Shown: piece by piece, positions 1 through 64,000 of the stretch
How the letters are laid out: the number at the start of each line of letters is the position of its first letter
How positions within the stretch are numbered: the first letter of the stretch is position 1
Made by a program: the position numbers and the translations under genes
From: Rhizophagus irregularis
Lineage: Eukaryota
Reading direction: 5' to 3'
DNA length: 64,000 nt
NCBI RefSeq assembly: GCF_026210795.1
Contig: NC_089430.1
Span: 2,294,001 to 2,358,000 of the forward strand
Notes under the pieces: model-generated
What the model was told of the DNA's origin: nothing
Database searches by the model: none
Seen by the model: the letters and a program-made list of their open reading frames with translations, nothing else

Positions 1-2299
1 GAACGAAATTCTTTCAAAAAATTCTTAAAGACCGTCATGAAGTGTTTATTTGTACAAATTTTGGTATAATTCGAAATTCAAATGTAATATAAATATACAA
101 TTGTAATAAGTGTTTCTGAATGTGTTTGTTAAACGTGGATTTCTTTAAAAAGATTGAGAGTAGATTATATCGATCTTTATCATAAACATCGTTGTGAATT
201 CTGAAACGCAAGTATTGAAATTATTTTTTTTTTCAATTGGAATATATACAGTAAATTACTGAATACCTTGTTTATACACCTTCCTCTTCGACGTGCATAT
301 TAAAGCTAATCCTACTTTAGCAACTAAAGTAATTAAACAAATATAACATATATACAATATATGAAATATTATCAATACATACTTTTGTAAGGTTGAATAT
401 ATATGGCTCTCGAAATGTAGTTTTATAGTCCACTTCGATGCGGCCTCTATAAGTGCTATTTAAATTTTTTTTTTGCATATTTTTTTTTTTGTATTATTTT
501 CTAGTTCATAATTTTTTCTTATCGTTAATTATGGATTTTGAGTAAAACTCATCTTAGAAGAGTATATTCATAGTAAAAATAACTTAATTGCAGCTATAAA
601 GTTCAACTTAATTCTGAAGAATTATACGAAATTGGCAAATTATTATAAATGTAAAGAATTATATTATGTATATAATTGTTTAATCGTTAAACCTTAGAAA
701 AATTATGTTCGAAACCGTGAAAAACGGCAAGTTTCTTAATTAAGACATTCTTTGAAACTAGACTTTTGGCATTTTTTGTTCTTACATATTTTCATCTTAT
801 TTATATTTTTCATAGAAAATTATATAAGTAATCAATTTTATATAATACGGTTGACTCAAGATTATAACTAAGTATTTGTAATAATCGTTTCAATAGACAT
901 ACATTGTATCATTTCCCCATTTTAAGAATGATATTAACCTCTTTTTTCCCAGTTAAACTCATTTTTTATTATTTTGAATCCTTATTAATAATAATGACGA
1001 CGGGTAAACGAATAAACGATACCGGTAATACCAGCAATACGGCGACACTGTATACAAAAAATACGGTAAATCTCGCGACACATCGGTTTAATTTGATTAA
1101 TAAGCCCACAATGATTAGTCAAATTCTATTTTTATAAGGTTGCACAGTGGTTGCACAAAAGTTATTTTTCATCCCGAGAATTAATTATCAAACCTATTTG
1201 TCACAAAAGTTATTTGTCACATATATAATTTCTTAATGCCGTAATTCCAGCCAAATCCGTCCCGCTTTAGATATCGAACTTGGACTTCCTTTTTGTAGGT
1301 CGGCTCTTGGGAATCTCTTGGCACCTCTTCTCATTTTGCAGGACAGTACCTTGGTGTAGCTCGTCAATTTGGCATTTTGGAATGAATCGGTAAGTTTAAA
1401 CCTTATAATTTTTTTATTTTTTAAATTTTTTTTTTCTTTTTTTGCAGGTATCGGTAGATTGAGCTTCATGGATCCCAGATGATAGGATCGGTAAGTTACA
1501 AAATGTTTCGTTTGAAACTTTTTTTAAAGTTTTTAATTTTGTTTTGAAGAAACTAACCGTTTCTTCTTTTGTCTATTTTGTAGGTATTGTCTTCGATTTT
1601 TGGATCAGCTCCTTGAGTAAGTTTCGAAGTTTCGCTTCACTTCGAAACTTAATTAAATCTTTTTATATTCTTTTAAGAAACGCTAAGTCACTAATTGTTT
1701 CTATTTAGAAACAAGTTAATGAACCGTTTATAATAATGTTATCCTTTTGGTTATAAAATTTATAAGTTTTTATAATTTTAAATATGATTGTTGGGAATCT
1801 CTGCTCTTATTCCCCCCATGAAATACATGGGAGTGGCAGAGCGCGTCACTTTATTATATAATAATCATTATATTTGTGATTAATGCTTTCATGATAGAAG
1901 TCAAAATTTTAAAAATGTTTATTGAATTGGTTTAATAAGGTTAATGTATATAACATCCCTTTGCAAAGTGTTGATAAATTAATAATTCTCATTTACTGAT
2001 ATTCGGGTTTCTTTCACTTTTGGCGGATTCGATTTGATAATATATTGGGTATCCGTGGAAGAAAAATCAAGTTTCCAAAATATTCTAACCTCTCATAACA
2101 TTAAAGAATTGATACCCTAACCATTAGATCTAAGAATTTTTGGACGAAGTTACTTCCTAACAAAAAAGGACGAGATTTACATTCGGTTAATATATTGAGT
2201 GAAAATATTTTTCGTTAATATTTAGGACGAAAAGCTCCCAATAAAGAAATTTAGCAATATATTGTTGTTGAAAAAAAGTTATAAATGTATATTTACTTA

Positions 2300-2500
2300 T
2301 ATGAAATGAAATTGTCAATTTCATTATTTTCAGATGCTCAATTTGAAAATTTTGCTTTTAGATAATTTTGAACACAATAATCTCTCATTCTTTTTATATT
2401 CATCAGTTAAACTCCTTGCTCCTTTGGGTATTGCAATTTAACCGTAATTTATAAGTTCTCTGTCATTATTACTAATCATTCCAAAACTACAAATTTGAAT
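2300..2500 (-). pseudogene. Degraded fragment of the N-terminal region of a Glomeromycotina-type protein kinase gene
   Basis: Minus-strand manual translation gives ...YCVQNYLKAKFSN*ASENNEIDNFI, resembling the recurrent 'C..NYLK..F.NWTSGN..ID..IQ' pre-kinase motif. It has an in-frame stop and no ORF. Boundaries approximate. Confidence 0.4.
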
Positions 2501-3116
2501 CTATTCAAAAAAAATTATTCTTTAATTTTCATAAATATATATTTTGATAATAAATAGTTATTGGATGGGGGATTATAGTTCGGTCATTGGAATACTGCGG
2601 TGACCAATAGGAATTAATGCTACTAATACTGATTTCAATATTGGTAAAATATCAGTTATTCCTAATCGACTGAACAATATACGCGTAATACGCGTAATGA
2701 GTAATGGATATAGCGCGTAAACAATCTTACATCATACTAATCACACAGTATATGATTTTAAATGATTTTCTCAAGAAATTATTTATAAAATCACTCCTTA
2801 TTTTTCAAAAAAAAAAATTTCCTTTGAAATATGAAAAAAAAATTCTTTAATATTTATTATATTTATTTTAACTTTCAAAAACTCATTAAATACATGTTTT
2901 CTTTTTCATTTTAATATTTGATATTGTCTTTAAATATTTATTTCCTATTTTCTTTAATACTTATTATAGCTTTCGAAAACTTATATTTCGTTTATTAAAT
3001 ACACATAAGAACTTTATTCTTATCCTCTTTTGCAAAACCCTTGGAAGATTTCTACTTGTGATAATTTATTGGGCTTTTATTATTTTGGTAAGTGGAAATG
3101 GCTAAGCTGGGATGTA

Positions 3117-4499
3117 CAGTGGCCTGCCAAAAATGACCGACCACTTGCGATTTTGCGATAATTTTGCCGATCATTACCAATTTTGTTTTTTGTTTATTTA
3201 CGTAACGGACTAATAAAATTGCGCCAAATTTTTTTTCCCACCTCTCCCAAAACATTTTCTTCAAAATGTAATTATTGTCAATTTTCAAAAAGCTACTTCC
3301 TAAATAAATATGACTGACAAACGCAAAGAGCTCTCTATTTTTGAACGTGGTGAGGTTGTTGGTGCTTGGAAGTGTGGAATTAGCGAACGAGCTATTGTTG
3401 AGAAATTAAACCACCCCAAAACGACTATTCATGACGTTATTGAAGCTTACAAAAAAGATGGACTGGAGATGCCTCCACCTCGGGTAGGTAGGCCACCTAT
3501 ACTAACAGAAAGAAATGGGCGTTGTTTATTAAGAACTCTTAAGAAGGATAGACAAGCAAATATTAAAGAACTACATGATAATTTTACACAAACTGCCGAT
3601 GTAAAAGTAAGTGTAAGGACTGTTCAACGTTATCTTCATGAACAGGGATTTTTTGGGCGAGCTGGAGTCAGAAAACCTTTTGTAACTGAGGCTAATAGAA
3701 AGAAACGATTTTCCTGGGCTAAAGAGAGAAAGGATTGGGGGAAGAGTGGAAAAACATAATTTGGAGCGATGAGTCAAAGTTTGAACTTTTCAAAGGAAGT
3801 GGTAGAAGGTGGGTTTGGCGAAGGCCTCACGAAAAATATGATGTAGGGTGCCTTATTCCAACTTTTAAGTCAGGACAAGATGGTATAATGGTGTGGGGAT
3901 GTTTTACGTATAATGGGCTTGGCCCTTTAGTTAGGTTAGAAGGAAGAATTAATGCTGCAGCGTATATAGATGTTTTGGACGATCATTTACTTGGGTTCAT
4001 AGATGATTTAGGTGACGAAGAAGAGTATCTTTTTCAGGAGGATAATGCTCCAATCCATACAGCAAGGGTTACTACGGAATGGAAAAGGGATAATGATATT
4101 GAAACTCTACCGTGGCCTGCACAGAGCCCGGATATGAACCCCATTGAAAATTTATGGGACGAGTTGGAAAGACAAGTCCGGGCGCGCAAACCACTACCAA
4201 AAAATCGGGAGGAACTTTGGTCTGTACTTCAGGAGGAGTGGGGTAAAATCAGAATTCATAAACTCCAAAATCTTGTTAATAGTATGCCTAACCGAATTAA
4301 GGCTGTATTAAAGAGCAAGGGTAACCCCACAAAATATTAATAAATGAGCCTTAAACTTTCAAATTTTGCCTTTCGAATAAATCAATTTTTTTATAAAATT
4401 CACTTAATAGTTTTTGAGAAAATTAAGTTTAAATTTTCGTAACGATTTTATAAATTTTTTATACCTCGCAAGTGGTCGGTCACTTTTGGCAGGGCACTG
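3117..4499 (+). mobile_element. Tc1-family DNA transposon, full length
   Basis: 34-bp TIRs: CAGTGGCCTGCCAAAAATGACCGACCACTTGCGA at 3117-3150 and its reverse complement at 4466-4499 (2 mismatches). TA on both sides (3115-3116, 4500-4501). Internal transposase. Confidence 0.96.
3310..4340 (+). pseudogene. Tc1 DD34E transposase split by a 1-nt frameshift near 3735-3745
   Basis: ORF 3310-3759 has HTH/GRPP and 'VRKPF' motifs. ORF 3735-4340 has WSDESKF, FQEDNAPIH and WPAQSPDMNPIENLW, with 34 residues between the second D and E. The break lies in a G-run, so it could be a sequencing error. Confidence 0.92.
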
Positions 4500-4904
4500 T
4501 ATAAGGGATTTGTGCACCTAGTGTGCTTTGGTTATCCTCCTCTTCTAGTAGTCTTCCCTTTGGTGGTGGGTCTCATGTCTTACTATCAATGTGACAGTAC
4601 CTCTGCACGAGTTTGATCACTCACGATATATCGTTAATGTCAGTTGATAGTAGGCATGGGGGCTTGAATTTGTCTTTTCTACAAAGCTTACTTAGAGTAC
4701 TCGAGTCTTCTAACATATTTTTACAATATATTTTATTTTAGATTTCTTTTGTTTAAATATTAAAAACTGAATTTTCTTATCCCACTTTGATTACTTTAAC
4801 AAAAATTCTGCGCGCAAAATTTACCTTTATAAACTCATACATTACATTGCGATATCCAAAACTTGTTTTTAATATACAAAATAATTTTTTAAAATCAATA
4901 TGCT

Positions 4905-5665
4905 ATAAACCTGGACTGGACTGGATATGTTCGTAAGGCTTGTAAAAGATTGGGTATAGATTTTATCAACATGGTCGTGTGGATCCTTAAAAGTGTAAAT
5001 ACAAATCAGGTTTTTTTTTAAAAAAAAATTGAAATAATTAGACCTTGTTTATACCTTTGTTTATACTTTATAGGCTCATTGAAGATACTGTTGGTGCTTT
5101 TAGCAGAACTTGTTAAGGACTCTTGATATTGAAACAAATGGAATTATGGAAACTTTTCGTGCGTGAATTAAGTATCATTATAGTAATAATTTATGGTACA
5201 CTTCACTTAGGCATGAGTTCCTATCAGTATTTATCATTTAAAATACTTTGATATATAACTTTTTCGTTAGAATTAGAAATTTCCATTTAATGAATATTAT
5301 ATATATCCACGATGACTTTGAATAGGAGAACTCATCCTCGTTTTCAAGCTGGAAATTTTACCAAAAATCCAGAACTTGCAGATAAATTTGTGAACTCGCA
5401 AGAAAGGATTAACTTCAGACCAGCTTTGTTTGGGTTCTAGCTCTGGTAACCAATAATCCAATAATCCTATTCTTACTTAATATTTTACAAATATGTTGTA
5501 ATAACATTTTTCTTTTTTTATAGTGTGATAATAGTGATAATATTGCTACTATGCTATTCCTGGTAGGTAAAAAAATTAGTTTCGAAGAATTGCCTAATAA
5601 TTAGGCAAATAACTAATTCTTTTGAAATTATTTGTGATAGATACACCACTGTTGGTATGAAGGTA
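4905..5665 (+). pseudogene. Aldo/keto reductase pseudogene (intron-containing, multiple deletions and frameshifts)
   Basis: Fragments read manually: FYQHGRVDP, IEDTVG(A)LAELVK, TLDIETNGIMET, RRTHPRFQAGNFTKN.ELADKF, AIPG. These match AKR-family motifs, separated by GT..AG AT-rich introns and frameshifts. Confidence 0.7.
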
Positions 5666-6309
5666 AAAATATATATATAATATTAAAATAATACTAACTT
5701 TTTTTAAAAAAAAGAAAAAAATTTTGAATTTTATATAATAAATTAAGCTTGTAAACCATGTGAAGGCTTTGCACGGTGCGACGAATATGAGAATTCGAAT
5801 AGTAGAACGAATAAACGTATCTTGTTTCTTTCGATTCTTTGCAGTCGCTTCTTCTTGTATGAGATTGGTACATTTGATAAAAGCTTTCGGTTTACACCCT
5901 ACAATATTACTGATTTACTTTTACAAATTGGATAAAAAAAAAATCTTCGCTCATAAACAAGACTATAAAAATGCGTTCCAGGATTATATAATTACTTTTG
6001 CTTTTCTATTGCTCTCGATTGATCGATTTTATAGTTTTATTTTTACTTTTTTATAAGTTGAGCGCCAAAATTACAGATCACGTTAATATTCAAGCATATA
6101 TGCCAGATAAGGTACGGAAATTATAAATTCAACCTCACAGAGTTTTGCTAACTTGCCCTGGGTTAAATAACCTGGGTTAAATCACCCAAGTAATAGAGTA
6201 TATTTAGAAAAATTGCATTTCATTTTGAAAGATGTGGTAAAAAGTATACAATTAATATGTTTAAATGGTATTAAATAAATTCTTTTAAAAAACTATGTCG
6301 TAATCAGCG

Positions 6310-6515
6310 GTGATGACCTATAACACTCCTATAATGATATAGTGTTTAAATGGATACCATACAATCAATTCAACGATTTCAACAAAATAAAATGGGTTTG
6401 CTAATGCAATAAGGAGGGATGATCGATTAAGTTATTCTTAATTAAAAGAAAAATATGAAAGATGCAAGTTTCTTTAAAATATTTACATAATATTTGATAA
6501 ACTTCTAAATGAGGT
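6310..6515 (+). pseudogene. Protein kinase gene remnant
   Basis: DIVFKWIPYNQFNDFNKI followed by degraded 'SLKYLHN...LLNEV', characteristic of the expanded Glomeromycotina TKL-like kinases. Frameshifted. Confidence 0.6.
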
Positions 6516-8287
6516 ATGAAATTTCTTTATTCATTTGATTTACTAGATGGATATTGTGAAGATGTGATAATAAATGTACGGATGCATTTAATTATCGTGT
6601 AAATTTAGAAGATTAAGAAAAAAATGTTTTTTTATCTAGATAACGGAATAACAGATAATAATTACTCTTATTGGAAAGAAAATTTAAGAGCACATTTAAA
6701 TAAAAAAAAAATTATTCAAGGACGTTGAGTTACTCAATGTCAGTATTGTTTATTCACCAAAAATATTTGGAGGTTATAGTCCTATCGGTACAGTTCTTAT
6801 GAAAATAATAGAAATATTGAAAAATATGAAGATAAGTACTGTAGAGTATGGAAGGAGAAGGGGAAGGTGAGAGAAAGAGGGAAGGTGAACATTTTTTAAT
6901 TTTGCATTATATGAATTTTATGATTATGCGTTCAATTTTGGTGGAGAATCTATGTCTATAGTTAATATTGGACAGATTCTTTTTACTGGTAGAGCATACA
7001 AAAATCATCATAAAAATTTTACCTATTTTTAATTAAGTAAAAAAGTTTTATGCATATTTCTGATTCAAGTTACACAAGAACAAATATAATACAAACCGTT
7101 ATTGATATAAATTTCTATAGTTTTATAGCAGATATAGAAGAAATAAAGAGATTAACCAATTATTATAAATCCTAATAATTACGACTTAGGCTGCAATATT
7201 GATATTCGCTGCATTATAATCTAAAAAAAATTGTGTAACTAATATAGCAAATGATGAACATGTCACATGAAAAAGATACAATATTTTAAATCGTACTACC
7301 AATGAAATATTAAAAAATTTTTTATATACAGTACATGTATTTTATTATACTATTCATGTATGTCATTACTTATTTAATAAATATTACGACATTGCAGGAC
7401 CATTCAAAGATTGAAGAATCCAGTTCTCATTAATTTACCATTTTATATAATTCATTTTTTCAATCGGCATGAATTGATTTGGATATATTTGATTCATCAA
7501 TAATATACTAAATTTAGCAACGATTTCGCTGATGGAGAAAGTTATATACAGTACAGCATAATTTTTTGTAATAAATTAATCGGAGCTGTTCGCAGTTGAC
7601 ATCTATTATTTGTTTGTTAATATAAAATTATTCATTTGATGTTATTCTGTTATTCTCATTTTTTGTAAAATCATCTTTATTTTAAAGCGGATTTACCACG
7701 ATCAGAATTCCCAATCTTATTCTCAATCCACTTTTCTCATATGAATTATTTATTCCGAGAAAACTAATAGAACTTAAATCTCTATGATGCAAATAAGGTA
7801 TTTGGAGTCCTAAAAAATAAATTATTACAACGATGTACCAAGTTTAAAACCGGTTCCAACCTGTTTTTTTTAATTGTTCATTTAATCTCAACCAGCATTA
7901 TAGATTGTCCAATAATAATTCAAGACAGTTTGAAAGTTAAAAAGAATAGCCTAATTTCATCACGTGACTAACCGGTTTAAACCGGCTATGGTCGGTGTAA
8001 CTCCGCTTTCAAAAACGGAAAAGAACAAAATATTCTCACGAATGACTTGATTATAGTAATCAAATCATTATTAATTCGTTCATGTAACTCATGTAAGTTA
8101 TAATTAAGTCATTTCTAAATCATTCATGAAAATTTTTAATCAAGTCATTTACAAAATCATTAAAATCATTCATTCAACAAAGATTTTATATCATATCATT
8201 TTCTAATCATAATCAATTCACGAATGTATAAATATACTAGGTGTTGCTCGATGGAAGGAAACTCAAATTCAAGCAATTTAATTAATC

Positions 8288-9332
8288 ATGAGCAACTCAC
8301 AATTCAAAACCGTAACTATTGCTGGAGGAACGGGTACTTTAGGTTATGCTATCTCTGAGGCATTTTTGAATGATGGATCTTATAATGTAAAGATTCTTCG
8401 AAGAAAACCAGAAAATGAAAATGAGAAAGCTAAATTATTGGCTTCCAAGGGTGCAGAAATTGTATATGCGGATTATAATCAAAAAGATGAACTTGTCAAA
8501 GCTCTTAAAGGAACCGACGTTCTTGTCAGTGCTGTATGTTTTGATAAAAAAACAGCTGTTACGGGCTTTTACGATATTCAATCTCCATTGTTAGCCGCTG
8601 CTAAAGAAGCATCCGTGAAGAGGTTCATCCCATCCGAATTTGCTCTTGTGTATAAGTGCGTTGGTTTATTACATTTTTGTTACATGTCATAACAATTCAA
8701 ATATTGTTGCGTCCTTATATCGATTTTTCTTTTTTTGCTAATTAAGGCCAGGAGTTCATCCAGTAGTGGACGATAAAATCAAATTTCGGGAAGAATTAGA
8801 AAAAAGTGGGCTTGAGTACACGTACATCCAAACCGGATTATTTCAAGAGTACCTTTACTGGATAGGATATGATATTGTGAACAAGAAAGCTACATTTTTT
8901 GGTGATGGCAATACAAAACTATATACTACATCTTTACCCGATATTGGCAAGTATACCGTTGAATCACTTAAAATACCAGAGACTCGTAACGCTCAAATTA
9001 ATGTTGCTGGTGCAACCTTGTCATTAAATGAGTACCTTAAAAAGTTTGAAGAAGTTACTGGTGAGTACACTGTATATCTCTTGTTTTTTAGGTTAAAACA
9101 CGAATGTAACCAATTATAATTTGTTTCTGAAGGTTCGAAGTGGGAAGTTGTTGAAGATAGAGATGTTCGACATCGATACCAAAACAATATCGACCCCGTT
9201 CCTTCGGCCGCTGATGATTTCAGAGCACTCGTTACGGAAACTACGAAATTCGATGAGATTGACAATGACAAATTCAGCTTTACTCCTCAACCTATTACCG
9301 AAACCATTGAAATTCTTGTGAAGCAAGCGTAA
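8288..9332 (+). CDS. NmrA-like / isoflavone-reductase-like NAD(P)-binding protein; exons 8288-8655, 8747-9060, 9133-9332
   Basis: Rossmann motif IAGGTGTLG, plus VKRFIPSEF and GLEYTYIQTGLF. GT-AG introns 8656-8746 (GCTAAT branch-like) and 9061-9132 join in frame, ending ...ILVKQA* at 9332. Confidence 0.9.
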
Positions 9333-10125
9333 AATTTAGGTTCTAATTATTTATCATTTTATCAGAAGTTTCATATGATAGATTATACGTTTATTTTTTT
9401 TTTTAGTTAGTGCTTCTTGGTCAAAAATAGTAAAATTTTGCAATAGTGAAATTTTTTTAGTTTTTGTAATAAAGGTTCTAAATATATTAAACAAGTTACA
9501 ATTCATTCACCATTTTATTCTATATACACAGTATATAAATTATTTCCTAAAAATCTACCGTTAGCATAAATCAGTTAAATCACGCAAACATTGCAAACTG
9601 ATTATATAGAAGTATGCGTGATAGAGGACTAAAAGTCATGCTTATTTCATTTAATTCAAACAGTATTATTATTATGATGTGATTATTTACGCTTAACTTT
9701 TTTTAATTATTACAAGGTTAAATTGATCGAAAAAAATTTAATTTCGATTTTTATTATATTTAATTCAATGTTGCGCTATATAATTATCACAGTTCTTTAT
9801 GAAAATTCAAATTAATTTAAAATCAAACGCTAAAGGCGCACATAGATAAAAAAATACATTTTGAGGTTTTTTTTTAATCGGTTTAAAAAAACCGAAAAAA
9901 GTTGAAAAAAAGATCGATCTGATTTGTAAAATGAGTGTATTCTTAATTATTACTCACTAGAATATATTTGGATTGTTCCATTAAATCAAAAAGCTCAAGT
10001 CGCTTTGCTTGCTTGTGAAAAATAAAAGCACGAGGATCCCGTTAATGAATAAATATCCTGATTATCCTCCAAATTCAGAAAATTCTGAGTTCCTTCAAAT
10101 ATATAATACAACGATAAAATAATAT

Positions 10126-11447
10126 TTAATAGTCCTCATCCTCCTCGTCACAAAATTCCTTGGTTCTAACTATACCTAAATCTTCATATTTTTTAATTAT
10201 TCTAATGTTATTTTCATCCAAATCTAAACCATTATAATTGTTCTTATTAGTTATTAAAGTAAATATTATATTTGGTTTCTTATTTTTCCATTCAATAAAA
10301 AACGTTTCCAAGTCGTTTGGAGATAATTCTGATGGTGAATCATTATTTATTTTTAATTTATAAAAGTTTTTTTGTGAATATTTTATTATAACATCTAATA
10401 CATCTTTTTCATTTAAAAATCTCTTTCCGCACCAGATTTCAATATTTTCTAAATCATTACAACGATTAAGCATCATTATTAATGCGTGTAATTCATTATT
10501 ATTAAATATTGCAAGAAAACTTTTAAGATTTGGACAAAATTTTGGTATACACAAATTCAAATGTTCATTATTTTGTCCTACATAGATTTCTCTAAGATTT
10601 TTTCCGTTGTTTTACTAAAAATCTTATTATGTACTCGGGTTTCGGACAATTGAAACAAAACTTTAACGTTTTCAACTCGGTAAATATAACGTTTTTTAAA
10701 TTGTTGAAATCTTCAAAATAATGTACCAAAAGTTCCACCAAAGAATGAAAATCTAATATCTTGTAAATTAGAGAATAGGGAAATAAATGAGAGAGGTAAA
10801 TCATTATTATTACTATAAAGATGTATTTTTTTTAACGTATTTGAATGTTTTGCTAAAGCGGGAATGATATTTTTCCAATTATTCCCCTCATATGCTAATA
10901 AATTTAAATTTATTAAATTATTTTGTAAAAGAATTAATCGTTTTAATTCATCTAAAACATCACTTACAAATTCTATAGTAAGTGATCGTAAATTATGACT
11001 TATTTGTGCCAGTTGATAAAAAAATTCGGAATGAATAATTGAACTACAGCGTAATTCTGAAAGTTCTTTTAAATAATTTTTTGTTTCGGGGAAACATAGA
11101 TCATTTGGAGTATTCACAAATGTAATTAAATAATAAGTTAATTTTTTCAAGGAAGTAATTTGATTCATGAACATTTTGACTATTTCTCTTACGACCAAAT
11201 AATTTCCTTCCTTTAAACTTAATGAAGTAACAGGTGATTCAAATTTATGGACATTATCAATTATTCGTCCAATCTCACAAATTGAAAGAACTTTGCAAAA
11301 TGATGCATAATTAAATAGAGATAGTTTTGAAGTAATTGGTAAAATTAAAATTTCATTTTTATGCAAAAATTCTTTTGATTCTTTGGGAAGGCAAGAAATT
11401 AATGTACTAAGAATTGCTTTTTCTATTCTTAACCATTTAAAACAAGG
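10126..11447 (-). pseudogene. F-box/LRR (RNI-like) family gene, frameshifted and 5'-truncated
   Basis: Three offset ORFs (10713-11366, 10592-10804, 10126-10560) with LFNYASFCKVLS, LSELRCSS and FCPNLKS motifs of the Glomeromycotina F-box/LRR expansion. The frame extends upstream (PCFKWLRIEKAILSTLISCLPKESKEF) only to ~11447, where unrelated palindromic sequence begins. Confidence 0.75.
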
Positions 11448-11570
11448 AGTAGTATGTCCTATATGTCTTAGGACATACTACTTGTTCCAGACTAATATGT
11501 CCTAGGACAATATAGTTTATTAATTAATATGTCATAGGATGTTATAGTTTATTGATTAATATGCCCTCTC
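11448..11570. repeat. Perfect 14-bp inverted repeat plus subterminal direct repeats; probable terminus of an inserted element
   Basis: AGTAGTATGTCCTA (11448-11461), 7-nt loop, TAGGACATACTACT (11469-11482). Followed by TAATATGTCCTAGGAC / TAATATGTCATAGGAT / TAATATGCCC, with ATAGTTTATT repeated between them. Confidence 0.7.
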
Positions 11571-12073
11571 TATGACCAGTTGGTTAGTAAATATAGATGA
11601 ACTGTGCGCCTATTTGGTTGCCTGTTAAAAAATCGGGTCAGGTGGCGCAGTAGATTTGCGATTAATTTTGGCTGACATTATGCCATAATTCTGGCCGATC
11701 TTTAGAGCACATGATTTGAGGATCCAGCTTGACGCCATGATGGTGACTGTAGAGCTGTCATGGAACTGGCAGGGAGCTAGAGTGGTTCTATTAGTTTGCC
11801 AGTTTTATGCCACTTCTATGCTGAGTTATTATATCCAAAGTTCTGGCCAAAATCATGGAATAGTCAATAGTGTTGGCCGAAATTAAGCGAATTTATACTG
11901 CGCCTTATTGCGCCATAGTCACGTGATACCGTTCTCATAACTCGAGTAGATTACGTAATAGAATTATTAGCCGAAATCACCTGAAATCATTTTTCAGACT
12001 TCATACACTCATACTTCAAATCTTTCTGATAGCGTTACTAGTGATAGAGACACTCTGTTCATAGTTCTTGACC

Positions 12074-12648
12074 ATGTCTACCATGCCTGAAAGTATTAAT
12101 CTAATGCCATTTGTCTGTAAATGGTATTCTCATTCAGAACCACAACATTTTAAAACCCAGGAGGAACTTAGAAATCACATTTATAAACACATTAAGTCAT
12201 GCAACAGATCATTTCTAGGTTATATATGTCCGTGGAAAGGTTGCAATAAGCATCAAAGTAGTATTATTGAATTAGAAGGTATAAAAAAAATGTCAATGTA
12301 CCTTTTGCCTTTGCTAGTTTTGACGATACTGTAGAAATTATAATAATTTATTGTTGTGTCTTATAGAACATTTATGTAGACATACTCGACAAAGACCATT
12401 CAAGGTATTTTTTGATATTGTTATTATTTTTTTTCTTGTAAAACAAGGGTGGTCACATTGAACTTTTTTATATTTAGTGCCCAATTTGCACTGGCTTGCG
12501 ATTTTGTTCTCTTGATGCGCTAAACCGACATTTGATTTTCAACCATAATGATAACTTTGTGGACCCTGATAGCGGTGGAGATACATGTGATGAAAATGAA
12601 GAATTAAATTTAGGTATGTCACCACAATTTAGCGTGGATTTCAGTTGA
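12074..12648 (+). CDS. Small C2H2 zinc-finger protein (GLI/Zic-like fingers); exons 12074-12278, 12367-12404, 12478-12648
   Basis: Spliced translation ...CKW..NHIYKH..CPWKGC...LE-EHLCRHTRQRPFK-CPICTGLRFCSLDALNRHLIFNH. It has a TGEKPF-like linker (TRQRPF) and in-frame GT-AG introns. The 3' end is uncertain (possible further donor at 12614). Confidence 0.7.
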
Positions 12649-12873
12649 TAAACCTTTCAATAAACTATCAATAGCAATATAAGAACAGAAGAATAAAATC
12701 TGGCTTTCAGTCTTGCTTTTTTGTACTCGATATAATTGTTTACTGTTAATATGTTCTCCTGCGAGATGATTTATATTGTCTCTGCTTTATTGCAATTCTT
12801 TTAATTAATAATAAATAATATCAGTCTATATAAAAAATATCCTCGTTATACACATGGTGAATTATATTTTAAT

Positions 12874-13416
12874 TTGTCTAACATATTTTCTTTTCTTATC
12901 AAAGCACAAGTCAAAGATAAAAATGATGTTCATGTGAAGAAAGAAGGCCACAAAGATGAAGCTACTGCTTATACTAAAGGAAAAGACAATAATATCGCAA
13001 AATTATCATACCGTGATGTTCTCATTAAAGATAGAAATAAAGAGACAGAGGGTTTTATGAAAACACATCAACAGGCTGTGCAGGTTGTTAAAAGTAATGT
13101 CTACGAAAATAAAGAGGCAGAGGATTTTATGGAAAGACGTCTACAAAATGATCGGGCTATGCAGGAATTATTGTATAAGGCAAGGGTAGCTATGTCATTA
13201 TTACCAAAAGAATATAAAGAATATGAAAAATATGATTTGGAAAATCACGATAATTTACCTGATATGCCACAAGAAGAATTGACCGAGGTTCAAGAGAACC
13301 AACTTATTTGGGAGACATTCTGTGAATCCTACAAAGGTACAAAAGCTGGTGAATATTTTAGTGAAGCCTTTGAAATCTGGAAAAAGGATATTGGTTACCC
13401 TGCATATACTAATTAA
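12874..13416 (+). CDS. Hypothetical charged protein, probably a terminal exon (acceptor near 12904)
   Basis: 180-codon open frame preceded by a CTAAC branch site and polypyrimidine tract/AAG. No recognisable domain. Confidence 0.4.
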   Translation: MSNIFSFLIKAQVKDKNDVHVKKEGHKDEATAYTKGKDNNIAKLSYRDVLIKDRNKETEGFMKTHQQAVQVVKSNVYENKEAEDFMERRLQNDRAMQELLYKARVAMSLLPKEYKEYEKYDLENHDNLPDMPQEELTEVQENQLIWETFCESYKGTKAGEYFSEAFEIWKKDIGYPAYTN

Positions 13417-14119
13417 ATCAAACATATGTATAGTTTTTTATCAAATTTATTGTTATTGTGTTAAATCTATTGATAATAGTACTTATAAGATATTTTAAAA
13501 CTTTCAGAGCTCTGGATTCTTATCATTTATCATTAAAATTACCGCCTCTTAAAATAGAACATTTTTTTGCAAAAAAGAAGTATAATAAGTACAAAGTACG
13601 ATAAGCTTCTAACTACTTTTTTCATAGGAAAAAAGTTTTTTTCTATAGCAATTTCATCTTCTTCAAGTTATTGTGTATTTGTTTGTATTTTTAAATATGA
13701 TTTAAAAGTTAATAAAATGTTATTTCTCAAATTTTAAGGATTTCAGCTTTTTTTAAAGGGAAGAAATATATGAAACTGACCTGATCAAATATAATCAGCA
13801 TTAAATTTTACACAAAAAAAAACTATTAATAGGAAGTTTGATTAGTCTATCTGCCACCCCAACGTGATATTATCATATTTTATGTAACGCTACATGGCGA
13901 TGGTGCTTAATTTTTATAAAATATTTCCTTACGATCAATTATTTATAATTTTATTAGATTATATTAAAGAGTATTTATTAATCATTATGTATAATCACTA
14001 GAAAATGAAAAAGTAAAGTTTAATTTAGTTATATAGTCGTCGGGCTGGTAGTGCGCCTCGCTACGCTCCTCCCACCTCGGCCTCACGGCCTCGCAGTACC
14101 TACATCCCCCTTCGTGGGG

Positions 14120-14535
14120 CAGGTTTACCTGCCACAGTACCATGGTCTGCCACGGTATTTTTCCACTTATTTTTTTTTCTACATTTTTTCTTATATATAA
14201 CTTACTATGACAACTATGGCAGCTATGGCAGACTACTTAAAAACGGAATAAAAACGCGAATAAAGCTGAAATCAGACAGAATCTCCTGCCATAGTACCTG
14301 CCATAGTACAAAAAACCTTATAATAATACTATGGCATCCTTAGTCAGCCCTTCAGACCCCAAAACCCGATTCACGCTATGATTACCATTTATATACTCAC
14401 CTAGACCCCCAAGTATGACCCCCCTATGTCCTGAACTATGGCAGCCAAACTATGGCACCCGAACTATGGCAGCCGAACTATGACCCCAAGTATGACCCCC
14501 CTATGTCCTGAACTATGGCACCCGAACTATGACCA
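14120..14535. repeat. Cluster of ACTATGGCA(G) direct and inverted repeats (iteron-like), candidate replication origin or terminus
   Basis: More than 10 copies or variants: CTGCCA(T/C)AGT inverted copies near 14129 and 14286-14308, ACTATGGCAG near 14214, 13-bp-period (G)AACTATGGCA(G/C)CC units at 14433-14533, and a duplicated ACCCCAAGTATGACCCCCCTATGTCCTGAACTATGGCA block. Confidence 0.8.
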
Positions 14536-14616
14536 CTTGCCCCCGTCAGAAAAAATATATTCGGCAATTGAAGATTAGGTAACTATAAATTAGTACTCGA
14601 TTTGATAGAACAAAAA

Positions 14617-16956
14617 ATGGCCGCTCAAGTTCCAGCAATCTTTAACCCCAACAACCGTTTCTTCTACGATGACCTTCTTAAAAAATGTGTAGGTACACAC
14701 ACGAAAGAAAGCGTTAATTCAGCAATCTTGGCTTCTGTGGCTTTCATCACCACAAAATTCGGCATGTGGATTAGAAAAAAGAAGGCTTACAATGGAAGCA
14801 TATACTTCGAGTTCGCCGCAGATCTTAAGGGGATTTCTACTAAGCACAAGGTAATTATTCGGTCAGATACCGGAGAAGACAGTGACGCGACCACATCCAC
14901 CAAATTAAAGGATCTTCTTCTTCAAGCATCAATCACAAAGATCTGTTATACAGATGTAAACTTCATGCCTTATTCCCCAAACGCGCCAAAGTATAATCCT
15001 GAATTCTTCAATCTCTTCCTAGGTTTCAGGGCCCAACCCGCTGAGCGCATCAAACCAAACCTAGTTAATCCAATCATCCGACACGTTCATGAGGTATGGT
15101 GTGCAGAGGACAAGCAATTAACCATATACATCATCAACTGGCTCACATTTCTAATTCAAAATCCAGACAAAAAACCCGGTACAGCAATTATCATGTGCAG
15201 TCCCCCCAGATGTGGTAAGAATATCTTAACCGATTTTATCGGAGAACGTATTCTCGGCCGTGAAAATTTCCTCTCCACTACCCGTCTTGAAGATGTAATG
15301 GGAAGGTTCAATGCGGCTGTTCGTGCCAAAAAACTTATCATCCTCAATGAATGCGATATGTCAGGCAAGGAATGGCACGGGGCAAACAACCGACTCAAGA
15401 GTTTAATCACCGAGCCTTACATCTCTATTGAGGAAAAGGGGATAGATGCGAAGGTTATTGATGACTTTGCTGGCTACATGATCCTCAGTAATCATGCTAT
15501 GCCAATCCGCATAGAAATGGGAGATGAAAGATTTGTAGCTCTCAACGTCTCAGCCAAATATAAGGGCAATAGAGAATACTTCGGTTCTCTCGTAAAAGTA
15601 TTAGAAAATCCGGATACAGCCAGTTCCTTCATGTCCTATCTACTTAGCCGAGACTTAACTGGCTTCAATCCCCGATATATTCCTGATACTCAAATGAAAC
15701 GGGAGTTAATCAAAGCAAGTATCCCGAATCCCCAGCGTTTTATACAATATTACCTTGAAATGATGTGGCCCGACAATTGCGACACACTTGAAATCCCGTG
15801 TACAAATTTCTATAGCACTTACCAGAATTGGTGCAGTGAGAAGGGTGAAAACAAAACACTAAGTGACAATAAATTCGGTATGGAGATTAAACAATTTGCC
15901 CCTAAAATGCGTGTAAGCCGCTCAGGTACCCGAATAAACTATTATATACTAGATAAAGCAAAAATCGTGGAGAATTTTAGTAAAGTAATCCAAGATGTAC
16001 AAGACGTACAGGAAGCACCAGTAGAGGGAGTAGAGTTAGTTGCCGAGAAACCTGCTGAGGAAAAACCCGCACCTGTAATTCGCAAGACTCCTCCACCGCT
16101 TCCACCCAAGCCTGACCACTTAAAAGAACGTCTACAAGAGTTAAGGGAAGAAAAACCGTCTGCCCCTGAGCTAGATGACTACGACGTCTTAGACGACTTG
16201 TTATCAGACTCGGATTCTACAACCGCAAACCCAGTTCCTGAAAAACTGTCTGCCCCCGAGCCAGATAACTATGACATCTTAGACGACTTATTATCAGACT
16301 CGGATTTTACAACCGTGGACTCAACTCCTGAACAACAACCCGAGTCTCCCGCAGAATCTTCTGCATCTGTCACTAAGCCTGACCCAGAATCTGACACAGA
16401 ACCAGAAGTCGATCAGGACCCTGAACCAAAGGAAGGTACTCGAGCACACTGGGCTTGGCATGAAAGGCGTTGATGGGATCGCAAGCCATGGGTTAAAAAT
16501 TCAAAGGACCAGGCCTTTGATGATCTCTACAATACAGGTAAGGAATTATGGGCCAAGTATCAAGACGCGTCAGACGAGTATGACTGGGAAATTCTCGCGT
16601 TTGAAGTAGAGGAATATCACACAACACGTATTGAGGATAAGTACCAGTACTACTTTAGGGATGTAGTAGACCGCTTCAAGGACTGGATTGAATATAATAG
16701 ATACTTATCTAAAACACCTAGCTGTAAAGAACTCGCGGATTTAATAAGAGTATACAAGGATAATCGTGATGCTGAGATTATCCTCAACCCTTCTGGTTAT
16801 GAAACTATGAGAGCAGATAAGGGTAAAACACGAGAGATCCCCGAGGAACGTCCAAAGACTAATATGGAACGTGAATGGGAGACCGCCAATGGACTCATAG
16901 ACGAGTTTGATGATGAGTATTTTGATGAGGTCCGTGATATGATTGACTCCATTTAA
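14617..16956 (+). pseudogene. D5-like superfamily-3 helicase with acidic/proline-rich C-terminal extension; premature TGA at 16471-16473
   Basis: FNLFLGF pre-helicase motif, Walker A SPPRCGKN, Walker B LIILNE, motif C MILSN, and a C-terminal winged-helix-like 'FYSTYQNWC...KFG'. The frame stays open after the TGA to TAA at 16954-16956. No N-terminal primase motifs recognised. Confidence 0.85.
16149..16330 (+). repeat. 90-bp (30-aa) tandem duplication inside the helicase tail
   Basis: EKPSAPELDDYDVLDDLLSDSDSTTANPVP / EKLSAPEPDNYDILDDLLSDSDFTTVDSTP. Confidence 0.9.
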
Positions 16957-17063
16957 TAAGATAAGTGACGTGTAATTATCTTATATTTTTTGTCCTAAAT
17001 TATCCTACACTCATTATAAAGAAAAGCTATATTACAATTGAAAGACAATTCATAGTATATCAA

Positions 17064-18919
17064 ATGACTCATTCAAAAATTGCACGCGCCTTACCAACAT
17101 GACCTGACATCAAGGAACTCCAGTTTTCTGGTGCCCGCTTTTCCAGAGGAGCAATAGCAAGACTCAGTCAGCGACTCCAATTCCAATATCCAAATTGTAA
17201 ATTCCAGATTTTACTTCCCTATGAAAACTGGAAACCCGGTAGATGGACATCAGGAAATGAACCGGTAAGTCTCTTTTCACTGTTAGACCATTATGATGAA
17301 GCACAACTACCGGATGACGCAGACCCCGATTATTTCGAACGATTTATAATTTATATAAGAGACGCTCCACCGGCCACAGGGAGGATGCGATGGGAGCTAA
17401 ATGATTGCCTATATGAATGCCTGAAATATATCTATGGCACATTTTCTAAAATACCGAAGTCAATTGAAAAGCCCGAGTATATCAAAAAGGCATTAGGTCT
17501 CAATCGCGATGCTCCCATCCCAGTTTCATGCATGGACAAGGTCGAACAACTCGCAGGAAGTCTCGCAATTAATATTGTGGGGGACATTACCCGAATCTCT
17601 AAGAGTAAGTCTGATAGACGTGTAACACTCATCCTGTCAGAAGGCCATTACTCCCTCGCGTTAAATCCCGGAAGACTCTACCCCAGTAAAATAGATAGAA
17701 AGCGTAATTTACCCATTGTATACCATGAAGATGGAACCAATAATGTAGTCACAATATACAACGGCAAAACGGTTAAGTCTTGCACAATTGGGCAGTTTCA
17801 AAAAACTAAGAATTCCAAGAGTTCCTTTATCTCTGTTGAGAAAAACCGTAAAATGGGAATATATGAAACTCTTGAAGAAGCATATCAGAGAATCCACGAG
17901 AAGCGGGATGTCTTTTTACAGGAGACAAAGAAGTTCAGTTTAGGAATCGACTTATCATACCATAACTGGTCTTACAAAAGAACGGCTCTCTGGTTATTCG
18001 AACGATTTAGTGTAGGGATTCTAGCCAATGATCCTCTTGACCCGATAGAAGCAGAGTGGTTAAGTAATGCAATGATGGGAGGATTAATCTGGGCAGATAA
18101 CGAGTGGAAGGGCTATGGAAGACAGTACGACGCAACAAGTTTATACCCAAGTATCCAACAATCGAATGCGAACTTTCCAATCAGACAGAGGTGAAATTCC
18201 AGACACTTAATGACTTTGTTGACCGCAGGGGTTATGCCTTGTATGGATTATTCCGTGCTAAGGTAAGTGGGAATAATATTCTCTTCCGACAGAATAAAAG
18301 GGGAATCTATACATTCATCGACTTACAACGAGCAAAAAAACTTGGTCTCAATATACAGTTAATACAGGATGGGAAGCCAAATGCATTGATATATGATAGA
18401 GAAGCGAGAATCCCTGGAAATGTAATATTCGGTGAGTATATACACTTCCTCTTCAAAATTAAAAACCAGGGTGGCGTAGCTGGCCGCGTAGCAAAGCGAG
18501 TCCTCAACACATTATGGGGAGCATTATGCCAGAGGAAGCGTAATTACAAGACACTCACCACAGATCAAACAGACCCATTTACATTTCCAGAGGGCCATAC
18601 ACTCGACTCTATCATACCAGTAGGATCTGACCAGCGGCGATTCCAGTTTACAAACCCGGGTAATCCCTTCAAAGGTGAGTATCCCAGGATCGCCCCATTC
18701 TTATTAGCACATGGTCGCAAAATCACATCTGAGGTAATTCAACCATACAAGGATAAAGTACGATGTATCCATACAGACGGATTTATTTTAGAAGAACAGC
18801 CAGATAGCCCCGCGCTTTTCACTTGTTCAGAGAATGCAGATACGACTCTAAAGACTTTCAAGTTTGAAACCGCGGGATACTGCCATGTGAAAAATGCGAA
18901 CAAGGTTATCTGGACATGA
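17064..18919 (+). pseudogene. Family-B DNA polymerase (protein-primed-like, compact), with stop at 17100-17102 and frameshift near 18190
   Basis: ATG 17064 is in frame with ORF 17385-18194. Motifs: MMGG, motif A YDATSLYPS, motif B KRVLNTLWG, motif C-like IHTDGF. N-terminal NDCL...GHY module. About 620 codons in total. Confidence 0.85.
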
Positions 18920-18970
18920 TTGCTAAGAACTGGTAGGTTTATTTTTTACCGACATACCGTGATGGCATAA

Positions 18971-19507
18971 TTGAATAAACCTATAGAACATGTAATCTTA
19001 CGAGATACCCAAATGCAAAACACTGACGGATTAGGTAGACAAGACGATGAAAGTTTCCACACGTGGGCTAGGCGCATTCAGAATGCTGTGCAATATTATG
19101 ATACTTGTAGTAGAATAGGTTTTCATAAGCGGTCACCTTATCCAAGGTCTCGTCAAGATGTATATGCTTATATTGTGCACATTAGGAGAATAGTATCACA
19201 ACTACCAAATAGGTGGTACTGTACCTACTGTAAATCTTTTATTGATCGCGGATGGGGAGCCGACGCTTCTATGGATCAAGCAGTACGACTACATTTATAT
19301 AGTTGCTCAAAGCATTTTAATTTCGACTATTATACTCATCATGCTGAAATGATCCAGAAAGCCTTTAGGAGATATATAGAAAGAAGGAACAATAAAGCGG
19401 CTAGGAATATCCAGAAAGTCGCTATCCCCTGGTTGTATAGACCAGGCTCTCCATTGATACAAAAGGCCGAGCAACGCTTCTACTGCCTTGCAGTATCCCA
19501 AGTGTAA
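18971..19507 (+). CDS. Hypothetical protein with CxxC..H..C zinc-binding-like motif and IQ-like repeats (likely ATG near 19013)
   Basis: WYCTYC...HLYSC; MIQKAFRRY and NIQKVAIPWLYRPG. Confidence 0.6.
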   Translation: MNKPIEHVILRDTQMQNTDGLGRQDDESFHTWARRIQNAVQYYDTCSRIGFHKRSPYPRSRQDVYAYIVHIRRIVSQLPNRWYCTYCKSFIDRGWGADASMDQAVRLHLYSCSKHFNFDYYTHHAEMIQKAFRRYIERRNNKAARNIQKVAIPWLYRPGSPLIQKAEQRFYCLAVSQV

Positions 19508-19589
19508 ACCCTGAGGTTCATATTTATTTTTTCTCGTTCTAATGAACAGGTAACTGAAGATTCATATTTATTACAAAGTACAAAGAATC

Positions 19590-20060
19590 ATGTCGACATA
19601 TATCGAATTCGCAAGCATTGCTAACAGCACTGACAGCACTAGTGAGGAGGTTATTTATGAGGCATCGCGCATTCAGCCTAATGTTGTCTCTGACGAAACT
19701 GTCCCCAAGATTATCCGCGCATTAAAAGATACTATAGTAGTCGCATTAGTATCTGGGTTTAGCAAAACCAGTTACCTCGTCCAGGACCACGTGAAGTATA
19801 TCAAGCGAATCCAGACGGCAAATTCTCCTGTATCATACGTGAAGTTCGTGGCCAGAAAACTCTTCCCAGATAATGCGGCATATACTGCTAAGATAGCAAA
19901 AATCCGCGAATCATACAAGAATAAACAAGCTCTCCTAGATAAGCTTGAGGCCCTCTTCGAATTGTATTATAATGCGACTAAGGACTCATCAACCGGTCCC
20001 CCAAAGCGAGCTATTACTAAAAACGAGGCTGAGAAAACCTTAACAGAACTTCTTGCATAA
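19590..20060 (+). CDS. Hypothetical helical protein (156 aa)
   Basis: Clean ATG-TAA ORF, co-oriented within the replicon cassette. No motif recognised. Confidence 0.6.
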   Translation: MSTYIEFASIANSTDSTSEEVIYEASRIQPNVVSDETVPKIIRALKDTIVVALVSGFSKTSYLVQDHVKYIKRIQTANSPVSYVKFVARKLFPDNAAYTAKIAKIRESYKNKQALLDKLEALFELYYNATKDSSTGPPKRAITKNEAEKTLTELLA

Positions 20061-20169
20061 GCGCTTCCTGTGGTCCTACGATCCTATACGAATTTAGTCT
20101 ATATTTTTTATCCATGTGTAATAGGCATACAGTAATTGAAGATAGCTATAGTATAAGTAACATAACATC

Positions 20170-20576
20170 ATGTTGGACCGATTACCAGTAGAAATAGTCG
20201 AACGCATTGTCGCAAAGATTCCGGATACTGACCTTATTGCAGCGAGTAAGGTAGATAGAGTGCATGGTGGCGGGAAGTTCGTCGAGAGGCATATAAGAGG
20301 TGGAAAAATTATGCCACTACGATCAGAGATGTGTACTGTGAAATCCGAGCTCTCGGAAAGCATTATATAAAGAGGAAAATTGACTGGATAACGTTTGAAG
20401 ATGTAAACGACCTCTATAAAAGATGGATAAACCGCCTTACCGAGGATCAGCTTTATATTATGGAGAAAATGCTTAGGAATGGGATGGTCGTGGACCCCCA
20501 AGAGAGGGAAACCATAGAGTATGCATTAAGTGAACAAAGATGGGGAGGCGATCCTTGGGGACTGGGAGTGGTATGA
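20170..20576 (+). pseudogene. Small F-box-like protein, frameshifted near 20260
   Basis: MLDRLPVEIVERIVAKIPDTDLIAASKVDRV continues, after a frame change, as WWREVRREAYKRW...YCEIRALG. This fits the F-box consensus LP.EI...I...L...DL.....V.R.W. Confidence 0.65.
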
Positions 20577-20929
20577 ATGGACTCAACAGGAGTAAGCATT
20601 TTGTACTTGACTTTCGTAGGAATTACCCTGCAGAGTCATATTTTTTAGATCCGGCCGGCATTACCGCGTAATCCCGAATTACCGAAAAAGGAAATTTATG
20701 TTACACAAGATTCCAAACGCATTTTTACCAAAATCGATTCTTGTGGAACGGGTATCGCCCAAAAAGGAAATGATCTACGTACCCGCATGAAGTCACATGA
20801 CATCGAAATTATTAGATCGAGACATCGTGTCCCGATCTCAAAGTTTAGCACTTTTTTTATACACTGTACTGTAAAAAATTCCACGGTTTTTCCATGAATG
20901 CGTTTTAGGCCAATAATCCAATAACTTAT

Positions 20930-21018
20930 TCATCAGGTATCCTCGTGTTTCACAACAAGGACTGATGACCATGTAACCTCATCATCAGGTATTCTTGTAT
21001 TTTTTGATAATGACTGAT
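20930..21018. repeat. Two related 39-bp units with TCATCAG...CTGAT(GA) inverted ends; the second is the insertion site of the LINE array
   Basis: TCATCAG-gtatcctcgtgtttcacaacaagga-CTGATGA (20930-20968) and TCATCAG-gtattcttgtattttttgataatga-CTGAT (20982-21018), both with 25-nt cores. Confidence 0.8.
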
Positions 21019-21125
21019 AGATCTCTTACCGCTGATCTATTAACCAAAAATTTTCGGAAAGAAAATTTTATATCTTCGTACTAACAACTCTTATATTTTA
21101 TTTTACCCAACTCATACCTTCTAAC

Positions 21126-23261
21126 ATGTCTGGTAGAAACCTTGCTAGAAGAGGTGGCGGCAGCTATAATCCTAATAGTAATAAGACTGCTCGTCAAGAA
21201 AAGAAAAATAACAAAAAACAACTCTCTGATAATTCTGGTTCTGATAGTGATAACAATACTCAAAAACGTTCCCGTATATTTACTAAAGACTCCATGGATG
21301 AAGACTATGAAGATTTCGTTGCCGACGCGCCGGCTGACGGTGGTTTAGTTGGTTCAACTTCGACCGCTATTCCTCAACAAAATAATTCCCGCAGCACTAC
21401 CCAAGAAAATACTCAAGCTTCTACCCCGAATAATTCTGCTGCGCCTACTGCGCCTGGCCAAGACGCGTCCTCTGGTGCTAACGCGTCTATTCATGCACCA
21501 AGAAACAAAGAAAACAACTCATCCCCTAGCGCGTCCCCTAATATGGACGTAAATGATGGTACATCGCCCGATCAGGCTGTAGATCCCTCCCCTACTATTA
21601 CCATTAATCGTCAAGATTTCCTGGCTGCGGCTGCGCCCAACTCCGCTCCCCAAACTCTAGAGAAACTTAAAACTAATAAGGCAATTATAGATGCCGTTAA
21701 TAATTTATTTTTAGAAACGTATGAATCGTATACCGGTCGGGCTCGTATGACTGGTTCAGGGGACGCTAAGCGTCTCATCATACATTTTCATACTGCGGAG
21801 GCTCGTGACTTGTGTGTTGGAAGCACTCACTCCGATTTTCCGGACCTACAATTCCACCTGTACGACCCTAAACAGCTCCGGTCCGATGAAGACCTCCGTG
21901 CAATTCAAGTCACGGATATACCGTTCTTCATTACTAAACCGCAACTCCAATCCTACTTCAAGAAATTCGGCAATCTCCTTGCCCTCCATCTTTACTCAAG
22001 GAAAGGTGCTAAGATGCAACAAGCTCGCATTGTCTATGATCATGCTGATGCCATCTCCCGTTTCACAACTCAATGGGCCGTTTACTGCTTTTCCACCTGC
22101 TTACGTGTTACCCCTTGCCATTACTCTTTAGAACAAAAAGCTGCTCGTAGAGCGTTCGTAGCTGTTCTCTCCGAACTTCCCGCTAATACCAAAGATATCC
22201 ATCTCGCTCCTTTGGTCAAAGAACATGGAGCAAAAGCTATTAACATTCCCCTTTCCCTAAATTCTTATAAACCCAAGCCTTGGGCTTATGTTACCTTCAA
22301 CTCGCAAGAGACAATGGATGCCGCTATGGAACAGACTATTGGTTTCCAAGGTCGTACTCTTCGATGGGGTACATCCAACAATTCGAAAGCTCTTTGCCAC
22401 CGATGTGGTAAACTCGGTTGTGCTCCTACCTCCTGTCCGCTTAACCAACGCCGTGGTCGTTCACGTACACGTGACCCTGTGGCTGCTCTTAAAGAACGCT
22501 TCAATATTGGCCAAAGGCCCACCCAACAAAGAACGCCGCGCAATAATTCTCGATCTCGATCTCGATCTAAATCTCGGGATCGTTCTGCTTCAGCTCAGCA
22601 TTCTAATTCCAACTCCAATAGACCTAATAATAATAATTCCAATATTAATGCTAAGCCCTCCTCCTCCTCTGGCTCAGCTAACTCCTCCTCAACTGCTCAT
22701 GGACGTACACCTTCCAACAACCGTAAAGGCAAAGATAGATCTGTTTCCTTTTCGTCCAATGCTCGTGCTCCACTCCCGGATCCGAATTCTCCTAATGCTC
22801 TTGAGGCTGCCCTTAAGATTCTTAATGTTTTAAAGAATCTTCAACAAGATGTTGCTCGAGTGGAATCCCGCATTTCACATCTTGAACTTAACAATCAACG
22901 GCTATCTGCTATTGAAGCCCATTTAGGCATCGATCCTCCCTTTGCACCTGTCGTTAATACTGAACCTGATCGAATGGAAGAAGACCCTCCTGAAACCACT
23001 GGCACCTTAATCCAGCATCCCAATGCTCCTTTATCTGCCGGTTCACTGAAATCCTCTTCCTCTGCATCTACACCCAACAAAACCCCACACTCTGCTTCTG
23101 CATCCACTTCTAACCCTTCCCCGCAAGACGAATTGAACTCCGTTATTCAAGATCAAAAAGCGATTAAAGATACTTTACAATCGCTCACTGGTTCCATCCA
23201 AGGTTTTATTGCTTCTCTTGGTGGTTCTCCCTCCGATCGAGCTTCTGCTCTTTCGCAATAA
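21126..23261 (+). CDS. LINE ORF1 (gag-like: RRM-like domains, Cx2Cx4Cx4C knuckle, RS-rich region, coiled coil), copy 1, intact
   Basis: RAIQVTDIPFF..YFKKFGNL, PWAYVTFNS, CHRCGKLGCAPTSC, SRSRSRSKSR, LQQDVARVESRISHLELNN. Confidence 0.9.
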   Translation: MSGRNLARRGGGSYNPNSNKTARQEKKNNKKQLSDNSGSDSDNNTQKRSRIFTKDSMDEDYEDFVADAPADGGLVGSTSTAIPQQNNSRSTTQENTQASTPNNSAAPTAPGQDASSGANASIHAPRNKENNSSPSASPNMDVNDGTSPDQAVDPSPTITINRQDFLAAAAPNSAPQTLEKLKTNKAIIDAVNNLFLETYESYTGRARMTGSGDAKRLIIHFHTAEARDLCVGSTHSDFPDLQFHLYDPKQLRSDEDLRAIQVTDIPFFITKPQLQSYFKKFGNLLALHLYSRKGAKMQQARIVYDHADAISRFTTQWAVYCFSTCLRVTPCHYSLEQKAARRAFVAVLSELPANTKDIHLAPLVKEHGAKAINIPLSLNSYKPKPWAYVTFNSQETMDAAMEQTIGFQGRTLRWGTSNNSKALCHRCGKLGCAPTSCPLNQRRGRSRTRDPVAALKERFNIGQRPTQQRTPRNNSRSRSRSKSRDRSASAQHSNSNSNRPNNNNSNINAKPSSSSGSANSSSTAHGRTPSNNRKGKDRSVSFSSNARAPLPDPNSPNALEAALKILNVLKNLQQDVARVESRISHLELNNQRLSAIEAHLGIDPPFAPVVNTEPDRMEEDPPETTGTLIQHPNAPLSAGSLKSSSSASTPNKTPHSASASTSNPSPQDELNSVIQDQKAIKDTLQSLTGSIQGFIASLGGSPSDRASALSQ

Positions 23262-23308
23262 CTGATTTCTCACTTCCTTCCCCCGTACTTTATTATCATT
23301 GTGTTCTA

Positions 23309-26300
23309 ATGACTGACAATTTTAATTATGATACGTTTGTTCGCAACCCACCCAACCCTGTAGATATTTATAATTTTTCAGAACATGAATCTTTATTCAC
23401 TACTTTAAATTCTTCTCCCATCCCCAATTCGTTTAATATTTCATCTTTTAATGTTAATGGTCTTCGACATAATAGCCAAGTTAAAATTGAACAAATTTCA
23501 AACTTTTTCAACCTTAAACATATTTCCTTTGGTGGTATCGTAGATACCCATCTATCCCCCAAGCAAATTCACTTTTTATCTAAACGCCTTCCTAATTATA
23601 CTGTCTTTTCATCTGACATAGATAAAGCTAAACAAGTTAAATCTACTGGTGGCGTTTCCCTTTTTATTGAAAAAACCCTTGCTTCTCATGTACAAGATTT
23701 TGTTTCACATTCTTCGCGAATTTTATCTGTTGACCTTTATTTCAAAGGCAACGTTAAATTGCGCATTTTTGTTATTTATATTCCTCCTTTTTCTGATTCT
23801 AAATTACGATCAGAAACCATTGACCTTCTTTTACAATTATTAGTGCAAACTAAACAACAAAATTTTTATCACGCCATTTGTGGCGATTTCAATATGCATT
23901 TAGATGCCTATTATCCTATTTATTTTAACCGCCCCTCTGTTGCTTCCTAACGAACTTATCGTTTGCTACATCACTTTTTATCTCATGGATATGAAGAAAC
24001 TATTCCTGTTAACGCTTCTGATTCCTTAGGCACTTTTCACCGTGACGATCAAGTTACTCGTATTGACTATGTTTGGTCTTGTCCAATGCTTAAAAGCTTT
24101 GCTCTCACCTCCTATATATTTGACGCCCAAGACACCTGCTCTTCCGATCACAATCCTATCATCACTTATTTCGATGATTCACTCTTGTTTGCGTCTGTCA
24201 AGGTTGCTCGCGCTAAACAACTTCAACGTCGCAATCGCCGCATATTCAAATTTGATTCAGTTACTGATCAACAATGGGAATTTTTCTCTGCTCATACTGA
24301 CTCTTTATGCGACGTACCGCCATCAACCTTCTCAACATGGCATATTAATCAACAATGCGAATATTTACATTCTCGTATAGTGAAAGCTGCTACTGCCTCC
24401 CTTCCGTCTGTCCTGGTTGGCAATCAACATACGCCTACGGTGCCCAAAGATTTGGAAGCCCTAACTCAACATTATCGTTTCCTCAGCCGTCTTTTGCATT
24501 CGATACGTTTATTGCGAAAATATCCTTCCACTTATTATAATAGACATGAACGTACTTGGTCCACTCATTTCATTAGACTTCAAAAGATTCTTCATCTTTA
24601 TAAGAAGATTATTCCTTCTCCTCCTATTTTACCTACTTCTTTATCCTCATGTAGGCAAGACGATTTTAAACTTTTATTGGCATCTTTAAAGACTATTTCC
24701 GATGCCCTCCATGGTTTCCTTCTTCTCAAAGAAAAAGATTTTCAAGATTCTTCCATTCGTGCCAAATTGGAAGATAGGGACAATAATTTTGAAACCGATA
24801 TTTCCTCCTTTATTAATTCTGCTCTTTCAAGGACTCGACGCCGCATCACCTTGGATCGTGTCTTCATCGACCATCCTACACAACCAAAACTTTTGACGGA
24901 CCCGCATGATATTGATGACGCTGTTATCAACCACTTCCAGAATTCCGTGCCTATAAAGTCATCTCCCCCTGACAATATTTCCGCTCTTCCAGATAGATGG
25001 TCTTCTGCTTATTGCCCTATGGACGATGTGGATTCTTCTATTTACAACTCTTTGTTGGATCCTCCTACCCTTGATGAATGGCTGTCTACGGTCTCTTTGA
25101 TGCCGAATGACAAAGCTTCTGGCCCTTCTATGATTACCTATGAGATGCTTAAGCATCTGGGTTCCAACACTTCAGCTTTGGTTCTAATCCTGGTACAATC
25201 GTGCTTTCGTACTGCTGATATCCCTGATTTATGGCGTCAAGCTATGGTTTTTCCCATCCCTAAACCTCACGATTGGAAATGTCAACTCAAGAATACGAGA
25301 CCTATTACTTTACTTGAAGTAATTAGGAAATCTTTGGTTAAACTCTTTTATAATCGTCTCGCTTCCATTTTGGCTTCAAATGAAGTTCTCAAAGGAGGTA
25401 ACTTCGCCGGTCTCCCAGGTGGTTCTTGTCGCGACCCTATTGTCGTTCTTGAATCTATTATCCATGATGCTCATGTCAACAAATCACCACTTTGGATCCT
25501 TTCGCAAGATATTTCAAAGGCTTTCGACTCAGTTGATCTCAAGATGTTGCGTTTCGCTTTAGAACGCATTAAACTTCCTGCTTCTGCTATCAAGTTTATT
25601 TTATCCTCTTCATGAAACGCTCTAATCGCGTTTTTACTGCTCATGGAACTACTCCTTCTTACCGTGTTCGCATTGGTATAGATCAAGGCGAAGTTATCTC
25701 TCCTTTACTCTGGGTCATATATATAGACCCTTTATTGACTGTTCTCAAAAATGAAATGATGGATCCATATACGCTTCATGCTCCCTCTTTAATTAATCCT
25801 TTGGCTCAGGCTAATTCAGGTGGATTACGAATCAACAATTTGGTCTTCATGGATGACTCTACTTTAATTTCGTCATCCAAATCTGGAATGGAATCAATGC
25901 TCTCTATTACGGAAGAATTTTATCAAATCAACAATACTTCCGCTAATCATAACAAATATGTTTTAATTACTAATTCGTTGCCTCCCACTTCAGTTTTATC
26001 ACCTTCTCCAGTCGTGTTTGACTTGCAATTATCCGGATTGAACATAGTTCTTTCCATTTCTATTGTGCCTATCTCCATGAATAGCTCTTTCCGCTTCCTG
26101 GGCGTGTGGTTCAATGTCGCTGGTTCTCGTGATTTTGTCAAGAAGCAAGTTGCTAGAGAATGTAACTCCTTCGCCGCTACCGTACGCCCTGCCAAATTAT
26201 CTGCTAAACAAATAGTTTATTTACACAACACCGTCCTTATCCCGAAATTGGAATATCGCATGCAAGTCACTCACCTCTCCGAATCTGAATGTGCCTCGGC

Positions 26301-28929
26301 AACTAGCAGTATCCGTTCCTTGGTTAAACACAAGGCCAACTTTTCACGAGTACTCCCTGATTCTATTTTGTTTTTGTCTCAAGGCTTGGGATTGATTAAT
26401 TTATTTTTTCATCAATCACAAACACATTTAACTAATTTATTTTTGTTAGCTAATTCTTCTTCTTCTTTTATGAAAAATTTATTTTTATATAGATTACGTT
26501 TAATTCAATCTTCTTTTTTAATTCCTATCTCCCCATTGTTAGTTAAAGATTGGACTATATGGTCTAAACTTTTTGCTTTTAAACAGGATTATATCGCTTG
26601 CACTATTGCTCTCCTGACCACCACTCCCTTCATGTTGTTGCGCTCACAACTTTCAACTTTGCCTGACCTTACTATGTCTAATGGTCATACACCTTTATAT
26701 GATGTTATGACTCCAAAAGTTTTTATTTCTTACTTCCGACGTCTTAGAAGTTTGCAACTATATTACCTATCACAATTTATTACGCCTCAAGGAACCCATA
26801 TGATTACTTGGAACGTTTATTTATCCAATTTATCGAGCAGGAAAGGTCATCGTGTCCTCCCACACAAATGGTTCAATGACATTCACCAATGCGTCACTGT
26901 TCCTGGTTCCAACTCTCTCCTTTTGGATCGGTTCTCTTCTGATGCTATTCCTTCCAATATCGACTTGGTTCCCGCCTTTGGTTCCTCTCGAAAATCTATG
27001 AAATGGATCGTAACTTTGGATGATGATGGCTCTCCTCTCTTTGGAAAACAGCTCAGTAAACAGCAATATTCCTGCAAGATTGTCCATTGGACTTCTGATT
27101 GTGTGACTCGACCTAATGATGTTATCACGCTCACTCCTTGTCCTGGTTGTTCTAAACATGTACCGGTTACCCATACTAAAAGCAATCCAACAGATGTTAC
27201 TCCTTTATGTATCATCCCAAAACTCTCTCCTCTTCGATCTTTACTTCTCCCAACTACGCAGGAGCGTATTAGACATGACACCACCACTATCGCTTTCCCT
27301 TTTACTTGGGCGGACCTTGACGAGACTGTAAGATCCTATTATGGCCGTTTGGACATTCAACCTAATTTTTCACAAGAAGATGCGATTACTCTCCCCTCTC
27401 CTTCTCCTCTTCCCTCTTTGGGTTCGGCTGCCCCTCTTGCTTTTGCTGCCTCACCGTTAGCGACTCCTCCTGATAACCATTATTGTTTTTATACCGATGG
27501 TTCTTTAATTAACCTTGGCACTCCTGATGTTTCTATGGGTTGGTCTTGGGTTCAAGTCCTTGATGGCGCTGGCTTTTTCCAATCTATCGCTGCTTACGCT
27601 CATGGAATTATTCACAATTGGCCTTCTTCTACAAGGGCTGAAATTGCCGCTATACATGCTGCTCTTACAGTTACTCCTCCCTCTTCAACGGTCACTATTC
27701 ATACTGACTCTCAATCTGCCATAGATGGTCTTCGTCTATGTGCTACGTTTTCTTATTCCAATAGTAGGCTTTATTACAAGACCACCAATTTTGAACTCTG
27801 GGCTATTATTGAACGTCTCATTTCCTCCAAATCTTTATCCGTCACGGCTGTTAAAGTGAAAGGTCACTCTGGTAATTTCTATAATGACTACGCGGACTCT
27901 CTGGCCAACTCTGCACATACTTCTCCTTCAGCAATTCTTCTTTCTGATCTGGATCAAGTATCTCCTCACAATTTCTTATTAAAATATGATGATATTTTAT
28001 GCGAATCCAACCCACGACGCCTATTTAAGCAATATTCGCAAATGCTGTGGATGCATAGATTAACGCGTTTATCGCGTTTTAACTTTACCATTGCTTTATC
28101 CTCTATCTCAGATTTCGTGATTGATTGGGATCTTACCTGGTTCTCGCTAAATTCTGAACCTCAGCATGATGCTTCATTTACTCGTGCTCATGCTTCCTTT
28201 CATCGCACCTTTAAATTCAAACTCTTTTTGGAAGATTTGCCTATCTTGGAACATCTTAAAAGAATTCGCCCGGACTTGTATATTGACATCTTATTGTGTC
28301 GTTCGTGCCTCGACTCCAAGGAAGATCTTATGCACTTGTTTATATGCAAATGTAGACGAATCGCTATGGAACAGATTCTCTTCTCCTACCAACATCACTT
28401 TATCAACAAACTTCAAGAAGCTGGTGATCTCGTTAAGAAAGATCCCTCTTTAATTATTAACAAATTTAAATCTCTTCCTTGTTGGTCCTTTTCTTCTTCA
28501 AATTGGACTTCATATAGCCTTGTCTGTGGCTGCCTTCCGAAATCCTTTGTCGAATTTTTTGAAGAACTTTCTATTCCACGTAACTCTGCGATGAAGGTTA
28601 TCTCTGCTATCCACAATCACTTTATCCAAAAGATTAGAAAACGAATTTGGCTACCGCGCTCCTATGATAAATCTAAATGGGAAGACGCGATGAATATTAC
28701 TCATAAACTCAAACTTTCTCGGCCTTCAAATTTGCCAAAGTCTACGTACTTACCTTTCTCAACTTTACCTCCTCCGACCCTTTCCGACGCCGCACGTGAC
28801 TCCGACGTTGATTATTTAAAGAACTCGATGAAATATGGTTTGCCTTGGTTTAATCACTATTCGGGTTTTATGGGTCATCTAACGGTGCAACTTACTAACA
28901 GCTTTAGCAGGGTGGTGTGTCGATTTTAA
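23309..28929 (+). pseudogene. LINE ORF2 (APE endonuclease-RT-RNase H-CCHC), copy 1; stop at 23948-23950 and 1-nt deletion near 25605
   Basis: SFNVNG, GDFN, RIDY, SDH (APE). RPITLL, QDISKAFDSV, GIDQGEVISPLL, FMDD, FLG (RT). TDGS, RAE, TDSQ, KGHSG, N..AD (RNase H). CRSC..HLFIC. Confidence 0.93.
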
Positions 28930-29325
28930 TAATGGGCGCATTGTTCGTTGGTTTGTTTGCATAGTTGCCTCTTCTTAGGTTGAAATATATTTAGGCGGGG
29001 GATCAGGATAGTTTTAGTGTTATGCGATTTTTCTTTTTGAATTATTTTATAGCTTTATTACTGTTTTGGAGACTATATAGTTTTGTTTTTAGTTAATTTT
29101 ATTTTTCTTTTTTGTACTTTGAAAATTTTATTTTATTTTTTGTAAGTTCGTTAAATAAATTTAATAAAGATAAAGGCTACTATGCCATGTTTGCCTTGAT
29201 AAGGACTGATGACTGATGATGATAGATCTCTTACCGCCGATCTATTAACCAAAAATTTTCGGAAAGAAAATTTTATATCTTCGTACTGACAACTCTTATA
29301 TTTTACCCAACTCATACCTTCTAAC

Positions 29326-31470
29326 ATGTCTAGAAACCTTGCTAGAAGAGGTGGCGGCAGTTATAATCCCAATAGTAATAAGGCTGCTCGTCAAGAAAAG
29401 AAAAATAATAAAAAACAACTCTCTGATAATTCTGGTTCCGATAGTGATAACACTTCTCAAAAACGTTCTCGTATTATTACAAAAGACTCCATGGATGAAG
29501 ACTATGAAGATTTCGTTGCCGACGCGCCGGCTGACGGTGGTTTAGTTGGTTCAACTTCGACCGCTATTCCTCAACAAAATAATTCCCGCAGCACCGCCCA
29601 AGAAAATACTCAAGCTTCTACCCCGAATAATTCTGCTGCGCCTTCTGCGCCCGGCCAAGACGCGTCCTCTGGAGCTAACGCGTCTATTCATGCACCTCGA
29701 AACAAAGAAAATAACTCATCCCCTAACGCGTCCCTTAATATGGACGTGAATGATGGCACATCGCCCGATCAGGCTGTTGATCCCTCCCCTACCATTACCA
29801 TTAATCGTCAAGATTTCCTGGCTGCGGCTGCGCCCAACTCTGCTCCCCAAACTCTAGAGAAACTTAAAACTAATAAGGCAATCATTGATGCCGTTAACAA
29901 TTTGTTTTTAGAAACATATGAATCATATACCGGTCGGGCTCGTATGACTGGTTCAGGGGACGCTAAACGTCTCATCATTCACTTCCATACCGCAGAGGCT
30001 CGAGACTTGTGTATTGGTTCCACACACTCCGATTTTCCGGACCTACAATTCCACCTGTACGATCCCAAACAGCTCCGGTCCGATGAAGACCTCCGTGCAA
30101 TTCAAGTCACGGATATCCCGTTTTTCATTACTAAACCCCAACTACAATCCTATTTCAAGAAATTTGGCAACCTGCTATCCCTTCATCTCTATTCAAGGAA
30201 AGGTGCCAAAATGCAACAAGCCCGCATCGTCTATGATCATGCCGATGCTATCTCCCGTTTTACAACCCAATGGGCAGTCTACTGTTTTTCCACCTGTCTG
30301 CGTGTAACTCCCTGTCATTACTCAGTGGATTTAAAAGCTGCTCGTCGTGAATTCGTTGCAATTCTCTCTGGTCTCCCTGCTAATACTAAAGATATCCATC
30401 TCGCTCCTTTGGTTAAAGAACACGGAGCTAAAGCTATTAACATCCCTCTCTCCTTAAATTCATATAAACCTAAGCCTTGGGCTTATGTTACTTTTAATTC
30501 ACAAGAAACAATGGATGCCGCCATGGAGCAAACTATTGGATTCCAAGGTCGTACTCTTAGATGGGGTACCTCCAATGATTCGAAAGCTCTTTGCCACAGA
30601 TGTGGTAAACTCGGTTGTGCTCCTACCTCCTGTCCTCTCAATCAACGTCGCGGTCGTTCTCGTACACGTGACCCTGATGCTGCTCTCAAAGAACGTTTCA
30701 ACATTGGTCAAAGACCTGCTCAACAACGAGCCCCGCGTAATACTTCTCGATCTCGATCTCGCTCTAAATCACGGGATCGTTCTGCCTCTGCTCAACGTTC
30801 GAATTCCAGCTCCAATGGTTCTAATAATAATAACAATGATAATAAAAATCATAATAATCATAACAACCCTCTCTCCTCTGGTTCAGCAGGTTCCTCCTCT
30901 TCTGCTCATGGACGTACGCCCTCCAACAACCGAAAAGGCAAAAATCGATCTGTTTCGTTTTCGTCCAATGCTCGCACCCCGCTCCCTGATCCAAGTTCTT
31001 CTAATGCCCTTGAGGCTGCTCTTAACATTCTCGATGTGTTGAAGAAACTTCAACAAGATGTTGTTCGTGTGGAATCCCGCATTTCAAATCTTGAACTTAA
31101 CAATCAACGGCTATCTGCTATTGAAGCCCATTTAGGCATTAATCCTCCCTCCGCTCCTGTTGTCAATTCTGAACCTGATCGGATGGAAGAAGACCCTCCT
31201 GAAACTACTGGTACCTTAATCCCACATCCAAATGCTCCCTCGACTTCCAATCCAAAGCACTCTTCTCCTCCCAAATCTACATCCAACACAGCTTCACACT
31301 CTGCTCCTGCTTCCGCTCCAAACCCTTCCCCGCAAGACGATTTAAACTCTGTTATTCAAGATCAAAAAGCGATTAAAGATACTTTACAATCGCTCACTGG
31401 TTCCATTCAAGGTTTTATTGCTTCTCTTGGTGGTTCTCCCTCCGATCGAGCTTCCGCTCCTTCGAAATAA
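29326..31470 (+). CDS. LINE ORF1, copy 2, intact
   Basis: 714-aa ORF homologous to copy 1 ORF1. Confidence 0.9.
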   Translation: MSRNLARRGGGSYNPNSNKAARQEKKNNKKQLSDNSGSDSDNTSQKRSRIITKDSMDEDYEDFVADAPADGGLVGSTSTAIPQQNNSRSTAQENTQASTPNNSAAPSAPGQDASSGANASIHAPRNKENNSSPNASLNMDVNDGTSPDQAVDPSPTITINRQDFLAAAAPNSAPQTLEKLKTNKAIIDAVNNLFLETYESYTGRARMTGSGDAKRLIIHFHTAEARDLCIGSTHSDFPDLQFHLYDPKQLRSDEDLRAIQVTDIPFFITKPQLQSYFKKFGNLLSLHLYSRKGAKMQQARIVYDHADAISRFTTQWAVYCFSTCLRVTPCHYSVDLKAARREFVAILSGLPANTKDIHLAPLVKEHGAKAINIPLSLNSYKPKPWAYVTFNSQETMDAAMEQTIGFQGRTLRWGTSNDSKALCHRCGKLGCAPTSCPLNQRRGRSRTRDPDAALKERFNIGQRPAQQRAPRNTSRSRSRSKSRDRSASAQRSNSSSNGSNNNNNDNKNHNNHNNPLSSGSAGSSSSAHGRTPSNNRKGKNRSVSFSSNARTPLPDPSSSNALEAALNILDVLKKLQQDVVRVESRISNLELNNQRLSAIEAHLGINPPSAPVVNSEPDRMEEDPPETTGTLIPHPNAPSTSNPKHSSPPKSTSNTASHSAPASAPNPSPQDDLNSVIQDQKAIKDTLQSLTGSIQGFIASLGGSPSDRASAPSK

Positions 31471-31517
31471 CCGACTTCTCTACTATTTTCCCCGTCTATC
31501 GTTATCATTGTGTTCTA

Positions 31518-34500
31518 ATGTCAGACAATTTTAATTTTGATACATTTGTTCGCAACCCTCCCAACCCTGTAGATACTTATAATTTTTCAGAACACGAATC
31601 TTTATTTACTACTTTAAATTTTTCTCCTATCCTCAATTCTTTTAATATTTCTTCCTTTAATGTTAATGGCCTTCGCCATAACAGTCAAATCAAAATTGAT
31701 CAAATTTCTAATTTTTTCAATCTTAAACATATTTCTTTTGGTGGTATTGTAGATACTCATTTATCCCCTAAACAAATTCACTTTCTATCTAAACGCCTTC
31801 CTAATTATACTGTCTTTTCATCTGATATAGATAACACCAGATTAGTTAAATCCACTGGTGGCGTTTCCCTTTTTATTGAAAAATCCCTTGCTTCCCATGT
31901 ACAAGATTTTGTTTCACATTCCTCGCGTATTCTATCTGTTGATCTTTATTTTAAAGGCAACGTTAAACTACGCATTTTTGTTATCTACATTCCCCCTATT
32001 TCTGATTCTAAATTACGATCAGAAACTATCGACCTTCTTCTTCAATTATTGGTGCAAACTAAACAACAAAATTTTTATCATGCCATTTGTGGCGATTTTA
32101 ATATGCACTTAGATACCTATTACCCTATTTATTTTAACCGCCCTTCAGTTGCTTCTCAACGAACTTATCGTTTGCTACATCATCTTTTATCTCATGGCTA
32201 TGAAGAAACTATTCCTGTTAACGCTTCTGATTCCTTAGGCACCTTTCATCGTGATGACCAAATCACTCGTATAGACTATGTTTGGTCTTGCCCCATGCTT
32301 AAAGGCTTTGCTCTTACTTCTTACATATTTGACGCCCAAGATACCTGCTCTTCTGACCATAATCCTATCATCACGTACTTTGATGATTCACTCTTGGTTG
32401 CGTCCATCAAGGTTGCTCGTGCTAAACAACTCCAACGTCGAACTCGCCGCATATTTAAATTTGATTCAGTCACTACTCAACAATGGGAATCCTTTTCTGC
32501 TCACGCTGACTCCCTATGCGACGTTCCTCCTTCAACCTTTTCTACATGGCATATCAACCAACAATGCGAATATTTACATTCCCGTATTGTGAAAGCTGCT
32601 AATGCTTCTCTTCCCTCTGTCACGATTGGTAATCAACATACACCTACGATGCCCAAGGATTTGGAAGCTTTAACTCAACACTATCGTTTCCTCAGCCGTC
32701 TTTTGCATTCGATACGTTTATTACGAAAATATCCTTCTACCTATTATACTAGATATGAACGTACTTGGTCCACTCATTTCATTAGACTTCAAAATATTTT
32801 TCATCTTTATAAGAAGGTTATTCCTTCTCCCCCTATTTTACCTACTTCCTTGTCCACATGTAGGCAAGACGGTTTTAATTCTTTATTAGACTCTTTAAAG
32901 ACTATTTCCAATGCCCTCCATGGCCTCCTTCTTCTTAAAGAAAAAGATTTTCAAGATTCTTCCATTCGTGCTAAATTGGATGATCGGGACAACAATTTTG
33001 AAACTGATATCTCCTCATTTATTGATTCTGCTCTTTCAAGGACTCGACGTCGTATTACCTTGGATCGTGTCTTTATCGACCACCCTACACAACCAAAATT
33101 ATTAACGGACCCACATGATATTGATGACGCTGTTATCAACCATTTCCAAAATTCCGTTCCTATAAAATCATCTCCTCCAGATAACATTTCAGCTCTTCCT
33201 GAAAGATGGTCTTCTGCTTATCACCCTATGGACGATGTGGATTCTTCTATTTATAATTCTTTATTAAATCCTCCTACTCTAGAAGAATGGTTGTCTACGG
33301 TCTCTTCTATGCCTAATGACAAAGCTCCTGGTCCTTCCATGATTACCTATGAGATGCTTAAACGTCTGGGTTCCACCGCTTCAGCTTTGGTTCTAATCTT
33401 GGTCCAATCATGCTTTCACACTGCAGATATTCCTGATTTATGGCGGGAAGCTATGGTCTTCCCTATTCCTAAACCTCACGAATGGAAATGTCAACTCAAG
33501 AATACCAGACCTATTACTCTCCTTGAAGTAATTAGGAAATCTTTGGTCAAACTTTTTTATAACCGTCTCGCTTCCATTTTGGCTTCAAATGAAGTTCTCA
33601 AAGGAGGTAACTTCGCCGGTCTCCCTGGTGGTTCTTGTCGCGATCCTATTGTCGTACTTGAATCTATTATCCATGATGCTCATGTCAACAAATCACCGCT
33701 TTGGATCCTTTCACAAGATATTTCAAAGGCTTTTGACTCGGTTGATCTCAAGATGTTGCGTTTTGCTTTAGAACGCATTAAACTCCCTGCTTCCGCTACC
33801 AAGTTTATCCTGTCCCTATTTATGAAACGCTCTAATCGCGTTTTTACTGCTCATGGAACTACTCCTTCATACCGCGTTCGCATTGGTATAGATTAAGGCG
33901 AAGTTATCTCTCCTTTACTTTGGGTCATATATATATACCCTTTATTGACTGTTCTTAAGAATGAAATGATGGATCCATATATACTTCATGCTCCTTCTTT
34001 GTCTAATTCCTTGGCTGAGACTAATTCAGGTGGACTACGAATCAACAATTTGGTCTTTATGGACGATTCTACTTTAATTTCGTCCTCCAAATCTGGAATG
34101 GAATCAATGCTCTCTATTACGGAAGAGTTTTATCAAATTAATAATACTTCCGCTAATCACAACAAATATGTTTTAATTACTAATTCGTTGCCCCCCACTT
34201 CAGCTCTTTCACCTTCTCCAGTCGTGTTTGACTTGCAATTATCTGGACTGAACAAAGTTCCTTTCATCTCTATTGTGCCTATCTCCATGAATAGCTCTTT
34301 CCGCTTCCTGGGCGTCTGGTTCAATGTCGCTGGTTCCCGCGACTTTGTCAAGAAACAAGTTGCTCGTGAATGCAATTCTTTCGCGGCTATTGTTCGCCCT
34401 GCTAAATTATCTGCAAAACAAGTTGTTTACCTACACAATACCGTCCTTATTCCGAAATTGGAATATCGTATGCAAGTCACTCACCTCTCCGAATCTGAAT

Positions 34501-37139
34501 GCGCCTCGGCAACCAGCTGTATCCGTTCCTTGGTTAAACATAAGGCCAATTTTTCACGTATACTTCCTGACTCTATTTTGTTTTTGTCTCAAGGCCTGGG
34601 ATTAATCAATTTATTTTTTCACCAGTCACAAACACATTTAATTAATTTATTTTTGTTAGCTAATTCTTCTTCTTTTTTTATGAAAAATTTATTTTTATAT
34701 AGATTACGTTTAATTCAATTTTCTTTTTTGATTCCTATTTCCCCATTGTTAGTTATAGATTGGACTATATGGTCTAAACTTTTTGCTTTTAAACAGGACT
34801 ATATCGCATGCACTATTGCTCTCCTAACCACCACTCCTTTCAAGTTGTTGCGTTCACGTCTTTCAACTTTGCCTGACCTTACTATATCTGATGGTCATAC
34901 GCCTTTATTCGACGTTATGACTCCAAAAATTTTTATTTCTTATTTCCGACGTCTTAGAAGTTTGCGACTTTATTACCTATCTCAATTCATCACGCCTCAA
35001 GGAACCCATATGATCACTTGGAATGTTTATTTATCCAATTTATCAAGTAGAAAAGGTCATCGCGTCCTCCCGCATAAATGGTTCAACGACATTCACCAAT
35101 GCGTCACTATTCCAAATTCCAATTCTCTACTCTTGGATCAATTCTCCTCTGATGCTATTCCTTCAAACATTGACTTGGTTCCAGCTTTTGGTTCCTCTAG
35201 AAAATCTATGAAATGGATCGTAACTTTGGATGAAGATGGCTCTCCTCTTTTTGGAAAACAACTTAGCAAGCAACAATATTATTGCAAGATTGTCCATTGG
35301 ACCTCTGATTGTGTGACTCGACCTAATGATGTTATCACGCTCACTCATTGTCCTGGTTGTTCTAAACATGTACCGGTTACCCATACTAAAAGCAATCCAA
35401 CAGATGTTACTCCTTTATGTATTATCCCAAAACTCTCTCCTCTTAGATCTTTACTTCTCCCAACAACGCAGGAGCGTATTAGACATGACACCACCAATAT
35501 TACTTCTCCTTTTACTTGGGCGGACCTTGACGCAACTGTAAGATCCTATTATGGTCGTTTGGACATTCAACCTAATTTTTCACAAGATGCTGTGGCTACT
35601 CTCCCTTCTCCTTCTCCTTCTCCCCTTTTGGGTTCGGCTGCCCCTCTAGCTTTTGCTGCCTCACCGTTAGCGACTCCTCCTGATAACCACTATTGTTTTT
35701 ATACCGATGGTTCTTTAATTAACCTTGGCACTCCTGATGTTTCTATGGGTTGGTCTTGGGTTCAAGTCCTTGATGGCGCTGGCTTTTTCCAATCTGTCGC
35801 TGCTCACGCTCATGGAATTATTCACAATTGGCCTTCTTCTACAAGGGCTGAAATTGCCGCTATACATGCTGCTCTTACAGTCACTCCTCCCTCTTCAACG
35901 GTCACTATTCATACTAACTCTCAATCTGCCATAGACGGTCTTCGTCTATGTGCTACGTTTTCTTATTCCAATAGTAGGCTTTATTACAAGACCACCAATT
36001 TTGAACTTTGGGCTATTATTGAACGTCTCATTTCATCCAAATCTTTATCCGTCACAGCCGTTAAAGTGAAAGGTCACTCTGGTAATTTCTACAATGACTA
36101 CGCGGACTCATTAGCCAATTCTGCGCATACTTCCTCTTCAGCAATTCTTCTTTCTGATCTGGATCAAGTATCTCCTCACGATTTCGTATTAAATTATGAT
36201 GATGTTTTATGCGAATCTAACCCACGACGCCTATTCAAGCAATATTCGCAAATGCTGTGGATGCATAGATTAACACGTTTATCGCGTTTTAACTTTACTA
36301 TTACTTTATCTTCCATTCCAGACTTCGTAATCGATTGGGATCTTATCTGGTTCACGTTAAATGCTGAACCTCAGCATGATGCTTCTTTTACTCGTGCTCA
36401 TGCTTCCTCTCATCGAACCTTCAAATTTAAACTTTTTTTGGAAGATTTACCTACCTTGGAACATCTTAAAAGAATCCGCCCGGACTTGTATATCGACATT
36501 TTATTATGTCGTTCATGCCTCGACTCCAAGGAAGATTTCATGCACTTATTTATGTGCAAATGTAGACGAATCGCTATGGAACAGATTCTCCTCTCCTACC
36601 AACATCACTTTATTAACAAACTTCAAGAAGCTGGTGATCTTGTCATCAAAGATCCGTCTCTAATTATTAACAAATTTAAATCTCTTCCTTGTTGGTCCTT
36701 TTCCTCTTCAAATTGGACTTCATATTGCCTTGTCCGTGGCTGCCTTCCGAAATCCTTTGTCGCATTTTTTGAAGAACTTTCTATTCCACGAAATTCCGCG
36801 ATGAAGGTTATCTCTGCTATCCACAATCACTCTATCCAAAAGATCAGAAAACGAATTTGGCTACCGCGCTCCTATGATAAATCAAAATGGGAAGACGCGA
36901 TGAATATTACTCATAAACTCAAACTTTCTCGGCCTTCAAATTTGCCAAAGTCCACATACTTACCTTTCTCAACTTTACCTCCTCCGACCCTTTCCGACGC
37001 CGCACGTGACTCCGACGTTGATCATTTAAAGAACTCGATGAAATATGGTTTGCCTTGGTTTAATCACTATTCGGGTTTTATGGGTCGTCTAACGGTGCAA
37101 CTTACTAATAGCTTTAGCAGGGTGGTGTGTCTATTTTAA
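31518..37139 (+). pseudogene. LINE ORF2, copy 2; single in-frame stop at 33894-33896
   Basis: 5622 nt in one frame (1873 codons). CAA>TAA in GIDQG. RNase H TDSQ changed to TNSQ. Confidence 0.93.
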
Positions 37140-37432
37140 CAATGGGCGCATTGTTCGTTAGTTTGTTTGCATAGTTGCTTCTTCTTAGGTTGGAATATAT
37201 CTAGGCGGAGGATCAGGATAGTTTTAGTGTTATGCGATTTTTTCCTTTTTGAATTAATTTTATAGCTTTATTACTGTTTTGGAGACTATATAGTTTTGTT
37301 TTTAGTTAATTTTATTTTTCCTTTTTTGTACTTTGAAAATTTTATATTATTTTTGTAAGTTCGTTAAATAAATTTAATAAAGATAAAGGCTACTATGCCA
37401 TGTTTGCCTTGATAAGGACTGATGATGATGAT

Positions 37433-38699
37433 CGTACTTTCTCCTCCGTTGGGCTCTGCCCATTTTTTCCCATGAAGTTATGGATGAAAAATATGAGGAT
37501 TTTTTGCCTTGAGTGATAGTAAAAGGACTTTTCGATGTTATATGAAGTTATTACTGAGGTCTTTAGTTTTGCCTGAACTCCTTACGGCTTATATTGAGTT
37601 AGGACCGTTATCATGAGTCTTGGAGTTACCAATAATACTGTAAGATGGCAGTTCCATACGAACGTTCCCCTGGGCTTTCTGAAAGGTTGAAAAGTAGTGC
37701 GTCTTGGTTCCTACGCCTTTAAAGTCTAACTGGCCAAGTGGTTCGCAGGCCGGACCGGTATTTCTTGGAAGGAGCTCGACCAACGTATTTCTTGCTAGTT
37801 GATGTTGTTAACTGGGGAGTTAGTCTTCTAAAATAAGGAGACGGAGTTGAGGTGTATGTTTGGTGAATTTTACTCAGGTTTTTCTCATTGCACTTCGAGT
37901 TTTCCTGAGGTTTATGTCTTTATTTTTTGCTTTTTGTTTTTCTTGGTCACTTTTTTCGGTGTAACCTTATTTTCTTTGGAGGGTGGGGGGATACTGGAAA
38001 ATTTGATCGTCATGGTGGCTTGGTGTTACAATTTTCAAAATCGATCATCATTGGGGTAATAAGGGGGGTGACAGATTGGGTACCGCAGTTTTTGTAGTAT
38101 GCCGATCAAGGTGGTCACATGATGGACTATCATTGGATTGACTTATCTAGGTAGATCTTAGGTCGATGGATTGTTCGCAATGAGGTGGGTGTCCTCCGTT
38201 TGGGATCATTCGAAATGAGGTGGGTGTCCCTTCGGGGATTGCACGACACTAAAAAGTTCCCCATCGGCTGGACTGCACGACACTAAAAAGTTCCCGGAGG
38301 TCTTTGTGAAATAGGTTTGTTATCCATAGTATGTAGTCAAATAGGGGAAATTGAATTTTAGGCATTTTTGATAGTGCTAATGGTAGCTCGGAGGTTCTTT
38401 ACCGATTCTAGGAGTGGGTACGGCGCTGGATGGGTTACGTATAGCATAGTCGACTTTACTCATTTTGAGATATATTTGGGGGGAGTAGCCGTAGTTATTT
38501 ATATAGAGAGGGTGGGGTTTTTAATCTTAGCTTTTCTTATTTGTAATTTCGGAAGATTATTTGTTCTTTGTTTTTCTATTAGTTCTGCACTTGTTGCGGT
38601 ACTTTTTAGATCACTCTGTGTTTCTCTAAAGTTACTTCGGCATTAATTAATAAAATTCAAGCTCATGCTATGTTTACCTTGATAAGGACTGATGATGAT
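37433..38699 (+). mobile_element. Non-autonomous ~1.27-kb partner element (SINE-like), copy A
   Basis: No credible long ORF; G/T-rich. Ends AATAAA...ATGCTATGTTTACCTTGATAAGGACTGATGATGAT, homologous to the LINE 3' terminus. A near-identical copy starts at 63299 with the same 5' end. Confidence 0.75.
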
Positions 38700-38808
38700 A
38701 CTGATAGATCTCTTACCGCCGATCTATTAACCAAAAATTTTCGGAAAAGAAAATTTTATATCTTCGTACTAACTACTCTTATATTTTACCCAACTCATAC
38801 CTTCTAAC

Positions 38809-40941
38809 ATGTCTAGAAACCTTGCTAGAAGAGGTGGCGGCAGTTATAATCCTAATAGTAATAAGGCTGCTCGTCAAGAAAAGAAAAATAATAAAAAACA
38901 ACTCTCTGACAACTCTGGTTCTGATAGTGATAATAATTCTCAAAAACGTTTCCGTATACTTACAAAAGACTCCATGGATGAAGACTATGAAGATTTCGTT
39001 GCCGACGCGCCGGCTGACGGTGGTTTAGTTGGTTCAACTTCGACCGCTATTCCTCAACAAAATAATTCCCGCAGCACTGCCCAAGAAAATACTCAAGCTT
39101 CTACCCCGAATATTTCTGCTGCGCCTACTGCGCCTGGCCAAGACGCGTCCTCTGAAGCTAACGCGTCTATTCATGCACCAAGAAACAAAGAAAACAACTC
39201 ATCCCCTAGCGCGTCCCCTAATATGGACGTAAATGATGGTACATCGCCCGATCAGGTTGTTGATCCCTCCCCCACCATTACCATTAATCGTCAAGATTTC
39301 CTGGCTGCAGCTGCGCCCAACTCCGCTCCCCAAACTTTAGAGAAACTTAAAACTAATAAGGCAATTATAGATGCCGTTAACAATTTATTTTTAGAAACTT
39401 ACGAATCATATACCGGTCGGGCTCGTATGACTGGTTCAGGGGACGCTAAGCGTCTCATCATACATTTTCATACTGCGGAGGCTCGTGATCTGTGTGTTGG
39501 AAGCATACACTCCGATTTTCCGGACCTACAATTCCACCTGTACAATCCCAAACAACTCCGGTCTGATGAAGACCTCCGTGCAATTCAAGTCACGGATATA
39601 CCGTTCTTTATTACTAAACCGCAACTCCAATCCTACTTCAAAAAATTCGGCAATCTCCTTGCCCTTCATCTCTACTCAAGGAAAGGTGCTAAGATGCAAC
39701 AAGCTCGCATTGTCTATGATCATGCTGATGCCATCTCCCGTTTCACTACTCAATGGGCAGTTTACTGCTTTTCCACCTGCTTACGTGTTACCCCATGCCA
39801 TTACTCTTTGGATCAAAAAGCTGCTCGTAGAGCATTTGTAGCTGTTCTCTCTGGACTTCCCGCTAATACCAAAGATATCCATCTCGCTCCTTTGGTCAAA
39901 GAACATGGAGCAAAAGCCATTAACATCCCCCTTTCCCTAAATTCTTATAAACCCAAACCTTGGGCTTATGTTACCTTCAACTCGCAAGAGACAATAGATG
40001 CCGCTATGGAGCAGACTATTGGTTTCCAAGGTCGTACTCTTCGATAGGGTACATCCAACGATTCGAAAGCTCTTTGCCACCGATGTGGTAAACTCGGTTG
40101 TGCTCCTACCTCCTGTCCGCTTAACCAACGCCGTGGTCATTCACGTACATGTGACCCTGTGGCTGCTCTTAAAGAACGCTTCAATATTGGCCAAAGGCCC
40201 GCCCAACAAAGAACGCCGCGCAATAATTCTCGTTCTCGATCTCGATCTAAATCTCGGGATCGTTCTGCTTCAGCTCAACGTTCTAATTCCAATTCCAATA
40301 GATCTAATAATAATAATTCCAATATTAATGCTAAGCCCTCCTCCTCCTCTGGCTCAGCTAACTCCTCTTTAACTGCTCATGGACGTACACCTTCCAACAA
40401 CCGTAAAGGCAAAGATAGATCTGTTTCCTTTTCGTCCAATGCTCGTGCTCCACTCCCGGATCCGAATTCTCCTAATGCTCTTGAGGCTGCCCTTAAGATT
40501 CTTAATGTTTTAAAGAATCTTCAACAAGATGTTGCTCGAGTGGAATCCCGCATTTCAAATCTTGAACTTAACAATCAACGGCTATCTGCTATTGAAGCCC
40601 ATTTAGGCATCAATCCTCCCTCTGCACCTGTCGTTAATACTGAACCTGATCGAATGGAAGAAGACCCTCCTGAAACCACTGGCACCTTAATCCAGCATCC
40701 CAATGCTCCTTTATCTGCTGGTTCAATGAAATCCTCTTTCTCTGCATCTACATCCAACAAAGCCCCACACTCTGCTTCCGCATTCACTTCTAACCCTTCC
40801 CCGCAAGACGAATTGAACTCCGTTATTCAAGATCAAAAAGTGATTAAAGATACTTTACAATCGCTCACTGGTTCCATCCAAGGTTTTATTGCTTCTCTTG
40901 GTGGTTCTCCCTCCGATCGAGCTTCAGCTCCTTCGCAATAA
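38809..40941 (+). pseudogene. LINE ORF1, copy 3; TGG>TAG stop at 40045-40047
   Basis: ORFs 38809-40047 and 40159-40941 are in the same frame and collinear with intact ORF1. Confidence 0.9.
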
Positions 40942-40988
40942 CTGATTTCTCACCTCCTTTCCCCGTACTTTATTATCATAGTGTTCTA

Positions 40989-43900
40989 ATGTCTGACAAT
41001 TTTAATTATGATACGTTTGTTCGAAACCCACCCAATCCTGTAGATACTTATAATTTTTCAGAACATGAATCTTTATTTACTACATTAAATTCCCCCCTAT
41101 CCCCAATTCCTTTAATATTTCATCCTTTAATATTAATGGCCTTCGACATAATAGCCAAGTTAAAATTGAACAAATTTCCAACTTTTTCAACCTTAAACAT
41201 ATTTCCTTTGGTGGTATCGTAGATACCCATTTATCCCCTAAACGACTTCATTTTCTCTCTAAACGCCTTCCTAATTATACTGTCTTTTCATCTGATATAG
41301 ATAAAACCAAACAAGTCAAATCTACTGGTGGCGTTTCCCTTTTTATTGAAAAATCTCTTGCTTCCCATGTACAAGATTTTGTTTCACATTCTTCACGTAT
41401 TTTATCTGTTGACCTCTATTTTAAAGGCAACGTTAAATTGCGTATTTTTGTTATTTACATCCCCCCTATTTCTGATTCTAAATTACGATCTGAAACTATT
41501 GATCTCCTTTTACAATTATTAGTGCAAACTAAACAACAAAATTTTTATCACGCCATTTGTGGCGATTTCAATATGCATTTAGATGCCTATTATCCTATTT
41601 ATTTTAACCGCCCTTCTGTTGCTTCCCAACGAACTTATCGTTTGCTACATCATCTTTTATCTCATGGATATGAAGAAACTATTCCTGTTAACGCTTCTGA
41701 TTCCTTAGGCACTTTTCACCGTGACGATCAAGTTACTCGTATAGACTATGTTTGGTCTTGTCCAATGCTTAAAAGCTTTGCTCTCACCTCCTATATATTT
41801 GACGCCCAAGACACCTGCTCTTCTGATCATAATCCCATCATCGCTTATTTCGATGATTCACTCTTGTTTGCGTCTATCAAGGTTGCTCGCGCTAAACAAC
41901 TTCAACGTCGAACTCGCCGCATATTCAAATTTGATTCAGTGACTGATCAACAATGGGAATTCTTCTCTACTCATACTGACTCTTTATGCGGCGTACCGCC
42001 ATCAACCTTCTCAACATGGCATATTAATCAACAATGCGAATATTTACATTCTCGTATATTGAAAGCTGCTAATGCTTCCCTTCCATCTGTTATAGTTGGT
42101 AATCAGCATACACCCACGATGCCCAAGGATTTGGAAGCCTTAACTCAACATTATCGTTTCCTCAGCCGTCTTTTGCATTCGATACGTTTATTGCGAAAAT
42201 ATCCTTCTACTTATTATAATAGATATGAACGTACTTGGTCCACCCATTTCATTAGACTTCAAAATATTCTACATCTTTATAAGAAGGTTATTCCTTCTCC
42301 CCCTATTTTGCCTATTTGCCGTTTTTTATCCATTTGTAGGCAAGACGATTTTAAATTTCTATTAGACTCATTAAAGCTTATTTCTAGTGCCCTTTATGGC
42401 TTCCTTCTCCTTAAAGAAAAAGATTTTCAAGATTCTTCCATTCGTGCTAAATTGGATGATAGGGATAACAATTTTGCAACTGACATCTCTTCATTTATTG
42501 ATTCTGCTCTTTCAAGAACTCGACGTCGTATTACCTTGGATCGTGTGTTTATCGACTACCCTACACATCCAAAATTATTGACAGATCCGCATGATATTGA
42601 CGACGCTGTTATCGACCACTTCCAGAATTCCGTACCTATTAAATCATCTCCTCCAGATACCATTTCAACTCTTCCTGAAAGATGGTCTTCTGCTTATCAC
42701 CCTATGGACGATGTGGATTCTTCAATTTACAATTCTTTATTGGATCCTCCTACTCTCGAAGAGTGGTTGTCTACGGTCTCTTCAATGCCTAATGACAAAG
42801 CTCCTGGTCCTTCCATGATTACTTATGAGATGCTTAAGCATCTGGGTTCAAACGCTTCTGCTTTGGTTTTAATCCTTGTCCAATCATGTCTTCGTACCGC
42901 AGATATTCCTGATTTATGGCGCCAGGCTATGGTCTTTCCTATCCCTAAACTTCACGAATGGAAATGTCAACTAAAGAATACAAGACCTATTACTCTGCTC
43001 GAAGTAATTAGAAAATCTTTGGTCAAACTTTTTTATAATCGTCTCGCTTCCATTTTGGCTTCAAATGAAGTTCTCAAAGGAGGTAACTTCACCGGTCTTC
43101 CAGGTGGTTCTTGTCGCGACCCTATTGTCATTCTGGAATCTATTATCCATGATGCTCATGTCAACAAATCGCCGCTTTGGATCCTTTCGCAAGATATTTC
43201 AAAGGCTTTCGACTCGGTTGATCTCAAGATGTTGCGTTTCGCTCTAGATCGCATTAAACTTCCTGCTTCTGCTACCAAGTTTATTTTATCCCTCTTCATG
43301 AAACGCTCTAATCGCATTTTTACTGCTCATGGAACTACTCCTTCTTACCGTGTTCGCATTGGTATAGATCAAGGCGAAGTTATCTCTCCTTTACTCTGGG
43401 TCATATATATAGACCCTTTATTGACTGTTCTCAAAAAAGAAATGATGGATCCATATACGCTTCATGCTCCCTCTTTAATCAATCCTTCGGCTCAGACTAA
43501 TTCAGATGGATTACGTATCAATAATTTGGTCTTTATGGATGACTCTACTTTAATTTCGTCATCCAAATCTGGAATGGAATCAATGCTTTCTATTACGGAA
43601 GAATTTTATCAAATCAATAATACTTCCGCTAATCACAACAAATATGTTTTAATTACTAATTTGTTGCCTCCCACTTCAGTTTCTTCGCCTTCTCCAGTCG
43701 TGTTTGACTTGCAATTATCTGGACTGAACAAAGTTCCTTCCATTTCTATTGTGCCTATTTCCATGAATAGTTCTTTCTGCTTCCTGGGCGTCTGGTTCAA
43801 TGTCGCTGGATCTCGCGATTTTGTCAGGAAACAAGTTGCTCGTGAATGCAATTCCTTTGCTGCTACCGTTCGCCCTGCCAGATTATCTGCTAAACAAGTA

Positions 43901-46615
43901 GTTTATTTACACAATACCGTCCTTATTCCGAAATTGGAATATTGCATGCAAGTCACTCACCTCTCTGAATCTGAATGTGCCTCGGCAACCAGCAGTATCC
44001 GTTCCTTGGTTAAACATAAGGCCAATTTTTCACGTGTACTCCCAGATTCTATTTTGTTTTTATCTCAAGGCTTGGGATTGATTAATTTATTTTTTCACCA
44101 ATCACAAACACATTTAACTAATTTGTTTTTATTAGCTAATTCTTCTTCTTTTTTTATGAAAAATTTATTTTTATATAGATTACGTTTAATTCAATTTTCT
44201 TTTTTGATTCCCATTTCTCCATTGTTAGTTAAAGATTGGACTTTATGGTCTAAACTTTTCGCTTTTAAACAGGATTATATCGCTTGCACTATTGCTCTCC
44301 TGACCACCACTCCCTTCAAGTTGTTGCGTTCACGACTTTCAACTTTGCCTGACCTTACTATATCCAACGGTCATACACCTTTATATGATGTTATGACTCC
44401 AAAAATTTTTATATCTTACTTCCGACGTCTTAGAAGTTTGCAACTTTATTACCTATCACAATTTATTACGCCTCAAGGAACCCATATGATTACTTGGAAC
44501 GTTTATCTATCCAATTTATCGAGCAAGAAAGGTCATCGTGTCCTCCTGCACAAATGGTTCAATGACATTCATCAACGCGTCACTACTCCAGGTTCCAATT
44601 CTCTCCTTTTGGATCGGTTTTCTTCTGATGCTATTCCTTCCAATATCGACTTGCTCCCCGCCTTTGGTTCCTCTCACAAATCCATGAAATGGATCGTAAC
44701 TTTGGATGATGATGGCTCTCCTCTTTTTGGAAAACAGCTCAGTAAATAACAATATTCCTGCAAGATTGTCCATTGGACCTCTGATTGTGTAACTCGACCT
44801 AATGATGTTATCACGCTTACTCCTTGTCCCGGTTGTTCTAAACATGTACCGGTTACCCATACTAAAAGCAATCCAACAGATGTTACTCCTTTATGTATCA
44901 TCCCAAAACTCTCTCCTCTTAGATCTTTACTTCTCCCAACAACGCAGGAGCGTATTAGACATGACACCACCAATATTACTTCTCCCTTTACTTGGGCGGA
45001 CCTTGACGAGACTGTAAGATCCTATTATGGTCGTTTGGACATTCAACCTAATTTTTCACAAGATGCTGTGGCTACTCTCCCTTCTCCTTCTCCTCCTCCC
45101 TCTTCGGGTTCGGCTGCCCCTCTTGCTTTTGCTGCCTTACCGTTAGCGACTCCTCCTGATAACCACTATTGTTTTTATACCGATGGTTCTTTAATTAACC
45201 TTGGCACTCCTGATGTTTCTATGGGTTGGTCTTGGGTTCAAGTCCTTGATGGCGCTGGCTTTTTCCAATCTATCGCTGCTCACGCTCATGGAATTATTCA
45301 CAATTGGCCTTCTTCTACAAGGGCTGAAATCGCCGCTATACATGCTGCTCTTACTGTGACTCCTCCCTTTTCAACGGTCACTATTCATACTGACTCTCAA
45401 TCTGCCATAAATGGTCTTCGTCTATGTGCTACTTCTTCTTATTCCAATAGTAGGCTTTATTACAAGACCACCAATTTTGAACTTTGGGCTATTATTGAAC
45501 GTCTCATTTCATCCAAATCTTTATCCGTCACTGCCGTTAAAGTGAAAGGTCACTCTGGTAATTTCTACAATGACTACGCGGACTCATTAGCCAACTCTGC
45601 GCATACTTCCTCTTCAGCAATTCTTCTTTCTGATCTGGATCAAGTATCTCCTCACGATTTCGTATTAAATTATGATGATGTTTTATGCGAATCTAACCCA
45701 CGACGCCTATTCAAGCAATATTCGCAAATGCTGTGGATGCATAGATTAACGCGTTTATCGCGATTTAACTTTACCATTGCTTTATCTTCCATCTCAGACT
45801 TCGTAATCTATTGGGATCTTACCTGGTCCACGTTAAATGCTGAACCTCAGCATGATGCTTCTTTTACTCGTGCTCATGCTTCCTCTCATCGAACCTTCAA
45901 ATTCAAACTCTTTTTGGAAGATTTACCTACCTTGGAACATCTTAAAAGAATCCGCCCGGACTTGTATATCGACATCTTATTATGTCGTTCATGCCTCGAC
46001 TCCAAGGAAGATTTCATGCACTTATTTATGTGCAAATGTAGACGAATCGCTATGGAACAGATTCTCCTCTCCTACCAACATCACTTTATTAACAAACTTC
46101 AAGAAGCTGGTGATCTTGTTAACAAAGATCCGTCTCTAATTATTAACAAATTTAAATCTCTTCCTTGTTGGTCCTTTTCCTCTTCAAATTGGACTTCATA
46201 TAGCCTTGTCCGTGGCTGCCTTCCGAAATCCTTTGTCACATTTTTTGAAGAACTTTCTATTCCACGAAATTCCGCGATGAAGGTTATCTCTGCTATCCAC
46301 AATCACTTTATCCAAAAGATCAGAAAACGAATTTGGCTACCGCGCTCCTATGATAAATCTAAATGGGAAGACGCGATGAATATTACTCATAAACTCAAAC
46401 TTTCTCGGCCTTCAAATTTGCCAAAGTCCATGTACTTACCTTTCTCAACTTTACCTCCTCCGACCCTTTCCGACGCCGCACGTGACTCCGACGTTGATTA
46501 TTTAAAGAACTTGATGAAATATGGTTTGCCTTGGTTTAATCACTATTCGGGTTTTATGGGTCGTCTAACGGTGCAACTTACTAACAGCTTTAGCAGGGTG
46601 GTGTGTCGATTTTAA
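40989..46615 (+). pseudogene. LINE ORF2, copy 3; frameshift near 41095 and stop at 44747-44749
   Basis: Fragments 40989-41222, 41438-44749 and 45035-46615 are collinear with the other ORF2 copies. Confidence 0.92.
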
Positions 46616-47012
46616 CAATGGGCGCATTGTTCGTTAGTTTGTTTGCATAGTTGCTTCTTCTTAGGTTGGAATATATCTAGGCGGAGGATCAGGATAGTTT
46701 TAGTGTTATGCGATTTTTTCCTTTTTGAATTAATTTTATAGCTTTATTACCGTTTTGGAGACTATATAGTTTTGTTTTTAGTTAATTTTATTTTTCTTTT
46801 TTTGTACTTTGAAAATTTTATATTATTTTTGTAAGTTCGTTAAATAAATTTAATAAAGATAAAGGCTACTATGCCATGTTTGCCTTGATAAGGACTGATG
46901 ACTGATATATAGATCTCTTACCGCTGATCTATTGACCAAAAATTTTCGGAAAGAAAATTTTATATCTTCGTACTAACAACTCTTATATTTTACCCAACTT
47001 ATACCTTCTAAC

Positions 47013-49145
47013 ATGTCTAGAAACCTTGCTAGAAGAGGTGGCGGCAGCTATAACCCTAACAGTAATAAGGCTGCTCGTCAAGAAAAGAAAAATAATAAAA
47101 AACAACTCTCCGATAACTCTGGTTCTGATAGTGATAATAATTCTCAAAAACGTTCCCGTATACTTACAAAAGACTCCATGGATGAAGACTATGAAGATTT
47201 CGTTGCCGACGCGCCAGCTGACGGTGGTTTAGTTGGTTCAACTTCGACCGCTATTCCTCAACAAAATAATTCCCGCAGCACCACCCAAGAAAATACTCAA
47301 GCTTCTTCCCCGAATAATTCTGCTGCGCCTACTGCGCCTGGCCAAGACGCGTCCTCTGGAGCTAACGCGTCTATTTATGCACCTCGAAACAAAGAAATTA
47401 ACTCATCCCCTAACGCGTCCCCTAATATGGACGTAAATGATGATACATCGCCCGATCAGGCTGTCAATCCCTCCCCTACTATTACCATTAATCGTCAAGA
47501 TTTCCTGGCTGCGGCTGTGCCCAACTCCGCTCCCCAAACTCTTGAGAACCTTAAAACTAATAAGGCAATCATTGATGCCGTTAACAATTTGTTTTTAGAA
47601 ACATATGAATTATATACCGGCCGGGCTCGTATGACTGGTTCAGGGGACGCTAAACGTCTCATCATTCACTTCCATACTGCGGAGGCTCGAGACTTGTGTA
47701 TTGGTTCTACACACTCCGATTTTCCAGACCTACAATTCCACTTGTACGATCCCAAACAGCTCCGGTCCGATGAAGACCTCCGTGCAATCCAAGTCACGGA
47801 TATACCGTTCTTCATTACTAAACCCCAACTACAATCCTATTTCAAGAAATTTGGCAATCTGCTATCCCTTCATCTCTATTCAAGGAAAGGTGCCAAAATG
47901 CAACAAGCCCGCATCATTTATGATCATGCCGATGCCATCGCCCATTTTACCACCCAGTGGGCAGTTTATTGTTTTTCCACCTGTTTGCGCGTTACTCCCT
48001 GTCACTATTCAGTGGATCAAAAAGCTGCTCGTCGTGAATTTGTTGCTGTCCTCTCTGGACTCCCTGCTAACACTAAAGATATCCATCTCGCTCCGTTAGT
48101 TAAAGAACATGGAGCTAAAGCTATTAACATTCCTCTTTCTCTAAACTCCTATAAACCTAAACCATGGGCTTATGTTACTTTCAATTCACAAGCGACAATG
48201 GATGCCGCTATGGAACAAACAATTGGATTCCAAGGTCGTACTCTTCGGTGGGGTACTTCCAATGATTCGAAAGCCCTCTGCCACAGATGTGGTAAGCTCG
48301 GTTGTGCTCCTACCTCCTGCCCGCTCAATCAACGCCGCGGACGCTCACGTACACGCGACCCTGTTGCCGCCCTTAAAGAACGTTTCAACATTGGCCAAAG
48401 ACCTGCTCAACAAAAAGCTCCGCGTAATAATTCTCAGTCTCGCTCTCGCTCTAAATCCCGAGATCGTTCTGCCTCTGCTCAACGTCCGAATTCAAACTCT
48501 AACCGCTCTAATAATAATAATAATAGCTCTAACAATACTAAACCCTCCTCCTCTGGTCCAGTTAACTCCTCCTCAACTGCTCATAGACGCACGCCTTCCA
48601 ATAATCGAAAAGGCAAAGATAGATCTGTTTCTTTTTTGTCCAATGCTCGTGCTCCACTCCCGGATCCGAATTCTCCTAATGCTCTTGAGGCTGCCCTTAA
48701 GATTCTTAATGTTTTAAAGAATCTCCAACAAGATGTTGCTCGTGTGGAATCCCGCATCTCAAATCTTGAACTTAACAATCAACGGTTATCTGCTATTGAA
48801 GCCCATTTAGGCATCAATCCTCCCTCCGCTCCTGTTGTCAATTCTGAACCTGATCGGATGGAAGAAGACCCTCCTGAAACTACTGGTATCTTAATCCCAC
48901 ATCCCAATGCTCCCTTATCTTCTGGTGCAAAGAATTCCTCTTCCCCCAAATCTACACTCAATAATGTTCCGCACTCAACTCTTACATCCACTTCTACCCC
49001 TTCCCCGCAAGAAGAATTGAACTCGGTTATTCAAGATCAAAAAGCGATTAAAGATACTTTGCAATCGCTCACTGGTTCCATTCAAGGTTTTATCGCTTCT
49101 CTTGGTGGTTCTCCCTCCGATCGAGCTTCAGCTCCTTCGCAATAA
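47013..49145 (+). CDS. LINE ORF1, copy 4, intact
   Basis: 710-aa ORF homologous to copies 1 and 2. Confidence 0.9.
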   Translation: MSRNLARRGGGSYNPNSNKAARQEKKNNKKQLSDNSGSDSDNNSQKRSRILTKDSMDEDYEDFVADAPADGGLVGSTSTAIPQQNNSRSTTQENTQASSPNNSAAPTAPGQDASSGANASIYAPRNKEINSSPNASPNMDVNDDTSPDQAVNPSPTITINRQDFLAAAVPNSAPQTLENLKTNKAIIDAVNNLFLETYELYTGRARMTGSGDAKRLIIHFHTAEARDLCIGSTHSDFPDLQFHLYDPKQLRSDEDLRAIQVTDIPFFITKPQLQSYFKKFGNLLSLHLYSRKGAKMQQARIIYDHADAIAHFTTQWAVYCFSTCLRVTPCHYSVDQKAARREFVAVLSGLPANTKDIHLAPLVKEHGAKAINIPLSLNSYKPKPWAYVTFNSQATMDAAMEQTIGFQGRTLRWGTSNDSKALCHRCGKLGCAPTSCPLNQRRGRSRTRDPVAALKERFNIGQRPAQQKAPRNNSQSRSRSKSRDRSASAQRPNSNSNRSNNNNNSSNNTKPSSSGPVNSSSTAHRRTPSNNRKGKDRSVSFLSNARAPLPDPNSPNALEAALKILNVLKNLQQDVARVESRISNLELNNQRLSAIEAHLGINPPSAPVVNSEPDRMEEDPPETTGILIPHPNAPLSSGAKNSSSPKSTLNNVPHSTLTSTSTPSPQEELNSVIQDQKAIKDTLQSLTGSIQGFIASLGGSPSDRASAPSQ

Positions 49146-49192
49146 CTGATTTCTCAACTCTCCTCCCCGTTTATAATTATCATTGTGTTCTA

Positions 49193-52100
49193 ATGACTGA
49201 CAATTTTGATTATGATACGTTTGTTCGAAACCCCCCCAACTCTGTAGATATTTATAATTTTTCAGCACATGAATCTTTATTTACTACCTTAAATGTTTCT
49301 CCTATCCCTAATTCTTTTAATATTTCATCCTTTAATGTTAATGGTCTTCGCCATAATAGTCAAGTTAAAATTGAACAAATTTCAAACTTTTTCAACCTCA
49401 AACATATTTCCTTTGGTGGTATCGTAGATACCCATTTATTCCCCAAACGAATTCATTTTTTATTTAAACGCCTTCCTAATTATACTGTCTTTTCATCTGA
49501 TATTGATAAAACTAAACCAGTTAAATCTACTGGCGGCGTTTCCCTTTTTATTGAAAAATCCCTTCCTTCCCATGTACAAGATTTTGTTTCACATTCATCA
49601 CGCATTTTATCTATTGACCTTTATTTTAAAGGCAACATTAAATTGCGTATTTTTGTTATATATATCCCTCCTATTTCTGATTCTAAATTACGATCTGAAA
49701 CTATTGATCTCCTTTTACAATTATTAGTGCAAACTAAACAACAAAATTTTTATCACGCCATTTGTGGCGATTTTAATATGCACTTAGATACTTATTATCC
49801 TATTTATTTTAACCGCCCTTTTGTTGCTTCTCAACGGTCTTATCGTTTGTTGCATCATCTTTTATCTCATGGTTATGAAGAAACCATTCCTGTTAATGCT
49901 TCTGATTCCCTAGGCACCTTCCACCGTGATGACCAGATTACTCGCATAAACTATGTTTGGTCTTGCCCAATGCTAAAAAGCTTTGCTCTCACTTCCTACA
50001 TATTCGACGCCCATGATACCTGCTCTTCTGATCACAATCCTATCATCACGTATTTTGATGATTCACTCTTGGCTGCGTCTATCAAGGTTGCTCGTGCTAA
50101 ACAACTTCAACGCCGAACTCGCCGCATTTTCAAATTTGATTCAGTCACTACTCAACAATGGGAATCTTTTTCCACTCACACTGACTCATTTTGCGACGTT
50201 CTTCCTTCTACTTTTTCAACATGGCACATCAATCAACAATGTGAATACTTACATTCTCGTATTGTGAAAGCTGCTAATGCTTCTCTTCCATCTGTCACGG
50301 TCGGTAATCAACACACACCTACGGTGCCTAAAGATTTGGAAAATTTAACTCAACATTATCGTTTCCTCAGCCGTCTTTTGCATTCGATACGCTTATTGCG
50401 CAAATATCCTTCCACATATTTTAATAGATATGAACATGTTTGGTCCATTCATTTCATTCGACTTCAGAAAATTCTTCATCTTTATAAGAAGGTTATTCCT
50501 TCCCCCCTATTTTACCTACTTCTTTAACCACATGTAGGCAAAACGGTTTTAATTCTTTATTAGAATCCTTAAAGACTATTTCCAGTGCCCTTTATGGCCT
50601 CCTTCTTCTTAAAGAAAAAGATTTTCAAGATTCTCCATTCGTGCCAAATTGGATGATAGGGACAACAATTTTGAATCTGATATTTCCTCATTCATTAATT
50701 CAGCTCTCTCAAGGACTCGACGTCGTATCACTTTGGATCGTATCTTTATCGACCACCCTACACAACCTAAACTTCTAACGGACCTGCATGATATTGATGA
50801 CGCTATTATCAACCACTTCCAGAATTCCGTACCTATTAAATCATCTCCTCCTGATAACATTTCAGCTCTTCCTGAAAAATGGTCTTCTGCTTATCGCCCT
50901 ATGGATGATGTGAATTCTTCTATTTATGATTCTTTGTTGAATCCTCCTACTCTTGAAGAATGGTTGTCTACGGTCTCTTCTATGCCTAACGACAAAGCTC
51001 CTGGTCCTTCTATGATTACTTATGAGATGCTTAAGCATCTGGGTTCAAACGTTTCTGCTCTGGTTTTAATCCTGGTCCAATCATGTTTCCACACTGCAGA
51101 CATTCCTGATTTATGGCGTCAAGCTATGGTTTTCCCTATCTCTAAACCTCACGAATGGAAATGTCAACTCAAGAATACAAGACCTATTACTTTACTTGAA
51201 GTAATTAGAAAATCTTTGGTCAAACTCTTTTATAATCGTCTCACTTCCATTTTGGCTTCGAATGAAGTTCTCAAAGGAGGAAACTTCGCCGGTCTCCCTG
51301 GTGGTTCTTGTCGCGACCCTATTGTCGTCCTGGAATCTATTATCCATGATGCTCATGTCAACAAATCGCCGCTTTGGATCCTTTCACAAAATATTTCGAA
51401 GGCTTTCGACTCGGTTGATCTCAAGATGTTGCATTTTGCTTTAGAACGCATTAAACTTCCTGCTTCTGCTACCAAGTTTATTTTATCCCTTTTTATGAAA
51501 CGCTCTAATCGCGTTTTTACTGCTCATGGAACTACACCTTCTTACCGCGTTCGTATTGGTATAGATCAAGGCGAAGTTATCTTTCCTTTACTCTGGGTTA
51601 TATATATAGACCCTTTATTGACTGTTCTTAAGAATGAAATGATGGATCCATATATACTTCATGCTCCTTCTTTATCTAATCCCTTGGCTGCGACAAGTCC
51701 AGATGGATTACGCATCAACAACTTGGTCTTTATGGACGATTCCACTTTAATTTCGTCATCTAAATCTGGAATGGAATCGATGCTTTCTATTATGAAAGAA
51801 TTTTATCAGATCAATAATACTTCCGCTAATCACAACAAATATGTTTTAATTACTAATTCGTTGCCTCCCACTTCAGCTCCTTCGCCTTCTCCAGTCGTGT
51901 TTGACTTGCAATTATCTGGACTGAACAAAGTTCCTTCCATTTCTATTGTGCCTATTTCCATGAATAGTTCTTTCCGCTTCCTGGGCATCTGGTTCAATGT
52001 CGCTGGATCTCGTGATTTTGTCAGAAAGCAAGTTGCTCGAGAATGTAACTCTTTCGCTACTACCGTTCGTCCTGCCAAATTATCTGCTAAACAAGTAGTT

Positions 52101-54812
52101 TATTTACACAACACTGTCCTTATTCCGAAATTGGAATATCGCATGCAAGTCACTCACCTCTCTGAATCTGAATGTGCCTCGGCAACCAGCAGTATCCGTT
52201 CCTTGGTTAAACATAAGGCCAATTTTTCACGTGTACTCCCAGATTCCATTTTGTTTTTATCTCAAGGCTTGGGATTGATCAATTTATTTTTTCACCAATC
52301 ACAAACACATTTAACTAATTTGTTTATATTGGCTAATTATTCTTCTTTTTTTATGAAAAATTTATTTTTATATAGATTACGTTTAATTCAATTTTCTTTT
52401 TTGATTCCCATTTCTCCATTGTTAGTTAAAGATTGGACTTTATGGTCTAAACTTTTCGCTTTTAAACAGGATTATATCGCTTGCACTATTGCTCTCCTGA
52501 CCACCACTCCTTTCAAGTTGTCACGTTCTCGATTTTTAACCTCGTCTGACCTCACCGTACCTGATGGTCACACGCCTTTATTTGAAGTGATGACTCCAAA
52601 AATTTTTATATCTTACTTCCGACGTCTAAGAAGTTTGCAACTCTATTACCTATCTCAATTCATCACGCCTCAAGGAACCCATATGATCACTTGGAATGTT
52701 TATTTATCCAATCTATCAAGTAGGAAAGGCCATCGAGTCCTCCCGCATAAATGGTTCAATGACATCCACCAATGCGTCACTGTTCCAAATTCCAATTCTC
52801 TGCTCTTGGATCAATTTTCTTCTGAAGCTATCCCTTCAAACATTGATTTGGCTCCAGCCTTTGGCTCCTCTAGAAAATCCATGAAATGGATCGTGACTTT
52901 AAACGAAGATGGCTCTCCTCTTTTTGGAAAACAACTTAGCAAACAACAATATTCCTGCAAGATTGTCCATTGGACCTCTGATTGTGTGACTCGACCTAAT
53001 GATATTATCACGCTTACTCCTTGTCCCGGTTGTTCCAAACATGTACCGGTTACCCATACTAAAAGCAACCCAACAGATGTTACTCCTCTATGTATCATCC
53101 CAAAACTTTCTCCTCTTAGATCTTTACTTCTCCCAACAACGCAGGAGCGTATTAGACATGACACCACCACTATTACTTCTCCTTTTACCTGGGCGGACCT
53201 TGACGAGATTGTAAGATCCTATTATGGTCGTTTGGACATTCTACCTAATTTTTCACAAGAAGATGTGGTTACTCTCCCTTCTCCTTCTCCTTCTCCCTCC
53301 TTGGGTTCAGCTGCCTCTCTTGCTTTTGCTGCCTCACCGTTAGCGACTCCTCCTGATAATCATTATTGTTTTTATACTGATGGTTCTTTAATTAACCTTG
53401 GCACTCCTGATGTTTCTATGGGTTGGTCTTGGGTACAAGTCCTTGATGGCGCTGGTTTTTTCCAATCTATCGCTGCTCACGCTCATGGAATTTTTCACAA
53501 TTGGCCTTCTTCTACAAGAGCTGAAATCGCCGCTATACATGCTGCTCTTACAGTCACTCCTCCGTTTTCAACGGTTACTATTCATACTGACTCTCAATCT
53601 GCCATAGATGGTTTTCGTCTATGTGCTACCTTTTCTTATTCCAATAGTAGGCTTTATTACAAGACCACCAATTTTGAACTCTGGGCTATTATTGAACGTC
53701 TCATTTCCTCCAAATCTTTATCCGTCACGGCTATTAAAGTGAAAGGTCACTCTGGTAATTTCTATAATGACTACGCGGACTCTCTGGCCAACTCTGCGCA
53801 TACTTCTTCTTCAGCAATTCTTCTTTCTGATCTGGATCAAGTATCTCCTCACGATTTCTTATTAAAATATGATGATATTTTATGCGAATCCAACCCACGA
53901 CGCCTATTTAAGCAATATTCGCAAATGCTGTGGATGCATAGATTAACGCGTTTATCGCGTTTTAACTTTACCATTGCTTTATCCTCTATCTCAGATTTCG
54001 TGATTGATTGGGATCTTACCTGGTTCTCGCTAAATTCTGAACCTCAGCATGATGCTTCATTTACTCGTGCTCATGCTTCCTTTCATCGCACCTTCAAATT
54101 CAAACTCTTTTTGGAAGATTTGCCTACCTTGAAACATCTTAAAAGAATTCGCCCGGACTTGTATATTGACATCTTATTGTGTCATTCGTGCCTTGACTCC
54201 AAGGAAGATTTCATGCACTTGTTTATGTGCAAATGTAGACGAATCGCTATGGAACAGATTCTCCTCTCCTACCAACATCACTTTATCAACAAACTTCAAG
54301 AAGCTGGTGATCTCGTTAAGAAATATTCCTCTTTAATTATTAACAAATTTAAATCTCTTCCTTGTTGGTCCTTTTCTTCTTCAAATTGGACTTCATATAG
54401 CCTTGTCCGTGGCTGCCTTCCGAAATCCTTTGTCGAATTCTTTGAAGAACTTTCTATTCCACGTAACTCTGCGATGAAGGTTATCTCTGCTATCCACAAT
54501 CACTTTATCCAAAAGATTAGAAAACGAATTTGGCTACCGCGCTCCTATGATAAATCTAAATGGGAAGACACGATGAATATTACTCATAAACTCAAACTTT
54601 CTCGGCCTTCAAATTTGCCAAAGTCTACGTACTTACCTTTCTCAACTTTACCTCCTCCGACCCTTTCCGACGCCGCACGTGCCTCCGACGTTGATTATTT
54701 AAAGAACTCGATGAAATATGGTTTGCCTTGGTTTAATCACTATTCGGGTTTTATGGGTCGTCTAACGGTGCAACTTACTAACAGCTTTAGCAGGGTGGTG
54801 TGTCGATTTTAA
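49193..54812 (+). pseudogene. LINE ORF2, copy 4; two 1-nt deletions (~50505, ~50635) and catalytic D>N changes
   Basis: Fragments 49193-50527 and 50649-54812; RIDY>RINY and QDISKAFD>QNISKAFD. Confidence 0.92.
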
Positions 54813-55204
54813 CAATGGGCGCATTGTTCGTTGGTTTGTTTGCATAGTTGCCTCTTCTTAGGTTGAAATATATTTAGGCGGGGGATCAGGATAGTTTTAA
54901 TGTTATGCGATTTTTCTTTTTGAATTATTTTATAGCTTTATTACTGTTTTGGAGACTATATAGTTTTGTTTTTAGTTAATTTTATTTTTCTTTTTTGTAC
55001 TTTGAAAATTTTATTTTATTTTTGTAAGTTCGTTGAATAAATTTAATAAAGATAAAGGCTACTATGCCATATTTGCCTTGATAAGGACTGATAAGGACTG
55101 ATAGATCTCTTACCACCGATCTATTGACCAAAAATTTTCGGAAAGAAAATTTTATATCTTCGTACTAACAACTCTTATATTTTACCCAACTCATACCTTC
55201 TAAC

Positions 55205-57342
55205 ATGTCTAGAAACCTTGCTAGAAGAGGTGGCGGCAGCTATAATCCCAACAGTAATAAGGCTGCTCGTCAAGAAAAGAAAAATAATAAAAAACAGCTC
55301 TCTGATAACTCTGGTTCTGATAGTGATAATAATTCTCAAAAACGTTCCTGTATACTTACAAAAGACTTCATGGATGAAGACTATGAAGATTTCGTTGCTG
55401 ACGCGCCGGCTGACGGTGGTTTAGTTGGTTCAACTTCGACCGCTATTCCTCAACAAAATAATTCCCGCAGCACCTCTCAAGAAAATACTCAAGCTTCTAC
55501 CCCGAATAATTCTGCTGTGCCTACTGCGCCTGGCCAAGACGCGTCCTCTGGAGCTAACGCGTCTATTCATGCACCTCGAAACAAAGAAAATAACTCATCC
55601 CCTAACGCGTCCCTTAATATGGACGTAAATGATGGTACATTGCCCGATCAGGCTATCGATCCCTCCCCTACTATTACTATTAATCGTCAAGATTTCCTGG
55701 CTGCGGCTTCGCCCAACTCTGCTCCCCAAACTCTTGAGAAACTTAAAACTAATAAGGCAATCATTGATGCCGTCAACAATTTATTTTTAGAAACCTATGA
55801 ATCGTACACCGGTCGGGCTCGTATGACTGGTTCAGGGGACGCTAAACGTCTCATCATTCATTTTCACACTGCGGAGGCTCGTGACTTGTGTGTTGGTAGC
55901 ACACACTCTGATTTTCCGGACCTACAATTCCATCTGTACGATTCCAAACAACTCCGGTCCGATGAAGACCTCCGTGCCATTCAAGTTACAGATATACCGT
56001 TCTTTATTACTAAACCGCAGCTCCAATCCTACTTCAAGAAATTTGGCAATTTGCTATCCCTTCATCTTTATTCAAGGAAAGGTGCCAAAATGCAACAAGC
56101 ACGCATTGTTTACGATCATGCTGATGCTATTTCCCGTTTTACGACCCAATGGGCAGTCTACTGTTTTTCCACTTGTTTACGTGTTACTCCCTGTTATTAT
56201 TCTGTGGAGCATAAAGCTGCTCGTCGTGAATTCGTTGCAATTCTCTCTGGTCTCCCTGCTAACACTAAAGATATCCACCTCGCTCCGTTAGTCAAAGAAC
56301 ATGGAGCCAAAGCTATTGACATTCCTCTTTCCCTAAATTCGTATAAACCTAAGCCTTGGGCTTATGTTACTTTAACTCACAAGAGACAATGGACGCCGCT
56401 ATAGAACAAACTATTGGTTTCCAAGGTCGTACTCTGCGATGGGGTACATCCAATGATTCGAAAGCCCTTTGCCACAGATGTGGCAAACTAGGTTGTGCTC
56501 CTACCTCCTGCCCACTCAATCAACGTCGCGGTCATTCGCGTACACGTGACCCTGTTGCTGCCCTTAAAGAACGTTTCAACATTGGCCAACGACCTGCTCA
56601 GCAAAGAACTCTGCATAATAATTTTCAGTCTCGATCTCGATCGAAATCTCGGGATCGTTCTGTCTCTGCTCAGCGTTCTAATTCAAATCCTAATCGTCCT
56701 AATAATAACGATAATAACAATAATAACAATAACATTACTAAACCCTCCTCTGGTTTAGTTAACTCCTCTTCATCTGCTCATGGACGTACACCTTCCAATA
56801 ATCGAAAAGGCAAAGATAGATCTGTTTCCTTTTCATCCAATGCTCGTGCTCCACTCCCAGACTCAAATACTTCTAATGCCCTTGAGGCTGCCCTTAAGAT
56901 ACTTAACGTATTGCAAACTCTTCAACAAGACGTTGCACGAGTGGAATCCCGCATTTCATCCCTTGAACTTAACAACTAACGACTTTCTGCTATAGAAGCT
57001 CATTTAGGCATCAATCCTCCCTCCGCACCTGTTGTCAATTCTGAACCTGATCGGATGGAAGAAGACCCTCCTGAAACTACTGGTACCTTAATCCCACATC
57101 CTAATGCTCCCTTATCTTCTGGTGCAAAGAATTCCTCTTCCCCCAAATCTACATCCAACAATGCTCCACACTCTGCTCCCGCTTCCACTTCTACCTCTTT
57201 CCCGCAAGACGAATTGAACTCAGTTATTCAAGATCAAAAAGCGATTAAAGATACTTTACAATCGCTCACTGGTTCCATTCAAGGTTTTATTGCTTCTCTT
57301 GGTGGTTCTCCCTCCGATCGAGCTTCAGCTCCTTCGCAATAA
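55205..57342 (+). pseudogene. LINE ORF1, copy 5; frameshift near 56372 and stop at 56977-56979
   Basis: Three collinear fragments: 55205-56404, 56356-56979, 57055-57342. Confidence 0.9.
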
Positions 57343-57389
57343 CTGATTTCTCAACTCTCCTCCCCGTACTTTATTATCACAGTGTTCTA

Positions 57390-60300
57390 ATGTCTGACAA
57401 TTTTAATCATGATACGTTTGTTCGCAACCCACCCACCCTTGTAGATACTTTTAAATTTTCAGAACATGAATCTTTATTTACTACTTTAAGTTCTTCTCCT
57501 ATTCCCAATTCTTTTAATATTTCATCCTTTAATGTTAATGGTCTTCGCCATAATAGTCAAGTTAAAATGGAACAAATTTCAAACTTTTTTAACCTCAGAC
57601 ATATTTCCTTTGGTAGTATTGTAGATACCCATTTATCCCCTAAACAAATTCATTTTTTATCTAAACGCCTTCCTAATTATACTGTCTTTTCATCTGATAT
57701 TGATAAAACTAAACCAGTTAAATCTACTGGCGGCGTTTCCCTCTTTATTGAAAAATCCCTTGCTTCCCATGTACAAGATTTCATTTCACATTCATCACGC
57801 ATTTTATCTGTTGATCTTTATTTTAAAGGCAACGTTAAATTACGTATTTTTGTTATTTATATTCCCCCTATTTCTGATTCTAAATTACGATCGGAAACTA
57901 TTGACCTTCTTTTACAACTATTGGTGCAAACTAAACAACAGAAATTTTATCACGCCATTTGTGGCGATTTCAATATGCACTTAGATACCTACTACCCTAT
58001 TTATTTTAACCGCCCTTCTGTTGCTTCCCAACGAGCTTATCGTTTGCTACATCATCTTTTATCTCATGGTTACGAAGAAACTATCCCTGTTAACGCTTCT
58101 GACTCCTTAGGCACCTTTCACCGTGACGACCAAGTTACTCGTATAGATTATGTTTGGTCTTGTCCTATGCTGAAAAGCTTTGCTCTTACCTCCTATATAT
58201 TTGACGCCCAAGACACCTGCTCTTCTGATCACAATCCTATCATCACGTATTTTGATGTTTCACTCCTGGCTGCGTCTGTCAAGGTTGTTCGTGCTAAACA
58301 ACTTCGAGGTCAAACTCACCGCATATTTAAATTCGATTCAGTCACTGTTCAACAATGGGAATCCTTTTCTGCTCATGCTGATTTTCTATGCGACGTACCG
58401 CCATCAACTTTCTCGACATGGCATATTAACCAACAATGCGAATATTTACATTCCCGTATCGTAAAAGCTGCTAATGCCTCTCTTCCTTCTGTCACAGTTG
58501 GAAATCATTATACGCCTACTATACCTAAGGATTTGGAAGCTTTAACTCAACATTATCGTTTCCTCAGCCGTCTCTTGCATTCGATACGCTTATTGCGAAA
58601 ATATCCTTCCACTTATTATAACAGATATGAGCGTACTTGGTCCACTCATTTTATTCGACTTCAAAATATTCTTCATCTTTATAAGAAGGTTATTCCTTCT
58701 CCCCCTATTTTACCTATTTCTTTATCCACTTGTAGGCAAGACGATTTTAAATTTTTGTTGGACTCTTTAAAGACTATCTCCAGCGCCCTTTATGGCCTCC
58801 TTTTGCTTAAAGAAAAAGATTTTCAGGACTCTTCCATTCGTGCTAAATTGGATGATAGGGATAATAATTTTGAAACTGACATCTCCTCATTCATTGATTC
58901 TGCTCTCTCAAGAACTCGACGTCGTATTACCTTGGATCGTGTCTTCATTGATCATCCTACACAGCCTAAACTGTTGACGGACCCACATGATATTGATGAC
59001 GCTGTTATCAACCACTTCCAGAATTCCGTTCCTATAAAATCATCTATTCCTGATAACATTTCCGTTCTCCCAGATAGATGGTCTTCTGCTTATCGCCCCA
59101 TGGACAATGTGGATTCTTCTATTTATGATTCTTTGATGGATCCTCCTACTCTTGAAGAATGGTTGTCTACGGTCTCTTCTATGCCTAACGACAAAGCTCC
59201 TGGTCCTTGTATGATTACCTATGAGATGCTTAAGCATCTGGGTTCAAACGCTTCTGCCTTGATTTTAATCCTTGTCCAATCATGTCTTCGTACCGCAGAT
59301 ATTCCTGATTTATGGCGTCAGGCTATGGTTTTTCCTATCCCTAAACCCCACGATTGGAAATGTCAACTCAAGAATACAAGACCGATTACTTTACTTGAAG
59401 TAATCAGGAAATCTTTAGTCAAACTCTTTTATAATCGTCTTGCTTCCATTTTGGCTTCGAATGAAGTTTTTAAAGGAGGTAACTTCGCCGGTCTCCCTGG
59501 TGGTTCTTGTCGAGACCCTATTGTTATTCTCGAATCTATTATCCATGATGCTCATGTCAACAAATCGCCGCTTTGGATCCTTTCACAAGATATTTCAAAG
59601 GCTTTTGACTCGGTTGACCTCAAGATGTTGCGCTTCGCTTTAGAGCGCATCAAACTTCCTGCTTCTGCTACCAAGTTTATTTTATCTCTTTTTATGAAAC
59701 GCTCTAATCGCGTTTTTACTGCTCATGGAACTACACCTTCCTACCGTGTACGTATTGGTATAGATCAAGGCGAAGTTATCTCTCCCTTACTTTGGGTTAT
59801 ATATATAGACCCTTTATTAACTGTTCTTAAGAATGAAATGATGGATCCATATATACTTCATGCTCCTTCTTTATCTAATCCCTTGGCTGAGATTAGTTCA
59901 GATGAATTACGAATTAACAACTTGGTCTTTATGGATGATTCCACTTTAATTTCATCATCCAAACCTGGAATGGAATCGATGCTCTCTATTACAGAAGAAT
60001 TTTATCAGATTAATAATACTTCCGCTAATCACAACAAATATGTTTTAATTACTAATTCGTTGCCTCCCACTTCAGTTTCTTCGCCTTCTCCAGTCGTGTT
60101 TGACTTGCAATTATCTGGACTGAACAAAGTTCCTTCCATTTCTATTGTGCCTATCTCCATGAATAGCTCTTTTCGCTTCTTGGGCGTCTGGTTCAATGTC
60201 GCCAGTTCTCGTGATTTTGTCAAGAAGCAAGTTGCTCGTGAATGCAATTCCTTCGCGGCTATCGTTCGCCCTGCCAAACTATCTGCAAAACAAGTTGTTT

Positions 60301-63011
60301 ATCTGCACAATACCGTCCTTATTCCGAAGCTGGAATATCGTATGCAAGTCACTCACCTCTCCAAATCCGAATGTACCTCGGCAACCAGCAGCATCCGTTC
60401 CTTGGTTAAACATAAGGCCAACTTTTCACGAGTACTCCCTGATTCTATTTTGTTTTTATCTCAAGGCTTGGGATTGATTAATTTATTTTTTCACCAATCA
60501 CAAACACATTTAACTAATTTGTTTTTATTAGCTAATTCTTCTTCTTCTTTTATGAAATATTTATTTTTATATAGATTACGTTTAATTCAATTTTCTTTTT
60601 TGATTCCTATTTCTCCATTGTTAGTTAAAGATTGGACTATATGGTCTAAACTTTTCGCTTTTAAACAGGATTATATCGCTTGCACTATTGCTCTCCTGAC
60701 CACCACTCCTTTCAAGTTGTCACGTTCTCAATTTTCAACCTCGTCTGACCTCACCATATCTGATGGTCACACGCCTTTATTTGAAGTGATGACTCCAAAA
60801 ATTTTCGTATCTTACTTCCGACGCCTTAGAAGTTTGCACCTTTATTACCTATCTCAATTCATCACACCTCAAGGAACCCATATGATCACTTGGAATGTTT
60901 ATTTATCCAATCTACCAAGTAGGAAAGGTCATCGAATCCTCCCGCATAAATGGTTTAACGATATTCACCAATGCGTCACTGTCCCAAATTCCAATTCTCT
61001 GCTCTTAGATCAATTCTCTTCTGAAGCTATCCCCTCAAATATTAACCTAGTTCCAGCCTTTGGTTCTTCTAGAAAATCCATGAAATGGATCGTGACTTTG
61101 GACGATGATGGCTCTCCTCTTTTTGGAAAACAACTTAGTAAACAACAATATTCCTGCAAGATTGTCCATTGGACCTCTGATTGTGTAACTCGACCTAATG
61201 ATGTTATCACGCTCACTCCTTGTCCTGGTTGTTCTAAACATATACCGGTTACCTATACTAAAAGCAATCCAACAGATGTTACTCCTTTATGTATCATCCC
61301 AAAACTTTCTCCTCTTAGATCTTTAATTCTCCCAACAACGCAGGAGCGTATTAGACATGACACCACCACTATTACTTCTCCTCTTACTTGGGCGGACCTT
61401 GACGAGACTGTAAGATCCTATTATGGTCGTTTGGACATTCAACCTAATTTTTCACAAGAAGATGTGGTTACTCTCCCTTCTCCTTCTCCTCCTCCCTCTT
61501 TGGGTTCGGCTGCCCCTCTTGCTTTTGCTGCCTCACCGTTAGCGACTCCTCCTGATAACCATTATTGTTTTTATACCGATGGTTCTTTAATCAACCTTGG
61601 CACTCCTGATGTTTCTATGGGTTGGTCTTGGGTTCAAGTCCTCGATGGCGCTGGCTTTTTCCAATCTATCGCTGCTCATGCTCATGGAATTATTCACAAT
61701 TGGCCTTCTTCTACAAGAGCTGAAATTGCCGCTATACATGCTGCTCTTACAGTTACTCCTCCCTTTTCAACGGTCACTATTCATACTGACTCTCAATCTG
61801 CCATAGACGGTCTTCGTCTCTGCGCTACTTTTTCTTATTCCAATAGTAGGCTTTATTACAAGACCACCAATTTTGAACTCTGGGCTATTATTGAGCATCT
61901 TATTTCATCCAAATCTTTATCCGTCACGGCCGTTAAAGTGAAAGGCCACTCTGGTAATTTCTACAATGACTACGCGGACTCACTGGCCAACTCTGCGCAT
62001 ACTTCCTCTTCAGCAATTCTTCTTTCTGATCTGGATTAAGTATCTCCTCACGATTTCTTATTAAAATATGATGATATTTTATGCGAATCTAACCCACGAC
62101 GCCTACTCAAGCAATATTCACAAATGCTGTGGATGCATAGATTAACGCATTTATCGCGTTTTAACTTTACCATTACTTTATCTTCTATCTCAGATTTCGT
62201 GATTGATTGGGATCTTACTTGGTTCTCGTTAAATTCTGAACCTCAACATGATGCTTCTTTTACTCGTGATCATGCTTCCTCTCATCGCACCTTCAAATTC
62301 AAACTCTTTTTGGAAGATTTGCCTACCTTAGAACATCTTAAAAGAATTCGCCCGGACTTGTATATCGACATTTTATTGTGTCGTTCATGCCTTGACTCCA
62401 AGGAAGATTTCATACACTTGTTTATGTGCAAATGTAGACGAATCGCTATGGAACAGATTCTCCTCTCCTACCAACATTATTTTATCAACAAACTTCAAGA
62501 AGCTGGTGATCTCGCTAAGATAGATCCCTCTTTAATTATTAACAAATTTAAATCTCTTCCTTGTTGGTCCTTTTCTTCTTCAAATTGGGCTTCATATAGT
62601 CTTGTCCGTGGCTGCCTTCTGAAATCCTTTGTCGAATTTTTTGAAGAACTTTCTATTCCACGAAATTCTGCGATGAAGGTTATCTCTGCTATCCACAATC
62701 ACTTTATCCAAAAGATCAGAAAACGAATTTGGCTACCGCGCTCCTATGATAAATCTAAATGGAAAGACGTGATGAATATTACTCATAAACTTAAACTTTC
62801 TCGGCCTTCAAATTTGCCAAAGTCCACGTACTTACCTTTCTCGACTTTACTTCCTCCGACCCTTTCCGACGCCGCACGTGACTCCGACGTTGATTATTTA
62901 AAGAACTCGATGAAATATGGTTTGCCTTGGTTTAATCACTATTCGGGCTTTATGGGTCGTCTAACGGTGCAACTTACTAACAGCTTTAGCAGGGTGGTGT
63001 GTCGATTTTAA
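57390..63011 (+). pseudogene. LINE ORF2, copy 5; single stop at 62037-62039
   Basis: 1549-aa ORF with APE, RT and RNase H motifs intact, then CAA>TAA, with in-frame continuation to 63011. Confidence 0.93.
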
Positions 63012-63298
63012 TAATGGGCGCATTGTTCGTTGGTTTGTTTGCATAGTTGCCTCTTTTTAGGTTGAAATATATTTAGGCGGGGGATCAGGATAGTTTTAGT
63101 GTTATGCGATTTTTCTCTTTGAATTAATTTTATAGCTTTATTACTGTTTTGGAGACTATATAGTTTTGTTTTTAGTTAATTTTATTTTTCTTTTTTGTAC
63201 TTTGAAAATTTTATTTTATTTTTGTAAGTTCGTTAAATAAATTTAATAAAGATAAAGGCTACTATGCCATATTTGCCTTGATAAGGACTGATGATGAT

Positions 63299-64000
63299 CA
63301 TACTTTCTCCCCCGTTGGGCTCTGCCCATTTTTTCCCATGAAGTTATGGATGAAAAATATGAGGATTTTTTGCCTTGAGTGATAGTAAAAGGACTTTTCG
63401 ACGTTATATGAAGTTATTACTGAGGTCTTTAGTTTCGCCCGAACTCCTTACGGCTTATATTGAGTTAGGACCGTTATCATGAGTCTTGGAGTTACCAATA
63501 ATACTGTAAAATGGCAGTTCCATACGAACGTTCCACTGGGCTTTCTGAAAGGTTGAAAAGTAGTGCGTCTTGGTTTCTACGCCTTTAAAGTCTAACTGGC
63601 CAAGTGGTTCGCAGGCCGGACCGGTATTTCTTGGAAGGAGCTCCTGACCAACGTATTTCTTGCTAGTTGATGTTGTTAACTGGGGAGTTAGTCTTCTAAA
63701 ATAAGGAGACGGAGTTGAGATGTATGTTTGGTGAATTTTACTCAGGTTTTTCTCATTGCACTTCGAGTTTTCCTGAGGTTTATGTCTTTATTTTTTGCTT
63801 TTTGTTTTTCTTGGTCATTTTTTTTGGTGTAACCTTATTTTCTTTGGGGGGTGGGGGGATACTGGAAAATTTGATCGTCATGGTGGCTTGGTGTTACAAT
63901 TTTAAAATCGATCATCATTGGGGTGATAAGGGGGTGACAGGTTGGGTACCGCAGTTTTTGTAGTATGCCGATCAAGGTGGTCACATGATGGACTATCATT
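63299..64000 (+). mobile_element. Non-autonomous partner element, copy B (runs off window end)
   Basis: Near-identical to 37433-~38131; begins C(A/G)TACTTTCTCC directly after a LINE (GAT)n tail. Confidence 0.8.

Follow-up and report, generated by a model that had tools for sequence, protein, structure and literature searches.

The window, a 64-kb stretch of Rhizophagus irregularis DNA, contains five full-length LINEs and two 1.25-kb non-coding units arranged head-to-tail, each followed by the 14-mer TGATAAGGACTGAT (Table 1). The preliminary description had reported five LINEs of ~8.2 kb on one strand with seven junctions at 21018, 29223, 37432, 38705, 46910, 55102, and 63298. Both points held: the LINEs measured 8192-8209 bp from junction to junction with one 5' start common to all, and every coordinate was right. 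The copies had also been called clearly diverged, and their pairwise identities were 90.8-94.4%. One non-coding unit lies between LINE copies 2 and 3, and a second begins at 63299. The right end of the array is beyond the 64-kb window, within which no telomeric repeats were found.

Table 1. Coordinates of the host element, target copies, LINEs, and non-coding units in the window.
Feature	Position	Strand	Details
Decayed host element, D5-like primase-helicase and organellar/viral-type family B DNA polymerase, putatively Maverick/Polinton-like	14020..21018 (left end approximate)	+	
Two 45-nt host repeats, spacing 52 bp	20922..21018	+	each ends in the target motif or a variant
Left copy of 14-bp target, one mismatch	21005..21018	+	
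LINE copy 1	21019..29196	+	ORF1 21126-23261; ORF2 23309-28929, one stop and one frameshift
14-bp target copy and 13 nt of motif suffixes	29197..29223	+	
LINE copy 2	29224..37409	+	ORF1 29326-31470 open; ORF2 31518-37139, one stop
14-bp target copy and GAT x3	37410..37432	+	
Non-coding SINE-like unit S1	37433..38679	+	tail related to LINE 3' UTR
14-bp target copy and 12 nt of motif suffixes	38680..38705	+	
LINE copy 3	38706..46885	+	ORF1 with stop; ORF2 with frameshift and stop
14-bp target copy and 11 nt of motif suffixes	46886..46910	+	
LINE copy 4	46911..55078	+	ORF1 open; ORF2 with two frameshifts; endonuclease RID to RIN
14-bp target copy and 10-nt suffix, two overlapping whole motifs	55079..55102	+	
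LINE copy 5	55103..63278	+	ORF1 broken; ORF2 57390-63011, one stop
14-bp target copy and GAT x2	63279..63298	+	
Non-coding unit S2, runs off window	63299..64000	+	98% identical to S1

The array elements are APE-type non-LTR retrotransposons (LINEs). ORF1 matched RRM_1 (Pfam), with a CCHC-like motif visible in the translation, and ORF2 matched Exo_endo_phos_2, RVT_1, and RNase_H (Pfam) in the order APE-RT-RNase H. The endonuclease residues and motifs N, Y, GDFN, RID, and SDH were all kept in four of the five copies, copy 4 having RIN instead of RID. At the position of the L1 metal-binding Glu (QET), Asp was present in 110 of the 111 proteins where the motif was found; nicking by this endonuclease is predicted. 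Comparison of the APE fold gave Z 22.5 (rmsd 3.1, 224 aligned) to the L1 endonuclease variant 2v0r, and lower values of 20.6 to TRAS1 and 19.2 to R1Bm. A profile search with the endonuclease retrieved L1 at E 2e-14, and chains of R1Bm or TRAS1 were absent among its 59 matches. These profile and structure scores lean away from the R1 clade. The best solved relatives in the ORF2 profile search were human L1 ORF2p; a single ORF2 protein run against the PDB did not tell L1 and R2 apart, but the profiles did separate them. The ESM Atlas yielded generic RT clusters only, and a 22-nt pattern taken from the 3' end of the LINE had no match in metagenome or viral contigs.

What had been described as genomic flank ahead of copy 1 is the terminal part of a different mobile element, where GC content rises from ~27% to 41%. 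An ORF at 14617-16473 matched DUF5906 (E 9e-20) and also Pox_D5; a second region at 18176-18874, broken here, matched DNA_pol_B_2 at E 1.7e-5, just below the curated cut-off. Multi-copy homologues are present in R. irregularis, R. clarus, and Diversispora. No integrase or capsid gene was found among the host ORFs scanned, no inverted repeat longer than 31 nt in 13800-21100 (the right end of the host lies beyond the array), and no relative of the D5 protein in viral contigs. Judged by its sequence, the host is probably a Maverick-like element with a D5 helicase and pPolB. Its last part holds a pair of 45-nt repeats that are 73% identical, the first empty and the second being the landing site of the array. 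These repeats are high-copy and were covered by many contigs in 4/4 runs, and in 2/4 runs one contig joined the repeat directly to the end of the last host ORF.

Adjacency of the LINE family to the host was assessed on five other contigs, chosen for holding both proteins, with accession order as the only proxy for position. ORF2 models of the family were 3-4 accession numbers from D5/pPolB models on three of the five, and 38 and 391 accessions apart on the other two. On one of the adjacency contigs the LINE was 98.9% like copy 1, but the host was only 89% like the host in the window; a co-duplication of host and copy 1 was therefore rejected. On one contig, accessions for ORF2 of the sister family were clustered, but isoform models confound this pattern and it was not counted as evidence.

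The 14-mer was present at all seven junctions, exact in six and with a mismatch in the left motif at 21005-21018, which is one base off the next copy. An additional exact, overlapping copy starts at 55089. At up to 2 mismatches the window contained 9 matches against 0.6 expected by chance, a number reached in none of 100 shuffles. All 3' junctions were precise (...TTT(G/A)CCT|TGATAAGG), and the six complete units all ended without a poly(A) tail at this exact junction, with AATAAA 25-28 nt upstream of each unit's end. The preliminary description had noted variable short duplications of the motif at the junctions. These duplications are real, and the variation is confined to the stretch that follows the 14-mer and precedes the 5' start of the next unit; there the extra letters parse as joined suffixes of the 14-mer in 6/6 cases (chance 0.04-0.3% each).

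The same motif also occurs without any LINE, inside the 52-bp host repeat. Three contigs of X2 pass from the 3' end of the LINE across the motif and on into sequence of the host repeat, and one contig of X1 contains an empty motif-to-motif host unit. Contigs with the LINE 3' end also depart from the window just before the motif, and their next letters are those of a different 14-mer, (A/G)GTTTTTGACCAGT, in 4/4 runs (19, 6, 11, and 10 contigs); the 3' end of the non-coding unit likewise continued into this second 14-mer in 2/4 runs. Because the LINE 3' end also joins a different 14-mer, the motif belongs to the end repeat of the host element, and LINEs lie beside that element on three of the five contigs, the motif most probably represents a 14-bp target-site duplication.

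It had been proposed that the motif forms the 3' terminus of the element itself, so that every element would carry its own target at its tail, where other elements insert. This proposal draws on the presence of TGATAAGGACTGAT after all six complete units in the window. Three distant relatives (L001, L002, and L005) have a 33-34-nt inter-copy spacer that is like but not equal to the host site (25/33), which hints at an element-borne mimic in those relatives. The motif is nevertheless found in empty host repeats and ahead of copy 1, and one and the same 3' end is followed by two different 14-mers. An element-borne motif is thus largely refuted, and we consider it very improbable that the DNA of the element includes the 14-mer at its 3' end.

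The two targets are identical at only 6 of 14 positions, which strict recognition by a protein explains poorly; they have a common GAC core and differ by transitions at positions 11-13. The second target had no real match in the window, and no 5' junction at it was found among the best 24 of 720 and the best 24 of 66 loose ends. Target preference is strong but not limited to one site: two or more dissimilar 14-mers serve as targets, and one flank is off-motif. An alternative that would accommodate this is a read-through RNA, ending in the flanking 14-mer, that anneals to nicked matching DNA; daughters would inherit the target of their parent, and the endonuclease would perhaps be only loosely specific. 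The use of two unlike 14-mers by one family and the exact 3' junctions lacking poly(A) favor this alternative, and R1Bm reportedly needs downstream target sequence for accurate reverse transcription, according to an excerpt of PMC7265360. On the other side, AATAAA so close to the unit end would be expected to favor cleavage near that end, and the GAC core with transitions is compatible with one degenerate site read by a protein. We regard such RNA-guided annealing as possible but unlikely. The wider proposal is similarly doubtful in our judgment: a LINE without a fixed target, whose single protein would colonize unrelated transposon ends according to the position of the parent, the flank of the sister lineage formed by the three distant relatives being a permanent element-borne mimic. 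If an inherited target were true, the family would be a natural RNA-programmed inserter of full-length 8-kb elements in fungi.

The two non-coding units were identical at 685 of 698 aligned letters (98%), and many variant contigs of the unit were present in 4/4 runs. The tail of S1 resembles the LINE 3' UTR (z 6.8, reached in none of 200 shuffles). S1 has no ATG-started ORF of at least 100 aa, and neither a tRNA (ARAGORN) nor an Rfam match was found in the unit; across 13500-39500 the single Rfam match (E 0.48) is at chance level and ARAGORN reported no gene. Measured against SINEs, the unit has the LINE-like 3' tail and the common insertion signature, and lacks a Pol III head (tRNA, 5S, 7SL, or snRNA). 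Co-duplication of a LINE with its neighboring non-coding unit was rejected: the LINEs preceding S1 and S2 agree at 669 of 696 letters of their 3' ends, and the extra letters at their junctions are not the same.

All ten pairwise comparisons of the LINE copies gave low dN/dS values (ORF1 0.10-0.21, ORF2 0.10-0.15). Stops and frameshifts were private to each copy, with 1-3 lesions per copy, and no identical tract shared by two copies exceeded 241 nt. In a 33-row tree the five copies required 5 label changes, all forced by branches with SH-aLRT >=95. For four of the five copies the nearest proteins were encoded on other contigs (96.4-98.9% identical), array mates reaching no more than 94.0%; copy 1 and P0151, from a different contig, were 98.9% identical in amino acids. 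P0009 was left out of this argument, since it is almost the same as copy 3 and bypasses the stop in that copy. Distance to the nearest outside relative ranged from 1% to 7% across the array copies, suggesting different ages. The array members stem from different active lineages. Private changes were mostly transitions in both directions, and RIP-like mutation was not seen among them. Given the dN/dS values, the lack of common lesions, the scatter of the copies on the tree, and the closer relatives on other contigs, separate retrotransposition at a regenerated site best explains the array, rather than unequal crossing-over. The preliminary description had likewise preferred separate insertions to a fixed tandem duplication. 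Its further claim that each insertion is a landing pad for the next is supported in that the site is regenerated, but not in that the motif is supplied by the element's 3' end.

Head-to-tail order would also arise if a single insertion had been multiplied by unequal crossing-over or tandem duplication, or as an artefact of assembly. The array is known from assembly: among the contigs listed (the longest public pieces), none bridged any array junction with 31 letters on both sides. Such an origin is nonetheless extremely improbable, given that the copies have diverged by 5.6-9.2% under purifying selection, each have lesions of their own, are joined at six junctions that differ, and are scattered on the tree. 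A different route would be one or a few events in which the reverse transcriptase jumped end-to-end between co-expressed RNAs. None of the five LINEs is truncated, an unusual outcome for serial TPRT, and they carry similarly few lesions, as such concatemers might. The copies are also mosaics, meaning that the family undergoes template switching or gene conversion. However, the whole target motif is present at every junction, which RNA jumps give only if each RNA ends in the motif, and the unequal distances to outside relatives suggest different ages. We therefore judge concatemer formation quite improbable.

We hold it probable that separately inserted LINEs and their non-coding partner were stacked at a duplicated 14-bp site in a Maverick-like terminal repeat, the LINE endonuclease likely nicking there. 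In this model the APE domain would nick the bottom strand at T|TGATAAGG, and reverse transcription would begin exactly at the element's last base, without poly(A). A top-strand cut 14 bp further would yield the duplication. The motif suffixes may be added before second-strand synthesis, through slippage or jumps between templates at the upstream end of the DNA. ORF2 would also mobilize the non-coding unit via its LINE-like tail. The duplicated site would survive each insertion and so be available for the next.

Zepp of Chlorella reportedly inserts into itself. Zepp and Drosophila HeT-A/TART resemble this locus in being arrays of non-LTR elements; here, in contrast, elements join end to end at a host motif that is duplicated, and are neither nested inside an element nor added to chromosome ends. 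The excerpt of PMC2718515 describes for ancestral Drosophila R1 a 14-bp TSD, variation only at its 5'-junction end, and tandem arrays separated by the TSD, with target regeneration by target-site duplication as the published explanation (see also the excerpt of bioRxiv 10.1101/158386). Like R1 as portrayed there, this LINE is APE-type with a fixed 3' junction, a 14-bp duplication, TSD-separated head-to-tail copies, and some off-target insertions. Compared with those R1 passages, its target is the end of a mobile element and not 28S rDNA, two unlike targets are used, the endonuclease has better scores against L1 than against R1Bm or TRAS1, and the 5' extras are motif-suffix repeats.

Crocodilian Tx1-Mar LINEs and SINEU have sites in Mariner-N4_AMi (PMC4494074, in excerpt). 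Shared features in that source are an L1-group affiliation, putative for the present LINE, preference for DNA-transposon sites, a non-autonomous partner at the same site, tandem insertions that sandwich the TSD, and two target regions without recognizable similarity. The present case differs from that account in its fungal host, RNase H in ORF2, D5/pPolB host element, and a partner without an snRNA or tRNA head. Among fungi, CNL1 of Cryptococcus neoformans is reported to insert into its own copies, and CNL1 and MoTeR (Magnaporthe) likewise form non-LTR arrays with short TSDs; those are single-ORF R2-superfamily elements at telomeres, whereas here a two-ORF APE element forms an array abutting a mobile-element end (PMC12810828, in excerpt). 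By analogy with R1 and Tx1-Mar/SINEU, the array-building mechanism is apparently one already known and not new. In the literature we found no description of an L1-like LINE in fungi that is directed at the ends of transposons, uses two unlike targets, and has a non-coding partner.

In this key symbiont of crops, a LINE family that is large and was recently active uses other mobile elements as landing sites. Tens of kilobases pile up at single points, which bears on the growth of repeat-rich genomes and on differences between strains. Two unlike 14-bp targets, exact 3' junctions, and no poly(A) make this a clean system for weighing endonuclease against RNA-DNA pairing in the targeting of APE-type LINEs. 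The insertion of full-length 8-kb elements at a short, defined site also makes the family interesting for gene delivery.

Comparison of the window with itself confirmed the five-LINE head-to-tail array of the preliminary description: five 8.2-kb repeats lie on the same strand (21019-63298), with pairwise identities of 90.8-94.4% and a single common 5' start. Two non-coding short units also belong to the array and match each other at 685 of 698 letters. LINE ORF1 encodes ~711 aa with an RRM; ORF2, whose majority frame has 1873 codons, carries APE, RT and RNase H domains. Rhizophagus irregularis and R. clarus account for nearly all of the best 120 of 253 homologues, the closest of which is at 92%. 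The 14-mer TGATAAGGACTGAT was found, as had been described, at 7/7 array junctions. At ≤2 mismatches it occurs 9 times in the window against 0.6 expected, and none of 100 shuffles reached that count. Among the contigs listed from public sequencing runs, none bridged a junction of the window with 31 letters on each side.

Coordinates of features in the array, its surroundings and distant relatives (window positions unless a metagenome locus is named)
Feature	Position	Description
Tc1/mariner element	3115-4501	36-bp inverted repeats flank HTH_Tnp_Tc3_2 and DDE_3 ORFs
Host gene fragment	8288-8692	NmrA-like NAD(P)-binding
Left end of host element (14020-21018)	14407-14535	short tandem repeats
Segment of host element	20595-20924	~330 bp missing from some other host copies; includes the 47-bp piece; probably a nested small transposon remnant
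47-bp piece	20829-20875	public contigs give it a sharp right boundary of its own
Empty host repeat	20929-20968	as single strand folds to a hairpin, -13.5 kcal/mol; filled repeat -5.3 (raw energies)
Short unit 1		1.25 kb, between LINE copies 2 and 3; window self-comparison
Direct repeats in non-coding unit	38168-38295	two pairs, 26-27 nt, spacing 34-35 bp; possible internal promoter or structure
Copy 5 endonuclease	57510-58256	Asp replaces conserved APE metal-binding Glu, lineage-wide
Short unit 2	63299 to window end	window self-comparison
Inter-copy spacers and CACTA transposase site of L005	L001:6365-6397, L002:5325-5357, L005:60-93, L005:7807-7839	distant soil relatives, head-to-tail

All complete units end in ...TTT(G/A)CCT immediately 5' of the 14-mer, with no poly(A). 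Each internal junction holds 6-13 extra letters 3' of the 14-mer, and these were wholly parsed as suffixes of the 14-mer in 6/6 cases, against 0.04-0.3% of random window words. When contigs of four public runs were compared with 36900-39200 (24 of 720 loose ends listed), the LINE 3' end continued to 37409 and then into (A/G)GTTTTTGACCAGT plus variable sequence in all four runs (19, 6, 11 and 10 contigs), and the short unit departed to the same second motif at 38679-38681 in two of them (7 and 1 contigs). On the opposite strand this second 14-mer reads CACTGG.... Within the same 24 listed ends, one contig of run X13 had a flank without either motif, three X2 contigs had the LINE end, then the motif, then CCATGT..., which is the sequence after the empty motif at 20957-20975 in the window, and one X1 contig held a complete motif-to-motif host unit without a LINE. 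In a comparison of four runs with 20780-21130 (24 of 66 loose ends listed), every run had many contigs over the host repeat, and in two of them the tail of the short unit adjoined the first motif of that repeat. The unoccupied site thus reads host-motif-host, and the occupied one host-motif-element-motif-host. The preliminary description had taken the motif for the LINE's own 3' end, from which the array would build itself; this was not borne out, because the same 3' end meets the other 14-mer in 4/4 runs and the motif occurs empty in the host. Judged from these sequence comparisons, the motif belongs to the host and not to the LINE, and the TGATAAGGACTGAT copies are most likely a 14-bp target-site duplication (15 counting a shared T).

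We consider it probable that the array arose by target-primed reverse transcription at this preferred site. The 14-bp site would be cleaved, reverse transcription would be primed from the target, and each insertion would generate a 14-bp duplication, so that the site is left on both sides of it; the suffix repeats would arise at the 5' junction, and the short unit would be mobilized in trans. The main rival, that the site is selected by a read-through RNA ending in flank sequence, appears to us unlikely.

The preliminary description had also favored separate insertions over fixed tandem duplication. Synonymous divergence (dS) between LINE copies was 0.09-0.43, dN/dS was 0.10-0.21 in both ORFs for 10/10 copy pairs, and pN/pS for changes common to two copies was 0.08-0.09. 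Each copy carries 1-3 stops or frameshifts, none in common. The copies therefore diverged while functional, under purifying-type selection, and then died separately. In a tree of the five array copies and 28 database proteins (from 154; long family members and three outgroups, some rows being alternative isoform models of a single gene), the array label required 5 changes, every one forced by well-supported branches and not fewer than with shuffled labels. Copies 1, 2, 3 and 4 had their nearest proteins on other contigs (98.9, 96.8, 97.6 and 96.4%), with array mates at most 94.0%; P0009, a database protein nearly identical to copy 3, was excluded from this count. Copy 5 had no close relative (93.0 against 92.8%). 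The LINE copies have a mosaic structure, and no pair shares an identical tract longer than 241 nt. Unequal crossing-over from one insertion is not consistent with these results, which support separate insertions.

In the 7 kb upstream of the array lie an ORF for a D5-like helicase and a family B polymerase of the organellar/viral type, which is broken; no integrase or capsid was found in this host element (14020-21018). The D5-helicase/pPolB element is multi-copy in Glomeromycotina, and an expansion of Mavericks in Glomerales is reported in PMC11952901. In each of runs X13 and X14, one contig leads directly from the end of the last host ORF into the target repeat, which ties the target to this element. 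Five database contigs were chosen for holding both host and family LINE proteins, with accession order as a proxy for position: three show 3-4 accession numbers between them, and the other two are 38 and 391 accessions apart, with more divergent host proteins. One of the contigs has a LINE 98.9% like copy 1 but a host only 89% like the window host, which speaks for separate insertions into distinct copies of the host.

Sequence profiles and predicted fold group the endonuclease with APE enzymes. Its nearest retrotransposon endonuclease is that of human L1 (profile E 2e-14; predicted fold Z 22.5, rmsd 3.1, 224 aligned), with Z 20.6 for TRAS1 and 19.2 for R1Bm. Asp occupies the position of the L1 QET Glu in 110/111 proteins with the motif located, including families 40% identical; five aligned soil relatives retain Glu. 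Prediction confidence is low for the loop that would be expected to recognize the target (pLDDT below 50 at 194-210).

A protein-profile scan of metagenomes reduced 203 pattern hits to 21 loci, six of which reach beyond the element end. L001 and L002 are one family (98.4% identical; ~31% amino-acid identity to copy 4), and their 3' ends pass directly into a new ORF1. Upstream of L005, a soil relative, lies the 3' end of another copy; upstream sequence is weakly 3'-UTR-like in L006 and L017 (z 3.4 and 4.4), and L007 showed neither a stacked copy nor such sequence. The 3' end of L005 itself joins the reading frame of a CACTA-type transposase region; the adjoining piece matches Transposase_21 at E 5e-11. 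The 33-34-nt spacer between stacked copies matches this site at only 25/33 and cannot be read as a synonymous version of it; it may be an element-borne target mimic or a second target, or the contigs may be chimeric. From these few loci, stacking and transposon targeting look clade-wide, on thin evidence.

For ancestral R1, PMC2718515 reports duplications of 14 bp that vary solely at their 5'-junction end, and tandem arrays in which the duplication stands between the copies; the Rhizophagus LINE resembles R1 in all three respects. A preserved, not consumed, duplicated target is given as a general rule in bioRxiv 10.1101/158386. Tx1-Mar and SINEU, as PMC4494074 describes them, insert in tandem at two unlike regions of a Mariner element; the Rhizophagus LINE and its non-coding partner likewise use two unlike sites. 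The fungal arrays described in PMC12810828, CNL1 and MoTeR, are R2-type, whereas the Rhizophagus LINE is APE-type and L1-like. Our literature search (Repbase and supplements outside its scope) returned no description of a target-specific Rhizophagus LINE, and a database description may exist; in the main text, as available, of transposon papers on these fungi (PMC11075540, PMC11952901, PMC8647823), 'tandem' is absent and 'target site' does not occur in a relevant sense. The array is a real feature whose probable mechanism is already known from other systems; new is the setting, an L1-like, RNase H-bearing fungal LINE that, with a non-coding partner, piles up against the termini of other mobile elements and uses two unlike sites.
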